NCBI GenBank assembly: GCA_947642475.1 | Contig: CANRSQ010000003.1 | Location: forward strand, 1 to 52,838 | Direction: 5' to 3' | DNA from: an uncultured Mycoplasmatota bacterium | GTDB lineage: Bacteria; Bacillota_I; Bacilli_A; RF39; UBA660 | DNA: 52,838 nucleotides | Shown: positions 1-52,838 of the stretch, one piece after another | Layout: each line of letters starts with the position of its first letter | How positions within the stretch are numbered: the first letter of the stretch is position 1 | Notes under the pieces: model-generated | The model's input: the letters and a program-made list of their open reading frames with translations, nothing else | The model's database searches: none | What the model was told of the DNA's origin: nothing | Position numbers and translations under genes: made by a program

Positions 1-651
1 AATTCTATTTTAAAAGATATTAATTTAGAAATTCCTAAAGGAAAAATTATTGGACTTTTAGGTCCTAATGGTAGTGGCAAAACTACTTTAATTAAAATTA
101 TTAATGGTTTACTTGAGACTAATAGTGGTAGTGTTTTTGTTAATGGTGAAAAGATTGGTATTAATAGTAAGAAGATTATTTCTTATTTACCTGAGAGACC
201 TTATGTTAATTTTAATATGAGTGTTAAGGAACTTATTAATTATTTTAGTGATTTTTATGATAATTTTGACAGTGGTACTGCTTATAAGTTACTTGAAAAG
301 TTAAAGTTAAATCCTAATGATAAATTAAATACAATGTCTAAAGGTATGAAGGAAAAGGTACAGCTTATTTTGGTTATGAGTCGTAAGGCTGATTTATACA
401 TTTTGGATGAACCGATTGGTGGTGTTGACCCAGCTACTCGTGATTATATTTTGGATACGATATTAACTAATTTTAATGATGGTGCGAGCGTAATTATTTC
501 TACGCATTTAATTAATGATATTGAAAAGATTTTAGATGAGGTTATTTTCATTAAGGATGGTTCTATTTATTTGACTGGTGATGCTGATGAACTTAGAACA
601 TCTAGAGGCAAAAGTATTGATGAAATTTTTAGGGAGGAATTTAAATGTTAG
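1..651 (+). CDS. ABC transporter ATP-binding protein (5'-partial, runs off window start)
   Basis: Frame 1 is open from nt 1 (NSILKDINLEIPKGKIIGLLGPNGSGKTTL, Walker A). MSKGMKEKV signature-like motif and LYILDEP Walker B. The track ORF 217..651 is only the Met-initiated tail. Confidence 0.9.
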   Translation, partial: NSILKDINLEIPKGKIIGLLGPNGSGKTTLIKIINGLLETNSGSVFVNGEKIGINSKKIISYLPERPYVNFNMSVKELINYFSDFYDNFDSGTAYKLLEKLKLNPNDKLNTMSKGMKEKVQLILVMSRKADLYILDEPIGGVDPATRDYILDTILTNFNDGASVIISTHLINDIEKILDEVIFIKDGSIYLTGDADELRTSRGKSIDEIFREEFKC

Positions 652-1433
652 GTAAAGTTTTAAAGTATGATTTGAAAAGTATGGGAAAATCTTTATTGCC
701 TTTATATGCTGGTTTGGTTATTTTAGCTTTAGTTTTGAGGGTTATAAGTTTTATTACGGATAGTGTTTCGGCTTTTGGATTTATTTATAATATTATGTTT
801 GTATTTTTTATAGTGTTAGTTATAGGTGGCCTATTTTATACTTTCTTGGTTGCAATTATGCGTTATTACAAGAATTTATATTCTGATGAGGGTTATTTAA
901 CTCATACCCTACCTGTAAGCTCTAACAGTTTATTATTTTCTAAGGTGGTTTCTTCCCTTGTGTATATAATATTGTCTGTTATTATATCTTTCATTTCTAT
1001 TATTATTGTAGTTGATTATAATGATGTTGTTAGTGTTTTAAAAGAAGGATTAGAGTTCTTTAGTTTATGCTTTGATATGAGTGTATTTACTATTGCTATG
1101 TGGTCTATTTTCTTCTTATTACTTAGTTATATTTGTTATGTTTTAATGGTATATGCGGGTATTAGTCTTGGTAATATGCACAGTAAAAATAAAATTGTTT
1201 TTAGTGTTATATATACGGTAGTTATTTATTATATTACACAAATTCTTGGTGTAGTTTTAATTGGAGTTATGTTTTTGATTAATCCAGATATTATGGGTCA
1301 GCTTGATCAAGCTATCCCTGATAAAGAATATTTTACTTGGATTATGGGCTGTGGTATGGGTCTTAATTTAGTTTTACTATTTGCTTGTTATTTTATTTGT
1401 TATAACCGTTTAAAGCATTTAAATCTTAGTTAA
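645..1433 (+). CDS. Multi-pass membrane protein, probable ABC-2-type permease partner
   Basis: ATG overlaps the ATPase stop (AGGGAGG RBS). About six hydrophobic segments. No specific motif recognised. Confidence 0.6.
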   Translation: MLGKVLKYDLKSMGKSLLPLYAGLVILALVLRVISFITDSVSAFGFIYNIMFVFFIVLVIGGLFYTFLVAIMRYYKNLYSDEGYLTHTLPVSSNSLLFSKVVSSLVYIILSVIISFISIIIVVDYNDVVSVLKEGLEFFSLCFDMSVFTIAMWSIFFLLLSYICYVLMVYAGISLGNMHSKNKIVFSVIYTVVIYYITQILGVVLIGVMFLINPDIMGQLDQAIPDKEYFTWIMGCGMGLNLVLLFACYFICYNRLKHLNLS

Positions 1434-1434
1434 G

Positions 1435-1458
1435 GTACGAATTATTCGTACTTTTTTT
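1435..1458 (+). terminator. Rho-independent terminator
   Basis: GTACGAA-tta-TTCGTAC stem followed by T7, directly after the stop. Confidence 0.8.
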
Positions 1459-1557
1459 CACTTATTTTTATTATTTTAATAGAATAATAAGAAAGAAGGT
1501 ATTTGGATTTATCTTTGCTTTTAGCTTTTGTATTAAAGCTATAGAAATGGGGTTTTT

Positions 1558-2673
1558 ATGAAAATACATAGTGTAGAAAGTGGCGACAGTGTTTATAAGA
1601 TTGCGGAAGATAATGAAGTTTCAGCTGAACATATTATGGATGATAATCAGCTTTCTGGTTTATCTAATTTGACGATTGGTCAGCATTTAGTTATTAGGGA
1701 TACGGGCAAAAGGAGTATTGTTGTTAATGGGTTTGCCTACCCTTTTACTGACTATGATACTTTATATGCGACTTTGCCTTTTTTAACTTTTTTGAGTTCT
1801 TTTAGTTATCATGCGGGGATTGATGGAAGTCTTGTTTTAATTAATGATGAAAATATTAGAAATATGGCCAAAAACCAAGGTGTGGGTACTTTAATGGTTG
1901 TTACTAATATGGGTACTGGTAGTTTTGATGGTGAAATTGCTCATTCTATTTTGACTGATGAAAATGTTCAGGATGTTTTGATTAAAAATATTTTAGATGT
2001 GGCTAAGGAACGTGGCTTTTATGGTGTAAATATTGATTTTGAATATATTGATCCTTCGGATAAGGATTTATATAATAATTTTATTAAGAAATTATCGGAA
2101 GTTTTACATTTAAATAATTTATTACTTTCTACTTCTTTGGCTCCTAAGGTTTATAGAGAACAACCGGGGGTTTTATATGAAGCTCATGATTATGAGTTTC
2201 ATGGTAAGTATGCGGATTGTGTTATTTTAATGACTTATGAATGGGGTTATTCTTATGGACCGCCAATGGCAGTGGCTCCTTTAAATCAGGTTGAAAGGGT
2301 TTTAAATTATGCGGTGACTGAAATACCTAGTGAAAAGATTTTAATGGGTATTCCTAATTATGGTTATGACTGGACTCTTCCCTATCAGCAAGGAAGAAGA
2401 GCTAGAAGTATTTCTAATATTGAGGCTATGGATCTTGCAAGGTCTAGAGGCGTAACTATAGGATTTGATAATATTGCGATGGCACCTTACTTTAATTATA
2501 CTGATGATGGCGAGTCGCATGTTGTTTGGTTTGAGGATGCCCGTAGTATTGAAGCTAAGCTTAAATTGGTAGAGAAATATAATTTGGGCGGCGTTAGTTA
2601 CTGGAATATTAATAAAATGTTTAATCAAAACTGGATTGTTTTAGATGATATGTACAGGGTTAATAAGGTTTAA
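1558..2673 (+). CDS. LysM + glycoside hydrolase family 18 protein (YaaH/YdhD-like spore peptidoglycan hydrolase type)
   Basis: N-terminal LysM (HSVESGDSVYKIAEDNEVSAEHIMDDNQL...GQHLVI). GH18 catalytic block YGVNIDFEY. Confidence 0.8.
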   Translation: MKIHSVESGDSVYKIAEDNEVSAEHIMDDNQLSGLSNLTIGQHLVIRDTGKRSIVVNGFAYPFTDYDTLYATLPFLTFLSSFSYHAGIDGSLVLINDENIRNMAKNQGVGTLMVVTNMGTGSFDGEIAHSILTDENVQDVLIKNILDVAKERGFYGVNIDFEYIDPSDKDLYNNFIKKLSEVLHLNNLLLSTSLAPKVYREQPGVLYEAHDYEFHGKYADCVILMTYEWGYSYGPPMAVAPLNQVERVLNYAVTEIPSEKILMGIPNYGYDWTLPYQQGRRARSISNIEAMDLARSRGVTIGFDNIAMAPYFNYTDDGESHVVWFEDARSIEAKLKLVEKYNLGGVSYWNINKMFNQNWIVLDDMYRVNKV

Positions 2674-2704
2674 TTTATTAACTTTTTTATTTTGTCTTTT
2701 ATAA

Positions 2705-2733
2705 TTGAAATTATTGTTGATACGTGTTAAAAT
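2705..2733 (+). promoter_or_regulatory. Sigma-A-type promoter
   Basis: TTGAAA - 17 nt - TAAAAT with a TG extended -10, 24 nt upstream of the AGGAGG RBS of the next gene. Confidence 0.55.
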
Positions 2734-2756
2734 GAAAAAAAATTTAGGAGGTAGCT

Positions 2757-3692
2757 ATGAAAAAAAGACAGGAAGTATATGATTTATATTGGTATTTTGC
2801 TTATGAAAGACAAAATATATTTTGGAAAAAGTTAAATGGTGAAAGTGCGCCTTGGACTGATGATTTTATTTTAAGGGAGTATAAATTTTGTAACAGTTAT
2901 AGAGTAAATGATAGAGTCAGTCAGTATCTTCTTAAAAATGTAATTTATAATGGTAAAAAATATTCTGATGAGGATATGTTATTTAGGATAATCCTTTTTA
3001 AGTTATTTAATAAGGAATCGACTTGGGAATTATTATTGGATAGTTTTGGTGATATTGTACTTGATAATTTTGATATGGAAAGTTATTCTAGAGTTTTAGA
3101 AAGCGCGATATCTAGTGGGATTAAAATTTATAATGATGCTTATATTAGTTGTGCGAATAAGGCGTTTGGTTATGATAGAAAGCATGATAATCATCTTGCC
3201 CTGCTTCATAAAATGTTTAATATTGATAAGTTTCAATTTAAAATTATGAAGTGTGAGACGATGGAAGAAGCTTTTAATATTATTAGAAGTTATCCTTTGA
3301 TTGGTAATTTTATGGCTTATCAACTTGTAACTGATATAAATTATAGCGAGGTTGTTAATTGGAAAGAAGATGAATTTACGGTTGCTGGTCCTGGGTCTTT
3401 ACGAGGAATTAAAAAGTGTTTTATTTCTAGAGGTAAGATGAGTAATGAAGATATTATTAAGTATATGTACAAACATCAAGATGAGGAGTTTAAAAGACTT
3501 AATTTACCTTTTAAAAGGATTGGTGATAGACCATTACAGCTAATTGATTGTCAAAATATTTTTTGTGAACTTGATAAATATTGCAGGGAGGCCCTACCCG
3601 ATTTAAAATCTAACAGGACTAAAATTAAGAAGAAGTATTCTTCTAAGCCTAATAAAATAGATTATATTTATCCTCCTAAATGGAATGTTTAG
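2757..3692 (+). CDS. Putative DNA base-hypermodification family protein (5-hmdU DNA kinase helical / aGPT-pyrophosphorylase-like module)
   Basis: The ORF is solid (strong RBS). The family call rests on the remembered N-terminal block PWTDDFIL..YKFCNSYRVNDRVSQYL. No P-loop is present. Confidence 0.45.
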   Translation: MKKRQEVYDLYWYFAYERQNIFWKKLNGESAPWTDDFILREYKFCNSYRVNDRVSQYLLKNVIYNGKKYSDEDMLFRIILFKLFNKESTWELLLDSFGDIVLDNFDMESYSRVLESAISSGIKIYNDAYISCANKAFGYDRKHDNHLALLHKMFNIDKFQFKIMKCETMEEAFNIIRSYPLIGNFMAYQLVTDINYSEVVNWKEDEFTVAGPGSLRGIKKCFISRGKMSNEDIIKYMYKHQDEEFKRLNLPFKRIGDRPLQLIDCQNIFCELDKYCREALPDLKSNRTKIKKKYSSKPNKIDYIYPPKWNV

Positions 3693-3757
3693 CTTTCTTT
3701 ATAATTTGTAGTTTTGTTTTTTTAGGACTATAATGATTATAGAAAGTTGGTGATTAG

Positions 3758-4276
3758 ATGGATAAGAAAAAGGAATTGGTTCTGGCTTTTAGCTCGGTTG
3801 TTTTTGGAATTATAATTGGTCTTGTAGCTAAATACAGTAACGAGGTTATGGGATTTACTTTTTATGATAATTTGCTTCATAGTATTGATTTAGTTACGGC
3901 GGGATTATTTATATGGTTAGTTATTTGTTATATTATTTCTAATTTTTCTGAAAATAAATGGCTATCTATTTTGAATGTTATACTATTTTTAACTTTTATG
4001 ATGATTGCTTACTATTTATATTGTTATTTTGTGGTTGATTATTTTCCAGATAAAAAAATTATATTTTGGTTTTTGATGTTGATGCCGTGCGGGATACTTG
4101 CTTATTTTGCGAAAGTGGTTAAGAAAACACAGAATATTAAAATTATATTTTTTATAATTGGAGTTCTTGTAATGATGTTTGATATTATATTTATCCAAAA
4201 GATGTTTATGGGTTCTATGATTATAGAGGCAATATTATTGATTATTTATACTTTAGCTTTAAAATATTTGAAATAA
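3758..4276 (+). CDS. Small multi-pass membrane protein, unknown function
   Basis: Own promoter TTGTAG-17-TATAAT (3706..3734), GGTGAT RBS, about 5 hydrophobic helices. Confidence 0.6.
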   Translation: MDKKKELVLAFSSVVFGIIIGLVAKYSNEVMGFTFYDNLLHSIDLVTAGLFIWLVICYIISNFSENKWLSILNVILFLTFMMIAYYLYCYFVVDYFPDKKIIFWFLMLMPCGILAYFAKVVKKTQNIKIIFFIIGVLVMMFDIIFIQKMFMGSMIIEAILLIIYTLALKYLK

Positions 4277-4308
4277 AAAAGTCAAGGTGAATGTTTCCTT
4301 GGCTTTTA
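4275..4308. terminator. Bidirectional terminator between convergent genes
   Basis: A6-GTCAAGG-loop-CCTTGGC-T4. The T-run overlaps the stop of the minus-strand gene. Confidence 0.7.
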
Positions 4309-4737
4309 TAGTTTAACTGTATTGTTTATTAATTTTTTCATATCTTCTTTTACTGGTTCTTGATTATTAATGATTTTATCTATACATGTGTATAAGATTC
4401 TTAAACGTAATTTATCTGTTCCATTCATATTGATGAATTTTAGACCAACTGGATAACCTGAATCCATATATATGTTAAGTGTGGCGTTATCATCATTAAA
4501 TATCACTGAAAGGTTTGAAATTGATTTATAAGGTATTGTGTATATTTGTTTTGAGTTATCTTTATTATCAAATAGAACTATTTTATTATCAGTGAATACG
4601 CCGTGGTCTCTTTCTGTTTTGTAAATAGTTAATATTTCTTCATTTTTTACATATTGTCTAGCGTATGCGGGTAAATCTTTTTTATCAAGAATTTCTCTAA
4701 AATTAAATCTTTTTGTAATGTTTCTAAATTTTGTCAT
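4306..4737 (-). CDS. Bacterial PH-domain protein (YokE-like)
   Basis: 143 aa. The pattern ILTIYKTERDHGVFTDNKIVLFD...YTIPYKSISNLSV resembles the YokE-like bPH fold. Own promoter TTGATT-17-TATAAT. Confidence 0.5.
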   Translation of the reverse strand: MTKFRNITKRFNFREILDKKDLPAYARQYVKNEEILTIYKTERDHGVFTDNKIVLFDNKDNSKQIYTIPYKSISNLSVIFNDDNATLNIYMDSGYPVGLKFINMNGTDKLRLRILYTCIDKIINNQEPVKEDMKKLINNTVKL

Positions 4738-4798
4738 TTTTACACCTCAAGTTTTCTTTCCGGCCTTATTATACATGATTTAATTTTGTTAATCAAGA

Positions 4799-5596
4799 TT
4801 ATTTTGATAGTGTTTTTGAAGCTAATGGCCTTTTGAAAGAAATATACCTGTTTATATTTTTTTTGGTTTCTGTATATTCCATGGAATCGTATACTGCTGC
4901 TTTTTCGAATGGATTATTAGTTTTTATAGTTTGCGTTTGATATGCTTCGCCCTCTTTTTTCATAGTATTTTTAACATCATAATAAAGTTTTATTTCTTCA
5001 TCTGTATGGTGAGCAGATAAATACAAATCAATTTGATCATCTGTTAAAAAAGCTATTATATCCATTGTTTGTTTTCCTAAAATATTTTCTAACATTTGCG
5101 CTATTTCGACTTCTTTGTTATAGCCAACAGCTGCAATTTTAATATTGTATTTTTGCGCTAATTGTCTGGTTTTTAATTCATGAATTCCTTCTTCTAATGA
5201 GGTGCCACCCCTACCGCCGCACATATGCATTGTTTCATGAAGTAAGCTATCCATAAAATAGTCCATAGCGCTGTAGCCATCAGTAATCATATGATTAATA
5301 TAGTCTAGATAAGTTGTATCTGTATTTAAATAGTTTTCTACTTTTACACCTGTATCTTTGGTTGTTCCATACAATTCATTTTGCTGAAGCTCGCTAATCA
5401 CTCCATAGGCAATTTTAGGCAGATATAAAACTCCATTCCTTACGAAAAATGATATTCCTTTATCGCCATAAGTAATTCTTTCATCAATGTTCTGTATTAT
5501 ATCATTTATTTTTTCATCACTAATATTATATTCTTGTTTAATAAGTGGTAAATATTTTAAAAGTTCGATTTTAATTTGTTCTATATCATTATTCAT
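4799..5596 (-). CDS. Zincin-like metallopeptidase-motif protein, unknown family
   Basis: HExxH (LLHETMHMCGG) followed by LEEGIHE. The ATG at 5596 is preferred over the track's GTG at 5605. Confidence 0.55.
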   Translation of the reverse strand: MNNDIEQIKIELLKYLPLIKQEYNISDEKINDIIQNIDERITYGDKGISFFVRNGVLYLPKIAYGVISELQQNELYGTTKDTGVKVENYLNTDTTYLDYINHMITDGYSAMDYFMDSLLHETMHMCGGRGGTSLEEGIHELKTRQLAQKYNIKIAAVGYNKEVEIAQMLENILGKQTMDIIAFLTDDQIDLYLSAHHTDEEIKLYYDVKNTMKKEGEAYQTQTIKTNNPFEKAAVYDSMEYTETKKNINRYISFKRPLASKTLSK

Positions 5597-5677
5597 ATAA
5601 TACACTCTTCTTTCAGTTACAATTATATCACACTCTATCTAGGATAAATAAAAAAATGAAATATTACATTCCATTTT

Positions 5678-6706
5678 TTATTCATTATCTATATCTTTTG
5701 TTTCAATCATAAATTTATCAAAATCCGATTCAAATAATTTATCTTGAATAATTCTATATTTTTCAAATTCAGATAATGCTTTTTCAGTTGCAATTTGATG
5801 GGATATTTTACCAGCATCTTTTAATACATCTAAATCGTCGCTTAATAAGAATTTATCTATTCTTGCACTCCAATCTTCCATTGTCATTGGTATGTGTCTT
5901 CTAGCTCTATTTTCGGCTAAATCTAGAAAGGCTGATACAATAAGTTCTAAACTTTTTAGTTCGTCTTTGGATAAATAGTTTTTGGCAATTACAACATCTG
6001 TTTCTAAAATCTTCCCTTTTGGAGAGTTTTTCCAAGATGTTAATCCCATATTTGTTTTATCGGCATCGGCTCTATCATAAATAATTTCCGCAGCAGTCTT
6101 GTGTGAAACAGCATAATTCATTTTATTTTGAACTTTTTTAAAAAATTTAATTGTAGTTGGCGATTTAGAATCATAATCTACACTAGTTGCATAAATATCT
6201 GTAATCTTTTGATAAAATCTTCTTTCTGATAATCTTATTTCTCTAATTTCAGCAAGTAAGGAATCATAATAATCTTCATCGAAGAATGCACCATTTGCCA
6301 TTCTTTTTTTGTCTATTATATAACCTTTTTTAGAAAACTCCTTTAATATATAAGTAGCCCATCTTCTGAATTGTATAGCCCTTTCGGAATTAACTCTATA
6401 CCCAACAGAGATAACAGCATCTAAATTATAATACTTAACATTTCTAGTTACTTCACGATTACCTTCCTTTTGAACTAGTGCAAAATTTGCACTAGTTGCT
6501 TTTTCTTCCAATTCATATTCTTTATAAATGTTTTTTAAATGCTTAGTTATAACAGTTCTATCAACATTATATAACATTGATATAGCATTTTGGGTAAGCC
6601 ATAAGTCCCCATTTTCGAATCTTACTTGAATTCCTTTTTCATGGGTTTGTCTTTCAAAAATCAAAAATTCTGCACTGCTACTTCTAATCATTAAATCTTT
6701 AGTCAT
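5678..6706 (-). CDS. RhuM-family protein
   Basis: Characteristic YYNLDAVISVGYRVNSERAIQFRRWAT block. The ATG at 6706 follows a GAGGTG RBS; the track's GTG start lies inside the RBS. Confidence 0.8.
   Translation of the reverse strand: MTKDLMIRSSSAEFLIFERQTHEKGIQVRFENGDLWLTQNAISMLYNVDRTVITKHLKNIYKEYELEEKATSANFALVQKEGNREVTRNVKYYNLDAVISVGYRVNSERAIQFRRWATYILKEFSKKGYIIDKKRMANGAFFDEDYYDSLLAEIREIRLSERRFYQKITDIYATSVDYDSKSPTTIKFFKKVQNKMNYAVSHKTAAEIIYDRADADKTNMGLTSWKNSPKGKILETDVVIAKNYLSKDELKSLELIVSAFLDLAENRARRHIPMTMEDWSARIDKFLLSDDLDVLKDAGKISHQIATEKALSEFEKYRIIQDKLFESDFDKFMIETKDIDNE
6473..6497. repeat. Perfect intragenic palindrome, 12-bp arms with a 1-nt centre
   Basis: AACTAGTGCAAA-A-TTTGCACTAGTT inside the RhuM CDS. 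It encodes ATSANFALV in frame. Confidence 0.95.
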
Positions 6707-6780
6707 TTTTGACACCTCGCTTTTTAATAAATCACTACTTTTCGCAATATATAAACATTATACTATGCTTTTTGTATAAA

Positions 6781-6807
6781 AATAAAAACTCGAACATAAA
6801 GTTCGAG
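6781..6807 (-). terminator. Terminator downstream of tRNA-Gly
   Basis: On the minus strand, CTCGAAC-loop-GTTCGAG followed by TTTTTATT. Confidence 0.75.
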
Positions 6808-6819
6808 CTTAATAACATC

Positions 6820-6894
6820 TGGAGCAAGTGACCGGAATCGAACCGGCATCCTAGCCTTGGCAAGGCCATATACTAACCGTTGTACTACACCTGC
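6820..6894 (-). tRNA. tRNA-Gly (GCC)
   Basis: 75-nt cloverleaf folded by hand: acceptor GCAGGTG/CACTTGC, anticodon loop TTGCCAA, T-loop GGTTCGATTCC, U73, encoded CCA. Confidence 0.9.
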
Positions 6895-6940
6895 ATAAAA
6901 GAACTTTTTTAGTTCTTTTTAATTATATAATAATTTTATT

Positions 6941-8587
6941 TTATTGTAAAGCCATTTCTACTCTTTTTTTCATTCTATCAGTTCCTAATAAACGCATGAT
7001 ATCGTATAAATCTGGTGTCATTGATTTTGATGTAAGTGCGACTCTAATGACCATACTTATGTCAGTGATGTTACCTTTATAGTTATCTGGATTTTCTTTA
7101 TAATCTTTCATATTACCTGCGTATCCTAGTTTTTCTGCAAGTTCTTTCATTTTATTAAACCATGTATCTTTATCATCACTACTATCATAATATTCATTTA
7201 AATATATATTTAGAATTAATTCTATTTCTTTTTTATCTTTTATGTTTTGCCATTCATAGTTTTCTGGCTTAAATAATTCATCAAACATATACCAAATTTG
7301 GTTTTGAACATCGCTAAAGTATGCGATATCTTTTCTTGGTTTCTTTTGTTCTCTTTCGATGTTGAAAATTTGAATACTATAATCTTTATATTGTTTTAAT
7401 AATTCTGCAAAATCTTGATTATAAGTTTGTGCATGTTCTAAAGCTAGATTATAAACTTCTTCAGCTTTTAGTTTACTGATGTAGTTTTTAGAGATATTGA
7501 TTAGTTTATCGTAATCAAACATTGTTCCACCAGTACTCATTTTTTTGAAGTCTAAAACAAATTCTTTTGGGTCTTTATCTTTATTTTGTTCAAGCCACAT
7601 TTCGAAGTTTGAATTAGCAACGGTTTCTAAGTAAAGCATAACAGCTTCATTTGGAATTCCTTTTTCGTGATAAAAACTAACTGCGGCTTCTGGGTCTTTT
7701 CTTTTACTTATTTTTCTTCTTGTTCCATTATCTTCTTTTAGAAGTGGTGAAATATGTGCATATTTTGGAACTTTAAATCCTAACATAACAAAAACCTGAG
7801 TATGTTTTGGGACACTTGGATACCATTCATCACCTCTAATAACGTGGGTTGTATGCATTAAATGATCATCAATGGCATGAGCGAAGTGATAAGTTGGTAG
7901 CCCATCTGATTTGATGATTGGGAAATCTTCATCATTTTCTGGAAGTTCTGATTTACCTTTTACACAATCTTTGAATGTGAATTTTTTATTAAAATCTCCT
8001 GTTGATTTTAGTCTAATAATATATTTTTCACCGTTGTTTACTCTTTGAATTACTTCTTCTATTGATAAATTTCTACATTTAGCCCATTTGCCATAATAAC
8101 CTAGTCTTTCTTTGTTTTTACTTTGAATTTCTCTATCTTGTGAGCTTTCTTCTTCAGTACAGAAACAAGGATAAGCTTTATCTTCTATTATTAATTTTTT
8201 AGCATAGGCTTGATATATTTCTTTTCTTTCGCTTTGAGTATAAGGTCCATAATTACCTTTATCCCCTTCTTTGGTCACACCTTCGTCAAAATTAATATCA
8301 AATTTGGCTAAATCTTCTATTATTTTGTTTACTCCATCATCAATACTTCTTTTTTGATCGGTGTCTTCGATTCTTAAGAAAAATACTCCATCTGTTTGGT
8401 TAGCCATTTTGCTTGAAATAAATGCTGTATATAAAGCACCTATATGAACAAATCCTGTTGGACTTGGGGCATATCTAGTTACAATTGCGCCTTCTTTTAA
8501 ATCTCTTTCTGGATATAAATTTTCATAATATTCTGCGTCATGTTTAATGTTTGGTAATAGTAAATCTGCATATTCTTCTCTTGTCAT
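6941..8587 (-). CDS. gltX: Glutamate--tRNA ligase
   Basis: RYAPSPTGFVHIGA (HIGH), KISKRK (KMSKS), PTYHFAHAIDDHLMHTTHVIRGDEW. Confidence 0.85.
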   Translation of the reverse strand: MTREEYADLLLPNIKHDAEYYENLYPERDLKEGAIVTRYAPSPTGFVHIGALYTAFISSKMANQTDGVFFLRIEDTDQKRSIDDGVNKIIEDLAKFDINFDEGVTKEGDKGNYGPYTQSERKEIYQAYAKKLIIEDKAYPCFCTEEESSQDREIQSKNKERLGYYGKWAKCRNLSIEEVIQRVNNGEKYIIRLKSTGDFNKKFTFKDCVKGKSELPENDEDFPIIKSDGLPTYHFAHAIDDHLMHTTHVIRGDEWYPSVPKHTQVFVMLGFKVPKYAHISPLLKEDNGTRRKISKRKDPEAAVSFYHEKGIPNEAVMLYLETVANSNFEMWLEQNKDKDPKEFVLDFKKMSTGGTMFDYDKLINISKNYISKLKAEEVYNLALEHAQTYNQDFAELLKQYKDYSIQIFNIEREQKKPRKDIAYFSDVQNQIWYMFDELFKPENYEWQNIKDKKEIELILNIYLNEYYDSSDDKDTWFNKMKELAEKLGYAGNMKDYKENPDNYKGNITDISMVIRVALTSKSMTPDLYDIMRLLGTDRMKKRVEMALQ

Positions 8588-8670
8588 AGTTATTCCTCCT
8601 TTTTATATTATCTAATATTTGGAAATAAAAATCAATATAAATATTTTATTTTGTGGTTCTATTATGGGGC

Positions 8671-8698
8671 TTGACAAATATATTAATAAGTATATAAT
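8671..8698 (+). promoter_or_regulatory. Sigma-A-type promoter
   Basis: TTGACA - 16 nt - TATAAT upstream of the 8729 ORF. Confidence 0.65.
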
Positions 8699-8728
8699 TG
8701 TATTTACTTAATTAAAGGGGGCGATTAT

Positions 8729-9472
8729 ATGAATAATTCCGATAAAAATTCTGGCTTTGTTGATAAAATGGTTAATAGTTTAAAAGAGATTCCACTATTA
8801 CATTTTATAACTAAACCAAAACTTAAAAAAGTTGATAAAATTCATTATAAAAAGACTGATGATGAAAATGAAGATGATTTGGGGTTTGAAGTAACTGAGG
8901 ATGTTATCGAAGAATTAGATTTTGAAATGGACGAGATTACAGAAACTAATGATAATGAAGATATATCACCTGTTTTAGGGCCTAGAATTTCCCAAGCTAA
9001 CAATGATATTGATATTGTTTCTATTATTGATAAAATTAGCAAACGCGATAAAGAGTTAGGGAAAAAAATGCAGGCAACTCCTGATAAAGATAGTCCAATA
9101 AAGGAAACAATTTTATTATCGAAAAAAGGAGATTCAAAGGTATTAGCTGAAAAAGAACGTGAAAAATATATCAACGATATGATAGCGAAAGAGCTTAAGC
9201 TTTTAAAAGAACAAGAACATAAAAAAGAAGTTATTAAAATGGCAGCTCGCTTTTATAAAGCTGCGTTACAAGCAACTAAGGATGAGTTGAGTATGGCTAA
9301 AATACTTTTATTAAAGAAAAGAAGTTTACTTGACCCGACTAAGCAAGATTTCCCTATTTTATTAGAGGCAATCGATTCTGCATTATATAAAATAGATTAT
9401 GAAATTTCTAAAAGTCATGGGGAATTTGGTACAATACAAAGTGTATATGAAAAAAAAGTAGTCAAATTTTAG
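8729..9472 (+). CDS. Hypothetical acidic/coiled-coil protein
   Basis: AAGGGGG RBS. D/E-rich N-terminal half, K/E-rich C-terminal half. No family recognised. Confidence 0.6.
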   Translation: MNNSDKNSGFVDKMVNSLKEIPLLHFITKPKLKKVDKIHYKKTDDENEDDLGFEVTEDVIEELDFEMDEITETNDNEDISPVLGPRISQANNDIDIVSIIDKISKRDKELGKKMQATPDKDSPIKETILLSKKGDSKVLAEKEREKYINDMIAKELKLLKEQEHKKEVIKMAARFYKAALQATKDELSMAKILLLKKRSLLDPTKQDFPILLEAIDSALYKIDYEISKSHGEFGTIQSVYEKKVVKF

Positions 9473-9482
9473 ACTACTTTTT
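9453..9482. terminator. Bidirectional terminator embedded in two convergent gene ends
   Basis: AAAAAGTAGTC-loop-GACTACTTTTT spans both stop codons (9470-72 and 9474-76). Confidence 0.7.
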
Positions 9483-10328
9483 GCATACATCATTTGCGGT
9501 TATAACTTCTTCTGCTTTTTCAATTATTTTTCCGTTTTCATAGATTAATTCTCCTTTAGTCCACATTTTATTTTCTAGTAAGTTATTAGTTTCATAATAT
9601 TCACATGTGTATATTTCTTCTAAGCCTAATTGTGTATATTTAGTATAATTGATATCAGAAGATAGATTATATTCTGCGTCATTACCTTGGTAAAGTACAT
9701 TATCATCTTTTATTGCAATTAAGATTTGTGAATTTTTATCATTATCTTTTTGAACAAGAAGATAGTATATGTTATCTTTTTCTTTTAATTTCCAATTGTC
9801 AGTAATTTTGATGCCTATTATTTTATTTGCATCAACTTTGTTTTCTTTATAATAAATATTGTTTATTATATATTTGTTATCTTCTGTTCTTGTGATATCA
9901 AATGAAAGGTTTGTACTTTTGATAATTAGTTTAAAATTATTTTCATTGGAGCATTTTTTTAGTCCTGATGCGATACTATATTTTGTGGCTGTGGCTTCAC
10001 AGTCTTTTTCAATAGTTTGTTCATTTTGCATATTTGTATTTTGTGGTTCTTCTTTTTCATAATAATTTATGTATACTAAATAGCCAATTACTGCAAGTAA
10101 TCCTAATATGATAATAATTAGGAAAAAGTTTAATAATCCAGATCCTGATTTTTTATCTTTATATACTATTTTTGTTTTTGGTTTTTGTTTTTTTGTCTTG
10201 TGTTTTATTACCTTTTTTGTTTTGGTTCGTTTGCTTTTTTTGGATTTTGGCTGTTTCTGTTTATTTTCTTTTTCATCTTCATTATATTCTTCTTCGTATT
10301 CATTTTCATAATCATCATAATTATTCAT
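9474..10328 (-). CDS. Hypothetical membrane-anchored protein
   Basis: Acidic then K-rich N-terminus, one TM (LLNFFLIIIILGLLAVIGYLVYI), extracytoplasmic domain of unknown family. Confidence 0.6.
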   Translation of the reverse strand: MNNYDDYENEYEEEYNEDEKENKQKQPKSKKSKRTKTKKVIKHKTKKQKPKTKIVYKDKKSGSGLLNFFLIIIILGLLAVIGYLVYINYYEKEEPQNTNMQNEQTIEKDCEATATKYSIASGLKKCSNENNFKLIIKSTNLSFDITRTEDNKYIINNIYYKENKVDANKIIGIKITDNWKLKEKDNIYYLLVQKDNDKNSQILIAIKDDNVLYQGNDAEYNLSSDINYTKYTQLGLEEIYTCEYYETNNLLENKMWTKGELIYENGKIIEKAEEVITANDVCKK

Positions 10329-10376
10329 AACATCACCTACTTAATTTATTATATAACTTAGTTTGGTTATGGTCAA

Positions 10377-10404
10377 ATTAAAAAGAACAACATTTGTTGT
10401 TCTT
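10377..10404 (-). terminator. Rho-independent terminator of the LCP gene
   Basis: AAGAACAAC-loop-GTTGTTCTT followed by TTTTAATTT on the minus strand. Confidence 0.75.
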
Positions 10405-12412
10405 AATTTGCTTCATCTTCTGGACTTGGAGGGGTTGTAGTATCTGTATTTGAAGAGTTGTCTCCTGTTGAGCCACTTCCTTCTTCACTGCTACCATCTG
10501 AGCTTTGTGTTTTGTCATTTTCTTTATCATCTGTACTTGGTTTTGTACTTTGAGAAGTTGTATTATTGGTTGTTGTAGTACTACTTCCGCCCGATAGAGT
10601 TATTGTTATGCTTTTAACATCTTCTACGTTAGCTCCTGCTGAAACGTTTTGTGAAATAACACTACCTGTTCCACTACCTTTAACGTTGACTTTAATTCCG
10701 TGGGCGCCACAGAATGAATTAACATAACTTAATGATTGTCCAACAAAACTTGGTAATAAGGTAATTGAGTCACCTTTTGTTTCGTCTTTGCCAATTATTT
10801 TTTCTTCATATGGTTTGTTTATGTTAAAACTGAATTTTTTGACTGTTTTTGTCTTTTTAAGGCCTAAGTTTTCTTTCATAGCGTCCGATACAGCTTTTAC
10901 ACTACTATCATATAATACATAGTTATATAATGATAAGTTGGTTCCACCATAGTCAATAATTCTGGCGTCATGACCATTTAAGTATAGTCTTTGCATTCCA
11001 AGTAATTCGGCCATATCTGTTGTGTATCCACTTTTTGAAGAAATATCTTTAAATACGTTATAAAGTGATAGAATTTGTTCAGTACTCATATTAGTAGACA
11101 TGTTATTACTAATTGTATCTAGTAGTTTATAAACGGTATCTAAATCTTTTACTGATTTAAATTTGTTTAATAAGGCCATTACAATTTCTTGTTGGTGTTG
11201 CCCTCTTATAAAGTCATTACTTGTATAGTTGGTCCATTTGGCTGAACATCTACCTGGGTTTGGATGTCTATTACGGGCGAATGCTAATGCTTGTTCCCCA
11301 TTTAAATTTTGTATTCCTTCTTCAATATATACTGTATTTTTTCCCCAATAACGATTACTATTTTGTTCACATAGGTTATATGGAACATCTACTTCAACAC
11401 CACCTAGGGTGTCAACTAGTTGAACTACTCCTTTAAAGTTGATTTTGACATAATAATCGATATCTATATCTAAGAAGTTTTCAATTGTTTGTTGCATACA
11501 TTCTTCGCCTTTCCAAGCGGCATGTGTAATTTTATTTTTTCTTTGATTTGGGAAACATGCGATTGGAACGTAAGAATCACGAGGAATACTTAAAATTGTT
11601 GTACTTAATGTTTTTGGATTGAAAGTAATAACCATTAATGAATCTCCATTAAATGAGCTATTTCCAATACCTTCTGTTTCTGAGTCTACTCCCATTAATA
11701 AAACTGTAAACGGTTCTGTGATTGGTTTTGTATTTGCAGTATCAGTTTTTTCTTTTTTTACTTTTTTGGTTTGAGTGTAAATTATTTTTGTTGTTTCTTC
11801 TAAATTTTCATAACCTTCCATGTTCCCAAACATAATAACATAGTTAGTTGGTAAGAAAATATAGTCTACTTTTCCGTCTTTCAAGGCGTCTATCATTGAA
11901 ATATAGCTATCATAACTTTCCGTTTTATTTGATAGGTCTTTTTTGGTAATTACATCTTTTGGTATTACGGATCCTTCAATACTTGATTCGTCTTCTAATA
12001 GGCCTAATTTGCCATCTTTGATATCATCAATTGAATCTGCTTCATTTGTTTTTAAAGTTACTAAACTTGATGAATATGTTGTATATTCATCTGTATCAGA
12101 TACTTTTTTTAAGGTTCCATAAACTTTATTGATGTTATAGCCGATAAATAATTCGCCGGCTCCAAATATTAGCATTAGAATAATTACGATGATTAATTTT
12201 GGCTTTTTAAATTTTCTTAAGAATCTTATTCCTAAAAGTATTAAGATTAAGGCTATTACTATTAATACAATAACGGCGATTAGTCTTAATAAATTTTCTA
12301 TGTCTTTAAGTAGTGACAAGTTATAAATTAGATAACCTGTTCCTCCTAATAATATTATTGTACTTATTAATGTAAAAATAAAAGCTATTTTATGTCTAGT
12401 TAATTTTTTCAT
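10403..12412 (-). CDS. LytR-CpsA-Psr (LCP) family protein with C-terminal PASTA domain and S/T-rich tail
   Basis: N-terminal TMs. LCP blocks LLMGVDSE...SLMVITFNP...SIPRDSYV. PASTA-like LPSFVGQSLSYV...VISQNVSAG. Confidence 0.8.
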   Translation of the reverse strand: MKKLTRHKIAFIFTLISTIILLGGTGYLIYNLSLLKDIENLLRLIAVIVLIVIALILILLGIRFLRKFKKPKLIIVIILMLIFGAGELFIGYNINKVYGTLKKVSDTDEYTTYSSSLVTLKTNEADSIDDIKDGKLGLLEDESSIEGSVIPKDVITKKDLSNKTESYDSYISMIDALKDGKVDYIFLPTNYVIMFGNMEGYENLEETTKIIYTQTKKVKKEKTDTANTKPITEPFTVLLMGVDSETEGIGNSSFNGDSLMVITFNPKTLSTTILSIPRDSYVPIACFPNQRKNKITHAAWKGEECMQQTIENFLDIDIDYYVKINFKGVVQLVDTLGGVEVDVPYNLCEQNSNRYWGKNTVYIEEGIQNLNGEQALAFARNRHPNPGRCSAKWTNYTSNDFIRGQHQQEIVMALLNKFKSVKDLDTVYKLLDTISNNMSTNMSTEQILSLYNVFKDISSKSGYTTDMAELLGMQRLYLNGHDARIIDYGGTNLSLYNYVLYDSSVKAVSDAMKENLGLKKTKTVKKFSFNINKPYEEKIIGKDETKGDSITLLPSFVGQSLSYVNSFCGAHGIKVNVKGSGTGSVISQNVSAGANVEDVKSITITLSGGSSTTTTNNTTSQSTKPSTDDKENDKTQSSDGSSEEGSGSTGDNSSNTDTTTPPSPEDEAN

Positions 12413-12591
12413 GGATTTCCTCCCCTTATACTGTCTAGATAATTATAAACCAAATTCGACAATTTAACAAGTATATCGACAAATTATTTTAATATATTTT
12501 TTGTTAAATTTTAATTTTCTTTTAAAAATAAAGGCAGGCATGCACATTTATTTTTTTGATAAATATAATATAATAAAATCCATTATTATAA

Positions 12592-12620
12592 TTGACATTA
12601 TTTTTAATTTATATTACAAT
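12592..12620 (+). promoter_or_regulatory. Promoter of tRNA-Cys
   Basis: TTGACA - 17 nt - TACAAT, about 20 nt upstream of the tRNA 5' end. Confidence 0.6.
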
Positions 12621-12639
12621 TATATTGCGTTATTAATTC

Positions 12640-12713
12640 GCACCTATAGCCAAGTGGTAAGGCATGGGACTGCAACTCCCCGATCGTTGGTTCAAATCCG
12701 ACTAGGTGCTCCA
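12640..12713 (+). tRNA. tRNA-Cys (GCA)
   Basis: 74-nt cloverleaf: acceptor GCACCTA/TAGGTGC, anticodon loop CTGCAAC, T-loop GGTTCAAATCC, U73 (Cys identity), encoded CCA. Confidence 0.9.
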
Positions 12714-12723
12714 TATGAAAATA

Positions 12724-12749
12724 AAATCCTTCAATCGAAGGATTTTTTT
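12724..12749. terminator. Bidirectional terminator (tRNA-Cys / convergent ORF)
   Basis: AAATCCTTC-aatc-GAAGGATTT followed by T-run. It overlaps the stop of the minus-strand ORF. Confidence 0.75.
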
Positions 12750-13225
12750 AATACTTTTTGTTTATGCTTTGGCAAGATTTCTTTTTCTATAAATTCATAT
12801 CTGCTTTGTAGTTCTTCTTCTTTTTTCATTATTTTTGCTGAAAACTCTTCAGGGGATAATGATAGCGTTCCTTGTATCATACAGTCTTCATTTAGTTCTT
12901 TTAATTCTATAGATGCTTTAGCGCTTTCATAGTCTTCATAAATTGATGGAACTATATCGGAATTATCGCAGCGGCCAGAGAAACCGAATTGTGGTAATTG
13001 TTGATTTTGAGATAAATCTCTTTTTTCTGCGACAAAAACTACTTCATATTCCATTTTTGAAATACCATTTGCACGATAAATTTTACTTTCTTTTATAAGA
13101 TAACATGGCATTGGGAGATAGCAGACAATTTCATAAGTAGAATAACTAAAAGTATCCCAGCCATTGTGCTGATAAAATGGCATTAAAGCATATTTTATTG
13201 GAAAATTATTTTCATCATAAACCAT
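12731..13225 (-). CDS. Hypothetical protein
   Basis: 164-aa ORF with a weak RBS. No family recognised. Confidence 0.5.
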   Translation of the reverse strand: MVYDENNFPIKYALMPFYQHNGWDTFSYSTYEIVCYLPMPCYLIKESKIYRANGISKMEYEVVFVAEKRDLSQNQQLPQFGFSGRCDNSDIVPSIYEDYESAKASIELKELNEDCMIQGTLSLSPEEFSAKIMKKEEELQSRYEFIEKEILPKHKQKVLKKSFD

Positions 13226-13284
13226 AAAATCACATTCTTTATAATTATACCATTTATAGAAAAAATCATCAATTTTGATGATTT

Positions 13285-14169
13285 CTAGTCTATTTCTATA
13301 AGTTCATATTCTCTTGTCCCATAACCAAGTTCACCTGCAGCTTCAATTGTATGAACACCATTTTGTCTTTCTATTCTTTCTATTAGGTGATCTTTTCCGG
13401 GATCTTCAGAATTATATACTAGATCTATACATGCTTGATCAATTGCGATTGGATCTAATGAGGCTAAGATTCCAATATCTTTCATGCATGGGTCTTCGGC
13501 TACTGCGCAGCAATCACAATCTACTGACATATTGCACATGATGTTTATAAAGGCCATATTTCCATTAAAGTAATTTACAACTGATTCTGCTGAATCTGCC
13601 ATAGATTCTAAAAATTTATCTTGCGGTGGTAAATTTTCCCAAAGGGTGTTTTGATCTTTATTGGTACCTGCTGAATGAATCCATGCTTTACCTGCTGTTG
13701 ATGCGCATCCGATGGATAATTGTTTTAAAGCACCTCCATATCCGCCCATTGGATGGCCTTTGAAGTGTGAAAGTACTAACATAGAATCATAGTTTTTCAT
13801 ATTTTGGCCTACGTAATTTTCTTTAAGTACTTTTCCGTTTGGGATATCTAACATCATATCTGGTCCTTCGGCATCCATAATATCAACGTCAAAGTATTTA
13901 GTCCATCCATGTTTTTTCATTAATTCTTTATGCTTGTCGGTATAATTTCTGGCACCTTCATAGGCAGTATTGCATTCTACTACTGTTCCATTAACGTCTT
14001 CAATCATTGAGCGCATAAATTCTGGATGAAGATAATTTTGATTACCATCTTCACCTGAATGTACTTTTACAGCTACTTTTCCTGGTAATTCTTTGTGCAG
14101 AACTTCAAACATTTTTACAACACTTTCCGGAGTTATTTCTTTAGTAAAATAAACTTTTGCTTTTTCCAT
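13285..14169 (-). CDS. DUF362-family protein (Cys-rich C-terminal half)
   Basis: The block LSHFKGHPMGGYGGALKQLSIGCAS and the CNMSVDCDCC cluster match my memory of DUF362. Confidence 0.6.
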   Translation of the reverse strand: MEKAKVYFTKEITPESVVKMFEVLHKELPGKVAVKVHSGEDGNQNYLHPEFMRSMIEDVNGTVVECNTAYEGARNYTDKHKELMKKHGWTKYFDVDIMDAEGPDMMLDIPNGKVLKENYVGQNMKNYDSMLVLSHFKGHPMGGYGGALKQLSIGCASTAGKAWIHSAGTNKDQNTLWENLPPQDKFLESMADSAESVVNYFNGNMAFINIMCNMSVDCDCCAVAEDPCMKDIGILASLDPIAIDQACIDLVYNSEDPGKDHLIERIERQNGVHTIEAAGELGYGTREYELIEID

Positions 14170-14364
14170 TATTTCATTCCTTTCTTATATATTCTATATA
14201 CATTTATATAATAGCACTTAGAGTTTACTTTAGGTCAAGTGTTTTGACAAAATAATTTATTTTTCTTTTATGATATGAAGATGAATTTAATTTACTACTT
14301 TTTACATTAATAATAATGTGGTGGAAAAAATTTAAAAATAAGGAATCGATTTGATCCCCTATTT

Positions 14365-16737
14365 TTATTTATCTCTTAATCTAGCATCTATTTTTTCTTC
14401 TACATTTTTGATTATATTGTTAAATACTTCGGTTACTTCTTCTTCTGTTAATGTTCTATTTTGATCAGAGAATGTTAATGAGTAAGCGATTGATTTTTCA
14501 TTTTCTTTAACGTTTTCTCCAGTATATACATCAAATACATGAATGTTTGTAAGAAGTCTGCCACCTGCTCTTTTGATGATATTTTCAACTTCGTCTGATG
14601 TGGTTTCTTTTTTTACAATGAAGGCCATATCTTTGATTATTTCTGGATATTTTGATGCCTCTTTAAATTTAATTGGTTTTGTTTTTGTCATTAAAGCGTT
14701 AAGTGAAAGTTCAGCGACAAAGATATCATCTTTATTTAATGATGGATGAACTTTACCGATTACGCCGATTTGTTTTCTATCTAACATTATTGAGGCACTT
14801 ATACCTGGGTGTAATTCTGGTAAGGTGTTTTTTTGGAATGTATATCTATTTTTAAATCCCATATAATCTAAGATGTTTTCGATAATGCCTTTTATTAAGT
14901 AGAAATCTACTTTTATTTTGGTACCATTCCATTCATTTATGATGTAGTTTCCTTTCATAAGAATGGCAATTTTACTTTCTTCGTTATATTCTTTATCGTA
15001 GGTTTTGCTTATTTCATAAATTAATATGTCTTTAGCTTTTCTCTTTTTATTATAGTCATAGACATTTAATAATGAAGGAATTAGTGTTGTTCTAAGAACT
15101 GATTTATCAATACTCATTGGATTTGGTAAAACTGCGTTTTCTTTGTCTTCATATTTAAATAGTTTTGCCATCTCTGGTGATGTTAAAGTGTATGTTTTGG
15201 TTTCGTTTAGTCCTAGACTTCTTAATCTTTTTGAAACTAATTTTCGATATTTAACATCGCCTTTATATTCACCTTTTTTTATTGGGCAATTTGGAAGTGT
15301 TGAAACTAGGTTATGGTAACCATAAAGTCTTCCTACTTCTTCAGCAATATCGTTTACATTTTCATCGATATCTAATCTTCTATTTGGTATTGTTACGGTG
15401 AACAATCCATCTTTGTATTCAAATGGAAAATCTAATCTATTAAGTTCGGTTTTTACGTCTTCTTCTGAGATTGTAATTCCAAGTAATGAGTTGATTTCTT
15501 CAGCTTTAAAGGTTGTAGTTTTTGGTGTTTTATCTATTTTGTCGTGTTTTACTATTCCAGTTAGCACTTTAGCGCCGGCATATTTTTCAAGTAAATGGCA
15601 AGCTCTTTCAATGGCTTTTTCTGTATATTCATAACTTAAACCTTTTCCATATCTAATTGATGCTTCACTTCTTAAATCTAAATGAGCAGCTGTGTTTCTA
15701 ATACTTACGCTATCAAAGATGGCACTTTCGATAAGGATTGTCTTTGTATTTTCGGTTACTTCGGTATTTTCACCACCCATAACTCCGGCTACACATACTG
15801 GTTTTGTTCCATCGGTAATAACGATATCTGTTTCTTTTAATGTTCTTTCTATACCGTCAAGGGTTATTATTTTTTCTTCTTCTTTGGCATCTCTTACTAG
15901 GATTTTATCTCCTAGCGCACTCTTATCGAAGAAGTGAAGTGGCTGTCCATATTCTAACATTACATAGTTTGAAATATCGACAACGTTATTGATTGAACGC
16001 ATACCATAGGCATTTAATCTTCTTTTAATAAATTCTGGTGATGGGCCTACTTTTACGTCGGTAACCATTTTGGCTAGGTAGAAAGGACATTTTTCTGTTT
16101 CTACTTTTAGGCTGAAATGATTGTTTATATTGTCATCTATTTCGTTTATTGGTGCGTCTGGAAGTGTTACTTTTTTATTTAGAATACATGCGATTTCGTA
16201 AGCAAATCCAATGTGATAATAACAGTCATTATTACGGTGTTTATGGACATCTAACTCATATAAAGTATCATCTAATTTTAGATATTTTAATGCATCCATA
16301 CCAACTGGAGCATCTTGTGGTAATTCTTCGATTCCTCTATCATAGGCTTCCTTAGTTTTTTCTTCTAGACCTAATTCATAAAGAGCACATATCATACCAT
16401 TTGATTCTTCGCCTCTTATTTTGCTTTTTTTGATTTCAAAATCACCTGGAAGAATAGCGCCTGGAAGAGCAACGATAACTTTTAGTCCTTTTCTTACGTT
16501 GTCTGCACCACAAATTATTTGGGTTGTTTCATTACCTATATTTACTTTACAAATGTGTAGGTGATCAGAGTCTGGATGCATTTCACATTCTATAACCTGC
16601 CCTACTACTAAATTATTTATTTTATTAGTTATAACTTTTTCGATGTTGATTCCGGCTTTGGTTATTTTTACAGCTAGTTCTTCTAAATCTTCATCAGATA
16701 TATCTATATAATCCTTTACCCATTCTAAACTTATCAT
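14365..16737 (-). CDS. pheT: Phenylalanine--tRNA ligase beta subunit
   Basis: 790 aa. N-terminal tRNA-binding domain (VGQVIECEMHPDSDHLHICKVNIG), B3/4 and B5 regions. TAATG overlap with pheS. Confidence 0.95.
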   Translation of the reverse strand: MISLEWVKDYIDISDEDLEELAVKITKAGINIEKVITNKINNLVVGQVIECEMHPDSDHLHICKVNIGNETTQIICGADNVRKGLKVIVALPGAILPGDFEIKKSKIRGEESNGMICALYELGLEEKTKEAYDRGIEELPQDAPVGMDALKYLKLDDTLYELDVHKHRNNDCYYHIGFAYEIACILNKKVTLPDAPINEIDDNINNHFSLKVETEKCPFYLAKMVTDVKVGPSPEFIKRRLNAYGMRSINNVVDISNYVMLEYGQPLHFFDKSALGDKILVRDAKEEEKIITLDGIERTLKETDIVITDGTKPVCVAGVMGGENTEVTENTKTILIESAIFDSVSIRNTAAHLDLRSEASIRYGKGLSYEYTEKAIERACHLLEKYAGAKVLTGIVKHDKIDKTPKTTTFKAEEINSLLGITISEEDVKTELNRLDFPFEYKDGLFTVTIPNRRLDIDENVNDIAEEVGRLYGYHNLVSTLPNCPIKKGEYKGDVKYRKLVSKRLRSLGLNETKTYTLTSPEMAKLFKYEDKENAVLPNPMSIDKSVLRTTLIPSLLNVYDYNKKRKAKDILIYEISKTYDKEYNEESKIAILMKGNYIINEWNGTKIKVDFYLIKGIIENILDYMGFKNRYTFQKNTLPELHPGISASIMLDRKQIGVIGKVHPSLNKDDIFVAELSLNALMTKTKPIKFKEASKYPEIIKDMAFIVKKETTSDEVENIIKRAGGRLLTNIHVFDVYTGENVKENEKSIAYSLTFSDQNRTLTEEEVTEVFNNIIKNVEEKIDARLRDK

Positions 16738-17771
16738 TATTCGGCCTCCTTCCTATCGAAGTTTCTACTTTCTCTTAAATCGTTAGCATAAAATACTCTT
16801 AAGTCATCGATTCCATATTTAAGCATTGCTAGTCTTTCAGCACCAAAACCGAAGGCGAAACCTTGCCACTGTTTTGGGTCATATCCACAGTTTTTAAGAA
16901 CATTTGGATGTACCATTCCAGCACCTGAAACAGTTATCCATCCTGTGTTTTTACAGATTGGGCATCCTTTTCCTTTACAACTATGGCAGCTAATATCCAT
17001 TTCTACTGATGGTTCTGTAAATGGATAATATGATGGTCTAAATCTTGTTTTACAGTCTTCTCCAAATAAGTGTTTAGCGATGACATCGAATGTTCCTTTT
17101 AAATCTGAAAGGCTTACGTTTTTATCTATTAGTAATCCTTCTATTTGCATGAATTGATGTGAGTGAGTTGCATCATCATCATCTCTTCTATATGTTTTAC
17201 CTGGACAAATCATTCTAATTGGTTTTTCACCTTTACCTTCTAACATGGTTCTTATTTGAACTGGTGAGGTTTGGCTTCTAAGAAGTAGTTCTTCTCCTTC
17301 AATGTAGAAAGTGTCTTGGGCATCTCTTGCCGGATGTCCTTTTGGTAAGTTTAACATTTCGAAGTTATATTCATCTTTTTCTATTTCTGGTCCATCAACG
17401 ACATCATATCCCATTGACATTAATAGTTCTTCTACTTCTTCTACTATTTTTTCCACAATATTTGGTGCGCCCATTGGTATTTTAGTAGCTGGTAAACTGA
17501 TATCGATACTTTCTTCTTCTAGTTTTTTATTTAATATTTCTGCCATCATTTCTTCTTTTTTAGTATCTAATAAATTAGTGGCTTCGGTTTTTAATTTGTT
17601 TAGGTTAGCTCCAAAGGTTTTCTTTTCTTCATCCTTCAAATCTTTGATTTGTGAAGATAGTTCAGTTATTCTTCCTTTTTTACCTAAATATTTTGTTTTT
17701 ATTTCATTTAAATCATGTTCTTTTTTGATTTCGTTTAAGTCATTTTTTAATTCTTCTAAAATATTTTCCAT
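16737..17771 (-). CDS. pheS: Phenylalanine--tRNA ligase alpha subunit
   Basis: Class II motifs FRPSYYPFTEPS and GFAFGFGAERLAML. AAGGAGGG RBS. Confidence 0.95.
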   Translation of the reverse strand: MENILEELKNDLNEIKKEHDLNEIKTKYLGKKGRITELSSQIKDLKDEEKKTFGANLNKLKTEATNLLDTKKEEMMAEILNKKLEEESIDISLPATKIPMGAPNIVEKIVEEVEELLMSMGYDVVDGPEIEKDEYNFEMLNLPKGHPARDAQDTFYIEGEELLLRSQTSPVQIRTMLEGKGEKPIRMICPGKTYRRDDDDATHSHQFMQIEGLLIDKNVSLSDLKGTFDVIAKHLFGEDCKTRFRPSYYPFTEPSVEMDISCHSCKGKGCPICKNTGWITVSGAGMVHPNVLKNCGYDPKQWQGFAFGFGAERLAMLKYGIDDLRVFYANDLRESRNFDRKEAE

Positions 17772-17785
17772 TTTATCCCTCCTTA

Positions 17786-18000
17786 ATTAAAAAAAATCAC
17801 ATCCTGTATAAGGACGTGATTTACGTGGTACCACCTTAATTTGTAAGTTATACTTACCTTAAGAGCTATAACGCGCTTACCGATATATCTTTGCATATAC
17901 AGCTACCAAAGTGAATTCGTAAAAGATTATTTGTTAGCTCCCACCTATTCTAACTCTCTTTGAAATAATTACTTTTAGTACTACTCTTTGGTCATGGCTT
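17786..18000 (-). promoter_or_regulatory. T-box riboswitch, Phe specifier (UUC)
   Basis: RNA sense: AGAGAG, GGTGGGAGC distal motif, specifier GAA-UUC-A (UUC = 17913..17915), T-box AAGGTGGTACCACG, terminator AATCACGTCC-loop-GGATGTGATT-T8. Confidence 0.85.
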
Positions 18001-18016
18001 TTAAATGACTAAATCA

Positions 18017-18044
18017 ATTATAACATATTTATTATATTTTTCAA
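18017..18044 (-). promoter_or_regulatory. Promoter of the pheST leader
   Basis: TTGAAA - 16 nt - TATAAT with TG extended -10 (minus strand). Confidence 0.55.
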
Positions 18045-18065
18045 GGATTTTTTTATGAGTATTGA

Positions 18066-19307
18066 TTATACTATGTCACTTTCATCCTCATTGAATTTTT
18101 CTAACAGCTTTTTAAATTTAAACGCATTCATCTTTTCTGAAATCTCAAATTGGAATATTTGATTACTTTCAAAATCATGTTCATAGCATAAATTAATATC
18201 ATCTAATAATGCATATATAATTTTATTACCATGTCTTTCTATAATTATATATCTATCTAATGTTCCAGTTTCAATCATTATATATCCTGGCTTAAAATCT
18301 TTATACATGCAGTTTTTAGGAATAGTTTTATTTTGTGATTTTGTTTTCTTTTCTTTTTTGAGTGTCTTAATTTCTTCCATTTCCTTTTCAAGGGCAGATC
18401 TTACAATTTTAATTTCTGGTGATTTTTTTAATTTATATTCTTCAAACAATGTATAGTAATGTCCCTTTTTTATATTTATTTTATACATTCCTTCTATGTA
18501 CTCATTATCTAAATATACTTTATACACTAGTAATTCATTTTGGTATTCTCCATAAATATAATAGTAATTATTATCAGCAAAAATTAGTTTGCCTCTTTCT
18601 AAGTTATTAGGTTTAATTGTGTATGATTTTTGTGTTTGTGTCATGATATATTTTTGCATATCACTATCTACAAAATTGGAAAGTTCTAATTTACTATTTT
18701 TAGGAATTTCTATTTTTGAGGTGAAATCAAAGGAATATTTTTTATCATTGATTTGTAAAGCTTTTTTCCCTTTTTTTACTTCGGTAACATGTTTTGCATA
18801 GTAAAAATCATTGTCGCTATCATATATATAAGATAATTTTCCTTTATATGTAACTATATCACCTGCATCAATATTAAACTCTAATTTTCTTTGAGGAAAA
18901 TGTTTTACCTTTGTGTATCTTTTATTGATTAGGTATATTGTTTTATATATCGTACTTATATCTTCACTGTTTAACGTTCCTATTTTTCTAATAATTCTAT
19001 TATCATCTAGTTTAATTATTTTTGCGGCATAAACGTATCCATCTTTTATAAAATTATATTTTTCTTTTTCTAATTTCTGTTTGAATAATGGATTTGAATT
19101 GGCACTTTTATTTCCACCACAACATAGGGCATATATTTTTCTTTTTGTTTTTCTAATTATAATATAAGGCCCTTCTCTATGGCCTTTTGGTAATAATTGT
19201 CTTTCCTTTTCATTTTTATATCTTTTTGCCCATACAATATCATTTTGACTTAGGGGTAAATGTTTGTTTTGTATCCAAATATTTTTAATATAATTTAATA
19301 ATTTCAT
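18066..19307 (-). CDS. MazF/PemK-like N-terminal domain fused to a repeat-containing C-terminal region
   Basis: NDIVWAKRY...KGHREGPYIII and DDNRIIRKIGTLNSEDISTI resemble MazF blocks (GDLIWV, GHRPAVVL, kiG.ls.e). Three further GDIV/YIY-type units follow. The ATG at 19307 follows an AAGGGGG RBS. Confidence 0.5.
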   Translation of the reverse strand: MKLLNYIKNIWIQNKHLPLSQNDIVWAKRYKNEKERQLLPKGHREGPYIIIRKTKRKIYALCCGGNKSANSNPLFKQKLEKEKYNFIKDGYVYAAKIIKLDDNRIIRKIGTLNSEDISTIYKTIYLINKRYTKVKHFPQRKLEFNIDAGDIVTYKGKLSYIYDSDNDFYYAKHVTEVKKGKKALQINDKKYSFDFTSKIEIPKNSKLELSNFVDSDMQKYIMTQTQKSYTIKPNNLERGKLIFADNNYYYIYGEYQNELLVYKVYLDNEYIEGMYKINIKKGHYYTLFEEYKLKKSPEIKIVRSALEKEMEEIKTLKKEKKTKSQNKTIPKNCMYKDFKPGYIMIETGTLDRYIIIERHGNKIIYALLDDINLCYEHDFESNQIFQFEISEKMNAFKFKKLLEKFNEDESDIV

Positions 19308-19343
19308 AAATACCCCCTTTACTTCACAATTCACTTCTTTTTG

Positions 19344-19368
19344 AACTAATAAGAATTTCTTATTAGTT
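19344..19368. repeat. Perfect 25-nt palindrome (12-bp arms, 1-nt centre) in the 5' UTR, operator candidate
   Basis: AACTAATAAGAA-T-TTCTTATTAGTT lies between the promoter (19417..19446) and the RBS of the MazF-like gene. No T-run follows on the sense strand. Confidence 0.9.
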
Positions 19369-19416
19369 GGATCTTTTGTTAATTCTTTATCTTTATTAAT
19401 ATTGTGTATTAAAACA

Positions 19417-19446
19417 ATTATAACAAGTGTGAGATATGATAGTCAA
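19417..19446 (-). promoter_or_regulatory. Promoter of the MazF-like gene
   Basis: TTGACT - 18 nt - TATAAT with TG extended -10 (minus strand). Confidence 0.55.
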
Positions 19447-19490
19447 TGTTTTTATAACTTTTGGTTAATTAAAAATATACCGTTACATGT

Positions 19491-19520
19491 AAAAACCACT
19501 TAAGCTTATAACTTAAGTGG
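19491..19520 (-). terminator. Rho-independent terminator
   Basis: CCACTTAAG-loop-CTTAAGTGG followed by T5 on the minus strand, after the 94-aa ORF. Confidence 0.75.
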
Positions 19521-19535
19521 CCCTTTCTATATTAA

Positions 19536-19820
19536 TTAAGCTGCTTTTTGCATAGACATATCTTGTTTATATGTATGTGCGTTTTGTATTTCTTCTATTT
19601 CCATTTTTGCAATTTCTATATTTTTAACATCAATTGTATTCCTAGTGTTTTCTGGGTAGTAGTTTTCGTTTAAACAAAAATATTCTGGATTTTTAGCTGC
19701 TGCACTTGGATATAGCTGTGCATATGTTTTTTGTTTTTCAAAAGGATTTGTTGGTAAACCTCTTTTTCTATTTTCTAGATCATTGTTTAAATCGTCAATA
19801 AATTTTTGTACTTTTTCCAT
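19536..19820 (-). CDS. Hypothetical 94-aa protein
   Basis: The ATG at 19820 follows a GGAGGG RBS that overlaps the end of the upstream gene. No family recognised. Confidence 0.5.
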   Translation of the reverse strand: MEKVQKFIDDLNNDLENRKRGLPTNPFEKQKTYAQLYPSAAAKNPEYFCLNENYYPENTRNTIDVKNIEIAKMEIEEIQNAHTYKQDMSMQKAA

Positions 19821-19821
19821 A

Positions 19822-20355
19822 CTATTTACCCTCCGCTTCAATCATTGCCCTTACTATACTCTTTGAATCATTACCAAAATAAGCGTTATACATGGTATCT
19901 TCACCAATGGCTTTGCTTATTAAGTTAGTCATAATAATTTCATCTGTGAAGAAGTTGTTTTCAACGTCACCTACTAAGTTATTTGTGATTATTTCAGTAT
20001 AGCCTTCATTAAGTGCGACTAAAGTGTTTTCTTCATTATTAAATCCATAGTAATTATCTTTGGCTGTAATCATTCCTAAAAGGCAGTGCATAAGCCAGTG
20101 CTTAGCATCACATTCTTCGAATAATCCTAAATTGATTAAAAGTTCGTTTGTATATGGATTATATTTACATGGAAGTTTTACTAAAAACATACTTTCCCTT
20201 TTTATGATTAGAGTCTTAAGTCGTTCATTAAGATTAGCTAAGTCAATTTCTTTAAAGTTATTGTTAAAGATAGTTATTAGTTCTAATAAGTCATCTTTTA
20301 CTTCCTTTGTAATATTTTCGTTTGCATTAAGCGTAGTCTTAATTGTTTCGATCAT
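19822..20355 (-). CDS. Degenerate paralogue of the 4799..5596 zincin-like protein (metal motif lost)
   Basis: WLMHCLLGMI...ALNEGYTEIIT...AIGEDTMYNAYFGND aligns with LLHETMHMCGG...LEEGIHELKT...ILGKQTMDIIAFLTDD. The ATG at 20355 follows an AGGTGAT RBS. Confidence 0.5.
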   Translation of the reverse strand: MIETIKTTLNANENITKEVKDDLLELITIFNNNFKEIDLANLNERLKTLIIKRESMFLVKLPCKYNPYTNELLINLGLFEECDAKHWLMHCLLGMITAKDNYYGFNNEENTLVALNEGYTEIITNNLVGDVENNFFTDEIIMTNLISKAIGEDTMYNAYFGNDSKSIVRAMIEAEGK

Positions 20356-20527
20356 ATTTCCAATCACCTGCTTTGTATTATATCACATCTACTTTAAAAT
20401 GACAATGTTAATTTTAAATTTGTTTGACACTTTTGGTTTACATTTATCTATTTGACATTGGGTGTGTAAAGCATTTAACGTTTGCTTTAATATGTAAAAT
20501 ATTATATAATTATTAGAGGTGATAACT

Positions 20528-21682
20528 ATGTATAGAAAGACTTATGCTTTAATAGATTTGGATATCTTGAAAAATAATGTAAAGGACATTGTTAGTAAGT
20601 ATCCTTATAAATATTATATCGGCGTTGTAAAGGCTAATGCTTATGGTCATGGTGACTACTCTATTAATAGTTTAATTGATGGTGGCATTAATTATTTGGC
20701 GGCTTCTTCTTTGGAGGAGTGTTTGAGTTTAAGAGAAAGAAATAGTTCTATCCCTATTTTGTGTTTAGAACCTATTGCTTACGATTTTTTAAATTTATGT
20801 GAATCTAATAATATTACGATTACTATTCCTGATATGGATTATTTTGATGGACTTGATAAATGTTTAAATTTAAAGTGCCATATTAAAATTGATAATGGAA
20901 TGAATCGTTTAGGTTTTAAAGATAAGAATGAGGTTAAGTTAGTGGTTGATAGTCTTAATGAAAGTTCTATTACTTTAGAGGGTATTTATACTCATTTTGC
21001 GACTAGTGGAATGTGGGACAAGCATTTTGATGATGGACTTAATAATTTTAAAGAGATTACTAGTTTGATTGATTTATCTAAAATACCTATTGTTCATTTA
21101 GGCAGATCTTTAACTATGGTTCAACATGAGATGCCTTCTTTCGTTAATGGTGTTAGACTTGGAATTATTATGTTTGGGTTTGCTCAAAAAATGAGTGAGC
21201 CTACTGGTCTTAGACTTATTAAAAGAAATCACTATATTAAAAAACATGGTATTAGTCCTGTTAAGTTAAGTAATGATTTGGATTTAAATACAGCCTTTAG
21301 TTTACATTCTGAGATTATGTGTATTAAAGATGTTAAGGCGGGAGAGTATGTTGGCTATGGGGCTAAATACGTGGCTGATAAGGATATAAAAATTGGAATT
21401 ATGCCTATTGGGTTTGCGGATGGTCTTTTGAAGGCTAATGAAGGCCTTATGGTTAAAATTGGTGGTAAGGAGTACCCTATTATTGGTGAACTTGGTATGG
21501 ATATGACAACGGTCATGATTGATGATTCAGTTAAATTGCATGACGAAGTTATTATTTATGATAATATTTCTAAAAGAACAAAGGAACTTGGCGTAAGTGC
21601 TTATCAGTTATTTACTTCTGTTACTAACAGGGTTCCTCGTGTTTATAAGGAAGAAGATAAGTTTACGGAAATTAAATACTAG
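20528..21682 (+). CDS. alr: Alanine racemase
   Basis: PLP-lysine motif VVKANAYGHG and C-terminal TNRVPRVY. The ATG at 20528 follows an AGAGGTGA RBS. Confidence 0.85.
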   Translation: MYRKTYALIDLDILKNNVKDIVSKYPYKYYIGVVKANAYGHGDYSINSLIDGGINYLAASSLEECLSLRERNSSIPILCLEPIAYDFLNLCESNNITITIPDMDYFDGLDKCLNLKCHIKIDNGMNRLGFKDKNEVKLVVDSLNESSITLEGIYTHFATSGMWDKHFDDGLNNFKEITSLIDLSKIPIVHLGRSLTMVQHEMPSFVNGVRLGIIMFGFAQKMSEPTGLRLIKRNHYIKKHGISPVKLSNDLDLNTAFSLHSEIMCIKDVKAGEYVGYGAKYVADKDIKIGIMPIGFADGLLKANEGLMVKIGGKEYPIIGELGMDMTTVMIDDSVKLHDEVIIYDNISKRTKELGVSAYQLFTSVTNRVPRVYKEEDKFTEIKY

Positions 21683-21696
21683 AAGGATTTGATAAT

Positions 21697-22905
21697 ATGG
21701 ATTTTGAAGTAGTTATTTTAGGTAGTGATGCGAATGCTTATTATATGGCCAGATGTGTTCACGAGGCTTATGGTCGTAAGGTTAAGGTTATTTCTAATAC
21801 GCCTATGAGTTTTGTTAATCACTCTAATATTATAGAGGCTAAGTATGATAATAGATTATGGGACATTGATAAGTTTCCTTTGGTTTTAAATGAATTTGTA
21901 TCTGGAATAGATGCAAAAAAAATTGTTTGTATCAGTTCTAATGAGACTTATGCTAGAGGACTTGTTAGTAATAAGGATAAATTAGATCCTCGTATTGTTT
22001 TTAATTATGTTGATTTAGATTTTTTAGAGTCTTTGATGATGAAGGATTTATTTTATGAGAAATATAAGGATTCGGGATTTTTACCTAAGACGATTATTTA
22101 TGATTTAAATGATGAGTTAAAAATTGATTTTGACTTCCCTATTATTATTAAGCCTAATGATGTAATTGATTTTAATCATATTAATTTTGAGGGTAAGAAA
22201 AAGATATATAAACTTAATAATATGGATGAGGTTAATTATACTATAGATTGTTTTAGAAAAAGTTCTTATAAAGGTAAATTAATTATTCAAGAATATATCC
22301 CTGGTGATGATAGTGCCCTATTTGATGGAGTTGTATACTGTTCATCTAAGGGAAAATGTGAGTTATTTGCTTTTGCTCAGATTGGTCTTCAAGAACATAC
22401 GGCTAAAATGGTTGGTAATGCAGCGTGCTTAATTAATGGTTTTAGTACTAATGGCTATGATAAGGATGTTATTATGGGCTTTAAGGACTTTATGGAAAAG
22501 ATTAATTTCAAGGGTCTTGCTGAACTTGATATTAAGTATGATGCTCGTGATGGAAAGTATAAGATTTTAGAAATTAATGCTCGTCAAGGTAGATGTAGTT
22601 ATTATGTTACAGCGGCTGGTTATAATTTGGTTAAATTAGTTGTTGATGATTTAGTTTATGGTATAGAAAACGACTTTGTTTTAGCGGATAAAGAATTATT
22701 ATTAACTTATGTACCTAAACGTATTATTAAAAAGTATGTGGTTAATGATGAATTTAAGAAAAAGGCTATGGAGTTATATAAGTCTGGAAATGTTGTTAAT
22801 CCTATAGTTTATAAAAAGGATATGCCATTTAAACGTATTTTGTTTTTGGTGAGAAAACATTTTAGATATTTTAAAGATTATAAAAATGGGTACTGGAAAT
22901 ATTAG
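21697..22905 (+). CDS. ATP-grasp carboxylate--amine ligase (D-aspartate-ligase-like family)
   Basis: N-terminus VVILGSDANAYYMARCVHEAYG and ATP-grasp blocks LIIQEYIPGDD and ELDIKYD...YKILEINARQGR. Confidence 0.7.
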   Translation: MDFEVVILGSDANAYYMARCVHEAYGRKVKVISNTPMSFVNHSNIIEAKYDNRLWDIDKFPLVLNEFVSGIDAKKIVCISSNETYARGLVSNKDKLDPRIVFNYVDLDFLESLMMKDLFYEKYKDSGFLPKTIIYDLNDELKIDFDFPIIIKPNDVIDFNHINFEGKKKIYKLNNMDEVNYTIDCFRKSSYKGKLIIQEYIPGDDSALFDGVVYCSSKGKCELFAFAQIGLQEHTAKMVGNAACLINGFSTNGYDKDVIMGFKDFMEKINFKGLAELDIKYDARDGKYKILEINARQGRCSYYVTAAGYNLVKLVVDDLVYGIENDFVLADKELLLTYVPKRIIKKYVVNDEFKKKAMELYKSGNVVNPIVYKKDMPFKRILFLVRKHFRYFKDYKNGYWKY

Positions 22906-22920
22906 AAAGGAAAGTTTATT

Positions 22921-24768
22921 ATGTGTGGTTTTTGTGGATATGTAAATAAGAAAGAAAAATCAAAAGATGAAATTAAAAAAATGACTGATGCAATTAGTCA
23001 CAGGGGACCTGATGATGAAAGTTATTATATTGATGATGATATTGCAATGGGATTTAGACGTTTATCTATTATTGATTTGAAAAATGGTAGACAACCTATG
23101 AGTAATGAAGATGATAGTATGGTTATTACTTTTAATGGTGAAATTTATAATTTTAAATCTATTAAGAAAGATTTGATTAGTAAGGGTCATATTTTTAAAA
23201 CTAATGCGGATACGGAAGTTATTTTGCACGGTTATGAGGAATATGGTGAAAATATCTTAAGTAAGTTACGTGGTATGTTTGCGTTTGTTATTTGGGATAA
23301 GAATAAGAAGGAATTATTTGGAGCTCGTGATCATTTTGGTCAAAAACCTTTTTATTACTGTGATATGAATGGGACTTTTATGTACGGTTCTGAGATTAAG
23401 AGTTTCTTATATAATTCTGATTTTGTTAAAGAGGTTAATAAGGATTCTTTAAAACCTTATTTAACTTTCCAAACTTCGGTTTTGGAGGAAACTTTCTTTA
23501 AGGGTGTTTATAAATTACTACCTGGTCATTATTTTAAATATAATTTGGAATCTTCAGAATTTTTTACTAAGAAGTATTATCAAATTGTGTTTGATGCGAA
23601 GGAGCAAGATTTTGATAGTTTAGTTAAAAAGATTGATGATACTATTACTTCTTCTATTGATACTCATATGATTAGTGATGTTGAGATTGGTTCTTATTTA
23701 TCTGGTGGGATTGATTCATCTTATGTTGTTTCTTATTTGAAACCTGATAAGACTTTCTCGGTTGGATTTGATTACAAGAATTTTAATGAGGTTCCTTTTG
23801 CGAAGGATTTATCTGACATGCTTCATATTGAAAATATTAATGAGTTAATTGATTCTGATGATTTCTTTGATGTTATTGATAAGGTTCAATATTATGCGGA
23901 TGAACCTACGGCTAATTTATCGGCTGTACCTTTATATTTTTTATCTGATTTGGCTAGTAAGCATGTTAAGGTTGTTTTATCTGGTGAAGGTGCGGATGAG
24001 TTATTTGGTGGGTATACTTTTTATAAGGAAGATGATTTATTAATTAAGTATCGTAAGTTGCCTAAGTTTTTACGTAAGGCGGTTAAGGGTATTGTTTCTC
24101 CCCTACCTGAGTTTCATGGTAAAAATTTCTTAACTAAGGGTGGAAGTAAAATTGAAGATTATTATGTTGGTAATGCTTTTGTATTTGATAATAAGGATGC
24201 GAATAAGGTTTTATCTCCTACGTATCAAAGTAAGGTTAGATTCCAAGACATTACTAAGCCTTATTATGATGAGGTTAAGGATAAGGATGATTTAACGAAG
24301 ATGCAGTATCTTGATATGCATTTTTGGCTTCCTAATGATATTTTACTGAAGGCTGATAAAATGGCGATGGCTAATTCTTTGGAATTACGTGTACCTATTT
24401 TGGATAAGGAAGTTTTTGCTTTAGCAAGTACTATTCCTAGTGAGTATAAATTATCTCATGGAACTACTAAGTATATTTTAAGGCAGGCGGCTTCATCTAG
24501 AATTCCTGAGGAATGGTATAAGAGACCTAAGAAAGGTTTCCCTGTTCCTATTATTAAGTGGTTTAGAGAAGAAAAATATTATAATTTGGCTAAGGAAATT
24601 TTTAATGCTGATTTTGCTTCTGAATTCTTTAATGTTAAGGAAATAAATAAAATGCTTGATGAGCATTATAGTGGTAAAAAGAATCATTGCCGTAAGATTT
24701 GGACTGTTTATGTTTTCTTAGTTTGGTATAAAACTTTCTTTGTTGATTTTGAAAAAGGCATAGCTTAG
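22921..24768 (+). CDS. Asparagine synthase (glutamine-hydrolysing) family amidotransferase
   Basis: N-terminal nucleophile MCGFCGY and PP-loop YLSGGIDSSYV. 615 aa. Confidence 0.85.
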   Translation: MCGFCGYVNKKEKSKDEIKKMTDAISHRGPDDESYYIDDDIAMGFRRLSIIDLKNGRQPMSNEDDSMVITFNGEIYNFKSIKKDLISKGHIFKTNADTEVILHGYEEYGENILSKLRGMFAFVIWDKNKKELFGARDHFGQKPFYYCDMNGTFMYGSEIKSFLYNSDFVKEVNKDSLKPYLTFQTSVLEETFFKGVYKLLPGHYFKYNLESSEFFTKKYYQIVFDAKEQDFDSLVKKIDDTITSSIDTHMISDVEIGSYLSGGIDSSYVVSYLKPDKTFSVGFDYKNFNEVPFAKDLSDMLHIENINELIDSDDFFDVIDKVQYYADEPTANLSAVPLYFLSDLASKHVKVVLSGEGADELFGGYTFYKEDDLLIKYRKLPKFLRKAVKGIVSPLPEFHGKNFLTKGGSKIEDYYVGNAFVFDNKDANKVLSPTYQSKVRFQDITKPYYDEVKDKDDLTKMQYLDMHFWLPNDILLKADKMAMANSLELRVPILDKEVFALASTIPSEYKLSHGTTKYILRQAASSRIPEEWYKRPKKGFPVPIIKWFREEKYYNLAKEIFNADFASEFFNVKEINKMLDEHYSGKKNHCRKIWTVYVFLVWYKTFFVDFEKGIA

Positions 24769-24775
24769 GCTATGT
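24758..24775. terminator. Hairpin at the overlapping convergent stops (possible bidirectional terminator)
   Basis: GCATAGC-ttag-GCTATGT with flanking A-run/T-run. Short stem. Confidence 0.5.
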
Positions 24776-25961
24776 CTTTTGGTTTGTTAAATTCTTTATT
24801 CATTAAATATTTAAGGATTATTAATTTTATAAAGTAGTTAAGGGTTGTAGCAAGTCCGAAGGCTATTAAGGCGTATTTGGTGTGTAAGAATAATATACAT
24901 GGAATTATGGCTATACATGCTGCAATAAGGGCATTAATTACTAGGAATTTAGATTTTCCTTGGCAAACACAAATTGTTTTATATGTTTCGTATGGTAAAA
25001 GTGCGAATACACTAAATGAATAGAAAATTATGTATGGAAAACATTTTTCTATTGGCAAACTTCCATGAGAAACTATTAAGTATACTAAGCATAATATGTA
25101 GTTAGCAATTATTATTATTTTTGAACATTGTTTTTTTAGTTCTGTTAGTACTTGATATTGTTTATCATAACTTTCATTTAATGGAACATTTATCATTTGG
25201 GATGCTTGATAGGCATCAGTAATTATTTCAAGTCTGATAGCGACAGCAAAACAAACTACGTGTATTGCGTACATTTCTGTTCCTAAATGGCTGGCTAATA
25301 AAGTATATATTAACAAATAAATACTTATAATTAATCTTTCAATTAATATTGGAACTCCATATTTTAAAACGTTGTTTATATCTTCTTTATTTGGTAACAT
25401 GAACTTTAGTTTTAGGTTATATAACATATAGATTATTGTTATTATCCAAGATATAATTGTAGCGGTGAAAAGTAAAACTAGGTTTTTTGTAAAGAAGAAT
25501 GCAAGGGCATCAAATGATATTAAACATATATAAAATAGTAATAAACTTTTATTATATAATTTAATATTACCTTTTAATCTAACCATTTCAAATATGGCAT
25601 TTGATGTTCTTCCTATTACTACATAAAATACATAAATATTTAGAATGCTTAGCAATAACTGTCTTTGGTAATTAGTTAGTTCAAACATATTAACGATATA
25701 GTCTTTTGTTAAAAATATAATTATTCCTATTATGAGACTGGATACTATATTAACTAATAAATATGCCCATTCGTTTTTTCTTACTGTTCGGTATGCGGCT
25801 ATTCCTAATTGGCATATAGCATTTAGGATTAGATCTATTGTAAATAAACAACCACATACAACTATGGCATTTATACTTATTGCGTTATTAAAAAATGAAT
25901 CTACATTGTCTGCAAATCCCATTAAAACAAAACTAATTAATAATGATATAAATTCTTTCAT
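24765..25961 (-). CDS. Polytopic membrane protein, MATE/MOP-superfamily-like transporter
   Basis: 398 aa with about 12 hydrophobic helices. GGTGGGAG RBS. The family assignment is weak. Confidence 0.5.
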   Translation of the reverse strand: MKEFISLLISFVLMGFADNVDSFFNNAISINAIVVCGCLFTIDLILNAICQLGIAAYRTVRKNEWAYLLVNIVSSLIIGIIIFLTKDYIVNMFELTNYQRQLLLSILNIYVFYVVIGRTSNAIFEMVRLKGNIKLYNKSLLLFYICLISFDALAFFFTKNLVLLFTATIISWIITIIYMLYNLKLKFMLPNKEDINNVLKYGVPILIERLIISIYLLIYTLLASHLGTEMYAIHVVCFAVAIRLEIITDAYQASQMINVPLNESYDKQYQVLTELKKQCSKIIIIANYILCLVYLIVSHGSLPIEKCFPYIIFYSFSVFALLPYETYKTICVCQGKSKFLVINALIAACIAIIPCILFLHTKYALIAFGLATTLNYFIKLIILKYLMNKEFNKPKDIA

Positions 25962-25995
25962 ACTCCCACCGTTTTTAATTATATCATAAAGTAGG

Positions 25996-26871
25996 TTATT
26001 TTTGTTGTATTAATTTACTTATATTCCCTTGATCCATTTTGTTTATAGCAAAGCATTTTTTACCTAAATCTTTTAGTGACGCTCCAATATGATATAGTTC
26101 AGTGTTATCTAGAATTATAAATCTATCATGAAAGTTATTTACTTTTCTTATTGTTACATTTTCATATTGTAAGTTAAATTTTTCTATATCTAAATTTGAT
26201 TTGATGTTTTTTGTCCATATTTCTACTTTTACATTTTCATTTTTATAAATTAAAATATCTAATATGGTTTTATCTATATAATTATCAATAATTATTATTT
26301 TATCTTTAGCTTTTCTAATAAGATTTATAAGTAAGCTATATGCATCGTATATTTGTCCATCATAAAATAGTTTTTCTTTTAAGTCTGGTTTGTTTTCTAA
26401 TTTATCAAAGATAAGATTGAATTTTTCATCATTTTCTAATAGTTTATATTCTACTTTAGTTAATCTATTAAATACATCAGCATTATGTGAAATAAATTGC
26501 CGCATACATACAAAGGCGTCCATGATATTTATACTAACTTCAACTGACTTAGTTGTTTTTAAAACTGCAGACAGCATTGCAACACCTTGTTCTGTAAAAA
26601 CATAAGGTAAATATTTTGAGTACTTTCCTTGTTTTAGTTCTAAGGTCACAGATTGTGACCTTAGAATTTTTTTATATTCTTCTTTCGTTAATTGAAACCT
26701 GAATCTTTCTGGGAATCTTTCTATATTTCTGTTAACAGCTTGATTAAACGCTTTTGTTCCACTCTTATATCCATATAACTTAGCTAAATCAGAATCTAAC
26801 ATAACTTGTTTCCCTCTTATTTCATATATCATGTCTTTTATTTCTTTTTCTTTAATAACTATTTCTGCCAT
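25996..26871 (-). CDS. ORF6N (KilA-N-related) domain protein with PLD-like C-terminal motif
   Basis: IRGKQVMLDSDLAKLYGYKSGTKAFNQAVNRNIERFPERFRFQLTKEE is a typical ORF6N block. C-terminal HDRFIILDNTELYHIGAS resembles HxK(x)4D...GS with K replaced by R. Confidence 0.75.
   Translation of the reverse strand: MAEIVIKEKEIKDMIYEIRGKQVMLDSDLAKLYGYKSGTKAFNQAVNRNIERFPERFRFQLTKEEYKKILRSQSVTLELKQGKYSKYLPYVFTEQGVAMLSAVLKTTKSVEVSINIMDAFVCMRQFISHNADVFNRLTKVEYKLLENDEKFNLIFDKLENKPDLKEKLFYDGQIYDAYSLLINLIRKAKDKIIIIDNYIDKTILDILIYKNENVKVEIWTKNIKSNLDIEKFNLQYENVTIRKVNNFHDRFIILDNTELYHIGASLKDLGKKCFAINKMDQGNISKLIQQK
26638..26666. repeat. Perfect intragenic inverted repeat, 13-bp arms with a 3-nt spacer
   Basis: TTCTAAGGTCACA-gat-TGTGACCTTAGAA inside the ORF6N CDS. 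It encodes ILRSQSVTLE in frame. Confidence 0.95.
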
Positions 26872-26913
26872 TACACACCTCCTTTATCATAATTATTAAA
26901 TTGCCCCTCAATT

Positions 26914-26961
26914 ATAATATACGATATTTGATAGGCAAATTCCTGCAAGAAAATGAAAAAA
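26914..26961. promoter_or_regulatory. Conserved 48-nt upstream module, copy A
   Basis: ATAATATACG - 14 nt - AATTCCTGCAAGAAAATGAAAAAA. The same two blocks with the same spacing occur at 37958..38005. It overlaps a plausible TTGCCT-16-TATAAT promoter of the ORF6N gene. Confidence 0.7.
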
Positions 26962-26981
26962 AACTGCATTTTTTGTGCAGT
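26955..26981 (-). terminator. Rho-independent terminator of clpC
   Basis: ACTGCAC-loop-TGCAGT followed by T8 on the minus strand, directly after the stop. Confidence 0.8.
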
Positions 26982-29273
26982 TTATACAGTTTGGCCTATT
27001 TCTTTGATGTCGATTTCGGTTTTATTATCTATTAGGGCTTCAATAATTAATGTTTCTAATTCATCTTTGATGATTTTACTTACTTTTCTAGCACCATATT
27101 CTTCGTAGTTTGTTTCTTTTATTAGTTTATTTATTACTGATTGTTCTATTTTAATATCGATTTTGTTTTTGTATTTTTCTTTTAAATCTTTTAATTTGAT
27201 ATTTATTATTTTTGTAATATCATCTTCATTTAAATTATTAAAAGCAATTACACTATCTACTCTATTCATAAATGGTATTGAAAATTTATCATTTAATTTT
27301 GTTTTTACTTTATTATCGCTATTAAATCCTACATTAATATCGTGGAAGCCTACATTAGATGTCATGATTATTACAACGTTATCAAATCTTACTATATTGG
27401 ATTTACTATCTTTTATTTTTCCTTCATCTAAAACTTGTAAGAAAAGGTTTATGATGTCATTATGGGCTTTTTCTATTTCATCTAGTATTAGAACTGAGTA
27501 TGGTTTATTTTTTATTTGTTCTAGAATGTTGGTATTATCATCATAGCCGATGTATCCTGGAGGGGCCCCGACTATTTTACTAATACTATGGGCTTCTTTA
27601 TATTCGCTCATGTCTAGTCTAATTACGTTTTTCTTGCCGACTAGATTTTCGCCAAAGACTTTAGCAAGTTCTGTTTTTCCTACCCCTGAAGGACCACAAA
27701 ATAAACATGAATAACATTTATCATTTAAACCTAGTTTTATTTTTTTGGCAATATTGGAAACTTTTTTGACGGCTTCATCTTGCCCGATAAGTTTTTCTTT
27801 GATGATTTTTTCTGTTTGTTTAATTATTGTTTTCTTTTCGTTTAGTAATTCATAAATTGGGATTCCTGTTTTACTATTAACGACATTGGCAACATCTATT
27901 TTTGTTACTTTTTTTGGTTTCTTTTTATAAAGTGTTAGTTCTAGGTTATTTATTTCATTCATTAATTTGAATTCTTCATTTTTATATTCTGAGGCTTTTA
28001 TAAAGTCGTTATTTATTATGGCTTCTTTTTTTTTAGTTATTATATCTTTTAGTTTTTTATTATATTCTTTATATTTACTCATGTTTTTACTTTCTTTTAG
28101 ACTTGCTTTGGCGCATACTTCATCTAGGATATCTATTGATTTATCTGGCTGGTTACGATTATAGATATATTTTTCTGATAGTTCAATGATTAAATCAATT
28201 ATGCCTTCTTCGATGGTGACATTGTGATAGGACTGATATATATCTTTTAAATTTATTAAAATATCTTTTGTTTGATCTTTGGTTGGAGCTTCGATGGTGA
28301 CTTTTTGAAATCTTCTTTCTAAAGCGGTATCTTTGGCAATATATTTTTTATACTCATCGGTTGTTGTGGCACCTATACATCTTAGTTTGCCTCTGGCTAG
28401 GGCTGGTTTAAAGATATTGGATGCATCTATAGCTCCTTCGGCGCCACCGGCTCCTACTAGGGTATGAACTTCATCGATAAAGAGTATTAAATCATCATTT
28501 TCTTCTATTTCTTTTAGAATTTTTTGCATTCTTTCTTCAAATTCACCACGGTATTTGGTTCCGGCTACGCATGCTCCCATATCTAGTCCAATGATTCTTT
28601 TATTTTTTAGAGCGATTGGGACGTCACCATTTATTATCATTCTAGCTAGTTCTTCGACAATGGCGGTTTTTCCTACTCCGGCTTCACCGATTAATAATGG
28701 GTTGTTTTTTGTTCTTCGTGATAAAATTTCTAGAACTCTTTTTATTTCTGGTTCTCTTCCGGTTACGGGATCTAAATTACCGTTTAGGGCTTTTTTATTT
28801 AGATCAACACCTAGTTCTTCTAGCAGAAGTTTTTTGTTTCCTTTTTTGTTTGTTAATTTATAGGTAAATTCGTTATATAGGTCGTCTATGTCGATATTCA
28901 TTCCTATTAATATCCTTATAGCTACGCCTTCTCCTTCTTCTAGGAGACTAGAAAATAGATGATTTATTGTTACGGTTCCATTATTATTTTCTTTGGCGTC
29001 TAAACTGGCGTTTTCAATTATTCTTTTTAGAAGTGGTGTATAAAGGAAGAATTCAGATGACTTGGTTCCTTTTCCAATGGTTTTGATTATTTCGCTTTTA
29101 AATGTTTTATAGTCTAGTTCGTATTCTTTTAATCTTTGGGCTATTTCGTTATCTCCTTTTAGAATTGCGAGTAAAAGGTGTTCTGAGGATACGTAGGGAT
29201 GATTTAGATTTATCATTTCGCTTTTAGCTACTATTAATACTTTTCTGGCTTCTTCTTCAAAACTATTAAACAT
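26982..29273 (-). CDS. clpC: Clp/Hsp100 ATPase, ClpC-like
   Basis: Clp_N repeats at the N-terminus. Two Walker A motifs (GEAGVGKT, GPSGVGKT). 763 aa. Confidence 0.85.
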   Translation of the reverse strand: MFNSFEEEARKVLIVAKSEMINLNHPYVSSEHLLLAILKGDNEIAQRLKEYELDYKTFKSEIIKTIGKGTKSSEFFLYTPLLKRIIENASLDAKENNNGTVTINHLFSSLLEEGEGVAIRILIGMNIDIDDLYNEFTYKLTNKKGNKKLLLEELGVDLNKKALNGNLDPVTGREPEIKRVLEILSRRTKNNPLLIGEAGVGKTAIVEELARMIINGDVPIALKNKRIIGLDMGACVAGTKYRGEFEERMQKILKEIEENDDLILFIDEVHTLVGAGGAEGAIDASNIFKPALARGKLRCIGATTTDEYKKYIAKDTALERRFQKVTIEAPTKDQTKDILINLKDIYQSYHNVTIEEGIIDLIIELSEKYIYNRNQPDKSIDILDEVCAKASLKESKNMSKYKEYNKKLKDIITKKKEAIINNDFIKASEYKNEEFKLMNEINNLELTLYKKKPKKVTKIDVANVVNSKTGIPIYELLNEKKTIIKQTEKIIKEKLIGQDEAVKKVSNIAKKIKLGLNDKCYSCLFCGPSGVGKTELAKVFGENLVGKKNVIRLDMSEYKEAHSISKIVGAPPGYIGYDDNTNILEQIKNKPYSVLILDEIEKAHNDIINLFLQVLDEGKIKDSKSNIVRFDNVVIIMTSNVGFHDINVGFNSDNKVKTKLNDKFSIPFMNRVDSVIAFNNLNEDDITKIINIKLKDLKEKYKNKIDIKIEQSVINKLIKETNYEEYGARKVSKIIKDELETLIIEALIDNKTEIDIKEIGQTV

Positions 29274-29345
29274 ATTTTTCTCCTTTCTGTTTAATTCTAT
29301 GTATATATTGTGCGGTTATTTTAATTTCTAATCAACAAATTTTTT

Positions 29346-29377
29346 GAAAAAGAAAAAGGATAGTTTTTTCTATCCTT
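29346..29377 (-). terminator. Rho-independent terminator
   Basis: AAGGATAG-loop-CTATCCTT followed by a T-rich run on the minus strand. Confidence 0.75.
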
Positions 29378-30323
29378 ACATTGTATAAATTCTTTTGATA
29401 TTATTTATAGCTCTGATTGTTTTTGGTAAATTAATAATAACTAAACCTGTAATTAATTCTTTTGGCTCTGGTTTTAGTGGTGCTGTTTTGAATATTTCTG
29501 GTGCTTCTTCTATTTTCTTTGTTACGTTATTTCTTTGTTCTTCGTTTATGGCGTCTACTAAATTAATTGGCGTTAGTTTTTCTTTACCGATTAATGTTTT
29601 ATCTAGTGGATCTTCTGGTTCTAGTGGTTCTAGTGGATTTTGATCTTCTACGGTGTCTGGCAATTCTATTTTTTCTTCTTTGGCTATAAATAATAATTCT
29701 TCTGGTTTTGTATCTGTTAGTTTTTTGGCTTTTTCTATATTACGATATTGTTTTGCTTTTTCATCTTTGGCGTCTAACATTTCAGTTATTTTTTCGATGG
29801 CTGTAAAGATTAAAACGGCAAGTATTTGGATGGCGAAAGCTCCCATAAGTAGTTGCATAAGGGTTAAAACATCATCGTTTGTATATAAGGCGTTTTCTTT
29901 ATAAATATCTATTTTATTTACTTGAATAATGCTTAATATTAAACAGAATATTGTTTGGACTACGGCAAAGCCGGTTATATTTATTATTTTATTGACTTTT
30001 AACATATTCTTTTTTAGGAATGTAACTAAAGCGATGATGGCTGAGGCTACTACGACTATGAATAGTGTTATAAAGTTTGGAAAATAAAGACTCATGAATA
30101 ATCCATCGATGACATTGTCTAGTAAAGCAAATATGGCGCCTTTTCCAACAAAGAGGACAATTACTATGATGGCTATATAAATTGCGATTATATATTTTTT
30201 ATGTATTTTTTTGTTTAAAGCAAATATAAGTACTGGTGAAAGAAGTAAAAGAATAAAGATTGGATGGGCAAGTATATTTTCCCACAATATAGCTAATTTT
30301 TCTAAAAATGTTAATTGCTGCAT
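29376..30323 (-). CDS. Membrane protein with P/E-rich cytoplasmic tail, unknown function
   Basis: About 6 TM segments followed by a hydrophilic C-terminus with PLEPLEPEDPLD (short tandem DNA repeat). Confidence 0.55.
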   Translation of the reverse strand: MQQLTFLEKLAILWENILAHPIFILLLLSPVLIFALNKKIHKKYIIAIYIAIIVIVLFVGKGAIFALLDNVIDGLFMSLYFPNFITLFIVVVASAIIALVTFLKKNMLKVNKIINITGFAVVQTIFCLILSIIQVNKIDIYKENALYTNDDVLTLMQLLMGAFAIQILAVLIFTAIEKITEMLDAKDEKAKQYRNIEKAKKLTDTKPEELLFIAKEEKIELPDTVEDQNPLEPLEPEDPLDKTLIGKEKLTPINLVDAINEEQRNNVTKKIEEAPEIFKTAPLKPEPKELITGLVIINLPKTIRAINNIKRIYTM

Positions 30324-30355
30324 TCTTTCACTTCCTTTTTATTCTTTTTTATTCT

Positions 30356-31999
30356 TTATTTTGTAAATTTACCTTTTATTTTTAATAATATGTTTTGAAC
30401 TGCGTTTTTACCTAATATTTCATCAATTGTTTTTGATTTATAGGCAACTATGAAGTATATTATTACCCCTATTATACCATATAATATTAATTGTAGGATA
30501 GCTAAAAATCTTGATGTTGTTATATTTGGAATAAATATGTTTAATATTGTTAAACTTGTTACCATTATAGCGGTACAAAGGGTTACTTTTATTAAAGTTC
30601 TTACTGATTTTAAGTAACTTATATTTGTTTTCTTTTTGATGACGATTAATAAGTACAGGCTGGCGCTTGTATCTATTATCATATTTAAGATTATTGGGGC
30701 ATAATATGCTTCTAATCCAATTGAATTAAACAAATGCATAAATGGAACGTTTAGGATTATTTTGGTTAAAACTGATCCGCCTAGTGCAATGATTGTTTGT
30801 TTTGTATGATTTAGTGTTTGGTTAGCATTTACCATTACTGAGCATATTGAAAGTGGGATTTGTGATAAAATTAATATTCTAAATATTGAAATATTTAATT
30901 CGTTGTACCCATAAAATACTGTCCATACGTCCGCGGCCATAAAGCTTATTCCAACTGCTAGTGGGACAGTGACTAGTAATAGTGTTTGGATTGCTTGATT
31001 TATTTTGGCATTTACTTCTTTATAATTTTTTACGGCATAGTATGATGCGATTGATGGAATTAAACTCATTATAATTCCTGTGGATATTGACATAACAATC
31101 ATGTTTAATTTTGATCCCCAAGTAGCGATTACGCTTAATACGTTTTCACTGATGGCGGTTGTATATCCTAATCCTACTAATGATTTTACAACGGTAAATA
31201 CGTCGACCATTACAAAAGCGGATTGCAATACTGAAATTACAACGAATGGTAAGGCATAGAATATTATTTTTTTAGCGATTGCTTTGGTGTCTATTTTGGC
31301 TTCATTTCTTGTTTGAACTGCATCTCTATTTAATTCTTTTTTATTTTTTTTGATTTTATCATGAACATAGAAGTATGCGGCTATTGCCCCTACTGTTGCT
31401 CCAAAGACGGCGATTCCAACTGCGGTTGTAATACTGGTGTGGAATACTTTTACAGCTAGGAAGCTTCCAGCGATGATAACGATTACTCTAACTATTTGTT
31501 CTAAAATATTGGCGATGGATGATACCCACATTATTTTATGTCCTTGCAAGTAACCTTTTGACACGCTTAAAAATGGAACTACTAAAATAGCTGTTGATAT
31601 TACTCTAATAACGAAGGTTACATCTTCTATGGTGTTTCCACCTGTAACGTCTCCTATTATTAAGTAGGCAAGTTGTGGAGCAAATATAAATAGGATTAAA
31701 AATACAGTTATACATAATACGGCGATGATTTTTAGTCCTATTTTAAATGTTTGTTCTTTGGTGTAGTATTCTTTTAAACTATTATATTCACTAACTACTT
31801 TACTCATAGCAACGGGGATTCCACTGGTTGCTAGATTTAAAAACATGTTATAAATTGAGTATGCGTAACTATAAAGTGCCCCTCCTTGTACACCTATAAT
31901 AGCGTAGAAAGGAATGACATATATTAATCCGATTATTTTTGTTACGACTATACCGATGGTTGAAATAGCTGCTCCGGCTAGAAAGCTATTTTTTTTCAT
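30356..31999 (-). CDS. MOP-superfamily flippase (SpoVB/YtgP/MurJ-like polysaccharide biosynthesis protein)
   Basis: About 14 TM segments with a typical N-terminus KKNSFLAGAAISTIGIVVTKIIGLIYVIPF. The ATG at 31999 follows a GGGTGAGAG RBS. Confidence 0.7.
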   Translation of the reverse strand: MKKNSFLAGAAISTIGIVVTKIIGLIYVIPFYAIIGVQGGALYSYAYSIYNMFLNLATSGIPVAMSKVVSEYNSLKEYYTKEQTFKIGLKIIAVLCITVFLILFIFAPQLAYLIIGDVTGGNTIEDVTFVIRVISTAILVVPFLSVSKGYLQGHKIMWVSSIANILEQIVRVIVIIAGSFLAVKVFHTSITTAVGIAVFGATVGAIAAYFYVHDKIKKNKKELNRDAVQTRNEAKIDTKAIAKKIIFYALPFVVISVLQSAFVMVDVFTVVKSLVGLGYTTAISENVLSVIATWGSKLNMIVMSISTGIIMSLIPSIASYYAVKNYKEVNAKINQAIQTLLLVTVPLAVGISFMAADVWTVFYGYNELNISIFRILILSQIPLSICSVMVNANQTLNHTKQTIIALGGSVLTKIILNVPFMHLFNSIGLEAYYAPIILNMIIDTSASLYLLIVIKKKTNISYLKSVRTLIKVTLCTAIMVTSLTILNIFIPNITTSRFLAILQLILYGIIGVIIYFIVAYKSKTIDEILGKNAVQNILLKIKGKFTK

Positions 32000-32009
32000 A
32001 TCTCTCACC

Positions 32010-32180
32010 CTATCTATAAACGATAAGTGCCGAAAAGCAGAAGACTTGTTCTTCGGCAAAAATACTGGTACTAACAGAAAACTTTATATCTATTATTTCT
32101 GGTTCGTTTTCTGTTATAAATTCATTTATTGTTTTTTCTAAATCTTTTTCATGACTTTCGTCAAAAACTTTCACTTTCAT
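32010..32180 (-). CDS. cse60: Sporulation protein Cse60 homologue
   Basis: MKVKVFDESHEKDLEKTINEFI...IIDIKFSV...EEQVFCFSALIVY matches my memory of Cse60. The internal ATG has an AAAGGTGAT RBS. Confidence 0.7.
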   Translation of the reverse strand: MKVKVFDESHEKDLEKTINEFITENEPEIIDIKFSVSTSIFAEEQVFCFSALIVYR

Positions 32181-32225
32181 TATATCACCTTTTTTATTAT
32201 AACGAAATAAAAAGTTCTTTTTTGT

Positions 32226-32251
32226 CAAATAAAGAGGAATTTTCATTCCTC
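32226..32251 (-). terminator. Rho-independent terminator of the M23 gene
   Basis: GAGGAAT-loop-ATTCCTC followed by TTTATTT on the minus strand. Confidence 0.7.
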
Positions 32252-32254
32252 GTT

Positions 32255-33478
32255 TTATCTTGTAAAATATGTTCCTTGACTAGGAATTTGTGGCATTATT
32301 CTTCTTGGATTGATTCTTCCGCTGTTCGGTCTAGCTAAATCCCAAGTATTTCCGTCAAACAGGTTTAAGTGAACGTGAACACCAAATGAACATTGGTCGA
32401 CACTGTGAAGCCCCCCCATTTTACCGACTACTGTATTTGGGGTTACGTTTTGTCCTTTACTGACTGATGGACTAGCTAAGTGCCAATAAGATGTTACGTA
32501 TGAATGTCCATTTATATTATGTAAAACATAGACTATCCAATTTCCGCAGTTTTTTCCACCTTCGGTATATGTTCCTGGTGATTGTACAAGAATTACTTTT
32601 CCTGAAGCGATGGGATAAACGTTATCACCATATGTACTATTTGAGAAGTCTATACCGGTGTGATAATCTCCTGAACGTTGACCATAATCACTTGTTACTC
32701 TACCTCTCGCAATTGGCATGTATGTTCCATTGGTACTTGGAATTTGTATTCCACTTATTGATCCGCCTGATGTACTTGATGATGGTTTTTGTTTGTTTAA
32801 ACATTGAGTCTTAGTATCGTTTCCGCTACATCCCATTGATTTTAAACTGTTGATAAGATCAATTGTTGTTCTGTATTCTCTATCTTTGGTTAGCATTCCT
32901 TCTTTAAGTTCTTCTATTTCTTTATTTAATTTGGCTTCTAATTCTGTAAGTTCTTGTTCTTTTTTTGTAAGTTCTGTTTGTTTGGCGGCTAGGTCTTTTT
33001 GTTTTTGTTCTAGTTCTTTGATATCTTTATTATATGATTTGATTAAATCGTCATTGTATGTTGATAATTGTTCAGCTACTGAGACTCTGTAAATAAAGTC
33101 TGTAAATGAGCTTGCTCCAAAGGCATATTCCATATATGCTGATTCACCGTTTGACACTTGAACAAATTTCATTAGTTCTTTTATTTCTTTGTCTTTAATA
33201 TCGATATCTTTTTGTAGTTGTTCAACTTCTTTTTTTATTTTGTCTAATTCAGCATTGATGTTTTTTATTTCTGTTTCTACTTGAGCTTTTTGTTTGATGG
33301 CATCGGCTCTTTCTTGTTCTGAAAGGGCTTTTTGATTTTTTGCTTTGTTGTAAGCTTCACGGTTAGCTTTTGCTTCGGCTTCTAATTGATTTAATGTTTT
33401 TTCTTTTGCGTTTGTGTTTGCTGGGGCTAAAATGAAACTTAATAATAGTGTTAATGCGATTATACTTGCTTTCTTCAT
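32255..33478 (-). CDS. Secreted coiled-coil + M23 peptidoglycan DD-metalloendopeptidase
   Basis: Signal peptide, long K/E coiled coil, M23 motifs HTGIDF and GVHVHLNLF. The ATG at 33478 follows an AGAGGTGA RBS. Confidence 0.8.
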   Translation of the reverse strand: MKKASIIALTLLLSFILAPANTNAKEKTLNQLEAEAKANREAYNKAKNQKALSEQERADAIKQKAQVETEIKNINAELDKIKKEVEQLQKDIDIKDKEIKELMKFVQVSNGESAYMEYAFGASSFTDFIYRVSVAEQLSTYNDDLIKSYNKDIKELEQKQKDLAAKQTELTKKEQELTELEAKLNKEIEELKEGMLTKDREYRTTIDLINSLKSMGCSGNDTKTQCLNKQKPSSSTSGGSISGIQIPSTNGTYMPIARGRVTSDYGQRSGDYHTGIDFSNSTYGDNVYPIASGKVILVQSPGTYTEGGKNCGNWIVYVLHNINGHSYVTSYWHLASPSVSKGQNVTPNTVVGKMGGLHSVDQCSFGVHVHLNLFDGNTWDLARPNSGRINPRRIMPQIPSQGTYFTR

Positions 33479-33492
33479 ACTACTCACCTCTT

Positions 33493-34137
33493 TTACTCCT
33501 TTAATGCATTTACAGCTTTTTTATAATTTGGCATATATTTTTCTACTGTTTTCCAAAAACTTTTTGAATGGTCAAAATGAACTAGATGACTTAGTTCATG
33601 AATTATTACATAATCTATAATGTAAATATCATATCTTATTAGTTTTGAATTTATTGTTACTGATGTATCTCGTCTGTTGCATACACCCCATCTTGTTTTC
33701 ATTCTTCTTATTTTTAATTTTGGGAATGGGATATTTTCTTCAAATAAATTATAACAGTATTCTAGTCTTTCTTCGAAGATTTTTTGTGTTTGTTTTTTTA
33801 CCCATTTTTCAATAGTTATTTCGTCTTTGGCGTATATTTTATTACCGTCGATTTCTATTTTATTAAATGGTACCATAATTATATCATATTTCTGCCCTAA
33901 ATAATAGAATTGGGCGTCTTTTTCTTTTTGTTTCTTTACTTTTGTTAACACTTTCCTTAGAAAGTCTTGTTCTTTGTCTAGCAGATGTTTAATCATTCTT
34001 TTTGATGTAAACATATTGGTGGTTACATATATTGTTCCATCTTCTTTGACTTTTATATATGTGTTTTTGTTGTTTTTTATAACGATTTCAACGTTGTATT
34101 TTTCACCATCTAGTTTATATTCAAATGTTTTTATCAT
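33493..34137 (-). CDS. YgjP-like (DUF45/M48-related) metal-dependent hydrolase
   Basis: IIHELSHLVHFDHSKSFW motif. The ATG at 34137 follows an AAGGTGG RBS. Confidence 0.75.
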   Translation of the reverse strand: MIKTFEYKLDGEKYNVEIVIKNNKNTYIKVKEDGTIYVTTNMFTSKRMIKHLLDKEQDFLRKVLTKVKKQKEKDAQFYYLGQKYDIIMVPFNKIEIDGNKIYAKDEITIEKWVKKQTQKIFEERLEYCYNLFEENIPFPKLKIRRMKTRWGVCNRRDTSVTINSKLIRYDIYIIDYVIIHELSHLVHFDHSKSFWKTVEKYMPNYKKAVNALKE

Positions 34138-34173
34138 GTTTACCACCTTATATTATTTTATCATATTTTTTTG

Positions 34174-34202
34174 AGAAAAAAAAGAAGCTCTTTGGCTTCT
34201 TT
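34174..34202 (-). terminator. Rho-independent terminator
   Basis: AAAGAAGC-loop-GCTTCTTT followed by T8 on the minus strand. Confidence 0.8.
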
Positions 34203-34208
34203 CAAGTG

Positions 34209-35774
34209 TTAAATAATTGTTAGAATGCAGCAAACTAATAATATTATTATGAATACTGCTAAAGCGAATTTCCAGATGTATTTAAACCAATCTTTGAATG
34301 GTACATCGAAATAACTAAGTCCAGCAATTAGAATTACGCTTGTTGGAAAAATGATCATTCCTAAGCTTGCAACAGATTGAACTAATAATCCGGCTACTGA
34401 AAGTGCTGAAGCGTCAAATCCTATTAAATAAGTTTGCATTCCAGCTAATAAGTAGTATAGATCATTATAGAAGAAACTTCCGTATAATGATGCGATTCCT
34501 GCTGTTGCTACGTTGAAGTCATCTGTTAATCCAAATGTTTTAGCATATAATGTATCTACTAATGTTCCTGTTCCACCATAAGATGCTTGATATAAAACAG
34601 TTAAGATTACACTTGCTAATGCAGCATAGATTGCTGTTGGTAACATTTTTTTAACTCCAGCGATGAAGCTTTCAACAAATGTATTTAATTTTAATTTGTA
34701 AATCCATGCGATTAATGCTGCGGCAATAACCATCATGATTACGAATTCAACATTACCCCAATAACCGATTTGGCTAATTCCACTTAATAAGTGTTCAAAA
34801 ATTGGGAAATCTCCGATTTTAACACTCATAATAGATGTGTGGATATCGTTGAATACTTCGATACCAAAGGCATAATACCAGTTATACATTCCAACGAATG
34901 TAATAACAGTCATTAATACGAAGATTACGATTAATGGAAGTGTATTAATTCCTTTTTTAGTATCTACTTTCTTAACGTCTTTTGCAACAGCTAAGCTTTG
35001 TGTATTCTTTTTAGCTGCTGGTTTTTTAGTAGTTTTCTTTGCAGTAGTTTTTTTAGCTGGAGCCTTTTTAGCTGCTGTTTTCTTTGCAGCTGCTTTTTTA
35101 GGTGCAGCTTTTACTTCTTTTACTGCTTCTTTTTTAGCTGGGGCTGCTTTTGCGGCTACTTTAACTTCTTTTTTCTTACTGAATTTTAAGATGAAGAAAA
35201 TTAAGATAGCTGTAACTACTACTAAAATAATTAATTTAGCTATGATTTGGTTGTTCATATCTAAAGATAAAATGTTTTTAGTGTAGCCTGTTACGTTAAA
35301 TCCATATGTTGAACATACTGATCCAACTAATACAGCTCCTACTGTTGATGCCATTGCAGTGATTTTGTCATAATTCATTGCAAATAATACGCTTGCAAAT
35401 AATGGAATTAAAACAAATAGTGGCAATGTTAATCCTGTAATTGATGAAAGTATTACGAAGAAAATGATTGTAAAGATTAAGAATCCTTTTTCTTTACCTG
35501 TAAATTTCTTAGTAATGTTTTCAACCCATGCAGGTAATGCACCAGTTTTTTCCATTACTCCATACAATCCGCCTATAACTGCAAATACAACAATGTATAA
35601 AGCGAAAGTAAGAAGTGTGGTAACTGGAATGTTGATTAAATCAAACAAACCAACTGCGTCGATACCATTCGTAGTTAATTCACCATTTGAATAAGTACCT
35701 ACAGGAATTATCCAGCTTAAAACTACAAAGATTAAGAAAGATATTCCAATTGCTTTAAGTAAATTTCTTTTCAC
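34209..35774 (-). CDS. YfcC-family-like polytopic transporter with a Lys/Ala-rich insert
   Basis: Polytopic. N-terminus LSWIIPVGTYSNGE typical of YfcC-type carriers (from memory). GTG start after a GGGAGG RBS. Residues ~199-274 are AKKxA-type low complexity. Confidence 0.6.
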   Translation of the reverse strand: MKRNLLKAIGISFLIFVVLSWIIPVGTYSNGELTTNGIDAVGLFDLINIPVTTLLTFALYIVVFAVIGGLYGVMEKTGALPAWVENITKKFTGKEKGFLIFTIIFFVILSSITGLTLPLFVLIPLFASVLFAMNYDKITAMASTVGAVLVGSVCSTYGFNVTGYTKNILSLDMNNQIIAKLIILVVVTAILIFFILKFSKKKEVKVAAKAAPAKKEAVKEVKAAPKKAAAKKTAAKKAPAKKTTAKKTTKKPAAKKNTQSLAVAKDVKKVDTKKGINTLPLIVIFVLMTVITFVGMYNWYYAFGIEVFNDIHTSIMSVKIGDFPIFEHLLSGISQIGYWGNVEFVIMMVIAAALIAWIYKLKLNTFVESFIAGVKKMLPTAIYAALASVILTVLYQASYGGTGTLVDTLYAKTFGLTDDFNVATAGIASLYGSFFYNDLYYLLAGMQTYLIGFDASALSVAGLLVQSVASLGMIIFPTSVILIAGLSYFDVPFKDWFKYIWKFALAVFIIILLVCCILTII

Positions 35775-35939
35775 TTTTCTCTACCTCCCACTGTAATTAT
35801 ATCAAAAAAGGCTTTTAATATAAAGTTTTTTTGGTAAAAAAAGTATTTTTCATACTATTTTCACAAAAAATTATACTAAAGCTTATGCGGTTATTATCAT
35901 TTTATTATTCTTTATGTTATACTTAATAATGGTGATTTT

Positions 35940-36875
35940 ATGAATGAATTTCCATATTCTAATACTAATAAAAGATATCATACTTTAGATTATTTTTATA
36001 AGAATAAATTTAATTCTAAGGTTAGCAAGATAAGTTTAAATGCTGGTTTTTCTTGTCCTAATATGGATGGCTCTATCGGAACTGGCGGCTGTATTTACTG
36101 TTCTAAAACTGGGAGTGGTGAGTATGCTGGGAATATAAAAGATGATTTAATTAAACAGTTTAATGATGTTAAAAAAGTAATGGATAGAAAATGGCCTAAT
36201 TGTAAATATATTGGTTATTTTCAAGCACGTACTAATACTTATGCTCCGGTTAGTGTTTTAAAGGAAAAGTATGAAACTATTTTAAATTTAGATAATGTTG
36301 TTGGTTTATCCATTTCTACTAGACCTGATGCGATTAGTGATGAATGTTTAGAATATTTAGCTGAACTCAACAAGAGGACTTTTTTAACTGTGGAGCTTGG
36401 TTTACAAACTATTCATGAGGAGACTACTAAATTAATTAACAGGTGTCATGATTTAAAATGTTTTGATGATATGGTTAAGAAGTTACATTCTAAAAACATT
36501 TTTGTGGTAGCGCACATTATAAATGGTTTACCTTATGAAACTAAGGAAATGATGGTCCAGACGGCTAAACATTTAAATGAGATTGGTGTTGATGGAATAA
36601 AGATTCATATGCTTAGCATTTTGAAAAATACAGCATTGGAAAAAATGTATGTGGAAAAGCCTTTTCATATTTTAACTAAGGATGAATATGTTGATATTGT
36701 ATGTGATCAATTGGAATGTTTAGATCCTAAGATTGTTATTCAAAGATTAACTGGTGATCCAATGGTTAGTGATTTGGTCTGCCCTGATTGGTTAATTAAA
36801 AAAGTACAAATTTTAAATGATATTGATAAGGAAATGGTTAGAAGAGATTCTTATCAAGGAAAAAATGTAGATTAG
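35940..36875 (+). CDS. TIGR01212-family radical SAM protein
   Basis: FSCPNMDGSIGTGGCIYCS cluster and overall YtqA-like layout. Confidence 0.8.
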   Translation: MNEFPYSNTNKRYHTLDYFYKNKFNSKVSKISLNAGFSCPNMDGSIGTGGCIYCSKTGSGEYAGNIKDDLIKQFNDVKKVMDRKWPNCKYIGYFQARTNTYAPVSVLKEKYETILNLDNVVGLSISTRPDAISDECLEYLAELNKRTFLTVELGLQTIHEETTKLINRCHDLKCFDDMVKKLHSKNIFVVAHIINGLPYETKEMMVQTAKHLNEIGVDGIKIHMLSILKNTALEKMYVEKPFHILTKDEYVDIVCDQLECLDPKIVIQRLTGDPMVSDLVCPDWLIKKVQILNDIDKEMVRRDSYQGKNVD

Positions 36876-36892
36876 TTTTATCTACATTTTTT
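36864..36892 (+). terminator. Rho-independent terminator (includes the stop codon)
   Basis: AATGTAGAT-loop-ATCTACATT followed by T4. Confidence 0.75.
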
Positions 36893-36919
36893 ATGCTTGT
36901 AATGTGTTCAGCTCAATTG

Positions 36920-36943
36920 GTCACTCGGCGGGTGACTTTTTTT
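36920..36943 (+). terminator. Second, GC-rich hairpin + T7
   Basis: GTCAC-tcggcgg-GTGAC followed by T7. Short stem. Confidence 0.6.
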
Positions 36944-37004
36944 ACACAGCAAATAAAACTTGAGCATATATTTTAATAATCCATTTTTTTATTATAGTTG
37001 TTAA

Positions 37005-37907
37005 TTACAAAGTTTTTTCTAATTCATAAGTAGTCACAAAAATATCATTAGGGTTAATATATTTAAAGACATATTTATCGTTTTCTTTCGCACATATAAT
37101 ACCGATTGTTTTATCGTTAAATGGTTCTTTTATATGTTTATCTACATATCCCATATATTTTTTTATTTGTCCAATATGTTCAGCTTTAAATGATGTCACT
37201 TTAAGTTCTAGTACTACATAGCAATTAAATTTAACGTTGTATAGTAAAAAATCTATGTAATGATGGTTGTTACCTATTTTAATTTTTACCTCATGATCTA
37301 CATATGTAAAGCCTATACCTAATTGTTTTAAAAAATTACTCATATCTTCCAAAATAGCATTATGTATAAATAGTTCATTTATTTTATCTGGAATTTTTTT
37401 AGCATTTATAATTACAGGTTCTTTTATTAAGGTGGTTACTTTGGGGTTATCTAATTCACTTTTATATCCTATTCTTTCGTATTCTTTAGATTTGATTCTT
37501 TCTCTAAGTTCACGTACCGATAAATTTTGAGATTTAATTATGGAAATATAATAATTTTTAGCATTTTCATCTTTTATTGATAAAATTTTATATACATGAC
37601 TCCATGTAAGACCTTCCAAAAGGTGGGACACCGTCCCACCTTTTGGAAATGTTAAATAAAACTGACGCATCCTCTTTAAATTAGAAACATCATATCCCTT
37701 TCCAAGTTCTTTTGTTAATCTCTCAGAATATTCTTTAATGAGTTTGTTGCCATATTTTGCGCGACCTTCCCCACCTTGAGCCTCTATAAGTAATCTTCCT
37801 ACTTCATAATAACTATTTAAATCACTTTTATTTTTAGAATAATCCTTTGCTTTTTTATACATTTCATTTTTTATTAATGTATCTTTTATTTTGTTATAGT
37901 AATTCAT
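37005..37907 (-). CDS. YhcG/DUF1016 PDDEXK-family nuclease-like protein
   Basis: N-terminal SYYEVGRLLIE...NLKRMRQFYLTFP...LTWSH and C-terminal YIDFLLYN...YVVLELKV (PD-(D/E)xK-like) blocks. Confidence 0.8.
   Translation of the reverse strand: MNYYNKIKDTLIKNEMYKKAKDYSKNKSDLNSYYEVGRLLIEAQGGEGRAKYGNKLIKEYSERLTKELGKGYDVSNLKRMRQFYLTFPKGGTVSHLLEGLTWSHVYKILSIKDENAKNYYISIIKSQNLSVRELRERIKSKEYERIGYKSELDNPKVTTLIKEPVIINAKKIPDKINELFIHNAILEDMSNFLKQLGIGFTYVDHEVKIKIGNNHHYIDFLLYNVKFNCYVVLELKVTSFKAEHIGQIKKYMGYVDKHIKEPFNDKTIGIICAKENDKYVFKYINPNDIFVTTYELEKTL
37614..37648. repeat. Perfect intragenic inverted repeat, 16-bp arms with a 3-nt spacer
   Basis: TTCCAAAAGGTGGGAC-acc-GTCCCACCTTTTGGAA inside the YhcG CDS. 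It encodes FPKGGTVSHLLE in frame. GC-rich core in an AT-rich genome. Confidence 0.95.
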
Positions 37908-37957
37908 TAAACAAAACCTTCTTTCTTTTTGGTTTTGCCCTTTTTTATTCTCTATAT

Positions 37958-38005
37958 ATAATATACGGTAAAAGTCTAGCGAATTCCTGCAAGAAAATGA
38001 AAAAA
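37958..38005. promoter_or_regulatory. Conserved 48-nt upstream module, copy B
   Basis: ATAATATACG - 14 nt - AATTCCTGCAAGAAAATGAAAAAA, identical blocks and spacing to 26914..26961. It lies between the GT2 terminator and the YhcG start. Confidence 0.7.
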
Positions 38006-38020
38006 GTTGAAATTTCTTTA

Positions 38021-38052
38021 AAAAAGCAAAAAACTATGTTGTTTACATAGCT
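38021..38052 (-). terminator. Rho-independent terminator of the GT2 gene
   Basis: AGCTATGT-aaaca-ACATAGTT followed by TTTTTGCTTTTT on the minus strand. Confidence 0.7.
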
Positions 38053-38061
38053 TTGCAGTAA

Positions 38062-38751
38062 TTAATTATTACGTTTGTATTTTATTAATACCTTTAGATG
38101 TCTGATGCTATCTCTAATTGGTCTTAGATGTGGTTTTCTTGCTTTCTTTCCTTTGGAAAGTGTGATTGGTATTTCTTTTATTTTATAGTTTTGTTTATAA
38201 CACAATATTATCATTTCACTAGCAAATTCCATACCAGATGATTGTAGGTTTAGTTTTAATATTCTTTCTTTGTTTATGCCTCTTAGTCCACAGTGGAAAT
38301 CGTTTACTCCACATGGATATAGTTTTTTCCCGATATAACTTAAAATGGGATTACCTATATATTTATTTAATAATGGCATGGCTCCTTTTTCAATACCGCC
38401 TTTAAATCTATTACCAATTACTAAATCATTTCCTTCTTCAAGGTATTTATAAAATTGATTTAAATTTAGAAAGTCATATGTATCATCACTATCACCCATG
38501 ATTATATATTTTCCTTTTGCTTTTTTTATACCTTCTAATAATGCGTTTCCATAGCCTTTTTCTTTTACATTAATTACTCTTGCTTTATTTTCTTTAGCAA
38601 TTTTTATTGAATCATCGGTACTTCCGTTATCGGCTATTAACACTTCTCCATCTATGTTATTTATTTTTAGAAATGTTTGGGCTTTTACGATGCATGATTC
38701 TAGGCTTTCTGCTTCGTTTAAACATGGCATTAATATTGTTAATTTCTTCAT
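38062..38751 (-). CDS. Glycosyltransferase family 2 (soluble, 229 aa)
   Basis: TILMPCLNEAESL...ADNGSTDDS...IIMGDSDDTYD (DxD). No C-terminal TM. Confidence 0.8.
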   Translation of the reverse strand: MKKLTILMPCLNEAESLESCIVKAQTFLKINNIDGEVLIADNGSTDDSIKIAKENKARVINVKEKGYGNALLEGIKKAKGKYIIMGDSDDTYDFLNLNQFYKYLEEGNDLVIGNRFKGGIEKGAMPLLNKYIGNPILSYIGKKLYPCGVNDFHCGLRGINKERILKLNLQSSGMEFASEMIILCYKQNYKIKEIPITLSKGKKARKPHLRPIRDSIRHLKVLIKYKRNN

Positions 38752-38830
38752 TTTATACTCCTTCTATTAGTATGGTCTTTGTTGTTATTCATTTTAAGTA
38801 TATCATATTTTTTATAGTATGTATTTAATT

Positions 38831-38860
38831 AAGAAAAATCCAAAGAATTAATCTTTGGAT
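38831..38860 (-). terminator. Rho-independent terminator of the HerA-like gene
   Basis: ATCCAAAGA-loop-TCTTTGGAT followed by TTTTCTT on the minus strand. Confidence 0.8.
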
Positions 38861-40632
38861 TATTTTCTATCTATGAACCAGTTTGTACTTATGTCACAAC
38901 TACTACTTGATGGTGGTGGGGTTGGTTTATCTAGTTTTACTAAAACTGGTACTTTAAATGCATTACCAAAGGCTATACAATTACCTGGTTGAAGTACTCT
39001 TAATCTTTTTACGATTTCGTTTGTAATATTTGGTACCATTTCTCTAATATATGTAATGTCTCTTGGATGTAACATTTTGAATATTAAGAAATTATTACAT
39101 TGTGAAATTGATGTTTCTGATAGATCCGATGGTCTTTGTGAGATTAGGCCTAGTAAAACTCCGTATTTTCTTCCTTCTTTGGTTATTCGATCAAAGATGT
39201 TATAACCTAAAAGATTTACATCGTTATCGTTTTGAACGTATCTATGGGCTTCTTCTAGAATAATGTGGAATGGCAATGATGCTCTTTTATCTAGATTTTT
39301 AGCATAGTCGAATAATAGTCTTGAATATATTTTTGTTATTGTTTTAGCAAATCTATCGTCAACATAATTTATGTTGAAATTGATTATTTGGGCTTTTCTA
39401 CCGTTACCTACTAATAATAGATTTTTGATGTAGTCATCGATACTGATATATTCTTTATAGTCAAAATATACTGCATAATCACTATTTAATAAAGTATGTA
39501 ATCTTACTTTTAATACATTGGCTTCATCATATACTCTTTCGCTATTTAATGATCCTTCTGATATTAATGCGAAGTCTAAGGCTAATTTAAGGTCGTTTAA
39601 CCCGTATTTAAATGAACCATCTGGCATCGTAAGCTCAATATTATCATCTAAGAATGATTGCATGAATTTTGTGATTAATTCCATTTCTCTTATTTTACCG
39701 CTGGCATCTATTATTAGGCATTGTTTTAATGTTCTAACATACCCTGGTTGATATATTTGCGAGTCTAGATTTAAATCTTTGGTATTATAATTTGATAATA
39801 CTGAGAATATTTGGTCTCTTATGGTTGAGGCTGGTTTACCACTTGATAGGATATCTAATATTGCTCTGGCGATGATATCGTTTTTTTGTTTGATTACTTC
39901 TGATTCTTCTCTAGCAAAGACGTTAACTAGTTTTAATGCTTTTTCGATAATTGGAAGTTGTGTTGGTTTTTCGGCGTTTAATAGTAACGCGATATCGTCG
40001 ATATTAAGTAACCATAGTGGTATTTTTAGTGTTTCTGAATCACTGAAGTTTGTATTTGTTGTATAGGCTTTAAATGATACTTCTGGTGCGATTTGGTTTA
40101 TATCTTTAAAGGCTGCATGATATTCGCCGTATGCATCGAAGATGAAAATACTAGCTCTATAAGCAACAGTTGTTTTTTTATCAAAAATACTTTGAATTAA
40201 ATGAGCTACTCCCCATGATTTTCCTGAACCTGTTGATCCAAAAATGGCAAAGTGATTTGAGAAAAATTCATTAATGTTAAATCCTATTTTAACGTCTTCG
40301 TATATTGGACTTGTCCCGATATATAAATCTTTATTTTCTTTATAATCATCGACACTTATTATCATTGGTATTTTTTCTTTTGATATAAGTTTTACGGATG
40401 CTCCAAATGATGGTTTTCTAATGACACCAAAAATAAATTTATTATTTATGATTTCTCCTAATAAATTTACATATGCGATTCCGTCTTTGATATTGGCAAT
40501 CTCACCGACTATGATTTTATTGTCATCTTCCATTACAACGTGTAAATTGACTAAGTTTTGAAATTCTTTTAATTCAATATTTAATCTAACTAGAACTGTA
40601 TCTTCTTCTAGCCCCATTATTACTCCTAACAT
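38860..40632 (-). CDS. HerA/DUF87-type ATPase (HAS-barrel + FtsK/HerA-like P-loop)
   Basis: N-terminal barrel-like region, Walker A IFGSTGSGKSW, Walker B FHIILEEAHRY, arginine-finger region LISQRPSD. Confidence 0.75.
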   Translation of the reverse strand: MLGVIMGLEEDTVLVRLNIELKEFQNLVNLHVVMEDDNKIIVGEIANIKDGIAYVNLLGEIINNKFIFGVIRKPSFGASVKLISKEKIPMIISVDDYKENKDLYIGTSPIYEDVKIGFNINEFFSNHFAIFGSTGSGKSWGVAHLIQSIFDKKTTVAYRASIFIFDAYGEYHAAFKDINQIAPEVSFKAYTTNTNFSDSETLKIPLWLLNIDDIALLLNAEKPTQLPIIEKALKLVNVFAREESEVIKQKNDIIARAILDILSSGKPASTIRDQIFSVLSNYNTKDLNLDSQIYQPGYVRTLKQCLIIDASGKIREMELITKFMQSFLDDNIELTMPDGSFKYGLNDLKLALDFALISEGSLNSERVYDEANVLKVRLHTLLNSDYAVYFDYKEYISIDDYIKNLLLVGNGRKAQIINFNINYVDDRFAKTITKIYSRLLFDYAKNLDKRASLPFHIILEEAHRYVQNDNDVNLLGYNIFDRITKEGRKYGVLLGLISQRPSDLSETSISQCNNFLIFKMLHPRDITYIREMVPNITNEIVKRLRVLQPGNCIAFGNAFKVPVLVKLDKPTPPPSSSSCDISTNWFIDRK

Positions 40633-40677
40633 GTTATCACCCTATTATAATGTTATCACAAAGGTGGCTTTTATGTA

Positions 40678-40711
40678 AAGAAAAAGTGTTAGATTATTGA
40701 ATTTCTAACAC
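40678..40711 (-). terminator. Rho-independent terminator of yqeH (overlaps its 3' end)
   Basis: GTGTTAGA-loop-TCTAACAC followed by TTTTTCTTT on the minus strand. Confidence 0.75.
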
Positions 40712-41666
40712 TGACTTTGACACCATCTTTTATGTATAATTTTATTTTACAGTCTTTGGTTGATTTGATAAAACCTAGGCCTTTTATGACTATATCTTGA
40801 TTTTCTTTTACATTTAAATTATGGCGTTTTAAGTCTTCTAATTTATTTGTCTGTTTATAGAATCTTTCTAATTTTAGATCATTTGATGTATAAAATATTA
40901 GATTTGTTCCTTTGGTTACATCTATTCTAAATAGATTTCCAACAATTATTGTTTGGTCTATTTTTACTTGGATAACGGCTGGTTTTAATTCTTTTTTTGG
41001 TAATATTTTATTTAATATTTCACCTTTAACATCTAAGATAATGCTTCCTTCATCTAGTAATCCTGGAGTATCTATTATGGTTAAATCTTTATTTATTTTT
41101 ACATCAATTAAATCTAAGGTTGTTGATGGTAAAATACTGGTTGTGATTTCTGTTTGGTTTTGTCCATAATCTTTAATTAGTTTATTTATTAGTGTACTTT
41201 TACCGGCGTTTGTATAACCTATAACGTATACGTTATTTGACTTTTTATATTTATTTATTTTTTCATATAGTGTGTCTAGGTTATAGTTATTTTTACTGCA
41301 AACGACTACTTTGTCTATTACATTTAGATTGGTTTTTATTTTGTTTAATAATTTGTTTTCGTCTAAATTTCTTGGAATTAAATCTCTTTTGGCAAGTACT
41401 AGTAAAACGGGATTTTTAATTTTTAATTCGTTTAAACTTTCGGTATTTAGAAAATCGGTAACTAATATTACTAGGTCGTTTGTTTTTTCTATTTGTTTGA
41501 TAATGTTTAAATAATATTCATTATCTTTATCGATAAATTTATAATCGTTATAATGTCTTATTCTAAAACATCTTTCGCATAGATTTTTGGTTAGGTCTTT
41601 TACGTACCCTTCTTTATTTTTATCTTCGTTTTGTAAAACGGCTCCGCAGCCTATACATTTAGTCAT
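40689..41666 (-). CDS. yqeH: Ribosome biogenesis GTPase YqeH
   Basis: N-terminal zinc finger CIGCG...CERCF. Circularly permuted G motifs LAKRDL, GYTNAGKST, DTPG. Confidence 0.85.
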   Translation of the reverse strand: MTKCIGCGAVLQNEDKNKEGYVKDLTKNLCERCFRIRHYNDYKFIDKDNEYYLNIIKQIEKTNDLVILVTDFLNTESLNELKIKNPVLLVLAKRDLIPRNLDENKLLNKIKTNLNVIDKVVVCSKNNYNLDTLYEKINKYKKSNNVYVIGYTNAGKSTLINKLIKDYGQNQTEITTSILPSTTLDLIDVKINKDLTIIDTPGLLDEGSIILDVKGEILNKILPKKELKPAVIQVKIDQTIIVGNLFRIDVTKGTNLIFYTSNDLKLERFYKQTNKLEDLKRHNLNVKENQDIVIKGLGFIKSTKDCKIKLYIKDGVKVSVRNSII

Positions 41667-42180
41667 AATATCTTCCTTTACAGAATAGGTCTTTGTTTCT
41701 TAATTTTTTCATTTTCTTTATTTCTAAGTAGCGGAAGATTTTTCCGGTGAAATAATTTTTATTTGAGCATGGGTTTACTAATATTGTCGTGATGCCGACT
41801 GTGTTACCGCATAAAACATCTGTATACATTTGATCACCAATGTTGGCGATTTCATTTAATTTGTATCCAGAGTTATTAATGAATTTTTTTAGTTTACAAG
41901 TAAATGGCTTAAGAGCGAAAGAAATAAAGTCAACATTTAGGGCTTCGGCAAATCTTTTTACTCTTTTTTTAGGACTATTTGAGAAAATCACAACTTTGAA
42001 TCCTTTTTGTTTTAGGCTGACAATTAGTTCTTTTGCTTTTTCTGTTAAGTCATTTGTTTTGGCTGGAACTAGTGTATTATCTAGATCAAATAAAATACAT
42101 TTTATGCCTCTACTTAGTAATTTTGAGTAATCGATTGTATATATACTTTTTTGGTAGATATCTGGTATAAATTTTTCCAT
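41659..42180 (-). CDS. yqeG: YqeG-family HAD IIIA phosphatase
   Basis: ILFDLDNTL motif. 8-nt overlap with yqeH. The ATG at 42180 follows a GGAGGGA RBS. Confidence 0.8.
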   Translation of the reverse strand: MEKFIPDIYQKSIYTIDYSKLLSRGIKCILFDLDNTLVPAKTNDLTEKAKELIVSLKQKGFKVVIFSNSPKKRVKRFAEALNVDFISFALKPFTCKLKKFINNSGYKLNEIANIGDQMYTDVLCGNTVGITTILVNPCSNKNYFTGKIFRYLEIKKMKKLRNKDLFCKGRYYD

Positions 42181-42251
42181 AAGGTATCCCTCCATAACTA
42201 TTTATATAATAACATAATTGTTATGTGATGGGCAACTATTTTGCTTTATAC

Positions 42252-42285
42252 AAAAGAAAAAACTTGATTATTTGGTATCAAGTTT
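42252..42285 (-). terminator. Rho-independent terminator of the Bro-N gene (overlaps its 3' end)
   Basis: AACTTGAT-loop-ATCAAGTT followed by TTTTTCTTTT on the minus strand. Confidence 0.75.
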
Positions 42286-43128
42286 ATTATTTTTTTCTAA
42301 ATATCTTCCGCCTATATTATTTTCTATTTTTATAGCTTTCTGTTTTGTTTCTTGTTCATAATAATCTTTCGCTATTTTGGATATTGTGCCTCCCCTTTTA
42401 GCTACATTTAAATTTTCTTTTAATCCCGTTGGTTTTTCCTTTTTGGCAATGTCTCTTGTTGTTAGTTCTCCTAAATCAGCTAGTACTAGTTCTATATCGC
42501 TCATATTATCTCTAAGTGATTCTTTTCTAATTCCTTTTAACTGTTTATATTCTTTTGCGGTCATATTAGACCAGGTTTTATAAATTTCATTTGTTAGCAT
42601 GGCATATTCATAGTTTTCGGTTATGCCACCTTCTTTCCAAATGTCTGTAAGTTTTTTTCTATTTAGAATTCCATTAACTCGTGATTTGATCCAATCGTCT
42701 GAATAACCTTTGTTACGATAGTATTCTATGGCTCTATTTATGGCTATTTCTGGGTCAAATACTTCGTCGATTCTTTCTTTTCCTAAAGTAGCCAACCACA
42801 TTTTAAATGGTTCGGCTTTTGGACTTGGCACTGATTCGATTAAACGAAGTATTCCTTCTGTATCTAGGGTGTCGGTCGGATAGTTCTTTCCATCCTTTTG
42901 TGATTGCATTTTTAGTTTCCGACATTTTGTCGGAATCTCACTTTTTTCTTGTTTTGTTAATCGCCTCTTTAACGTCGTCCAATAGTCACTTGGGTCATCA
43001 CTTTCTGTTAAAACAGCTATAACGTCGACAACTGATAAATAGTAATCTTCCTTGTCTGCGTCCCATATACTTCTGATTTTATTTCCTTCAAATAAGTCAG
43101 TAATTGTTTGTAGTTTGTTTTCCTTCAT
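42268..43128 (-). CDS. Bro-N domain protein, DinD-like
   Basis: FEGNKIRSIWDADKEDYYLSVVDVIAVL (Bro-N). The C-terminus LRDNMSDIELVLADLGE...AKRGGTISK resembles the DNA-damage-inducible protein D type. Confidence 0.75.
   Translation of the reverse strand: MKENKLQTITDLFEGNKIRSIWDADKEDYYLSVVDVIAVLTESDDPSDYWTTLKRRLTKQEKSEIPTKCRKLKMQSQKDGKNYPTDTLDTEGILRLIESVPSPKAEPFKMWLATLGKERIDEVFDPEIAINRAIEYYRNKGYSDDWIKSRVNGILNRKKLTDIWKEGGITENYEYAMLTNEIYKTWSNMTAKEYKQLKGIRKESLRDNMSDIELVLADLGELTTRDIAKKEKPTGLKENLNVAKRGGTISKIAKDYYEQETKQKAIKIENNIGGRYLEKNNKLDTK
42917..42935. repeat. Perfect intragenic inverted repeat, 8-bp arms with a 3-nt spacer
   Basis: TTCCGACA-ttt-TGTCGGAA inside the Bro-N CDS (IPTKCRK). Short enough to arise by chance on its own. 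Confidence 0.8.
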
Positions 43129-43208
43129 AATTTATCCCTCCTCTTATTATTTTTCAGAAAATTAAAGTTTCCCTCCTTTCTTTTTGGTTTTGTACTCTTT
43201 TCTATTTA

Positions 43209-43238
43209 ATTGTAACAAATGTTCGTTGTTGTCGTCAA
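43209..43238 (-). promoter_or_regulatory. Promoter of the Bro-N gene
   Basis: TTGACG - 18 nt - TACAAT with TG extended -10 (minus strand). Confidence 0.55.
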
Positions 43239-43254
43239 TGACTTTTTATAAATT

Positions 43255-43277
43255 TAAAAAACAAGCATTGCTTGTTT
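43255..43277 (-). terminator. Rho-independent terminator of the carboxypeptidase gene
   Basis: AAACAAGC-att-GCTTGTTT followed by TTTTAAATTT on the minus strand. Confidence 0.75.
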
Positions 43278-44433
43278 ATATTGCGATATCACCGGTTAAA
43301 ATGTCTTTTAAATATCTTAAATAAAGTTCTCCAATATTAGCTTTTTTAAGATCATTTTTTATGGTTAAGTCAATTGTTCTGATGTGTTTTCCATCTTCTT
43401 TGATATTAAGCTTTCCTACTACTTCGCCTTTTTTAATTGGGGCTTTTAAATCTTTTAATTTTACTTCATATGTGGCATTACCTACTTTTTCACTTTTCTT
43501 TTTTAGAACTGTAGCTTGTTCTTTTGGGATTATTTCAACATATTTTTGTTTGGCTTTTGTTGCTTCATATTTTCCTAATGTTGGTTTGTTTTTTAATAGG
43601 TCTTCTATTTTATATTGAGCGAATGAGTAATCTAGCATTTCACTTACTTCTTTATTTCTAGTTTTACTATCTGGTTCACCCATAACAACAGCGATTATAC
43701 GCATCCCATCTTTTTTGGCGGTGGCGGTTAAACAGTAACCGGCATCTTTGGTGTATCCTGTTTTTAACCCGTCTACTCCATCATAAAATCTAACTAGTTT
43801 ATTGGTGTTTACAAGCCATATTTTTTTATCGGTGTTTTCTCTTAGATAGTCTTCATATACTGATGTAAATTCTAATACTTTTTCATGTTTTACTAGTTCT
43901 CTGGCGATGGCCGACATATCTCTAGCACTTGAGTAATGATTGGCGGCATCTAAGCCGTGCGGAGTTTTAAAATTTGTATTTTTTAAATTTAGTTCTTTGG
44001 CTTTTTTATTCATCATATCGACAAATCCGTCTACACTTCCAGCTATGGCTTCGGCTAAAGCGACTACGGCATCGTTTCCACTGGCAATGGCAACGCCTTT
44101 GAATAGATCTTCGACGGTCATTTTTTCGCCTGTTTCTAGCAAGATTTGGCTTCCGCCCATACTTGATGCGTTTTCACTGACGGTAATTTTTTGGTTCCAT
44201 TTTAATACTCCATTTTCGATGTTTTCCATAATTAATAACATACTCATCATTTTGGTCATACTGGCTGGAACTAATTTTTCATCGGAATTTTTTTCGAACA
44301 ATATTTTTCCGGTTGTAGCTTCGATAATAATGGCTGATTTGGCATTTTCAGCTAGTTTTAATTCTTCGGCTTTTGTATTTGTTGGGAACATTAATAATGT
44401 ACTTAAGGTTAATAGTATTAATAGTTTTTTCAT
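43276..44433 (-). CDS. D-alanyl-D-alanine carboxypeptidase (PBP5/DacA-DacF type)
   Basis: Signal peptide, SMTKMM (SxxK), SGND (SxN), KTGYT (KTG), C-terminal PBP5_C-like domain. Confidence 0.85.
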   Translation of the reverse strand: MKKLLILLTLSTLLMFPTNTKAEELKLAENAKSAIIIEATTGKILFEKNSDEKLVPASMTKMMSMLLIMENIENGVLKWNQKITVSENASSMGGSQILLETGEKMTVEDLFKGVAIASGNDAVVALAEAIAGSVDGFVDMMNKKAKELNLKNTNFKTPHGLDAANHYSSARDMSAIARELVKHEKVLEFTSVYEDYLRENTDKKIWLVNTNKLVRFYDGVDGLKTGYTKDAGYCLTATAKKDGMRIIAVVMGEPDSKTRNKEVSEMLDYSFAQYKIEDLLKNKPTLGKYEATKAKQKYVEIIPKEQATVLKKKSEKVGNATYEVKLKDLKAPIKKGEVVGKLNIKEDGKHIRTIDLTIKNDLKKANIGELYLRYLKDILTGDIAI

Positions 44434-44567
44434 AATTCACCTCTACTATAAAGGTATGTATTTATGTTTTTTATATACTAAAAATGTCGAACTTTGTATT
44501 TATATATTAGTTGTGCTAAAATATAAGTATAAGGAATGAAATGGCAATATAGGGAGATGGTTTAGTA

Positions 44568-45374
44568 ATGAAATATAATGTTTCAGCAATTAATAAGGTG
44601 AAAAACAAATATATAAAAAAAAGAATATATTATTTAAATAAATATTTATTAAAGCAAAATGAAAAAGTTGCTTATGCTTACAAAAATTTAGAAACAGATG
44701 ACATGTTTTCTTTTAATTTTGATGTTTGTTTTTATAGTGCGAGTGCGATAAAATTTCTAGTGTGTTTATATATTTATGAAAAGGCTGAAAAGAATCCAGA
44801 ATTATTAAATGAAAAAATAAAATTAGGAGAAGAAGATTTTAAAAGTGGCAGCGGTGTTTTAAGCGATGATAAAACTGTAACTGAGTATACAATAAGAGAA
44901 TTAGTTTATTATACGCTTAAAGAAAGTGATAATACTGCTTATATAAAATTAGTAAATTTTGTTACTCCTGACAGGTTAAAAGAATTTGGTTTATCTTTGG
45001 GAGCAAATCACACACTAGAGGGTAAGGATTTATTTGGAATTACTAATGCCTATGATATGGAAATATATTTAACTTATTTACATGATTATTTAAATACTAA
45101 TACTAAACTAAGTAATGAATTAAAGGAATGTATGCTAGATCCATCATATCAAATAATTAAGGCAAAAAATATTGATAATAACTTATTCGTAAGAAAATAT
45201 GGAAGTTTTGGAATTGCATTTCACGAAGTTGGAATTGTATATGATGAATCCCCCTATATTTTAATTATTCTTACGCAGAAAAATGAACTTAAGGATAATC
45301 AAAAAATTAAATATGTTAATAAAGTGGCTAAGAAAATTAACAGAATACATAAATTAATCAAAGAAGAAAAATAA
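44568..45374 (+). CDS. Class A beta-lactamase-related serine hydrolase
   Basis: SASAIK (SxxK), ESDNTA (SDN), KYGS (KxG-like). No obvious signal peptide. Confidence 0.65.
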   Translation: MKYNVSAINKVKNKYIKKRIYYLNKYLLKQNEKVAYAYKNLETDDMFSFNFDVCFYSASAIKFLVCLYIYEKAEKNPELLNEKIKLGEEDFKSGSGVLSDDKTVTEYTIRELVYYTLKESDNTAYIKLVNFVTPDRLKEFGLSLGANHTLEGKDLFGITNAYDMEIYLTYLHDYLNTNTKLSNELKECMLDPSYQIIKAKNIDNNLFVRKYGSFGIAFHEVGIVYDESPYILIILTQKNELKDNQKIKYVNKVAKKINRIHKLIKEEK

Positions 45375-45381
45375 TTTTACT

Positions 45382-45410
45382 AAAAAATACTAGTTTTGCT
45401 AGTATTTTTA
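45382..45410. terminator. Bidirectional terminator between convergent genes
   Basis: AAAATACTAG-ttttg-CTAGTATTTT with flanking A/T runs. Confidence 0.8.
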
Positions 45411-46130
45411 ATTATCAATTAATTGTAAATATGTATCTACTGCATATTTTGTTATATTACTTCTATTGATAATACCAACCATTTTACCATTTTCCATTAC
45501 TGGGGCTTTTTTAAGGTGTTTATCATTTAATATGCTGCAGACATCTTCAACACTTGTATTAATATCAATTGTAATAATTTTTTTATTAGCAACATCTTTT
45601 GCTTTATTTTTCATTAAATTATCTAACTTTTCATCAAAATTATTCTCTTGATTTATTGCAGCAAATGAATATGCATTTACAAATAATGGATGTGATTTTG
45701 ATAAGTATCTCATAATATCACCATCACTTATGAAACCTGTTAATTTACCTTTTTTATCGACGACTGGAACTCCACTGATTTTTTTATCAGAAATTGTTTT
45801 TAATACGGTTAATAAGTCATCTGTATCTTTAACTGTAAAGACATCTTTTTTCATTATAGTACTTAAAGTAATGTGTTTTTCTGGTTGGACAGTTTTTTCA
45901 TAACGCTTAACTGATAATGAAATTATAAATCCAATAATTGAAATGATAGCGGCTACTAAAAGTGTAACTAGGAAGGCTATATGTAGTCCTTCTACTTCTG
46001 AGGCGCCACTTGCGATACTAAGGCCTATCATTAATGAATACACTCCTGTGAATAATGATGAACCAGCACATCCAGCGACTTGGAAGCCTGTACTCATCAT
46101 GGTTACGCCGTGCGGATTTTGCTTTTTCAT
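45408..46130 (-). CDS. Two-TM + CBS-pair protein, start uncertain, possibly a 5'-truncated remnant
   Basis: CBS motifs ISGVPVVDKKGKLTGFISDGDIMRY and KKAPVMENGKMVGIINRSNITKY. No convincing RBS before the TTG at 46163 or the ATG at 46130. Confidence 0.5.
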   Translation of the reverse strand: MKKQNPHGVTMMSTGFQVAGCAGSSLFTGVYSLMIGLSIASGASEVEGLHIAFLVTLLVAAIISIIGFIISLSVKRYEKTVQPEKHITLSTIMKKDVFTVKDTDDLLTVLKTISDKKISGVPVVDKKGKLTGFISDGDIMRYLSKSHPLFVNAYSFAAINQENNFDEKLDNLMKNKAKDVANKKIITIDINTSVEDVCSILNDKHLKKAPVMENGKMVGIINRSNITKYAVDTYLQLIDN

Positions 46131-46218
46131 ATATTTCTGTATAATCTTTATTTTTATAATCAAGTGTTCCCCAATAATTAAATTTATTGAAATAGTCTTC
46201 GAATGAGTTTTTTATTTC

Positions 46219-46326
46219 TTAATTAAGGTTTAGATAGTTATGTTTTATGTTGTAGAAAATTTCTTCTTCACTTAAGTTTTCTAGGAGATTGGTTAGTTTT
46301 GTAAAATCTTTATCTATATAATTCAT
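46219..46326 (-). CDS. Small ORF (35 aa) with strong RBS
   Basis: AAGAAGGAGGAAAATG then MNYIDKDFTKLTNLLENLSEEEIFYNIKHNYLNLN, TAA. Below the track's size cut-off. The frame stays open after the single stop. Confidence 0.35.
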   Translation of the reverse strand: MNYIDKDFTKLTNLLENLSEEEIFYNIKHNYLNLN

Positions 46327-46430
46327 TTTCCTCCTTCTTTTTAGTTTATGTTTCTGGGAAGAAAAAAACTAATATTTTTATCTACTAATAAGTAAGATTC
46401 TCCAAAGACTTACAAATTTTTTAAAAGTGT

Positions 46431-46460
46431 AAAGAAAAAAGAATAGATTTTGTCTATTCT
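46431..46460 (-). terminator. Rho-independent terminator of the alaS-like gene
   Basis: AGAATAGA-loop-TCTATTCT followed by TTTTTTCTTT on the minus strand. It includes the stop codon. Confidence 0.8.
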
Positions 46461-48211
46461 AAAATGGCTTTTATTCTTCTAACTCCTGCACTACTTGCTT
46501 CTTCTTTTTTGATTTTGAAGTGTCCAAGTTCTTTGGTGTTTTTTACATGTGGTCCGCCACAAAGTTCTTTTGAGATATTACCTATGGAATATACTGTTAC
46601 TTCATCTGGATATTTTTCAATAAACATGCATTCAGCACCTGAGTTTAAGGCTTCTTCTTTACTCATTATTTCATTTGTTACTTCTAGGCCTTCTTCTATC
46701 CATTTGTTTACTAGGTCTTCTGTTTGTTGTTTTTCTTCATCTGTTAGTTTATGATCACATGAAAAGTCAAAACGCATTCTTTCGGCGGTTATATTACTTC
46801 CCATTTGGTGTACATCTTTATTTACTACTTCTTTTAAAGCGGCATTTAGTAAGTGAGTTGCGGTGTGGTATTTTGTTTCGATTATTCCATCGCTTGCTAG
46901 ACCGCCTTTAAATTTACCGGCAGATGCGGTTCTTGATTTTTCTTGATGTTCTTTGAATTTTTGTTTAAATCCTTCAATATCTACTTTAAGGTTTTGTTCT
47001 TGTGCGAGTTCTTCTGTTAATTCTATTGGGAAACCATAGGTGTCATATAATTTGAAGGCTAAATTTTTATTTATGGTATCTTCTTTTAGATTGTTTGTTA
47101 TTTTTTCAAATTCTCTTAGTCCTTTTTCTAGGGTTCTATTAAATTTAGTTTTTTCGGTTTGTAATACTTCTAAAATTGTGTCTTTATTGCGTTCTAATTC
47201 ATTGTAATAGTTTTTATATTTATCTATTATCATTAGTGCAATTTCTTTATCCCAATTTGTATTTATATCGATGTCTAATTTTTTGGCGTATCTAATTGTT
47301 CTTCTTATTAGTCTTCTTAGGATATATCCTTGGTCAGTATTTGATGGCTTTATTTTGGCGTCATCACCGCTTATCATAACAATTGCTCTTATGTGATCAG
47401 CGATTATTCTCATTGCTTTTGTATAGTTTTCATCATTATAACTTTTTCCAGTAAGTTTTTCTATTTTATTTATTACATCTATCCAAATTGATGTTTTATA
47501 GTTATCGTCTTTACCTTCTAGAACGGCTGTAATTCTTTCTACTCCCATTCCTGTATCGACGTTCTTTTGTGAAAGTTCGGTTATGGTTCCGTCTTCATGC
47601 ATGTAGTATTGCATAAATACGTTATTCCATATTTCTACCCATCTATCATCTTCTGGATCATGTTTTTGGGGGATAGGATCTTCACTTCTCCAATAGAATA
47701 TTTCGGTGTCTGGTCCGCAAGGTCCACTAGTCCCCGCAATCCAGAAGTTATCATCTTTACCTAAATAACTGATTCTTTCTTCTTTTATTCCTAAGCTTTT
47801 CCAAATGTTTGCTGATTCTTCATCTCTTGGAATATTCCCTTCTCCTTCGAATACGGTTACTGCTAATCTTTCTACTGGTATACCAAATCCTTTGGTTAAT
47901 AGTTCAAAACTCCAATTGATTGATTCTTTTTTGAAATAATCTCCTAATGACCAATTACCTAGCATTTCAAAGAAAGTATGATGAGTTGTATCTCCTATTT
48001 CTTCTAAGTCGTTGGTTCTGAAACATTTTTGAACGTCTACTAGTTTTGTTCCTTCAGGATGTGGTTGACCTAATAGATAAGGTACTAGTGGTTGCATACC
48101 TGCGGTTGTGAATAAACTTGTTGGATCGTTTTCAGGAATTACTCCGGCACTGGGAATATGTTTATGATCTTTATTTTCAAAAAAATTTATATATGTATCT
48201 TTTATGTTCAT
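46454..48211 (-). CDS. alaS: Alanine--tRNA ligase, minimal 585-aa form (no beta-barrel, no C-Ala domain)
   Basis: N-terminus NDPTSLFTTAGMQP, HHTFFEMLGNWSLGDYFK, SGPCGPDTEIFY, DTGMGVERI. Editing motifs HTATH (449-453) and CGGPH (551-555). Ends 30 aa later. Confidence 0.85.
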   Translation of the reverse strand: MNIKDTYINFFENKDHKHIPSAGVIPENDPTSLFTTAGMQPLVPYLLGQPHPEGTKLVDVQKCFRTNDLEEIGDTTHHTFFEMLGNWSLGDYFKKESINWSFELLTKGFGIPVERLAVTVFEGEGNIPRDEESANIWKSLGIKEERISYLGKDDNFWIAGTSGPCGPDTEIFYWRSEDPIPQKHDPEDDRWVEIWNNVFMQYYMHEDGTITELSQKNVDTGMGVERITAVLEGKDDNYKTSIWIDVINKIEKLTGKSYNDENYTKAMRIIADHIRAIVMISGDDAKIKPSNTDQGYILRRLIRRTIRYAKKLDIDINTNWDKEIALMIIDKYKNYYNELERNKDTILEVLQTEKTKFNRTLEKGLREFEKITNNLKEDTINKNLAFKLYDTYGFPIELTEELAQEQNLKVDIEGFKQKFKEHQEKSRTASAGKFKGGLASDGIIETKYHTATHLLNAALKEVVNKDVHQMGSNITAERMRFDFSCDHKLTDEEKQQTEDLVNKWIEEGLEVTNEIMSKEEALNSGAECMFIEKYPDEVTVYSIGNISKELCGGPHVKNTKELGHFKIKKEEASSAGVRRIKAILE

Positions 48212-48753
48212 GATTCCACCTCTTCTATCATTTTGTGTACTTTGTCTTCTAAGTCTTTTAAGTCGCCATTATTTGTAATTAAGTAGTCATAGTTTTCGTA
48301 GTTTTCTAAGGCGTGTTCGGTTATGTGCATTTTTTGTCTTTCGGTTAATTTATTTTCATAGTTTGGTCTTTCCATTTTTATAATTGTGACGTTTTTGAAT
48401 TTGTTTTTTGGAATATCTAGTTCGTCTGGAAATCTGGCACCGGATATTATTATAACATCAAAAAAATATTTGTAAACCATTATATCTTCGCATATACGGT
48501 TTATGAAAAATTCTTTATTGATTTGATTTCTAACAATATCGGTTCCAATGATTTGTAATAATTCTCTTGGTTTGGTTTCATCTTTGCCATCCCAATTGGT
48601 TATTTTTTGGGCATAGTTTTTTATGTAATCGGCGTAGCCTAGGTTAACTACTAATTTATTTTGTTTTTCATAGTAGTCTTTTATTATCTTTAGGGTTTCA
48701 TCTTTTCCTGTTCTGGCTTGTCCTGCGATTAAAAATATTTTTGTTTCTTTCAT
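48208..48753 (-). CDS. P-loop kinase resembling phage T4 gp1 deoxynucleoside monophosphate kinase
   Basis: GQARTGKDE, LLQIIGTDIVRN, ISGARFPDELD and HITEHAL...LITNNGDLKDLE parallel T4 gp1 blocks (GVKRSGKD, ALGTDLIVN, PDTRQDHEMD, HITEAGL...VITNDGSLEEL; from memory). The stop overlaps the alaS ATG (ATGA). Confidence 0.6.
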   Translation of the reverse strand: MKETKIFLIAGQARTGKDETLKIIKDYYEKQNKLVVNLGYADYIKNYAQKITNWDGKDETKPRELLQIIGTDIVRNQINKEFFINRICEDIMVYKYFFDVIIISGARFPDELDIPKNKFKNVTIIKMERPNYENKLTERQKMHITEHALENYENYDYLITNNGDLKDLEDKVHKMIEEVES

Positions 48754-48780
48754 ATTTATCTCCTTATAAAAAGATACCAC

Positions 48781-48935
48781 GTTTTCTAGGAACGAAAAGC
48801 CGTGGTACCATCCTAATTAGTCTTAATTAATATAACGGTTTTACCCGGATGTGTTTGCACATCACTCAAAAGGAGCTTTCGGTTAATTTGTTTTACTAGT
48901 TTCCACCATACACTAGCTCTCTATGAAAACTTGAT
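48781..48935 (-). promoter_or_regulatory. T-box riboswitch, probable Ala specifier (GCU)
   Basis: RNA sense: AGAGAG, CTAGT-GTATGGTGGAA-ACTAG, specifier region CCGAAAGCUCC (GCU = 48874..48876), T-box AGGATGGTACCACGG (UGGU pairs with an A73 discriminator), terminator followed by TTTTT before the AAGGAG RBS. Confidence 0.8.
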
Positions 48936-48939
48936 TAAC

Positions 48940-50148
48940 TTACTTTTCTTTTTTTACGTTTTTATTTATTTTTTTGACTGAAATTTTTGTATCTTCGACT
49001 TCTAACAATTCGGGCTGCCTGTCTATAATGTTATATTTACGGTCGAAGAATTGGAATATTGTTTTTCCAACTGCAATACATGGAGTTGAAATAATCATTC
49101 CTAGCATTCCGAAGAAATAGCCAAATACTAATAGTCCTAACATAATTGTTACTGGATGTAACTTTGTTGTTTTTGACATAATAAATGGTTGTAGGAAGTT
49201 TCCTTCTAAGAATTGTATTACGATAATTACAATTAAGGTTAGAATACCTACGGTTGGGCTTTGAGTAAATCCAACGATTACGGCTGGAGCGCCTCCAATA
49301 TATGGTCCTGCGTAAGGAATTAAATTTGTAAGTCCACAGAAGAATCCGAATAATGCGGGTGCTTTTAAGCCTACTAGCCATAGGCCGATTGATGTTAATA
49401 TAAATACGGCTGAACAATCGATAATTGCGCCTTGAACATATTTTCTAAGTGAATTATTAACGTCGTTAATTAAGTCCATACTTGTTTCTCTGAATTTTTT
49501 TGGTAAAAAGTTAATAAGCGCGGTTTTTGAAGTTGAGCTTACTAGTAGGAAGAATCCAATGATTAGTCCTAGTACTAGTGTTCCCATACCAGAGAAGAAG
49601 CCTGATATAAAGTTAAATAGTCCTGCTGGTAATTCTTTTGTGACACCGGCAGCTGTTTGATTGAATTTTTCAAAGAATTCATCTTTAATAGCCTCGGCAT
49701 CAATATTTTGAATGTTCTTTAGATGGTCAAACATATTTAAGCACCATGCTTTAATGGATTCAAATACGTCTGGGGCTATTTTAGCGAATTCGGTTATTTG
49801 ATCTGCAAGTAATGGAATTAAAGCGGCTAAAACTAGAAATACTATTAAGAAAAGTATTAGGTATGTTATGATTGCTCCAAAGGTTCTTTTGATTCCTTTT
49901 GTTTGCATCCATTTTACAAATGGGTCAAATAGCCAAGCTATTAATATTCCTATAAATAGTGGTGCGACTATTTTAACTATTGTCCATATAAAGTGTAATA
50001 TATTTGTTTCTTTAAATAGTAAAATAATTAAGTATAGACCTAAAGCTAGCAGTAAAAAGTATGTAGCATTTAATACTTTAGATGCGCGGTCGGCTACTTC
50101 GTTTATTTTTTGTTTATCAATTTCTGTGGCAGTTTTTTTTCTAAACAT
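48940..50148 (-). CDS. AI-2E family transporter (PerM/YubA-like)
   Basis: About 8 TM segments with typical layout and the PLFIGILIAWLFDPFVKWM region. The RBS overlaps the frr 3' end, so it is co-transcribed with frr. Confidence 0.8.
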   Translation of the reverse strand: MFRKKTATEIDKQKINEVADRASKVLNATYFLLLALGLYLIILLFKETNILHFIWTIVKIVAPLFIGILIAWLFDPFVKWMQTKGIKRTFGAIITYLILFLIVFLVLAALIPLLADQITEFAKIAPDVFESIKAWCLNMFDHLKNIQNIDAEAIKDEFFEKFNQTAAGVTKELPAGLFNFISGFFSGMGTLVLGLIIGFFLLVSSTSKTALINFLPKKFRETSMDLINDVNNSLRKYVQGAIIDCSAVFILTSIGLWLVGLKAPALFGFFCGLTNLIPYAGPYIGGAPAVIVGFTQSPTVGILTLIVIIVIQFLEGNFLQPFIMSKTTKLHPVTIMLGLLVFGYFFGMLGMIISTPCIAVGKTIFQFFDRKYNIIDRQPELLEVEDTKISVKKINKNVKKEK

Positions 50149-50161
50149 TTTTCCACTTCCT

Positions 50162-50707
50162 TTATACTTGTAAAAGCTCTTCTTCTTTTTCTTTTAATAA
50201 TGCATCTACTTTTTTATTATAGCTATTGATTAAATCTTGAACATCTTCTTGCATGCCTTTTTTGTCATCTTCTGTTGCTTCTTCTAATTTTTTGATATCG
50301 TTATTGGCATCTTGTCTAACGTTACGTAAGTTTACTTTACAATCTTCAGCGATTTGTTTTACTTGTTTTACGTATTCTCTTCTTGTTTCTTCTGTAAGTG
50401 CGGGAATGTTTAAAATAATGCTTTCTCCGTTATTGTTTGGAGTTAATCCAATATTAGCTTCAAATATTGCTTTTTCAATGGCTCCGATAGCGCTTTTATC
50501 AAATGGTTTAATCATAAGTTGTCTAGCTTCTGGGATTGAAATAGTTGCTAACTGTTTTAATGGGGTATCTGTTCCATAATATGATACCATAACGGCATCT
50601 AAAATTGCGGGATTAGCTCTCCCTGCTCTTACGTTTGTAAATCTTTTTTTCATAGCTTCGATAGCTTCATTCATTTTGTTTTCTGTTTCTAATAAAATAT
50701 CTTCCAT
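50162..50707 (-). CDS. frr: Ribosome recycling factor
   Basis: 181 aa, FTNVRAGRANPAILDAVMVSYYGTDTPLKQLATISIPEARQLMIKPFD. Confidence 0.95.
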   Translation of the reverse strand: MEDILLETENKMNEAIEAMKKRFTNVRAGRANPAILDAVMVSYYGTDTPLKQLATISIPEARQLMIKPFDKSAIGAIEKAIFEANIGLTPNNNGESIILNIPALTEETRREYVKQVKQIAEDCKVNLRNVRQDANNDIKKLEEATEDDKKGMQEDVQDLINSYNKKVDALLKEKEEELLQV

Positions 50708-50731
50708 TTTTTTCTTCCTTTCTTTGTTACT

Positions 50732-50760
50732 ATTATAATATATATATGGTTTTGTCGCAA
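50732..50760 (-). promoter_or_regulatory. Promoter of frr
   Basis: TTGCGA - 17 nt - TATAAT (minus strand). Confidence 0.55.
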
Positions 50761-50805
50761 GTATGAATGATAAGTTTTACTTTATTTTTACACCTTCTAA
50801 TAGAA

Positions 50806-50829
50806 AAGAAGTGATGTTTATCACTTCTT
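50806..50829 (-). terminator. Hairpin after the lipoprotein gene (weak T-run)
   Basis: AAGAAGTGAT-loop-ATCACTTCTT, 10-bp stem, followed by TTCTATT only. Confidence 0.5.
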
Positions 50830-51931
50830 AAATGTCTTTGTTATGTGTTTCTTCTATATCTAATACTTCTACGTTTTCTTCTGGAATATTATTTTCTGTT
50901 ATTGTTTCTTTGGTAGTTGTATTTGGTTCTGGTGTTGTTTCTGTTATATTGGTTACTGTACCTGAAATATTCATAGAATTTGGTTGTGATGGCATATTTT
51001 CTATATCTGCTGGTTTTACACTATTTAATTGTTCTACTACGGAAATTGTTTCTAAAGGTTTATTCTTTTTTCCCTTTATTTTTTTTATAATTAGAATAAT
51101 TATTATGATTATTAATAGTGCGCCTATTCCAACAGCAATATAAATATTTGTCATATTATATAATTCAAATTCGAATTCAATGTTTTTGCCTTCATTGTCT
51201 AATAAATCCCAAGTTAATGTTTGACCATGATTATCTACTTTGGTTGCATTATTGTTTATTGCTTTATATGGTAAATTAACAGTGAAATTCATTTGCATTC
51301 CAGATGCAGCGAGTTGTTCTAAATTTATATCTTGTGAGAATGATTCGTCGATTGATTCATCGGCTGTATTTTCGTCTATTGTTATATTTTCATCTATAGA
51401 TTCATCAATTATATTTCCGTCTATTGTTGTATTTTCGTTTTCTGTATAATTTTCTTCGGTATTAGTTTCGTCAGTATTTTCTTCATTATTAGTCACGGCT
51501 TGATCGGTTATTGTATTTGCATCTGATGATTTTAAGATTGCAGAATAGGTGTTTTTAAATAATCCTTTTTTTACTGTGAATAAGTATTCATTTTCTTTTT
51601 TGTTATCTGAATTTACTGATAGGTCTCCTACTACTTTATCTTCAGTACTGATAGTATCGATATTATTTACTTGTTTGGTGAATTTATAACCACGCATACT
51701 ATCGTCTTCATATTTTTCGACTTTGAAGCCTTCTTTTTTGATTTGTTCAAGTTCGCTTTCATCGGCGGTATCTCCATCTGATTGTTCTAATAATTCTTTG
51801 TTGGCTGCTTCTATTATTGATAAATTCATGCTTTTATCTTTATTGATATCCATTCCTATTTCCATTTTTACGCAGCCTGTGGTCATTAGAATTAGTGCCA
51901 TTACGCATAAGATTTTAAAACCGTTTTTCAT
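50828..51931 (-). CDS. Lipoprotein with D/E/N-rich repeats and C-terminal TM (LppM/DUF3153-like layout)
   Basis: Lipobox LMTTGC, acidic low-complexity middle, TM IAVGIGALLIIIIIILII. The family call is tentative. Confidence 0.6.
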   Translation of the reverse strand: MKNGFKILCVMALILMTTGCVKMEIGMDINKDKSMNLSIIEAANKELLEQSDGDTADESELEQIKKEGFKVEKYEDDSMRGYKFTKQVNNIDTISTEDKVVGDLSVNSDNKKENEYLFTVKKGLFKNTYSAILKSSDANTITDQAVTNNEENTDETNTEENYTENENTTIDGNIIDESIDENITIDENTADESIDESFSQDINLEQLAASGMQMNFTVNLPYKAINNNATKVDNHGQTLTWDLLDNEGKNIEFEFELYNMTNIYIAVGIGALLIIIIIILIIKKIKGKKNKPLETISVVEQLNSVKPADIENMPSQPNSMNISGTVTNITETTPEPNTTTKETITENNIPEENVEVLDIEETHNKDI

Positions 51932-52015
51932 TTTATTACATACTCCTCTCTATTGTTAAGCATACTAGATATATTGTTTGTTGTCAATTATAATTTTTTT
52001 ATTAATGTAAAGAAA

Positions 52016-52039
52016 AAATCTAGTTTTTACACTGGATTT
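52016..52039 (-). terminator. Imperfect hairpin + T-run after the last gene
   Basis: AAATCCAGT-loop-ACTAGATTT (one mismatch) followed by TTTCTTT on the minus strand. Confidence 0.45.
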
Positions 52040-52838
52040 TATGAAACTATCTTATATGGATTTGTTTCTGTTCCCTCACCGTTTAAAGTTATATCTGATG
52101 TGAGAAATGCAGCCGGGCGCACGCCGTATGAATAACTTACATTATTGAGGCTTAGCCTACCTGCACTAATGACGGTCCAAGCACCGAAAGAAGATGAATT
52201 AGAATGAGGCAACATTGTCCACCAATCAGCGGAATAAAACATAAAGTTTTCTTTCTTGCATGGATATGAACTTTGATATCCGGCATAAACGTTAGTACAC
52301 GAAGCATCGGTACTGGCTCTTACATAATCAGTGGCATTTGGAAGTCCGACTTTACCTTTCCAAGTGTATGTTTTTTCTTGTGAAATATCGGTAGATAATG
52401 TTTGACCATCTGTATAGGCCAAAATTCCTACATTAAAACTATGAGTAGTTATTTTACTTTTTGTATTTTCACTTAAACTAGCATAATATGTATTATTTAA
52501 ATATGTATTTAGATAAGCTTCTTTTTCTGGCAAATTATATGTAGTTGAATTGCCTACTACTCTTGGCATTTTAGTTATACTATTTCCATTTGAATCTAAC
52601 ATTGTTGTTTTGCTTCCCCAGACATTACAACCAAAGTATGATGTGGTTGAACCATTGTAGTAACAATAATCTGTACTTGTAGATGACCATCTTGTTCCTG
52701 TCATAGAATTTGCATTTGTTATACCAGTTATATTTGTTTCATAGCCTGGATCATAAGGTAAACTGCCGATACTATCTTGTTTCATTATTTTAAGTGTATT
52801 ATCTGGTTCAATAGATATAATACGCCATAGGTCATTAT
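52039..52838 (-). CDS. DUF6273-like secreted/surface protein (5'-partial, runs off window end)
   Basis: The frame stays open upstream of the track's Met (NDLWRIISIEPDNTLKIMKQD...). The C-terminal WWTMLPHSNSS...VSYSYGVRPAAFL block is typical of DUF6273 (from memory). Confidence 0.55.
   Translation of the reverse strand, partial: NDLWRIISIEPDNTLKIMKQDSIGSLPYDPGYETNITGITNANSMTGTRWSSTSTDYCYYNGSTTSYFGCNVWGSKTTMLDSNGNSITKMPRVVGNSTTYNLPEKEAYLNTYLNNTYYASLSENTKSKITTHSFNVGILAYTDGQTLSTDISQEKTYTWKGKVGLPNATDYVRASTDASCTNVYAGYQSSYPCKKENFMFYSADWWTMLPHSNSSSFGAWTVISAGRLSLNNVSYSYGVRPAAFLTSDITLNGEGTETNPYKIVS

Follow-up and report, generated by a model that had tools for sequence, protein, structure and literature searches.

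Why should genes for candidate defence proteins carry perfect inverted repeats within their coding sequences? The window, by which we mean the whole 52,838-nt stretch of DNA analysed here, contains four genes with such a repeat, all classed by PADLOC as single-gene defence candidates, and a further copy lies in a gene remnant. The features are as follows (palindromes are given without strand):

5678..6706, minus strand: RhuM-family gene (Pfam PF13310, E 3.8e-107; PADLOC PDC-S05)
6473..6497: RhuM palindrome, arms 12+1+12, encodes TSANFALV
6820..6894, minus strand: tRNA-Gly(GCC) flanking the RhuM slot (ARAGORN; Rfam)
18066..19307, minus strand: gene for 413 aa, SD AAAGGGGG, ATG at 19307
19320..19424, minus strand: RhuM gene remnant (only aa ~52-86; tblastn and frame-2 translation HNINKDKELTKDPTNKKFLLVQKEVNCEV)
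19344..19368: RhuM-type palindrome of the remnant, arms 12+1+12, perfect though non-coding
19417..19446, minus strand: promoter-like TTGACT-N18-TATAAT upstream of the remnant, 11/12 matches, TG extension
25996..26871, minus strand: ORF6N-domain gene (Pfam PF10543, E 2e-31; PADLOC PDC-S05, PDLC04869, E 3.8e-113)
26638..26666: ORF6N palindrome, arms 13+3+13, encodes ILRSQSVTLE
37005..37907, minus strand: DUF1016/YhcG PD-(D/E)XK nuclease gene (Pfam PF17761 and PF06250; PADLOC PDC-S02)
37614..37648: YhcG palindrome, arms 16+3+16, encodes FPKGGTVSHLLE
42268..43128, minus strand: Bro-N-domain gene (Pfam PF02498, E 2.8e-9; PADLOC PDC-S13, PDLC04920, E 1.2e-108)
42917..42935: Bro-N palindrome, arms 8+3+8

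All five palindrome coordinates given by the initial annotation were correct, the coding repeats are in frame, and Pfam confirmed the four families it had named. The YhcG gene matched DUF1016_N (E 3.7e-32) and YhcG_C (E 2.3e-33), and the C-terminus of the ORF6N gene gave a weak PLD-like match (Pfam PLDc_2, 0.009). The palindrome centres lie at CDS nucleotides 222 (RhuM), 220 (ORF6N), 277 (YhcG) and 203 (Bro-N), a similar distance from the start codon that results from the fixed place of each repeat in the N-terminal domain. The window contains 4 perfect palindromes with arms of at least 12 bp and a gap of at most 4, compared to a mean of 0.05 per shuffle in 100 dinucleotide-preserving shuffles; three are in the RhuM, ORF6N and YhcG genes and one in the RhuM remnant, and no other CDS of the window has arms of this length. 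The inverted repeat at 36860-36892 is that of a terminator closing a gene. Repeats with 8-bp arms were at chance level (5 in the window versus 7.1 expected from the shuffles), so that the claim of an excess over chance holds for the long arms but not for the Bro-N repeat, which is not significant in the window alone. It is rescued by its homologues, since it is a short version of a family-wide palindrome with arms of 11-14 bp. The YhcG palindrome is a longer version of a 9+1+9 core of its family. The two geometries described earlier hold in the window. The AACTA..TAGTT ends are a trait of the RhuM family, while TTCY..RGAA ends are not a family trait, and palindromes of the YhcG family mostly have a 1-nt centre.

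A terminator-like hairpin directly upstream was called for RhuM (6786-6810), ORF6N (26961-26983) and Bro-N (43259-43277), but none for YhcG; gltX and tRNA-Gly are located immediately upstream of the RhuM gene. No integrase, transposase or R-M domain was detected in the scanned ORFs of the window (five ORFs at the 3′ end, 48208-52785, lay outside the scan). To call the genes singly inserted is roughly right within the window, but the slots are old; a related MAG has YhcG and ORF6N in matching slots, with alleles far more divergent than the flanking genes. In the syntenic slot of L013 the YhcG allele is 65% identical to that of the window, and L123 shares the 1142-nt RhuM unit (5621-6762) at 92% in the same tRNA-Gly slot.

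In RhuM, ORF6N, YhcG and Bro-N and in a fifth, DinD-like family, a palindrome recurs at the matching codon position in homologues from many phyla, among them those of archaea, of phages and of E. coli K-12 (yhcG, dinD). The YhcG palindrome is fixed in position in 115 unique copies (97 distinct palindromes), and that of RhuM across phyla, archaea included. Palindrome density was 0.258 per kb in ORFs of these families versus 0.018 per kb in other ORFs (897 kb in total). Covariation of the arms, a check proposed by the initial annotation, is present in every family. Paired positions amounted to 94.9% in RhuM (52 sequences; score 0.766 versus 0.251 shuffled), 95.6% in YhcG (51 sequences; 0.779 versus 0.183) and 92.9% in Bro-N (27 sequences; 0.707 versus 0.204), while slid partners scored at most 0.18 in these three families; ORF6N homologues from bacteria and viral contigs have differing but complementary arms at one motif. 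As the arms differ between homologues and paralogues and yet stay complementary, the encoded residues change in pairs. These data support the view that the palindrome constrains the protein sequence and not the reverse, and that it is neither chance nor a by-product of the protein. Constraint at the nucleic acid level, as originally suggested, is thus borne out, whereas shared control of unrelated genes is not supported, the repeat sequences being family-specific and even paralogue-specific. In the literature searched we found no prior description of a family-wide coding palindrome.

The constraint looks to act on two-fold symmetry of the DNA and not on a single RNA strand. The 207 distinct palindromes comprise 2197 Watson-Crick pairs, 15 G·T, 19 A·C and 36 transversion-type mismatches; G·T is no commoner than A·C, and a 3:1 ratio is excluded. 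In YhcG the symmetry reaches the centre, to A27 and T29, which are unable to pair in a hairpin, and 48/51 copies retain the synonymous A27, though this base is only 1 nt from its partner. The centre codon is NTG in 48/51 copies, while the window uses TTG/CTG for only 7% of Leu and GTG for 5% of Val; pairing is therefore kept at the cost of codon preference. The YhcG stem has a GC content of 0.56-0.70 versus 0.22-0.25 in the flanks, and in all families the centre is AT-richer than the arms.

As a tentative explanation, we propose that the palindrome may be a gene-internal DNA cis element, capable of forming a hairpin or cruciform, that moves together with the N-terminal module. The inverted repeat would act as DNA, able to extrude hairpins or a cruciform, and would be recognised by its shape together with conserved bases at foot and centre. 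The likeliest reader would be the N-terminal domain that the palindrome partly encodes, a putative DNA binder; for Bro-N and ORF6N such binding is predicted in the literature. Binding or extrusion within the transcribed region could throttle expression of a toxic effector, and such a self-contained brake would accompany the N-terminal module whatever its landing site or fused effector. The modules are indeed joined to different effectors (PADLOC PDLC04879, PDC-S23, PDC-S04), and palindromes of the RhuM type are also present in leaders of other genes, which likewise speaks for portability. Arm-to-arm templated repair would help to keep the arms identical, and rearrangements at the palindrome would be a by-product of DNA structure. 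The cruciform, hairpin target and operator options of the initial annotation fit better than an mRNA site. Among known elements, lambda ori within gene O and the pT181 origin hairpin within repC, the replication origins of initiator genes, are likewise partly palindromic or hairpin DNA in a permissive CDS linker that travels with the gene; unlike there, nothing suggests replication here, and protein binding is putative. Several points count against a cis element. A total length of 19-35 bp is about the shortest that can extrude as a cruciform in vivo, and near-perfect symmetry is unusual among protein operators. The same core TTCCAAAATGGAA occurs in RhuM and ORF6N, read in different frames, which argues against protein-specific sites. 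The conserved bases at foot and centre lie where conserved residues are encoded and are for this reason not assignable to DNA recognition, and roughly one in two viral ORF6N genes no longer has the repeat.

Doubtful, but to be taken seriously as the main alternative, is a 'selfish' palindrome that maintains itself, serves no dedicated function and is merely tolerated by the protein. It would have arisen in a permissive protein segment, been perfected by strand switching on a hairpin or fork template (quasi-palindrome correction), and would drift via paired changes, grow and duplicate. According to the model of Ripley (E. coli thyA, T4 rII), imperfect inverted repeats are reportedly perfected by copying between arms. 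Such template switching accounts for the Watson-Crick arms, without wobble bias, for the paired changes and for arm extension; in the YhcG 'HLFEN/HLLEG' subfamily, to which the window copy belongs, the right flank is extended in frame by 9 nt that match the left flank as its reverse complement. Tandem units (1-3 among E. coli yhcG alleles, 2 in L084) and the location in the least conserved segment of YhcG (aa identity 0.37) are also in agreement with this reading. Moreover, perfect palindromes persist in RhuM remnants with stop codons, which is more simply explained by self-maintenance than by cis-element function. Template switching is a mutational process, however, and leaves unexplained that five families diverged beyond recognition retain the palindrome at one fixed position in 80-90%, and that GC-rich arms persist in 29%-GC genomes. 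A palindrome once lost should not come back, and under neutral maintenance it should therefore have disappeared by now. The 14-fold lower palindrome density of other ORFs also speaks against it, as does the 25-mer at 19344..19368, which is identical in the L240 remnant while the flanks are only ~70% identical.

Palindrome sites were shown to be hot spots of unit duplication, arm extension, gene truncation and IS insertion. This could point to a dedicated recombination or insertion point, whose hairpin would be cut and resealed, either by host repair or by a recombinase or transposase acting in trans, permitting the swapping of downstream sequence and diversifying these genes; we consider this unlikely. 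N-terminal RhuM remnants stop 10-13 nt past the palindrome in 5/7 cases, ORF6N homology in L103 begins at the palindrome, and an internal ORF6N deletion in L106 begins directly after it. Two E. coli lineages have yhcG cut at the palindrome edge, one beside a transposase remnant and the other beside an IS1 end, and the divergence of slot alleles relative to their flanks would fit as well. Any palindrome is expected to be fragile, however, and no recombinase was consistently linked to the palindrome genes. The module-shuffling junctions are at about aa 125-140, away from the palindrome, and synonymous-site identity showed no excess on either side of the YhcG palindrome and thus no gene-conversion boundary. 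Integron attC sites, REP/RAYT hairpins and IS200/IS605 ends are recognised as folded DNA with strand breakage at a fixed distance; they are extragenic or at cassette ends and have a dedicated enzyme. attC sites are longer, spanning 57-141 nt with extrahelical bases, and REPs are multi-copy and identical. Our palindromes resemble them in variable sequence with kept complementarity and few conserved foot or loop bases, but lie within genes, each with a sequence of its own, and neither an integrase nor a HUH gene was found nearby.

An mRNA hairpin on the sense strand that reduces or gates expression, be it as a site for RNase III or another nuclease, as a ribosome pause or, as in AbiD1, as the target of an activator triggered by phage, is improbable. 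The predicted folds are stable (-11.7 to -31.3 kcal/mol, z -3.6 to -5.7), with -15.3 kcal/mol (z -3.6) for RhuM, -18.2 kcal/mol (z -5.2) for ORF6N and -31.3 kcal/mol (z -5.7) for YhcG. The lack of a sense-strand U-tract after the hairpin (0/127 in RhuM, ORF6N and Bro-N) is expected of a transcribed, non-terminating hairpin. RhuM-type palindromes also recur in 5′ leaders: the remnant in the window sits in the leader of the 413-aa gene, which had no match in Pfam, NCBIfam or PADLOC, and further leaders were found in L256 and L258. Against this stand the equal tolerance of G·U and A·C, the symmetry at A27/T29, the occurrence in archaea as well as bacteria and the absence of any Rfam match to the hairpins. 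The mRNA processing or attenuation site first considered is hence disfavoured, there being no G·U tolerance, strand bias or sense U-tract. The abortive-infection gene AbiD1 is controlled in translation by mRNA structure near the gene start; it is likewise a single-gene defence toxin silenced by structure in its own transcript, silencing being a proposal here, but the signature in our genes is at the DNA level and 200-280 nt into the CDS.

Even less probable is an intrinsic terminator that stops antisense or convergent transcription entering the 5′ part of the gene, formed by the hairpin and a T-run opposite upstream Lys/Glu codons. The RhuM, ORF6N and Bro-N hairpins scored as terminator-like only on the plus strand, antisense to the genes, and an antisense T-run follows 71/92 YhcG, 29/63 RhuM, 14/43 Bro-N and 7/21 ORF6N hairpins. 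T-runs are expected opposite A-rich coding strands, by chance in roughly 20-30% by our estimate. The GC-rich hairpins are similar in size to Rho-independent terminators, and many AT-rich copies have the antisense T-run; they differ in lacking a sense U-tract and wobble pairs, and GC-rich RhuM homologues keep the palindrome without the T-run. A·C, which equals antisense G·U, is not enriched, and archaeal termination is not known to rely on hairpins.

An origin by chance or as a mere consequence of a conserved peptide motif, suggested by the Bro-N repeat taken alone and by the conserved peptides LRSQIVTS and ATxxKFxxVQ, is for practical purposes refuted by the covariation counts, and is also opposed by the excess of long palindromes, by pairing that fixes third-codon positions and rare codons, and by L279, which retains the peptide LRSQIATS without the palindrome.

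Perfect inverted repeats of up to 284 bp in functional CDSs are known from mitochondrial housekeeping genes of a few animals, the Nematomorpha, where the arms encode conserved residues (PMC6649704). As there, both arms are translated here, and protein function and strict secondary structure are kept together; unlike there, our palindromes comprise 19-41 bp at one fixed position per family, belong to accessory genes of prokaryotes and phages, and encode the least conserved residues.

The window has a G+C content of 29% and comes from a small-genome lineage of uncultured Bacilli, with relatives among MAG chromosomes of 1.3–1.5 Mb and 'Firmicutes bacterium CAG:822'. The identities that the initial annotation had given to four genes were confirmed by Pfam, and PADLOC assigned all four to its single-gene 'phage defence candidates' (S05, S05, S02 and S13):

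5678-6706, minus strand: RhuM; Virulence_RhuM PF13310, 357.7 bits versus a cut-off of 33.7; PADLOC PDC-S05, PDLC04851, E 1.5e-146
25996-26871, minus strand: ORF6N; PF10543, 108.6 bits versus 27.8; PADLOC PDC-S05, PDLC04869, E 3.8e-113
37005-37907, minus strand: YhcG; DUF1016_N PF17761, 111.7 bits, and YhcG_C PF06250, 115.7 bits, both over the cut-off; PADLOC PDC-S02, PDLC04807, E 2.2e-71
42268-43128, minus strand: Bro-N; PF02498, 37.9 bits versus 25.6; PADLOC PDC-S13, PDLC04920, E 1.2e-108

As the PDC classes are candidates only, the four genes are candidate anti-phage genes. RhuM, ORF6N, DUF1016/YhcG, Bro-N and DinD-like genes rank with the most frequent unexplained genes carried in defence islands, type I R-M loci and prophages. 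A PDB sequence search returned no relatives for any of the four proteins.

An exhaustive scan recovered every repeat listed in the initial annotation, all of them in frame, and placed the centres of the palindromes at CDS nt 222 (RhuM), 220 (ORF6N), 277 (YhcG) and 203 (Bro-N). Their excess held up against dinucleotide-preserving shuffles: four palindromes with arms of at least 12 bp and a gap of at most 4 nt were observed in the window, versus 0.05 in the shuffled sequences. Arms of 8 bp were at chance level in these shuffles, so the Bro-N repeat alone is not significant. In the fetched loci, palindromes with arms of at least 10 bp reached 0.258 per kb in ORFs of these families versus 0.018 per kb in neighbouring ORFs (897 kb). 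The other long palindromes of the window are accounted for by intergenic A-run/stem/T-run hairpins at 36860-36892, 38837-38861 and 10383-10404, which resemble bidirectional terminators.

For each gene, homologous loci were fetched and the codons aligning with the window palindrome were excised. Among 126 YhcG copies (115 unique), nearly all had a palindrome at the aligned site, with 97 distinct sequences and a usual form of 8-9-bp arms around a 1-nt centre (xCA-N-TGx'), and the encoded residues changed in complementary pairs (GA..SH, GR..CD, VQ..SA, WH..CA, RS..SS). ORF6N homologues behaved in the same way, with the palindrome at the 'LRSQIVTS' motif. RhuM homologues from Bacillota, Bacteroidota, Proteobacteria, other phyla and methanogenic archaea carried it at 'ATxxKFxxVQ', Bro-N homologues at 'SELxTxCxQLKM', and a DinD-like family met in the flanks of the fetched loci had 11-15-bp arms at 'DHFxxVxKM'. 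In E. coli K-12, yhcG contains a run of three units that ends in one with perfect 15-bp arms, and dinD contains one unit with 7-bp arms; the yhcG palindrome lies at 3368204-3368236 of NC_000913.3. The arms covaried in RhuM, YhcG and Bro-N homologues, a test that the initial annotation had proposed, and for every value in the following table the observed count was reached in 0 of 500 shuffles.

Pair counts between the arms of aligned palindromes (shuffled values in brackets; slid controls have the partner positions shifted)
RhuM: paired cells 94.9% (69.6%); both sides changed 174 (47); covariation 0.766 (0.251); slid controls at most 0.17
YhcG: paired cells 95.6% (62.7%); both sides changed 143 (47.5); covariation 0.779 (0.183); slid controls at most 0.18
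Bro-N: paired cells 92.9% (66.9%); both sides changed 81 (23); covariation 0.707 (0.204); slid controls at most 0.11

Viral ORF6N genes were found with a profile query, after a single-sequence scan had come back empty. About half of those on viral contigs kept the palindrome, down to 34% identity, and one encoded the peptide LRSQIATS with the palindrome absent, which shows that the peptide does not force the palindrome. Both chance and protein-level explanations are excluded.

The palindromes sit within N-terminal modules that were found joined to various effectors, with junctions near aa 125–140, away from the palindrome. One PDC-S05 model, PDLC04879, aligns both with RhuM, over its first 125 aa, and with the ORF6N protein, over its last 165 aa, so that the two N-terminal modules are interchangeable on the same PLD-like effector; a PLDc_2 match at the C-terminus of the ORF6N protein stayed under the cut-off (16.2 versus 27). 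Profile-profile comparisons of the N-terminal domains, made from shallow alignments, were not significant (best Bro-N versus RhuM, E 0.009, and ORF6N versus Bro-N, E 0.06; DinD versus the others, E at least 0.15), and we therefore do not claim a common origin of the palindromes. The initial annotation had also considered shared control of the four genes; this we reject because the repeat sequences differ.

In a related MAG, YhcG and ORF6N occupy the same two slots, where the flanking genes are 84–97% identical and the defence genes only 65–67%, and its copies carry palindromes unlike those of the window. Two window genes that each adjoin a defence gene, a MATE-like 398-aa gene (24765-25961) and a 229-aa glycosyltransferase (38062-38751), are missing from the syntenic regions of this closest MAG (L083 and L013); both slots have gained or lost more than one gene. 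The RhuM unit (5621-6762) is common to another MAG at 92%, also downstream of gltX and tRNA-Gly, but there 1.9 kb of different DNA lies between gltX/tRNA-Gly and the unit.

Rearrangements were seen at the repeats themselves. In the YhcG subfamily that includes the window copy, a 9-nt in-frame extension, the reverse complement of the left flank, has lengthened the arms to 16–20 bp. Alleles of E. coli yhcG have one (O157), two or three units, and their sequences also vary among strains. In one E. coli lineage, yhcG breaks off precisely where the large palindrome ends on its 3′ side, beside a transposase remnant, and in a second lineage the left arm adjoins an end of IS1. N-terminal remnants of RhuM stop 10–13 nt past the palindrome in five of seven cases; ORF6N homology starts at the palindrome in locus L103, and a deletion starts just past it in the ORF6N gene of L106. 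The palindrome sites are natural hot spots for truncation and IS insertion. No recombinase was consistently linked to the genes in the flanks of the fetched loci. A role of the YhcG palindrome as a gene-conversion tract boundary was rejected, since codon identity at conserved residues was similar on either side.

The palindrome at 19344-19368, which the initial annotation had placed in a 5′ UTR, belongs to such a RhuM remnant: about 35 RhuM-like codons follow a strong promoter-like site and precede the Shine-Dalgarno sequence of an unknown 413-aa gene. A remnant in an Oscillospiraceae MAG has exactly the same 25-mer, while the flanks are only about 70% alike. In loci L256 and L258, RhuM-type palindromes lie just upstream of the Shine-Dalgarno sequence of a Bro-N gene. 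To test leader conservation, metagenomes were scanned for relatives of this 413-aa protein-coding gene, and none turned up.

These observations bear on the question whether the palindromes are selected or maintain themselves without function through templated repair. Self-maintenance would account for perfect palindromes that persist in pseudogene remnants and for the growth and duplication events, and for these reasons we place it close behind selection. It does not readily explain near-universal retention at one site in five families, the confinement of the trait to these families, arms that stay GC-rich although the genomes are AT-rich, or an identical 25-mer inside diverged flanks, and on these four grounds selection is favoured.

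A strand-specific RNA role is disfavoured. Of the pairs in 207 distinct palindromes, 2197 were Watson-Crick, and the mismatches comprised 15 G·T, 19 A·C and 36 of transversion type; whichever strand is considered, wobble pairing was therefore tolerated no more than A·C, and these counts exclude a 3:1 bias of G·T over A·C, which would be modest for an RNA helix. The centre codon of YhcG was NTG in 48 of 51 copies; in the window, TTG or CTG makes up only 7% of Leu codons and GTG only 5% of Val codons. In the codon before the centre, the synonymous third base was A in 48 of 51 copies (background 49%), at a position one nt from its partner where hairpin pairing is impossible. The G+C content of the YhcG arms was 0.56–0.70 versus 0.22–0.25 in the flanks, and the central 7 nt were AT-richer than the arms in all four families. 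An Rfam scan returned two T-boxes and two tRNAs and matched none of the palindromes, which together with the G·T and A·C counts speaks against a structured RNA element. A sense-strand intrinsic terminator was rejected because none of the 127 RhuM, ORF6N and Bro-N copies and only 12 of 92 YhcG copies had a T-run behind the stem, and none of the four window hairpins was called on the minus strand. As to a possible antisense terminator, a T-run followed the stem on that strand in 33–77% of copies and three window hairpins were called terminator-like there; this T-run derives from Lys/Glu codons and is gone in GC-rich homologues that retain the palindrome. A frameshift stimulator was dismissed, as the A-runs lie outside the reading frame with no spacer before the stem and are absent from the other families.

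The repeats were also compared with known classes of element. Their two-fold symmetry would suit the palindromic operator of a dimeric regulator if a protein binds them, and their perfect arms and short AT-rich centre would suit a cruciform-forming inverted repeat, with a borderline length and a putative extrusion under negative supercoiling. The nearest analogue is the coding palindromes of Nematomorpha mitochondria. Integron attC sites are imperfect palindromes of 57–141 nt with R/L boxes and extrahelical bases, located at the 3′ end of a cassette and accompanied by an integron integrase; the present repeats measure 19–41 nt, have perfect arms and lie mid-CDS, and, as first noted, no integrase was present in the scanned window ORFs, nor did one recur in the flanks, so this identity was rejected. 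A REP/BIME or MITE-like dispersed repeat is contradicted by 97 distinct palindromes among 115 YhcG copies, all intragenic; the E. coli yhcG unit occurs once per genome (median 1, maximum 2). Searching the literature on RhuM, ORF6N, DUF1016 and yhcG with palindrome or hairpin gave no description of the repeats. The closest reports were that DUF1016 and RhuM are enriched beside phase-variable R-M loci (PMC9881135) and that an ncRNA overlaps the yhcG 5′ UTR (PMC7967276); neither is about the repeat.

With chance and protein-level explanations excluded and an RNA role disfavoured, a DNA-level element remains, either selected or self-maintaining. A selected cis element could act as a cruciform or hairpin, or as a binding site with two-fold symmetry. 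Its inferred reader may be the predicted DNA-binding domain that contains the repeat, and the element may serve as a portable brake on a toxic effector. A bolder version, which we regard as improbable, has single-gene abortive-infection modules carry, in the palindromes of their coding DNA, a physical, host-independent switch: within the transcribed region, a cruciform or hairpin of borderline stability, perhaps clamped by the gene's own N-terminal domain, part of which the palindrome encodes, would block expression while the chromosome is intact and supercoiled, and phage attack, DNA breakage or relaxation would change the topology and release expression. If true, this would define a new class of cis-regulatory element for which protein sequence has been sacrificed in at least five families; these occur in bacteria, archaea and phages and include yhcG and dinD of E. 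coli.

Because the DNA element takes precedence over protein sequence, at one fixed site, in all five kinds of gene, it offers a concrete, mutable handle on the control or evolution of these genes, and its presence in yhcG and dinD of E. coli K-12 makes the question directly testable. The Pfam 'conserved motifs' LRSQIVTS, ATxxKFxxVQ and QTxSA are partly shadows of a DNA palindrome, and dN/dS or coevolution analyses of palindrome-encoded segments will mislead.

Several further arrangements were noted in the fetched loci. The K-12 yhcG gene is at 7828-8955 of L272, with strain variants in L274–L277; in many E. coli strains yhcG has gltD and nanQ as its immediate neighbours, and the fimbrial cluster of K-12 is missing. 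One ORF6N gene (L084, 2669-2742) has two successive palindromes (LRSQIATL...LRSQIVTL), a tandem unit duplication as in E. coli yhcG. YhcG paralogues of related small-genome Bacilli form tandem arrays of 3–4 genes about 900 bp apart (L006, L010, L014, L015, L022, L032, L053 and others), and the same 1.3–1.5-Mb genomes also hold scattered copies, with a different palindrome in each paralogue. A large serine recombinase adjoins the Bro-N gene in 13 of 80 loci (e.g., L257, 3587-5257), and those copies therefore probably belong to prophages or integrative elements. In a locus from a Legionella MAG (L167) that has DUF1016 and RhuM genes, there are five intergenic palindromes (2385-2409, 3535-3561, 4730-4756, 4790-4816 and 4896-4920), four of them of the type GGGAGNCA-N-TGNCTCCC with compensatory differences; these could represent a family of REP type, or else terminators that look like the YhcG core.

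Other features of the window include an accessory-type gene at 2757-3692 (plus strand), which has no palindrome and no PADLOC match; its 311-aa product has a match to HMUDK_hel (PF18723, E 2.6e-104), the helical domain of 5-hmdU DNA kinase, which belongs to phage DNA-hypermodification pathways. A small three-gene island (18066-20367, minus strand; 413, 101 and 181 aa) is bordered by the pheST T-box and alr; the RhuM remnant forms the leader of its first gene, and its genes had no Pfam, NCBIfam or PADLOC match. T-box leaders are located on the minus strand at 17807-18004, upstream of pheS, and at 48785-48965, upstream of a 190-aa/585-aa (alaS-like) gene pair.

Follow-up and report, generated by a model that had tools for sequence, protein, structure and literature searches.

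A bipartite module found twice in the window, the whole 52,838-nt stretch of DNA that was analysed, is most likely the promoter of two minus-strand genes, and is probably read by an alternative sigma factor of the sigma-H (Spo0H) type. Judging from sequence, we place the probability of this reading at roughly two in three. The motif, its spacing, its position, its conservation and its match to a published consensus are direct observations. A single sigma-factor regulon would explain why a perfectly conserved block is common to two unrelated orphan genes. The element would then be one of a known kind in a new lineage, a sigma-H-type promoter with a variant -10 element and interesting targets; as a kind of element it is ordinary, and its regulon is modestly interesting.

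Direct reading of the window (29% G+C) confirmed that identical blocks of 24 and 10 nt surround a variable 14-nt spacer at 26914–26961 and 37958–38005, and that the two spacers agree at six of their 14 positions. On the plus strand both copies read ATAATATACG-N14-AATTCCTGCAAGAAAATGAAAAAA. Even at a tolerance of three mismatches, the window contains the 24-mer AATTCCTGCAAGAAAATGAAAAAA just two times; 100 dinucleotide-preserving shuffles contained none. A third match to the bipartite pattern, at 10062, is weak (three mismatches) and lies inside a coding sequence, and was put down to chance. The preliminary description had also placed TTGCCC next to both copies, at 26901 and 37935, with a distance to the module that differs by 10 nt, which is correct. 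Its naming of the flanking genes as ORF6N, ClpC-like ATPase, YhcG/DUF1016 and GT2 glycosyltransferase agrees with Pfam, and all four genes are on the minus strand. Because both downstream genes are on that strand, the module must be read as the reverse complement. On the sense strand it is TTTTTTCATTTTCTTGC-AGGAATT-N14-CGTATATTAT, followed by a GAGGGGCAA leader, a Shine-Dalgarno sequence (SD) and ATG.

The first copy lies between a clpC-like gene (26982–29273, minus strand; Pfam Clp_N and two AAA domains) and a gene for a 291-aa ORF6N-domain protein (25996–26871, minus strand; Pfam ORF6N, 2e-31; PADLOC candidate PDC-S05, 3.8e-113). In the sense direction the order is the clpC stop, the hairpin AAACTGCAcaaaaaaTGCAGTTT, TTTTTTCATTTTCTTGC-AGGAATT-tgcctatcaaatat-CGTATATTATAATTGAGGGGCAATTT..., AAAGGAGG and ATG. 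The hairpin (26961–26983) was called as the intrinsic terminator of the clpC-like gene, with eight pairs and a T-run, where 0.1 are expected in shuffles. It is followed by the T-rich, UP-like tract TTTTTTCATTTTCTTGC (26945–26961), whose 5' T-run is also the U-tract of this terminator. The putative -35 element AGGAATT (26938–26944) makes GCAGGAATT together with the two preceding bases and fits the sigma-H -35 consensus at nine of nine positions (PMC4754846). The spacer TGCCTATCAAATAT (26924–26937) contains TTGCCT, a sigma-A-like -35 reported by the sigma-70 scan, and is followed by the putative -10 element CGTAT (26919–26923), which extends to CGTATATTAT (26914–26923). The SD-like leader GAGGGGCAA (26901–26909), the reverse complement of which is the TTGCCC mentioned above, lies at the predicted 5' end of the mRNA, and the ORF6N gene has its own SD, GGAGG, at about 26878–26882.

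The second copy has the same plan. It lies between the GT2 gene (38062–38751) and a gene for a 300-aa protein of the YhcG/DUF1016 family of PD-(D/E)XK nucleases (37005–37907, minus strand; Pfam DUF1016_N and YhcG_C; PADLOC candidate PDC-S02, 2.2e-71), and its sense order is ...CAACTTTTTTCATTTTCTTGC-AGGAATT-cgctagacttttac-CGTATATTATATATAGAG(aataaaaaa)GGGCAAAACC..., GAAGG and ATG. The T-rich, UP-like tract TTTTTTCATTTTCTTGC (37989–38005) is preceded by CAAC and AAAGAAATTTCA, both of which are seen in the related loci L086 and L090 too. AGGAATT (37982–37988), the spacer CGCTAGACTTTTAC (37968–37981) and CGTAT (37963–37967, extended to CGTATATTAT at 37958–37967) follow. The leader (37909–37940) includes GGGCAA at 37935–37940 and, compared with other copies, has an insertion of about 10 nt between TAGAG and this GGGCAA. 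A 10-bp hairpin, GGGCAAAACC/GGUUUUGUUU, is also predicted in this leader (-9.1 kcal/mol; z -2.56); it stops 4 nt short of the start codon and is not seen in the other copies. By direct reading, the GT2 gene is followed by the hairpin CTATGT-aaaca-ACATAG and six T (38034–38050, minus strand), likely a weak terminator that ends some 22 nt before the block; its G-C pairs were too few for the terminator scan to call it. The module had been described as starting at the T-run of the upstream terminator in both places. This holds for the first copy, where the T-run of the clpC-like terminator enters the block, and not for the second, where the gap of some 22 nt intervenes. The proposals that the module overlaps the promoters of the two orphan genes, and that it includes an UP-like element, were both borne out, the latter for its T-rich part.

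Sigma-H is a stationary-phase and sporulation sigma factor of Bacillus. Its motif in B. subtilis is AGGAATT-N14-CGAAT (PMC6849360), and the consensus given for Listeria and Bacillus is (A/G)(A/C)AGG(A/G)WWW-N11-12-(A/G)(A/G)(A/C)GAA(A/T) (PMC4754846). Both window copies read GCAGGAATT-N12-A(T/C)CGTAT. They agree with the first motif at 11 of 12 bases with the exact spacer, and with the -35 part of the second at nine of nine. Both thus carry the sigma-H -35 in either form (RNAGGAWWW or AGGAATT) and its spacing, 14 nt or N11-12 between the 9-mer and the 7-mer. At -10, CGTAT replaces (C)GAAT, a match of four bases in five with a consistent A-to-T change. Both copies are at promoter distance upstream of genes and on the gene strand. 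The other genes in the same DNA show, by eye, ordinary sigma-A hexamers, so the module is not the housekeeping promoter of the lineage. This lineage has the sporulation genes GerQ, SpoVIF, Cse60, gpr and SpoIIP, and an orthologue of Spo0H is therefore expected in it. No sigma-factor gene was found in the window with Pfam, or in 324 kb of related loci with tblastn, a weak search with a B. subtilis SigH sequence as query. Two other classes of promoter were rejected as well: a sigma-54 reading of TTGCA, since direct reading found no TGGCAC at the right distance, and the sporulation sigma-E/F/G/K consensus sequences, which fit less well than sigma-H, chiefly by mismatches at -35.

Copies of the module recur in related genomes. 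When one genome per species was scanned for a 20-mer taken from the block, four contigs of the MAG 'uncultured Tenericutes bacterium' CAMYRF01 and a fifth contig from another MAG were recovered, all with the same architecture; the remaining matches (L001–L004, L008, L009, L011, L013, L014), in GC-richer Bacteroidota or archaeal DNA, were judged to be chance. In CAMYRF01 the module precedes two ORF6N paralogues, one of them after fusA-tuf, and a 142-aa gene after lysS, as well as an apparent decayed gene fragment. A metagenome scan found the motif on AT-rich contigs before bacteriocin ABC exporters with a C39 peptidase (L022, L027; also L007) and before a spoIIP gene located after gpr (L019/L021). 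The scan of viral contigs returned coding-sequence coincidences in unrelated phages and nothing else.

The MAGs of related uncultured AT-rich Bacilli gave 26 distinct instances, which supports the earlier view of the module as a real conserved regulatory element. The pattern used to collect these instances fixed AGGA(A/T)(A/T)T and CGTAT, so the constancy of the -35 and -10 bases within this set is built in; the -35 forms in relatives are AGGAATT, AGGAAAT or AGGATTT. The spacer is 14 nt long in 22 of the 26 and 13 nt in four, and its sequence is variable. In all instances CGTAT is on the sense strand, 16–55 nt upstream of the start codon. The genes behind the module are ORF6N paralogues, first-in-tandem YhcG genes, CdiA_C-like genes, bacteriocin exporters and spoIIP. 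At the syntenic clpC-ORF6N locus L079 (67% protein identity), AGGAATT, 13 of the 14 spacer bases and CGTATATTA are kept. About 10 nt before the -35 lies a T6 tract that is partly conserved, and invariant in an alignment of 11 sequences of relatives; TA.A after CGTAT is partly conserved too. Most instances have a G-rich block 11–14 nt after CGTAT. This block is a functional SD in L007, L022, L027 and L077b, whereas the ORF6N, YhcG and CdiA_C genes have, downstream of it, another SD, which is the true one. Conservation of the upstream T-tract and the leader exceeds what a sigma factor needs for recognition, and extra factors or recent copying may therefore contribute.

Loci fetched by protein homology alone form an independent test, because the motif played no part in their selection. 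Here it stands upstream of seven of the eight ORF6N genes examined, before every first-in-tandem YhcG gene, and before a CdiA_C-domain gene (a homologue of the 142-aa gene in L010) and an ORF6N gene after obg. The second YhcG copies of the tandems, 10 nt downstream of the first, have neither the motif nor a promoter of their own. When the 324 kb of related DNA were scanned for AGGAATT (at most one mismatch)-N13/14-CG[AT]AT, the sites found were exclusively intergenic and directly upstream of gene starts, and the -10 was always CGTAT and never CGAAT. Within the window the two copies are the only sites that match the motif. ORF6N homologues are numerous in one of the relatives, with at least nine on a single contig of 1,267,149 bp (ENA ERZ28758397 contig_11845, loci L074–L076), a marked expansion for a genome as small as 1.27 Mb. 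The three of these loci that were checked are each solitary, after ftsZ, prmC and spoVIF, respectively. Intact tandem pairs of YhcG are present in the relatives L085 and L091. In the window, a decayed second tandem fragment lies just downstream of the intact YhcG gene, at about 36898–36975 (minus strand); it is 26 codons long, one of them a stop (LKYMLKFYLLCKKSHPPSDQLS*THY), and aligns to residues 77–102 of the second YhcG of L085 (E 5e-4).

The module shares with the sigma-H promoters of Bacillus and Listeria the -35 heptamer, the spacer length and four of five -10 bases, and, like them, directly precedes genes in a Firmicute lineage that forms spores. It differs from them in its -10, which is GTAT and not GAAT in 26 of 26 instances of a set whose collecting pattern fixed CGTAT, and the sigma factor that would read it is a presumed one. 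The targets seen so far differ as well: in these instances the module precedes defence- or toxin-like genes, bacteriocin exporters and spoIIP, and not spo0A, spoIIA or com genes. In B. subtilis, spoIIP is not known to be among the sigma-H targets. The ftsA gene has a sigma-H promoter in B. subtilis, while only a sigma-A-like promoter is visible upstream of ftsA in L074. ComGC-like pilin genes are sigma-H targets in Listeria. In L091, L010 and L027 these genes have sigma-A-type promoters and lack the module, so a competence (ComX-like) regulon is not supported. The cin-box of streptococcal ComX (sigma-X) is TACGAATA and needs no AGGAATT at -35. The module has a -10 core of the same CG(A/T)ATA shape as the cin-box and the sigma-W -10 CGTATA, along with the T-rich upstream region, but in contrast to the cin-box it does have the AGGAATT -35, and the competence pilin genes here go without it.

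The leader of the module recalls STAB-SD of cryIIIA, an SD-like stabiliser at the 5' end of Bacillus mRNA, in that GAGGGG lies at the predicted mRNA 5' end, well upstream of the real SD. Stabilisation by the module is hypothetical, however, and the same block is plainly a functional SD in some paralogous promoters. A close precedent for the module as a whole is a 40-bp block, conserved before the int genes of staphylococcal prophages, which was shown experimentally to be a sigma-H promoter (PMC2869324). Like the module, this block is conserved, non-coding and common to many genes of mobile-element type, and, having no sigma-A or sigma-B motifs, it proved to be the promoter of an alternative sigma factor, sigma-H (PMC2869324). 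Its sequence (GGGTAGCCCGCCTACCC...) is unrelated, and it serves prophage integrases where the module serves chromosomal solitary genes.

The main alternative retains the promoter and changes its reader, which would be an ECF-type (group 4, sigma-W-like) or lineage-specific sigma factor in place of a Spo0H orthologue. It ranks first among the rivals since CGTA resembles an ECF -10, and we consider it unlikely. ECF promoters have CGT in their -10 elements and AAC as the hallmark of their -35 elements, usually 16–17 nt apart; CGTATA is the -10 of the ECF factor sigma-W, whose promoters read TGAAAC-N16-CGTA. The sigma-W-type CGTA is present in all instances of the module, and it is this resemblance of CGTAT(A) to the ECF and sigma-W elements, with GTAT in the place of the sigma-H GAAT in every instance, that speaks for such a factor. 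So do the GGAAT within the -35, which is seen in some ECF promoters, and a regulon of bacteriocin exporters and toxin- or defence-like genes that are not classic sigma-H targets. The -35 itself, however, is GGAATT without AAC and thus not of the sigma-W type, the distance from AAT to CGT is 15 nt, and the full AGGAATT heptamer with its 14-nt spacer matches the sigma-H motif exactly, where sigma-W has TGAAAC and a 16-nt spacer. No ECF sigma/anti-sigma pair adjoins any copy.

It is less probable still that the module is a housekeeping sigma-A promoter in which AGGAATT/CGTAT or the palindrome TTCTTGCAGGAA is a shared activator or repressor site. The sigma-70 scan did find TTGCCT-16-TATAAT (10 of 12 bases) at the first of the two copies, and in many close relatives TTnnCC follows GGAA and TAYAAT follows CGTATAT. 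Designed promoters in which sigma-H and sigma-A elements interlock in exactly this arrangement work in B. subtilis (PMC6849360). The first copy, AGGAA-TTTGCCT...CGTATAT-TATAAT, resembles this synthetic PHA series in having its sigma-A-like elements one step downstream of the sigma-H-like ones; it differs from the series in being natural, and its sigma-A-like hexamers are weak and are absent from the second copy and from distant relatives. At the second copy the scan found no sigma-70-like site on the minus strand (consensus TTGACA-16-18-TATAAT), and L019, L022, L027 and L075 lack acceptable sigma-A hexamers yet keep AGGAAWT-N14-CGTAT. The palindrome reported in the 24-nt block is present in the window in an imperfect form (TTCTTG/CAGGAA, five of six pairs), whereas its conservation in relatives failed: it becomes TTTTAACAAGGAA or AAAAAAAGGAA in L079, L077b, L074, L075, L085 and L088. 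In L079, where CTTGC has changed to AACAA and the palindrome is thereby lost, as in L074, L075 and L077b, the -35 and -10 persist, which speaks against its proposed role as an operator. A spacer of fixed length and variable sequence likewise argues for two contacts of a sigma factor and not for one operator.

It is very improbable that the module serves mainly as a site of recombination, or as the boundary of mobile cassettes that carry one gene each (ORF6N, YhcG, CdiA_C) and insert behind housekeeping terminators. The idea draws on real features: genes of the ORF6N and YhcG families are solitary but present in several copies, each behind a different housekeeping operon; one and the same YhcG protein is encoded downstream of polC, of HerA or of a CdiA_C gene; the upstream edge of the module is where synteny breaks; and two unrelated neighbouring genes in L085 have identical spacers. 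The spacers and the breaks lend weak, indirect support to the boundary that the preliminary description had suggested, but the features of a recombination site were not found. No inverted or direct repeat partner lies at the other end of the genes, the window has no copies on the second strand, and none of the copies has a linked recombinase. Different species share the clpC-ORF6N and tuf-ORF6N positions, with 67–80% protein identity, which marks these as old, stable insertions. The differing contexts could be metagenome assembly joins across repeats, and copying of a promoter by homologous recombination explains identical spacers with no dedicated site. We read the identical spacers and the synteny breaks as occasional promoter copying of this kind.

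A small plus-strand RNA, from the plus-strand TATAAT to the neighbouring hairpin, can hardly be upheld: TATAAT is on the plus strand at both copies, with TTGCCC-16-TATAAT at the second, but the plus-strand -35 is absent at the first, the plus-strand folds are no better than those of shuffles (z -1.4 and -0.2), Rfam gives no match, in relatives the plus-strand 3' flank of the block is a different terminator at every locus, and the hairpins, described earlier as bidirectional terminators, are followed by a T-run on the minus strand only at both copies.

For the sigma-H-type promoter, we infer from the motif and its surroundings how it would fire, where transcription would start, which sigma factor would read it and when. 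The sigma factor would contact AGGAATT at -35 and CGTAT at -10, 14 nt apart, and the T-rich upstream tract TTTTTTCATTTT may act as an UP-like or curved-DNA enhancer, which in the first copy would reuse the U-tract of the clpC terminator. Transcription is predicted to start some 6–10 nt after CGTAT, near 26909–26913 and 37953–37957. The mRNA would then begin with the SD-like GAGGGG(CAA), a possible 5' stabiliser or a relic of the original ribosome-binding site; no consistent short open reading frame that could encode a leader peptide follows GAGGGG across the copies. Since this promoter is found before ORF6N, YhcG and CdiA_C-like genes that are scattered and solitary, as well as before bacteriocin exporters and spoIIP, all of these would be regulated together, and presumably turned on as cells pass into stationary phase or sporulation, in these uncultured, AT-rich, spore-forming gut Bacilli with small genomes.

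PADLOC assigns the ORF6N and RhuM genes of the window to PDC-S05, YhcG to PDC-S02 and a Bro-N gene to PDC-S13, all of them candidate single-gene defence systems. Given these defence classes of the module genes, the regulon so far consists mostly of conflict-type genes. A RhuM-domain representative of PDC-S05 is reported to have protected E. coli against T7, T5 and T4 (preprint 10.1101/2024.09.26.614923), and PDC-S02 was not among the protecting systems in that E. coli test (10.1101/2024.09.26.614923). A wider and quite tentative proposal, one that we would not expect to hold, is that a sigma-H-family factor controls a dedicated 'conflict regulon' by way of a portable promoter-plus-leader unit of about 90 bp. 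Its members would be the solitary, multicopy candidate defence or toxin genes (ORF6N/PDC-S05, YhcG/PDC-S02, CdiA_C-like) and the bacteriocin exporters, and the unit would be copied by recombination before unrelated genes that land behind housekeeping terminators. If this were true, expression of defence genes would be tied to stationary phase or sporulation.

The timing of expression of candidate defence genes is rarely known, and the promoter, if confirmed, would give a handle on that of candidate anti-phage or toxin genes and bacteriocin exporters. The searchable motif AGGAWWT-N13/14-CGTAT can define the regulon in an uncultured small-genome lineage of Bacilli, and a sigma-H-like promoter whose -10 varies naturally (GTAT for GAAT) is documented.

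Several further features of the window and of the related loci were noted. A solitary RhuM-family gene (5678–6715, minus strand; Pfam 3.8e-107; the PDC-S05 candidate mentioned above) lies directly after a tRNA-Gly gene (6820–6894, minus strand); it has a sigma-A-like extended -10 (TAGTATAAT), and the module is absent. The solitary Bro-N gene (42268–43128, minus strand; PDC-S13) has the promoter TTGACG-N18-TACAAT (upstream, 43209–43238), overlapped by the LexA/Cheo-box-like sequence CGAACATTTGTTAC (43212–43225), so this gene may be SOS-regulated. A HerA-type ATPase gene (38860–40632, minus strand; DUF87; PADLOC HerA, 2.4e-116) lies between yqeH and the GT2 gene, with no recognisable partner nuclease or Sir2 gene adjoining it. 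In L090 a YhcG gene directly follows HerA, and among L085–L090 identical YhcG proteins are encoded after polC, after HerA, or after a two-component system and a CdiA_C gene; the synteny breaks at the edge of the promoter module in these loci could be real rearrangements or assembly joins across a repeat. On a contig of 38% G+C, L020 (Ga0268280_1054984), positions 474–505 read CTTGCAGGAATT-N13-CGTATATAA between an HNH-endonuclease gene and a 68-aa open reading frame, which may reflect a phage that uses the same host sigma factor, or chance. The gene at 2757–3692 (plus strand) encodes the helical domain of a 5-hmdU DNA kinase (HMUDK_hel, 2.6e-104), a DNA-modification domain of phage type, here alone among housekeeping genes. 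Two T-box leaders, at 48785–48965 and 17807–18004 (both minus strand; Rfam 109 and 106 bits), are also present, one upstream of pheS-pheT and the other before a 190-aa DNMK-like open reading frame that is followed by a short (585-aa) AlaRS.

Follow-up and report, generated by a model that had tools for sequence, protein, structure and literature searches.

Integron attC sites are hairpins folded from a single strand, in which the structure is conserved while the sequence is free, and they serve exchangeable cassettes. REP/BIME sequences and their RAYT genes offer another case, in which short palindromes, sometimes met in tandem clusters, co-evolve with and flank one nuclease/transposase gene. 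Other described palindromes lie in coding sequence. The quasi-palindromes that act as hotspots of template switching (the Ripley model; E. coli thyA and lacZ reporters) are coding inverted repeats whose arms are completed by clustered substitutions; auxiliary operators (e.g., lacO2 in lacZ and galOI in galE) are two-fold symmetric sites within coding sequences that cooperate with a promoter-proximal twin; and Rickettsia palindromic elements (RPEs) and in-frame MITE-like insertions are palindromic DNA read in frame to encode a surface segment of the protein. Finally, intrinsic (bidirectional) terminators combine a G+C-rich stem with an A-run and a T-run.

In the respects just given, each of these resembles, at least in part, a palindrome that we describe here: a perfect palindrome that lies in frame at one spot of YhcG/DUF1016 genes across bacterial phyla. 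Its local version is a hairpin in the window, i.e., the whole stretch of 52,838 nucleotides analysed here, from an uncultured Mycoplasmatota bacterium. It is a nucleic-acid element hidden in a protein-coding gene family; it matches no Rfam family, and we found nothing on it in the literature on DUF1016, YhcG, PDC-S02 or ORF6N in combination with hairpins or palindromes.

The window hairpin and its host gene

The host is a yhcG-like gene of 300 aa on the minus strand (37005-37907), identified as a PD-(D/E)XK nuclease gene by domain profiles and a PADLOC match. It passed the Pfam gathering cut-offs for both PF17761 (111.7 bits; cut-off 32.8) and PF06250 (115.7 bits; cut-off 32.5), with DUF1016_N at residues 25-145 (37473-37835, minus strand) and the YhcG_C PD-(D/E)XK nuclease domain at residues 160-297 (37017-37430, minus strand), while its profile HMM match to the PADLOC candidate defence family PDC-S02 had an E-value of 2e-71. 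The predicted catalytic residues D219, E234 and K236 (D...E-x-K) are invariant in alignments A1 and A3. A fold search with the nuclease domain placed NucS/Cas4-type enzymes closest, within a set of weak, generic PD-(D/E)XK matches, and the PDB contained no sequence relative. The YhcG family comprises 17,088 clusters at 50% identity; its genes are commonly found inside type I restriction-modification (R-M) operons or after integrases, and an alignment-based search of viral contigs yielded one locus only. DUF1016 genes are also enriched beside programmed-inversion targets (PMC9881135).

The hairpin is a perfect palindrome at 37614-37648, with a 3-nt loop (37630-37632) between 16-bp arms that span 37614-37629 and 37633-37648. 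Its plus strand reads TTCCAAAAGGTGGGAC-acc-GTCCCACCTTTTGGAA; on the coding (minus) strand the loop is ggt, and translation yields F87 P K G G T V S H L L E98. This segment is predicted to form a loop and a short helix in DUF1016_N, between helices 74-86 and 102-109. A first-pass annotation of the window had reported 16 perfect pairs round a 3-nt loop, in frame in a yhcG-like gene, as the longest perfect inverted repeat of the window, and we confirmed its sequence, coordinates and rank. Within the hairpin, the counterpart of the family-wide element is a 27-nt unit at 37618-37644 with 13-bp arms, whose codon register is the same in all homologues and whose centre base (37631) opens a Val codon (GTG, coding strand). 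Covariation is seen in nearly all homologues for its 9+1+9 core at 37622-37640, the coding-strand sequence of which is GGTGGGACG-G-TGTCCCACC.

The hairpin had been given a probability of 4^-16 per position. This figure is too simple, but the claim that the hairpin is beyond chance stands: none of 60 simulated windows (first-order Markov, 29% G+C) reached 16 pairs, the longest perfect hairpin per window having 8-14 (loop 0-8). The predicted folding energy of the hairpin strand was -33.4 kcal/mol for RNA (z -5.5) and -21.7 kcal/mol for DNA (z -8.7), and none of 200 shuffles folded as stably. The region had also been described as normal in length and not an insertion. Its length is in fact unusual, as the segment from MRxFY to WSH has 25 residues vs. 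22 in most close homologues, i.e., 3 more; the second part of the description holds, in that the hairpin is not a recent insertion, and the 25-residue segment is common to a sub-lineage (P0003, P0004 and P0080). As for codon identity with close orthologues (9 of 11 hairpin codons vs. 72% gene-wide), we rejected it as evidence of selection, since it is not discriminating in a codon-biased genome.

A palindrome at one site of the YhcG family

We found a palindrome with 9-13-bp arms at the same codon-registered position in 61 distinct homologous sites, spread over Bacilli, E. coli, Actinomycetota, Bacteroidota, Deinococcus and Planctomycetota. It was present in about 55 of 60 metagenomic relatives, and 15 of 16 plasmid homologues, drawn from 8 phyla, had the best palindrome of their whole gene there. 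We additionally scored peptide-level palindrome feasibility in 94 representatives that were at most 50% identical to one another. Because this score gives false positives at L/S/R-rich peptides (e.g., LSVRELRERIK), we used it only at a fixed offset: at least 8 consecutive pairs were possible at exactly W-6 in 60 of the 94 representatives, against a background of 2.4% per position.

The element spans about 27 nt. Its arms are arranged round a single centre base, with which a codon always begins, and it maps to the N-terminal domain, in the loop-coding stretch bounded by the MRxFY and LSWSH motifs. Its form is AATT-N9-N-N9'-AATT except in Bacilli, which have AAAA (a Lys codon) as the left flank; in the window lineage the right flank is TTTT(GGAA), which restores pairing and brings the arms to 16 bp. 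A scan of 185,579 genomes for the exact pattern AAGGTGGGACNNNGTCCCACCTT, which has 20 specified bases, returned 7 loci, so that we rejected it as a dispersed repeat; two matches lay at the homologous site within YhcG genes (L008 and L012) and one just upstream of a YhcG gene (L009), the others (4-5, intergenic, in other genomes) being unrelated and terminator-like.

The arms covary strongly. Specifically, 86.7% of the cells were paired at the 61 sites vs. 53.5% in shuffles, and the covariation score was 0.766 vs. 0.169 in shuffles (0 of 500 as high) and 0.09-0.16 in slid controls, with 47 distinct arm sequences among the 61 sites. The first-pass annotation had proposed that the hairpin is selected as a nucleic-acid structure. 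The homologues bear this out: instead of encoding the same peptide without symmetry, they encode different peptides and retain the symmetry.

The type of pairing is informative as to which nucleic acid is constrained. Among 488 core pairs, 464 (95%) were Watson-Crick, 6 were G:T and 10 were A:C. At third-codon positions where a synonymous transition was free, we found C 63 times and T never when the partner was G, G 109 times and A 4 times when it was C, T 56 times and C once when it was A, and A 39 times and G once when it was T; the third-position background of these genes was T 8602, A 8518, G 1880 and C 1557. The centre base was G at 20 sites, C at 18, A at 13 and T at 10. Pairing is strictly Watson-Crick, with G:T no more frequent than A:C. 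This makes the constraint strand-symmetric and suggests that it bears on DNA and not on an mRNA attenuator. We infer from these patterns that the constraint acts on an intrastrand hairpin or cruciform in the DNA, with the caveat that strict Watson-Crick pairing could come from very strong selection on the stability of an RNA stem.

An mRNA hairpin is accordingly to be weighed here. It would serve as an attenuator, as a barrier to RNase III or exonucleases, as a speed bump in translation or as a binding site for the nascent protein, and would limit a potentially toxic nuclease. The great stability of the predicted RNA stem speaks for it, as do covariation (the classical signature of RNA structure), a position fixed relative to the reading frame and stems that are G+C-rich within A+T-rich genomes. 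Against this, G:U was absent (0 of 63) at positions where it would leave the amino acid unchanged and mutation bias would favour it, the centre and flanks show no strand asymmetry, and the stem would stay melted under translating ribosomes; an Rfam scan of 36800-38100 (E <= 10) gave noise only, the best match scoring 24.7 bits vs. a threshold of 60. The earlier reading of the hairpin as a stem followed by TTTT on both strands, i.e., a terminator or attenuator, did not hold up either: the A and T runs are inside the stem, a terminator scan of 36700-38200 did not call the palindrome, and relatives have AATT or other flanks, most of them with no U-tract. We thus disfavour a purely RNA-level role, including the attenuator or RNase III site proposed at first, and consider an mRNA hairpin improbable. 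Two further candidates were rejected: an internal start at the centre codon NTG (CTG occurs as often as ATG, GTG and TTG, and there is no conserved Shine-Dalgarno sequence) and -1 frameshifting at A-AAA-G (outside Bacilli the A-run is missing, and the stem follows with no spacer).

Junctions, twin copies and a second gene family

Strains of E. coli carry one, two or three tandem units of 39 nt (three in K-12 yhcG, one in O157), and arrays reach 6 units in family representatives. Junctions of recombination and rearrangement lie at the element or next to it. The genes of K-12 and 2015C-3107 are 93-100% identical save for a hypervariable patch at nt ~211-420 round the palindromes. In E. coli B homology is lost exactly after palindrome 3, in a cassette replacement that ends in the palindrome (a small ORF of the replacement segment, annotated as ‘transposase’, had no Pfam or NCBIfam match), and in strain 203740 an IS1 end adjoins the left arm of palindrome 3. 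Two metagenomic genes, P0017 and P0026, are 100% identical over nt 1-257 and start to diverge 5 nt before the left arm. The window gene itself gave no sharp mosaic when its N-terminal and C-terminal DNA identities were compared, mosaics being found only in other pairs; its identity dips to 0.48 at the palindrome site relative to L014a and, relative to L001, has its maximum (0.97) over gene nt 301-360, immediately 3' of the palindrome.

The feature recurs in one other gene family of the window and is not general among the remaining genes. An ORF6N-domain gene (25996-26871, minus strand) holds a perfect palindrome with 13-bp arms at 26638-26666 (KILRSQSVTLELK); it is in frame, and its codon register matches that of the YhcG palindrome. 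The ORF6N family is unrelated to YhcG, the sequence of its palindrome, GGTCRCAA-N-TTGYGACC, is fairly well conserved, and a Pfam scan of ORF6N proteins with the palindrome found no recognised nuclease domain; ORF6N is a KilA-N-type DNA-binding domain. Some members read the palindrome in another frame, which, together with twin copies outside the transcript body, also counts against a hairpin acting in the mRNA.

Perfect pairing fits a template-switch model, which may also explain the lineage-specific lengthening to 16 bp. Taken alone, the model would make the element a quasi-palindrome without function that perpetuates itself, as intrastrand template switching would repair or copy arm mutations faster than new ones arise; such a site would persist, drift, occasionally lengthen or duplicate, and be fragile. 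Complementarity is indeed perfect with no wobble intermediates, unit number varies in the tandem arrays, and the encoded loop is permissive (up to ~135 extra residues). The right flank is also suggestive: between the P0080-type CAATTAGAT and the CTTTTGGAA of the window lineage 5 of 9 nt differ, all five towards the complement of the left flank (CTTTTGGAA being the complement of TTCCAAAAG), where the direction and mechanism of the change are our reading and the left flank differs too. However, loss of such a site would be irreversible, yet some 85-95% of very divergent members (down to 27-33% protein identity, at least 8 phyla) keep it at the same place. Moreover, the arms stay at ~65% G+C and use rare codons against the mutation pressure of genomes with 26-35% G+C, the AATT ends are retained even in genomes of 60-67% G+C, and the feature is shared with ORF6N, which has the same genomic lifestyle, whereas other window genes generally lack it. 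A functionless, self-perpetuating palindrome is therefore, in our judgement, an unlikely explanation.

Some genes have a twin palindrome of lineage-specific, matching sequence at one boundary, 5' or 3'; we found such twins for YhcG in L009, L090 and E. coli, and for ORF6N in L100 (Legionella), L101 (Segatella) and L104. Twins that lie 15-45 nt upstream of the start codon (L009, L090, L101 and L104) are what would be expected of an intragenic auxiliary operator, i.e., a two-fold symmetric duplex bound by a dimeric protein, possibly the gene's own product, and acting as a roadblock or by looping to a promoter-proximal twin. The strand-symmetric constraint, strictly Watson-Crick up to the centre, fits this explanation as well, as do the KilA-N-type DNA-binding character of ORF6N with its fairly conserved palindrome and the persistence of the AATT ends. 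A conserved half-site is not seen, though: 47 different arms at 61 YhcG sites, tandem paralogues on one contig that differ in their arms, and E. coli alleles with different arms in spite of proteins identical outside the patch would require a sequence-reading protein to acquire a new specificity each time. Twins accompany only ~3 of 65 YhcG genes and are absent from most loci and from the window. We regard an operator as rather unlikely, if somewhat less so than the explanations weighed above.

The encoded nuclease might instead read the element. Following a RAYT/REP-like logic, YhcG would bind or cut its own gene at the hairpin or cruciform, and also the boundary twins, leading to mobility, copy-out or conversion of modules. 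The element goes with a single nuclease family, lying within the gene and in some cases also flanking it with lineage-specific matching; breakpoints lie at the element; and the nearest fold matches of the nuclease domain, weak as they are, are the NucS/Cas4-type, structure-specific PD-(D/E)XK enzymes. By contrast, E. coli genomes have the element at 2-5 places (median 2), all compatible with the yhcG locus, so that we rejected REP-like dispersal; the window copy is single, and the ORF6N proteins that share the feature have no recognised nuclease domain. Self-targeting thus seems improbable to us.

The reading that we favour is a hairpin- or cruciform-prone cis-site that acts as a putative recombination junction in YhcG genes, to which we assign a probability of roughly 0.45. 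It is based on family-wide presence, covariation, the DNA-level signature, the junctions, the dynamics of the units, the twins, the ORF6N palindrome and the R-M/integrase context. The window hairpin would then be a lengthened version of a cis-acting DNA palindrome common to the whole YhcG/DUF1016 family, and the element a structure-prone junction between a constant N-terminal module and a variable downstream part of defence-island nuclease genes. Such a junction could permit cassette-like replacement and fast diversification of the loop and modules, while template switching from arm to arm would keep the palindrome perfect and may have produced the 16-bp extension in the window lineage. A protein that recognises the element might be the encoded nuclease, an integrase next to it or a structure-specific enzyme of the host. 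More tentatively, and with doubts that outweigh our confidence, YhcG/DUF1016 and ORF6N genes, both common in type I R-M operons and defence islands, may together carry an unrecognised class of coding-embedded DNA hairpin/cruciform recombination sites, conserved in structure and free in sequence, which are possibly read by the encoded nuclease or an associated recombinase and allow exchange or diversification of N-terminal and C-terminal modules and of the loop, which would make them a built-in variation device for immune genes.

Several points count against a recombination junction. The junctions are few, and one (P0014/P0011) is off the palindrome, with divergence ~70-140 nt 3' of it. Palindromes of 27-35 bp are short for cruciform extrusion or attack by SbcCD, and a benefit in ‘evolvability’ is a second-order argument. 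The window gene has a single palindrome copy with no twin, and we found no integrase or R-M genes in its neighbourhood. The hypervariable patch could alternatively be caused by diversifying selection on a sensor loop at the protein level, with recombination tracts ending nearby by chance.

Comparison with known systems

Intrinsic terminators differ from the window hairpin in that its A and T runs are part of the stem, it lies mid-gene, it was not called by the scan and its relatives have no T-runs. RPEs are ~100-150 bp long, mobile and found in many unrelated genes, whereas the short element described here occupies one homologous site of one family and one site of a second. Auxiliary operators have a conserved half-site and one repressor, while the arms of the YhcG palindrome are different in nearly all lineages and most genes carry no twin. 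Template-switch hotspots are mutational curiosities of single genes, none of them conserved at one site of a family across phyla.

If the favoured reading is true, a huge, uncharacterised nuclease family, E. coli yhcG included, and a second family like it hold a nucleic-acid element that overrides codon usage and shapes the protein sequence. Such an element would be a handle on the rearrangement or control of genes in defence islands. A constraint at the DNA level would also distort dN/dS and alignments of YhcG and ORF6N genes, which is a warning to annotators and for evolutionary analyses.

The two closest systems differ from the YhcG element in distinct ways. REPs are intergenic, dispersed in tens to hundreds of copies and associated with an HUH-Y1 transposase; the YhcG element has a handful of copies confined to its locus in E. 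coli, its main copy is coding, and its gene encodes a PD-(D/E)XK nuclease. Integron attC sites pair imperfectly, include extrahelical bases and R/L boxes (AAC/GTT), measure 57-141 nt, mark the 3' end of a cassette outside or at the end of an ORF, and need IntI. The YhcG element, by contrast, is a 27-nt palindrome with perfect pairing that lies in frame mid-gene, with no IntI nearby in the window and with AAC/GTT found only in IVQQ-type arms; we therefore rejected its identity with attC on account of perfect pairing, a mid-ORF site and a window neighbourhood with no integrase. Should the favoured reading hold, the element would form a new class beside attC and REP, with its structure conserved and its sequence free.

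The hairpin, its gene and its surroundings

The + strand at 37614-37648 reads TTCCAAAAGGTGGGAC-acc-GTCCCACCTTTTGGAA and codes for F87-P-K-G-G-T-V-S-H-L-L-E98 of a minus-strand ORF (37005-37907) with both Pfam domains of the YhcG family, DUF1016_N (aa 25-145) and the YhcG_C PD-(D/E)XK nuclease domain (aa 160-297). As the first-pass annotation had claimed, this is the longest perfect inverted repeat within the window, and its 16 pairs exceed what simulation yields: across 60 first-order Markov simulations the longest perfect hairpin reached 8-14 pairs, never 16. Window G+C is ~29%, and for the hairpin strand the predicted folding energies are -33.4 kcal/mol (z -5.5) for RNA and -21.7 kcal/mol (z -8.7) for DNA.

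The encoded protein has D219, E234 and K236 as invariant residues, matches the PADLOC candidate defence family PDC-S02 (E 2e-71) and shows a weak resemblance to NucS/Cas4-type enzymes in its nuclease domain; no relative was found among solved structures. In the AlphaFold model (pLDDT 74), residues 87-98 connect helices 74-86 and 102-109 through a loop and a short helix. In the window, the neighbouring genes code for a radical-SAM protein, a GT2 glycosyltransferase and a HerA/DUF87 ATPase (38860-40632, minus strand). The ATPase recurs near yhcG in one orthologous contig (L002, 407-2164), whereas in another yhcG lies between polC and polA, meaning that the neighbourhood is not conserved. The 130 nt that separate yhcG from the convergent radical-SAM gene contain two hairpins (36860-36892 and 36919-36937), namely a perfect A+T-rich palindrome of 13 bp that overlaps the stop codon of the radical-SAM gene, and a stem resembling a terminator, with TTTTTTT after it on the + strand. 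Further away, a 521-aa membrane protein (34209-35774, minus strand) has an internal Lys/Ala/Pro-rich low-complexity stretch (AAKAAPAKKEAVKEVKAAPKKAAAKKTAAKK...) similar to histone H1 tails.

Six close orthologues (L001-L005 and L008; 74-75% identity) retain CCAAAAGGTGGGAC-NNN-GTCCCACCTTTTGG, with changes confined to the loop, the outermost pair and one arm base in L005. Bacilli palindromes have AAAA (a Lys codon) as left flank and usually AATT as right flank, which leaves two A:A mismatches outside the 9-bp core. The window lineage has CTTTTGGAA as right flank where P0080-type genes have CAATTAGAT, and all five of the five differences produce the complement of TTCCAAAAG; TTTT was also gained independently in further lineages (L018, L032 and L047). 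The 16-bp extension thus looks like repeated compensatory lengthening in the direction of change that we infer, with template switching perhaps the cause.

A palindrome with fixed position and free arms

In 64 metagenomic relatives (27-82% identity) the homologous site is occupied by a perfect G+C-rich palindrome of 7-11 bp whose arms differ (e.g., CGCTCGAC, GTGGCGC, TGGCAGAC, GGTCACCC and GGCACGC). In the anchored metagenomic relatives, its centre invariably coincides with base 1 of an L/V/M (or P/A) codon, and the W of the WSH motif follows 18 nt downstream (27 nt with a 3-residue insert). We also sampled 16 plasmid homologues, whose identity to E. coli YhcG is only 27-62%. In 15 of them (from Burkholderia, Hymenobacter, Methylobacter, Cetobacterium, Citrobacter, Deinococcus, Frigoriglobus, Rhodococcus, Clostridium, Curtobacterium, Butyrivibrio, Pseudomonas, Legionella, Vibrio and Bacteroides) the gene's best palindrome overall was at this site, in the same codon register. 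These take the form AATT-N9-N-N9'-AATT, and the AATT ends are retained at 60-67% genomic G+C despite needing rare codons. The DNA sample comprises 61 YhcG sites and 10 ORF6N sites. The family numbers 17,088 clusters at 50% identity (E <= 1e-3); beyond the DNA sample, our claim rests on a test of feasibility at the peptide level. There, at least 8 consecutive Watson-Crick pairs were possible at exactly W-6 (the fixed offset of the palindrome centre from that W) in 60 of the 94 representatives with the W motif, against a background of 2.4% per position. A second, weaker palindrome was seen at a conserved R-A-x-Y-G motif ~110 nt upstream of the canonical site, in a Citrobacter plasmid gene (L084, nt ~192) and in K-12 yhcG (L078, nt ~186); the Citrobacter copy shares its arms (GTCGTATCG) with the canonical one.

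In a gap-free alignment of the 61 distinct YhcG sites, 86.7% of cells were paired versus 53.5% in shuffles, and the covariation score was 0.766 versus 0.169 (none of 500 shuffles reached it); displacing the partner by 1-3 columns gave 0.09-0.16. Arm sequences number 47 across these sites, and core G+C averages 65%. No part of the protein is less conserved than the peptide encoded there (mean identity 0.40, versus 0.82 for the N-terminal and 0.68 for the C-terminal module). Covarying arms combined with a poorly conserved peptide uphold the earlier proposal of selection on the nucleic acid, which the protein accommodates. We are almost certain that this is a conserved, selected nucleic-acid element embedded in coding sequence.

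The window's second-longest perfect palindrome (26638-26666; 13-bp arms, TTCTAAGGTCACA-gat-TGTGACCTTAGAA) lies in frame, and in the YhcG-type codon register, in an ORF6N (KilA-N-like) gene (25996-26871, minus strand). All nine ORF6N genes examined (from the window, L012, L057 and plasmids of Legionella (two), Segatella, Treponema, Sulfuricurvum and Butyrivibrio) had their best palindrome at the homologous site, covarying, with 112 of 120 pairs at positions 2-13 being Watson-Crick. In Segatella and one Legionella ORF6N gene, a palindrome of the same type is read in another frame (ELVANCDRF vs. LRSQIVTS).

A probable constraint on both strands

Among the eight core pairs of YhcG, 464 of 488 were Watson-Crick, the rest being 6 G:T, 10 A:C and 8 other mismatches. 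We then considered third-codon positions at which a synonymous transition was possible. Opposite G, pairing C occurred 63 times and wobbling T (G:T) never; opposite T, pairing A occurred 39 times and wobbling G once; the corresponding counts were 109 G and 4 A opposite C, and 56 T and 1 C opposite A. Third-position usage in these genes was otherwise T 8602, A 8518, G 1880 and C 1557. Hence the G:U wobble, although free for the protein and favoured by mutation pressure, was avoided no less strictly than A:C. The centre base was strand-symmetric (G 20, C 18, A 13, T 10), as was the first flanking pair. Taken together, these patterns strongly suggest a constraint on both strands, of the kind that would fit hairpin or cruciform formation by the DNA, a duplex dyad, or arm-to-arm copy-correction. 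An mRNA hairpin that limits expression seems improbable, as an mRNA stem predicts neither wobble avoidance nor strand symmetry, and we consider it likely that the element acts at the DNA level. Were arm-to-arm correction all there is to it, the palindrome could be a functionless, self-perpetuating quasi-palindrome, which we also doubt.

Arrays, twins and mosaic junctions

In many representatives, long insertions at the palindrome site turned out to be tandem units, e.g., six of ~20 residues each in P0232, with similar arrays in P0189, P0239, P0250, P0266 and P0267. In E. coli K-12 the yhcG gene contains three 39-nt units in tandem, every one of them with a palindrome (AATTCACCAGACA-A-TGTCTGGCGAATT, AATTCCGCAGACA-C-CGTCTGCAGAATT and GATTTGGCAGACG-C-TGTCTGCCAAATC); the O157:H7 allele has a single, perfect unit, and strain 2015C-3107 has two with other arms, one closely resembling a Burkholderia plasmid palindrome (26/27 identical). 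The K-12 and 2015C-3107 genes are 93-100% identical, but only 37-70% at nt ~211-420 around the palindromes. About a quarter of 4,465 yhcG-bearing E. coli genomes have a partial yhcG, cut short at palindrome 3. In the B type, homology stops exactly after palindrome 3, and 470 nt of other DNA replaces the remainder up to ~25 nt past the 3' palindrome; in strain 203740, an IS1 end adjoins the left arm of palindrome 3.

Mosaic patterns were also found in the Bacilli group, where identities of the N- and C-terminal modules correlated at just 0.56. The P0017 and P0026 genes, from different samples, are 100% identical over nt 1-257 and diverge (37-90% identity) from nt ~258, 5 nt before the left arm (centre nt 276). 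Between P0014 and P0011, identity is 97-100% from nt ~420 onwards but only 40-50% at nt 211-330. Similarity of the window gene to its closest homologue (L014a) is lowest at the palindrome site, and its similarity to L001 peaks just 3' of the palindrome. By these comparisons the palindrome region behaves as an independently exchanged cassette, with at least some junctions, of the few mapped, at its edges.

A minority of genes have their own lineage-specific palindrome duplicated at the gene boundary. A Bacteroidales MAG (L009) has copies upstream of and inside its YhcG gene (1847-1873 and 2175-2201). The former, 17 nt upstream of the ATG and placed like a terminator, is identical over 27 nt to the window palindrome; inside the gene, this palindrome recurs with two mismatches in the arms and another loop (23/27 identical). 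By its sequence motifs, the gene upstream is probably a DUF262/GmrSD-like defence gene. Another twin precedes the ATG in L090, three of the examined ORF6N genes have boundary twins, and none was found for the window yhcG-like gene. In E. coli (K-12, O157 and 2015C) the twin GAATTCTGCAGACA-G-TGTCTGCAGAATC lies 20 nt past the stop codon, and K-12 has an additional palindrome (AATTCGCCAGAC-TGT-GTCTGGCGAATC) directly after gltD, bordering the K-12-specific gltF-yhcADEF segment. The K-12 sites are at 8143-8247, 8965-8995 and 630-660 of L078 (further E. coli loci: L097, L098 and L099); with 2-5 places per genome, a dispersed repeat is ruled out in E. coli. An operator inside the gene, perhaps one that loops to the boundary twins, is conceivable but unlikely.

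Six gut and rumen metagenome contigs (L014, L016, L036, L045, L048 and L057) carry arrays of 2-3 tandem YhcG paralogues plus fragments, each paralogue with its own distinct palindrome; several copies are fragmented into short ORFs and could be pseudogenes or silent donor cassettes. On a Segatella hominis plasmid (L101), one ORF6N gene that directly follows a tyrosine integrase and a serine recombinase has three palindrome copies, in the 5' leader (1392-1406), at about codon 15 (1467-1481) and at the canonical site (1689-1703), making it a candidate invertible or excisable 5' module. HU binds cruciform and four-way junction DNA; anecdotally, an HU-family gene (L080, 2-280) adjoins and overlaps a YhcG gene in Burkholderia, and another (L104, 605-889) lies near an ORF6N gene in Butyrivibrio.

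YhcG and ORF6N genes commonly sit between hsdM and hsdS inside type I R-M operons, or after integrases, and DUF1016 is reported to be enriched beside programmed-inversion targets (PMC9881135). Our main reading, to which we give a probability of roughly 0.45, is that the hairpin- or cruciform-prone palindrome serves as a recombination junction, which would let the loop and modules diversify and be exchanged like cassettes, while arm-to-arm conversion would keep the palindrome perfect. That the element is a self-target of the encoded nuclease would be compatible with such a junction, though we think it improbable in itself.

Neither an Rfam family nor a description in the open-access literature was found for the YhcG palindrome, and on that basis we rate it a new kind of element with a putative function. 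Like attC, it combines conserved structure with free sequence; like REP/RAYT, it consists of palindromes tied to one nuclease gene; and it also resembles quasi-palindrome hotspots and intragenic operators. However, it departs in a defining feature from those that could be put to the test: attC, REP/RAYT and intragenic operators.

Follow-up and report, generated by a model that had tools for sequence, protein, structure and literature searches.

The 52,838-nucleotide stretch of DNA analysed here (the window) comes from an uncultured lineage of small-genome gut Bacilli and carries on its minus strand an operon made up, in order, of a T-box leader, a gene for a 181-aa kinase, a gene for a 585-aa alanyl-tRNA synthetase (AlaRS) and a terminator. 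We read it as a housekeeping alaS operon in which a phage-type (d)NMP kinase gene now has a fixed place between leader and alaS, and we put the probability of this reading at roughly 60%. The separate parts (the T-box, the gp1-type kinase and the short AlaRS) are of known kinds.

Organization of the operon and its T-box leader

A first-pass annotation, made from the sequence without database searches, had placed this operon at positions 46454-48935. All the elements that it named are present, on the minus strand; the extent has to be revised, as the leader reaches 48965. The features are as follows, in the direction of transcription.

48940..50148, minus: AI-2E family transporter gene, directly upstream of the operon and in the same position in about 90% of related loci
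48785..48965, minus: complete T-box leader RNA (RF00230, Rfam covariance model)
48876..48874, minus: alanine specifier GCU, within CGAAAGCUCC in the specifier loop of Stem I (Rfam alignment)
48810..48807, minus: UGGU of the T-box bulge AGGAUGGUACC, complementary to the tRNA 3' end ACCA
48766..48809, minus: leader terminator, a GGUACCACG ... CGUGGUAUC stem with an inner 5-bp stem, then UUUUUAU (MFE structure)
48765..48760, minus: AAGGAG ribosome-binding site, 6 nt 5' of the kinase ATG
48208..48753, minus: gp1-type (d)NMP kinase, 181 aa (profile, fold and conserved residues)
48208..48222, minus: GAGGTGGA ribosome-binding site (48222..48215, inside the kinase gene) and ATGA stop/start overlap (48211..48208)
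46454..48211, minus: AlaRS open reading frame, 585 aa, with HTATH at residues 449-453 and CGGPH at 551-555
46919..48211, minus: AlaRS residues 1-431, class II catalytic and tRNA-recognition domains (PF01411, 480 bits)
46868..46918, minus: 17-residue linker GKFKGGLASDGIIETKY, in place of E. coli residues 442-563 (linker and editing beta-barrel)
46454..46867, minus: AlaRS residues 449-585 and stop, AlaX-S-like editing core (PF07973; AlaXM model positions 96-233 only)
46431..46460, minus: probable operon terminator, an AT-rich hairpin AGAAUAGA-caaa-UCUAUUCU followed by a U-run (read from the sequence)

The leader matches RF00230 over the full model (positions 1-219) with 109.1 bits (gathering score 93; E 2.8e-23). 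It begins within the AI-2E transporter gene, whose final 26 nt it shares. The leader terminator folds with an MFE z of -2.2, and its 5' arm is common to the antiterminator (the T-box sequence), so that the two structures are mutually exclusive. Since the UGGU pairs with an ACCA end, the discriminator base of the sensed tRNA is A73, as in tRNA-Ala; tRNA-Ser has G73. The proposal of an alanine T-box in the first-pass annotation is borne out.

That annotation had also allowed for a leader that senses tRNA-Ser through an AGC specifier, and the loop in the window does read GAA-AGC-U when the codon is counted directly after GAA. In about half of the related leaders, however, the loop is GAA-GCU-A, where a purine follows the codon as in the canonical geometry, and only the alanine reading is available. 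Among the 55 related leaders, the GAA(A)GCU specifier was found in all 47 that could be parsed and the AUGG-U-ACC bulge in 54; this UGGU fits the A73 of tRNA-Ala and not the G73 of tRNA-Ser, and the synthetase under control is AlaRS. We consider a serine-responsive leader extremely unlikely.

In its full-length match, Stem I specifier loop, UGGN bulge, competing terminator and antiterminator, and cognate synthetase downstream, the leader resembles the aminoacyl-tRNA synthetase T-box leaders of Firmicutes (RF00230), those of alaS included. Unlike the usual case, the first gene that it controls is a nucleotide kinase, or in some relatives another small ORF (unrelated small ORFs lie between T-box and kinase in five of them), and the leader has been lost from about half of the orthologous operons.

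Under poor charging of tRNA-Ala, the uncharged tRNA would pair with the leader at two places, the GCU specifier by its anticodon and the UGGU bulge by its free ACCA end; the antiterminator would thereby be stabilised over the terminator (48809..48766) and RNA polymerase would read into the operon, an antitermination step that we infer from the canonical anatomy of the T-box. One mRNA would then yield both proteins. The ATGA overlap and the ribosome-binding site inside the kinase gene, both of which the first-pass annotation had pointed out, are present, and their arrangement suggests that translation of the kinase and of AlaRS is coupled. A consensus scan gave no minus-strand promoter upstream of 48965, and transcription of the leader by read-through from the AI-2E gene is possible. 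The operon terminator, whose hairpin overlaps the alaS stop codon, was missed by the consensus scan because its stem has no G-C-rich core.

A short alanyl-tRNA synthetase

Aligned with E. coli AlaRS, residues 3-431 of the window protein correspond to 8-441 and residues 449-583 to 564-698, and the N-terminal AlaRS structures of Aquifex and E. coli match the region of residues 1-431 with E values of about 1e-100. The residues that read the G3:U70 pair are kept (N291 and D390, E. coli N303 and D400), and so is the editing site (H449, H453, Q469, C551 and H555, E. coli H564, H568, Q584, C666 and H670). Relative to the bacterial prototype (TIGR00344), the DHHA1-like C-Ala (E. coli 699-876) is absent: PF02272 gives no match and the protein ends two residues after the editing core. 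Alignment to full-length relatives leaves the same two gaps, at the beta-barrel and at C-Ala. The anatomy described in the first-pass annotation, a catalytic core with HTATH and CGGPH retained, the beta-barrel replaced by 17 residues and C-Ala gone, therefore stands. A truncation in the assembly, which it had named as a way to be wrong, is excluded by the stop codon, which has a hairpin and T-run behind it, and by intact short AlaRS genes (about 578-595 aa; 54-86% identity to the window protein) at the same locus in 77 other non-redundant loci among the matches listed.

NF002436, the NCBIfam equivalog model for alanine--tRNA ligase, has 595 positions, and AlaRS residues 3-585 match its positions 6-593 at 805.8 bits, the cut-off being 529. 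By this profile match, what had been called a minimal AlaRS is a member of an already curated family, and it shows no structural difference from the short alanine--tRNA ligases of that family (PRK01584). Our literature search found nothing on PRK01584, nothing usable on the short AlaRS of Borrelia and no biochemical study of this bacterial short form; the AlaRS of spirochaetes may be of the same short type. In a tree of AlaRS N-domains, with E. coli as the only outgroup, the short forms cluster and two long forms (L066 and L081) lie near their base, a pattern from which, given that outgroup, we do not deduce one loss event.

Loss of C-Ala is shared with the mitochondrial AlaRS of C. elegans, the split AlaRS of Nanoarchaeum equitans and the mini-AlaRS of Tupanvirus (PMC8887476, PMC10036535). 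The window AlaRS differs from the Tupanvirus enzyme in keeping the editing core in cis together with the G3:U70-reading N and D. It is bacterial and spread over many species; its editing part, like the free-standing AlaX-S, consists of the core only. Since C-Ala is the main tRNA-elbow-binding module, its loss means that acceptor-stem recognition must suffice. The short AlaRS would accordingly charge tRNA-Ala through the acceptor stem (G3:U70) alone, and would edit by its AlaX-S-like core, without the beta-barrel and without the elbow contact of C-Ala.

A T-box in front of a reduced synthetase could also mean a starvation-induced auxiliary paralogue, with a full-length AlaRS elsewhere doing the routine work, and reserve synthetases under T-box control do occur in Bacilli (B. 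subtilis thrZ and tyrZ, for example). We find this improbable, taking into consideration that: (i) the short gene occupies the conserved slot of full-length alaS in sister lineages, both forms standing in the order AI-2E - kinase - alaS; (ii) the short form recurs, at the identities given above, in those 77 listed loci; (iii) the NCBI model is an equivalog for alanine--tRNA ligase; (iv) genomes of the same type are small, at 1.3-1.5 Mb; and (v) a T-box is missing altogether from half of the loci. That the short AlaRS is the sole copy is made more likely by its positional orthology with full-length alaS. The 585-aa protein, a curated short type, would then be the cell's alanine--tRNA ligase, and its probable housekeeping role is supported by the family match, the kept key residues, the shared slot and the two complete chromosomes of the same type, of 1.34 and 1.52 Mb; complete chromosomes with the short alaS form include OZ007025.1 and OZ007022.1.

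A compact gp1-type kinase

The first-pass annotation had likened the kinase to phage T4 deoxynucleoside monophosphate kinase (gp1), and both profile and structure comparison place it in the T4 gp1/phage dNMP-kinase family and not in a housekeeping family with a known link to alaS. PF21448 (DNMK) matches it at 63.3 bits (cut-off 27.1), over profile positions 121-232 only; PHROG 139 'dNMP kinase' matches residues 1-178 (E 2.8e-34), and the T4 gp1 structure 1DEK is matched by profile with E 2.5e-15. The predicted structure (pLDDT 92.6) has 1DEK as its top Foldseek match (TM 0.73 normalised by query length), followed by phosphomevalonate kinase (PMK) and then by Tmk, APS kinase and Adk. The kinases of related loci are annotated as unnamed 'hypothetical proteins'.

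The active site was mapped by profile alignment to T4 gp1 together with the contact residues in Table 2 of PMC10653934:

Kinase motifs: P-loop GQARTGKD (residues 11-18), WDGxDETKPR (54-63), SGAR (104-107) and HITE (143-146)
gp1 R11, G13, K14 and D15: kinase R14, G16, K17 and D18
gp1 R132: kinase R63
gp1 T140: kinase T71
gp1 R177: kinase R107
gp1 E181: kinase E111
gp1 R197: kinase R129
gp1 H206, T208 and E209: kinase H143, T145 and E146
gp1 N223: kinase N161

The P-loop and ATP-contact residues are all kept (R14, G16, K17, D18, R129 and N161), and so are contacts to the phosphate and base of the dNMP (R63, R107, E111, T71, H143, T145 and E146). Across the kinase family G16, K17, R63, R107, E111, E146 and N161 are invariant, and R14 and T71 nearly so. 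One base contact, gp1 D175, is replaced by G105; this position is Gly in the window's subclade and Asp in most relatives. The second, myoglobin-like helical domain of gp1 is absent, about 60 insert residues being without counterpart in the kinase.

By profile and fold the kinase belongs to the same family as T4 gp1 (PDB 1DEK/1DEL) and PP_1964 of Pseudomonas putida. With gp1 it has in common the P-loop, the phosphate-binding arginines, the E181 and R177 base contacts and the H-x-T-E 'locking' motif, at an identity of only about 19%; unlike gp1 (241 aa) it lacks most of the helical insert (roughly residues 40-125). On these sequence features it is a compact subtype of gp1-type dNMP kinase. With PP_1964 it shares an Arg at position 144 (PMC10653934), and both are kinases of phage type that have become part of a bacterial chromosome; the window kinase differs in lying in an alaS operon and not in a tmk/holB locus or genomic island, and its dNMP activity is predicted. 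In P. putida it is the gp1-like PP_1964 that serves as the essential TMP kinase, and in other bacteria stand-alone gp1-like homologues take the place of tmk (PMC10653934). The window kinase may likewise be a housekeeping nucleotide kinase, which would move the gamma-phosphate of ATP onto a (d)NMP; homology, conserved residues and the fusion partners of relatives make a pyrimidine dNMP such as dTMP plausible.

These partners are cytidylate kinase, in a protein encoded just upstream of a long alaS (P0168); NT5C, a 5'-deoxynucleotidase, in a protein adjoining ribonucleotide reductase (P0226); and RNase H (P0215). A further operon (P0166) also carries a second P-loop kinase and holA, and more distant relatives are located in phage-like nucleotide-metabolism modules. 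Genome scans with P0140 and P0168 as queries gave no useful loci. An HD-domain dNTPase gene 3' of alaS (locus L002) was considered as a link to nucleotide metabolism and dropped as too rare: of the loci whose downstream sequence reaches far enough, 14 of 78 with a short or long AlaRS have it, and none of the 8 others.

A substrate other than a nucleotide has nevertheless to be weighed: mevalonate 5-phosphate, as for the animal-type PMK, a tRNA or RNA 5' end, or an aminoacyl moiety. The animal-type PMK (PF04275; 3CH4, 7XND), of similar length and with an NMP-kinase-like fold, is the second-best match in both structure and profile (7XND 2.5e-8, 3CH4 1.7e-7), and the kinase gene is linked to that of a tRNA-handling enzyme. 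PF04275, however, reaches 18 bits, below its cut-off of 33.8, and the matches to gp1 and the phage dNMP kinases are far stronger; the signature of the kinase follows gp1, with its dNMP-contact residues conserved, its genomic company is nucleotide metabolism, and polynucleotide-kinase and PSTK-type folds come far down the Foldseek list (rank 38). We therefore regard a non-nucleotide substrate as very improbable. Fusion to cytidylate kinase, 5'-deoxynucleotidase and RNase H in relatives and the conserved residues make a nucleotide far more likely than a tRNA end, and the substrate suggested in the first-pass annotation, a tRNA or RNA end, finds no support. Two features may count against a nucleotide kinase, namely the change of D175 to Gly in the window's subclade and the missing large helical insert of gp1.

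The kinase-alaS pairing among relatives

Related loci were taken from scans giving the best 80 matches each, and counts refer to non-redundant loci. Among the matches listed, the kinase lies directly upstream of alaS, or is fused to it, in 108 of 112 informative loci, all from uncultured gut Bacilli. At most junctions the genes overlap by 4-11 nt or are separated by 0-5 nt. The paired alaS may be of the short or the full-length form, the pairing spans two AlaRS lineages with a mutual identity of only about 40%, and it is kept in one locus (L164) with a different upstream context. Five species, counted within the 108 loci, have the two genes joined in frame as one ORF, in which 4-35 linker residues separate kinase from AlaRS; in sister species the genes are not fused. 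In the CAG:884 clade the kinase stays and alaS is gone from the locus; elsewhere, a second kinase (L165) or an ORF (L122) may stand between the two genes. That the pairing is near-universal in the clade and fused in five species goes beyond the first-pass annotation, which had asked whether pairing and short AlaRS occur together: the pairing holds almost throughout, but with full-length AlaRS as well. We found no literature treating AlaRS together with a dNMP kinase. Pairwise distances of kinase and AlaRS correlate weakly (r = 0.40 overall, 0.45 within the short forms) and the 180-aa kinase gives an NJ tree of low resolution, so no conclusion on co-phylogeny is drawn.

Such constancy raises the question of a dedicated partner, that is, a kinase acting with AlaRS as a complex or fused enzyme; it could remove or recycle a nucleotide product at the synthetase, or tie AlaRS activity to nucleotide status, and operon and fusion would then have been selected for joint action. 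The adjacency itself, its hold on both AlaRS forms, its survival in a different neighbourhood, the stop/start overlaps in most loci and the five fused ORFs with their unfused sisters all speak for such a partnership. On the other side, the fusions cluster tightly, with unfused sisters (L091-L093) among them, and may thus go back to few events between already overlapping genes; the CAG:884 kinase has no adjoining alaS, intervening genes are allowed, and the two sets of distances correlate weakly. The other fusion partners of the kinase family are nucleotide enzymes and not translation factors, and we know of no aminoacyl-tRNA synthetase that requires an NMP kinase. A dedicated partnership is, in our judgement, rather unlikely; we give still less credence to the kinase being a true accessory subunit or domain of AlaRS throughout the clade, in complex and, in five species, fused.

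We favour instead a pairing that would mainly be a frozen, co-translated operon arrangement, with gene fusion arising later in one subclade. The small ORFs before the kinase in five relatives, the loci without a T-box and the CAG:884 kinase without alaS support a passenger slot as the main explanation. The first-pass annotation had left a kinase under the control of tRNA-Ala charging unexplained. A T-box does head the operon in the window, but this control is facultative, about half of the related loci having none, and it would be a by-product of the position of the kinase gene. Against mere inertia, the adjacency in 108 of 112 loci, the two AlaRS lineages, L164 and the five fusions hint at selection for co-expression or contact.

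AlaRS is usually described as conforming to a single prototype in all forms of life, each of the few natural exceptions having been given a study of its own (PMC8887476, PMC10036535). In many gut species, an AlaRS without C-Ala and without the editing beta-barrel is apparently the working enzyme, and it offers a natural test of how small an AlaRS can be and still charge tRNA-Ala and clear Ser- or Gly-tRNA-Ala. Among phage-type dNMP kinases that have become a fixed part of a bacterial chromosome, the kinase would be a second example, this time in Bacillota, and its pairing with alaS, fusions included, gives a handle on the old question of whether operon partnerships come from function or from history. 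Were the kinase an accessory of AlaRS after all, it might handle the AMP or nucleotide side of aminoacylation, or couple alanine charging to dNTP supply, and the partnership might have let the loss of C-Ala and the beta-barrel be tolerated.

Organization of the operon and specificity of its leader

The operon maps to the minus strand of the window (48965..46454), with its features arranged as follows:

48965..48785, minus: complete T-box leader (Rfam, 109.1 bits against a gathering score of 93, E 2.8e-23)
48876..48874, minus: GCU of the specifier loop CGAAAGCUCC (Rfam alignment)
48810..48807, minus: UGGU of the T-box bulge AGGAUGGUACC
48753..48208, minus: kinase ORF, 181 aa, ATG at 48753, with an AAGGAG site 6 nt 5' of it
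48211..48208, minus: ATGA shared by the kinase stop and the alaS start, with GAGGTGGA just 5' of the overlap
48211..46454, minus: AlaRS ORF, 585 aa, stop codon TAG

In the window, the alaS TAG is part of an AT-rich hairpin, and a T-run comes next; with leader, both ORFs and 3' hairpin mapped, the unit therefore reads leader, kinase, alaS, terminator. The first-pass annotation had described this operon accurately, including the overlap of the kinase TGA with the alaS ATG, except that it gave no strand and placed the start of the leader 30 nt too late. A longer kinase start, GTG at 48780, was rejected; it is unused by homologues and would fall within the terminator stem.

Folding of the 3' part of the leader gives a terminator, GGUACCACG...CGUGGUAUC followed by UUUUUAU, whose 5' arm is formed by the T-box sequence; terminator and antiterminator share this sequence, as in classical T-box competition. 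The leader was compared with those of 55 non-redundant related loci carrying a T-box upstream of the kinase. GAA(A)GCU was present in all 47 leaders that a simple pattern could parse, and in about half of these the specifier loop is GAA-GCU-A, a canonical codon plus purine that fits Ala only; 54 of the 55 carry UGGU as their bulge. The first-pass annotation had proposed an Ala T-box while allowing for a response to tRNA-Ser. The discriminator base is A73 in tRNA-Ala and G73 in tRNA-Ser, and because the U of UGGU pairs with the former and not the latter, sensing of tRNA-Ser is very unlikely, the uniform GCU also speaking against it. The proposed Ala T-box is borne out by a complete RF00230-type leader with GCU specifier and UGGU bulge: on its sequence, the window leader reads alanine, and it would mediate tRNA-Ala-dependent antitermination of the operon.

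The window holds further features:

17807..18004, minus: second T-box leader, 105.7 bits, 5' of pheS and pheT
16737..17771, minus: pheS, 344 aa
14365..16737, minus: pheT, 790 aa
2757..3692, plus: 311-aa protein, PF18723 "5-hmdU DNA kinase, helical domain", 349 bits
37005..37907, minus: YhcG PDDEXK nuclease/DUF1016
38860..40632, minus: HerA-like DUF87 ATPase
42268..43128, minus: BRO-N domain protein

The first three are an ordinary predicted Phe T-box operon. The PF18723 family originates from phage thymidine-hypermodification pathways, and its member here lies in a bacterial contig. The last three belong to a stretch (37005..43128, minus) whose genes suggest mobile elements or defence.

The kinase and the short AlaRS

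Over its whole length the kinase matched PHROG 139, "deoxynucleoside monophosphate kinase", at 2.8e-34 in a phage library, while in Pfam the match to PF21448 (DNMK; 63 bits) covered the C-terminal half of the model only. With a profile of 14 homologues, T4 gp1 (1DEK) was found at 2.5e-15 and animal-type phosphomevalonate kinase at about 1e-8 to 1e-7; likewise, the AlphaFold model (pLDDT 92.6) matched 1DEK best in the PDB, followed by phosphomevalonate kinase and then by thymidylate, APS and adenylate kinases. Assignment as a phosphomevalonate kinase is unlikely, the PF04275 score being under its cut-off. Compared with T4 gp1, most of the helical insert is missing, so the enzyme represents a compact subtype; its closest phage relative is only 31% identical. 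Active-site residues were mapped by profile alignment to 1DEK, using the 1DEK residue table (PMC10653934).

Active-site residues of T4 gp1 and their counterparts in the kinase
ATP site: gp1 R11, G13, K14, D15, R197, N223; kinase R14, G16, K17, D18, R129, N161
dNMP site: gp1 R132, T140, R177, E181; kinase R63, T71, R107, E111
dNMP site, "locking" motif: gp1 H206, T208, E209; kinase H143, T145, E146

G16, K17, R63, R107, E111, E146 and N161 are invariant across the kinase family, and R14 and T71 nearly so. Two positions differ from gp1: V144 is Arg (R75) here, as in the Pseudomonas putida enzyme, and D175 is Gly in the subclade of the window kinase, while the rest of the family keeps Asp. The gp1 parallel drawn from sequence alone was thus confirmed by profile and predicted structure; the suggestion of a tRNA- or RNA-end kinase found no support, since all the evidence indicates a nucleotide monophosphate kinase with a phage ancestor. 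The enzyme would phosphorylate (d)NMPs as a housekeeping enzyme of phage origin, a role with a precedent in PP_1964, the gp1-like, essential TMP kinase of P. putida; stand-alone gp1-like homologues substitute for tmk in other bacteria as well (PMC10653934).

The 585-aa AlaRS matched PF01411 (480 bits) and PF07973, and no DHHA1/C-Ala was found in it with Pfam. The standard alaS model TIGR00344 matched through position 431 only, and the AlaXM model at positions 96-233 only, a span that comprises the editing core minus its N-terminal subdomain. Aligned to E. coli AlaRS, residues 3-431 correspond to 8-441 (40% identity) and 449-583 to 564-698 (44%); 17 residues replace the 122 of linker plus beta-barrel, and the final 178 residues (C-Ala) are absent. 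The same two gaps appear against the full-length AlaRS of sister lineages. N291 and D390 align to E. coli N303 and D400, the readers of G3:U70, and H449, H453, Q469, C551 and H555 to H564, H568, Q584, C666 and H670, the editing site. The reduced AlaRS of the first-pass annotation, with catalytic core and editing residues kept and beta-barrel and C-Ala gone, therefore stands. It is a member of a known, curated family, because NF002436, the 595-position equivalog model for alanine--tRNA ligase, was matched end to end (NCBIfam, 806 bits against a cut-off of 529). The prototype AlaRS architecture has been described as conserved throughout biology, the natural exceptions being the mitochondrial enzyme of C. 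elegans and those of Nanoarchaeum and Tupanvirus (PMC8887476, PMC10036535); in the AlaRS literature searched, no discussion of the bacterial short form was found.

Two related loci, L066 and L081, combine T-box and kinase with a full-length AlaRS of 907 aa (alaS at 5535..8258 in L066), whose catalytic domain, in a simple NJ tree, clusters with the short forms and apart from the remaining long forms. An enzyme like these may have been ancestral to the short form.

Distribution of the kinase-alaS pairing

All kinase homologues derived from MAGs of uncultured "Bacilli / Firmicutes / Tenericutes", most of them recovered from the gut; sources include two complete chromosomes (1.34 and 1.52 Mb) and CAG:822, CAG:884 and Candidatus Coprosoma, names that belong to the GTDB order RF39. 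Two genome scans (best 80 matches each) and metagenome look-ups gave, after removal of duplicates, 115 loci.

Arrangement of the kinase gene in 115 loci
Directly 5' of a short AlaRS: 77
Directly 5' of a full-length AlaRS (892-907 aa, with C-Ala): 21
5' of an alaS interrupted by a contig end: 5
Single in-frame kinase-AlaRS ORF: 5
One ORF between kinase and alaS: 1
Behind the AI-2E family transporter gene, alaS absent from the locus (CAG:884 clade): 3
Uninformative: 3

Adjacency or fusion thus holds in 108 of the 112 informative loci. The pairing is clade-wide, but its co-occurrence with the short AlaRS is only partial, 21 loci having the full-length enzyme. About 90% of related loci have the AI-2E gene upstream. 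A T-box is present in about half overall (38/74 short-form, 10/20 long-form and 0/4 fusion loci), its absence being confirmed by Rfam in 21 loci; control of the kinase by tRNA-Ala charging, as first proposed, would therefore apply to the window but not throughout its relatives. In five loci (L023, L036, L076, L111, L133) an unrelated ORF of 123-223 aa separates the Ala T-box from the kinase, and since this ORF differs between lineages, the gap accepts passenger genes.

In L096, L098 and L099 (Firmicutes bacterium CAG:884) and in L137, the kinase directly follows the AI-2E gene, no alaS is found in the locus, and a 457-aa membrane protein, a 438-aa ORF that we read as MurD-like from its N-terminal sequence, and an enolase-like ORF come next. 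Of 13 relatives scanned, 8 (L020, L026, L037, L044, L063, L064, L068, L083) carry the gene for RNase P RNA (RF00011, 257-290 bits) 0.4-2.5 kb 3' of alaS; none was found in the window.

The fusions (L060/L090, L082/L088, L089, L094, L100) come from different studies and join the kinase through 4-35 residues to an AlaRS half of full-length type, complete ORFs giving proteins of about 1,080-1,120 aa, whereas that of L089 is cut by the end of its contig. In their closest sister species (L091-L093), kinase and AlaRS are encoded separately.

Among 1.84 billion cluster representatives, 17,797 were related to the kinase at a threshold of E <= 1e-3 and 184 at the stricter E <= 1e-30; almost all are 175-190 aa long, and the context of more distant ones was sampled. 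P0140 (locus L164) precedes a 592-aa short AlaRS and has a different set of upstream neighbours, and P0166 (L165) is followed by a second P-loop kinase, a full-length alaS and holA. P0168 is a fusion of DNMK with cytidylate kinase (Cmk domain 239 bits), with a full-length alaS just downstream; P0226 fuses DNMK to an NT5C deoxynucleotidase and adjoins ribonucleotide reductase; P0215 combines RNase H with DNMK; and P0185, P0175 and P0200 lie in phage-like modules. The intervening gene in L165/L166 (4546..5106) encodes a 186-aa AAA_18-type kinase, so that in L165 and P0168 further nucleotide kinases have joined the kinase-alaS operon.

Reading of the operon

What the analysis establishes is the anatomy of the operon, its family assignments, conserved residues, clade-wide synteny and the fusions. 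All parts are of known kinds: a T-box, a gp1-type dNMP kinase and an NF002436 AlaRS. In the literature searched we found no earlier mention of a clade-wide dNMP kinase-alaS operon, of a kinase-AlaRS fusion (~1,100 aa), or of short and full-length AlaRS behind one same kinase.

Taken jointly, antitermination by tRNA-Ala, a (d)NMP housekeeping kinase of phage origin and a short AlaRS serving as the sole alanine--tRNA ligase of the cell would, on sequence evidence, be the favoured reading (probability about 0.62). A real partnership between kinase and AlaRS seems rather improbable, even though their adjacency spans two AlaRS lineages only ~40% identical, survives the changed neighbourhood of L164 and has led to fusions in five species. 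The operon can lack its T-box, further passenger ORFs have settled in the slot between leader and kinase, the CAG:884 clade retains the kinase without alaS, and the other fusion partners of the kinase family are nucleotide enzymes; these observations argue that the kinase came under alanine control as a consequence of position, not design.
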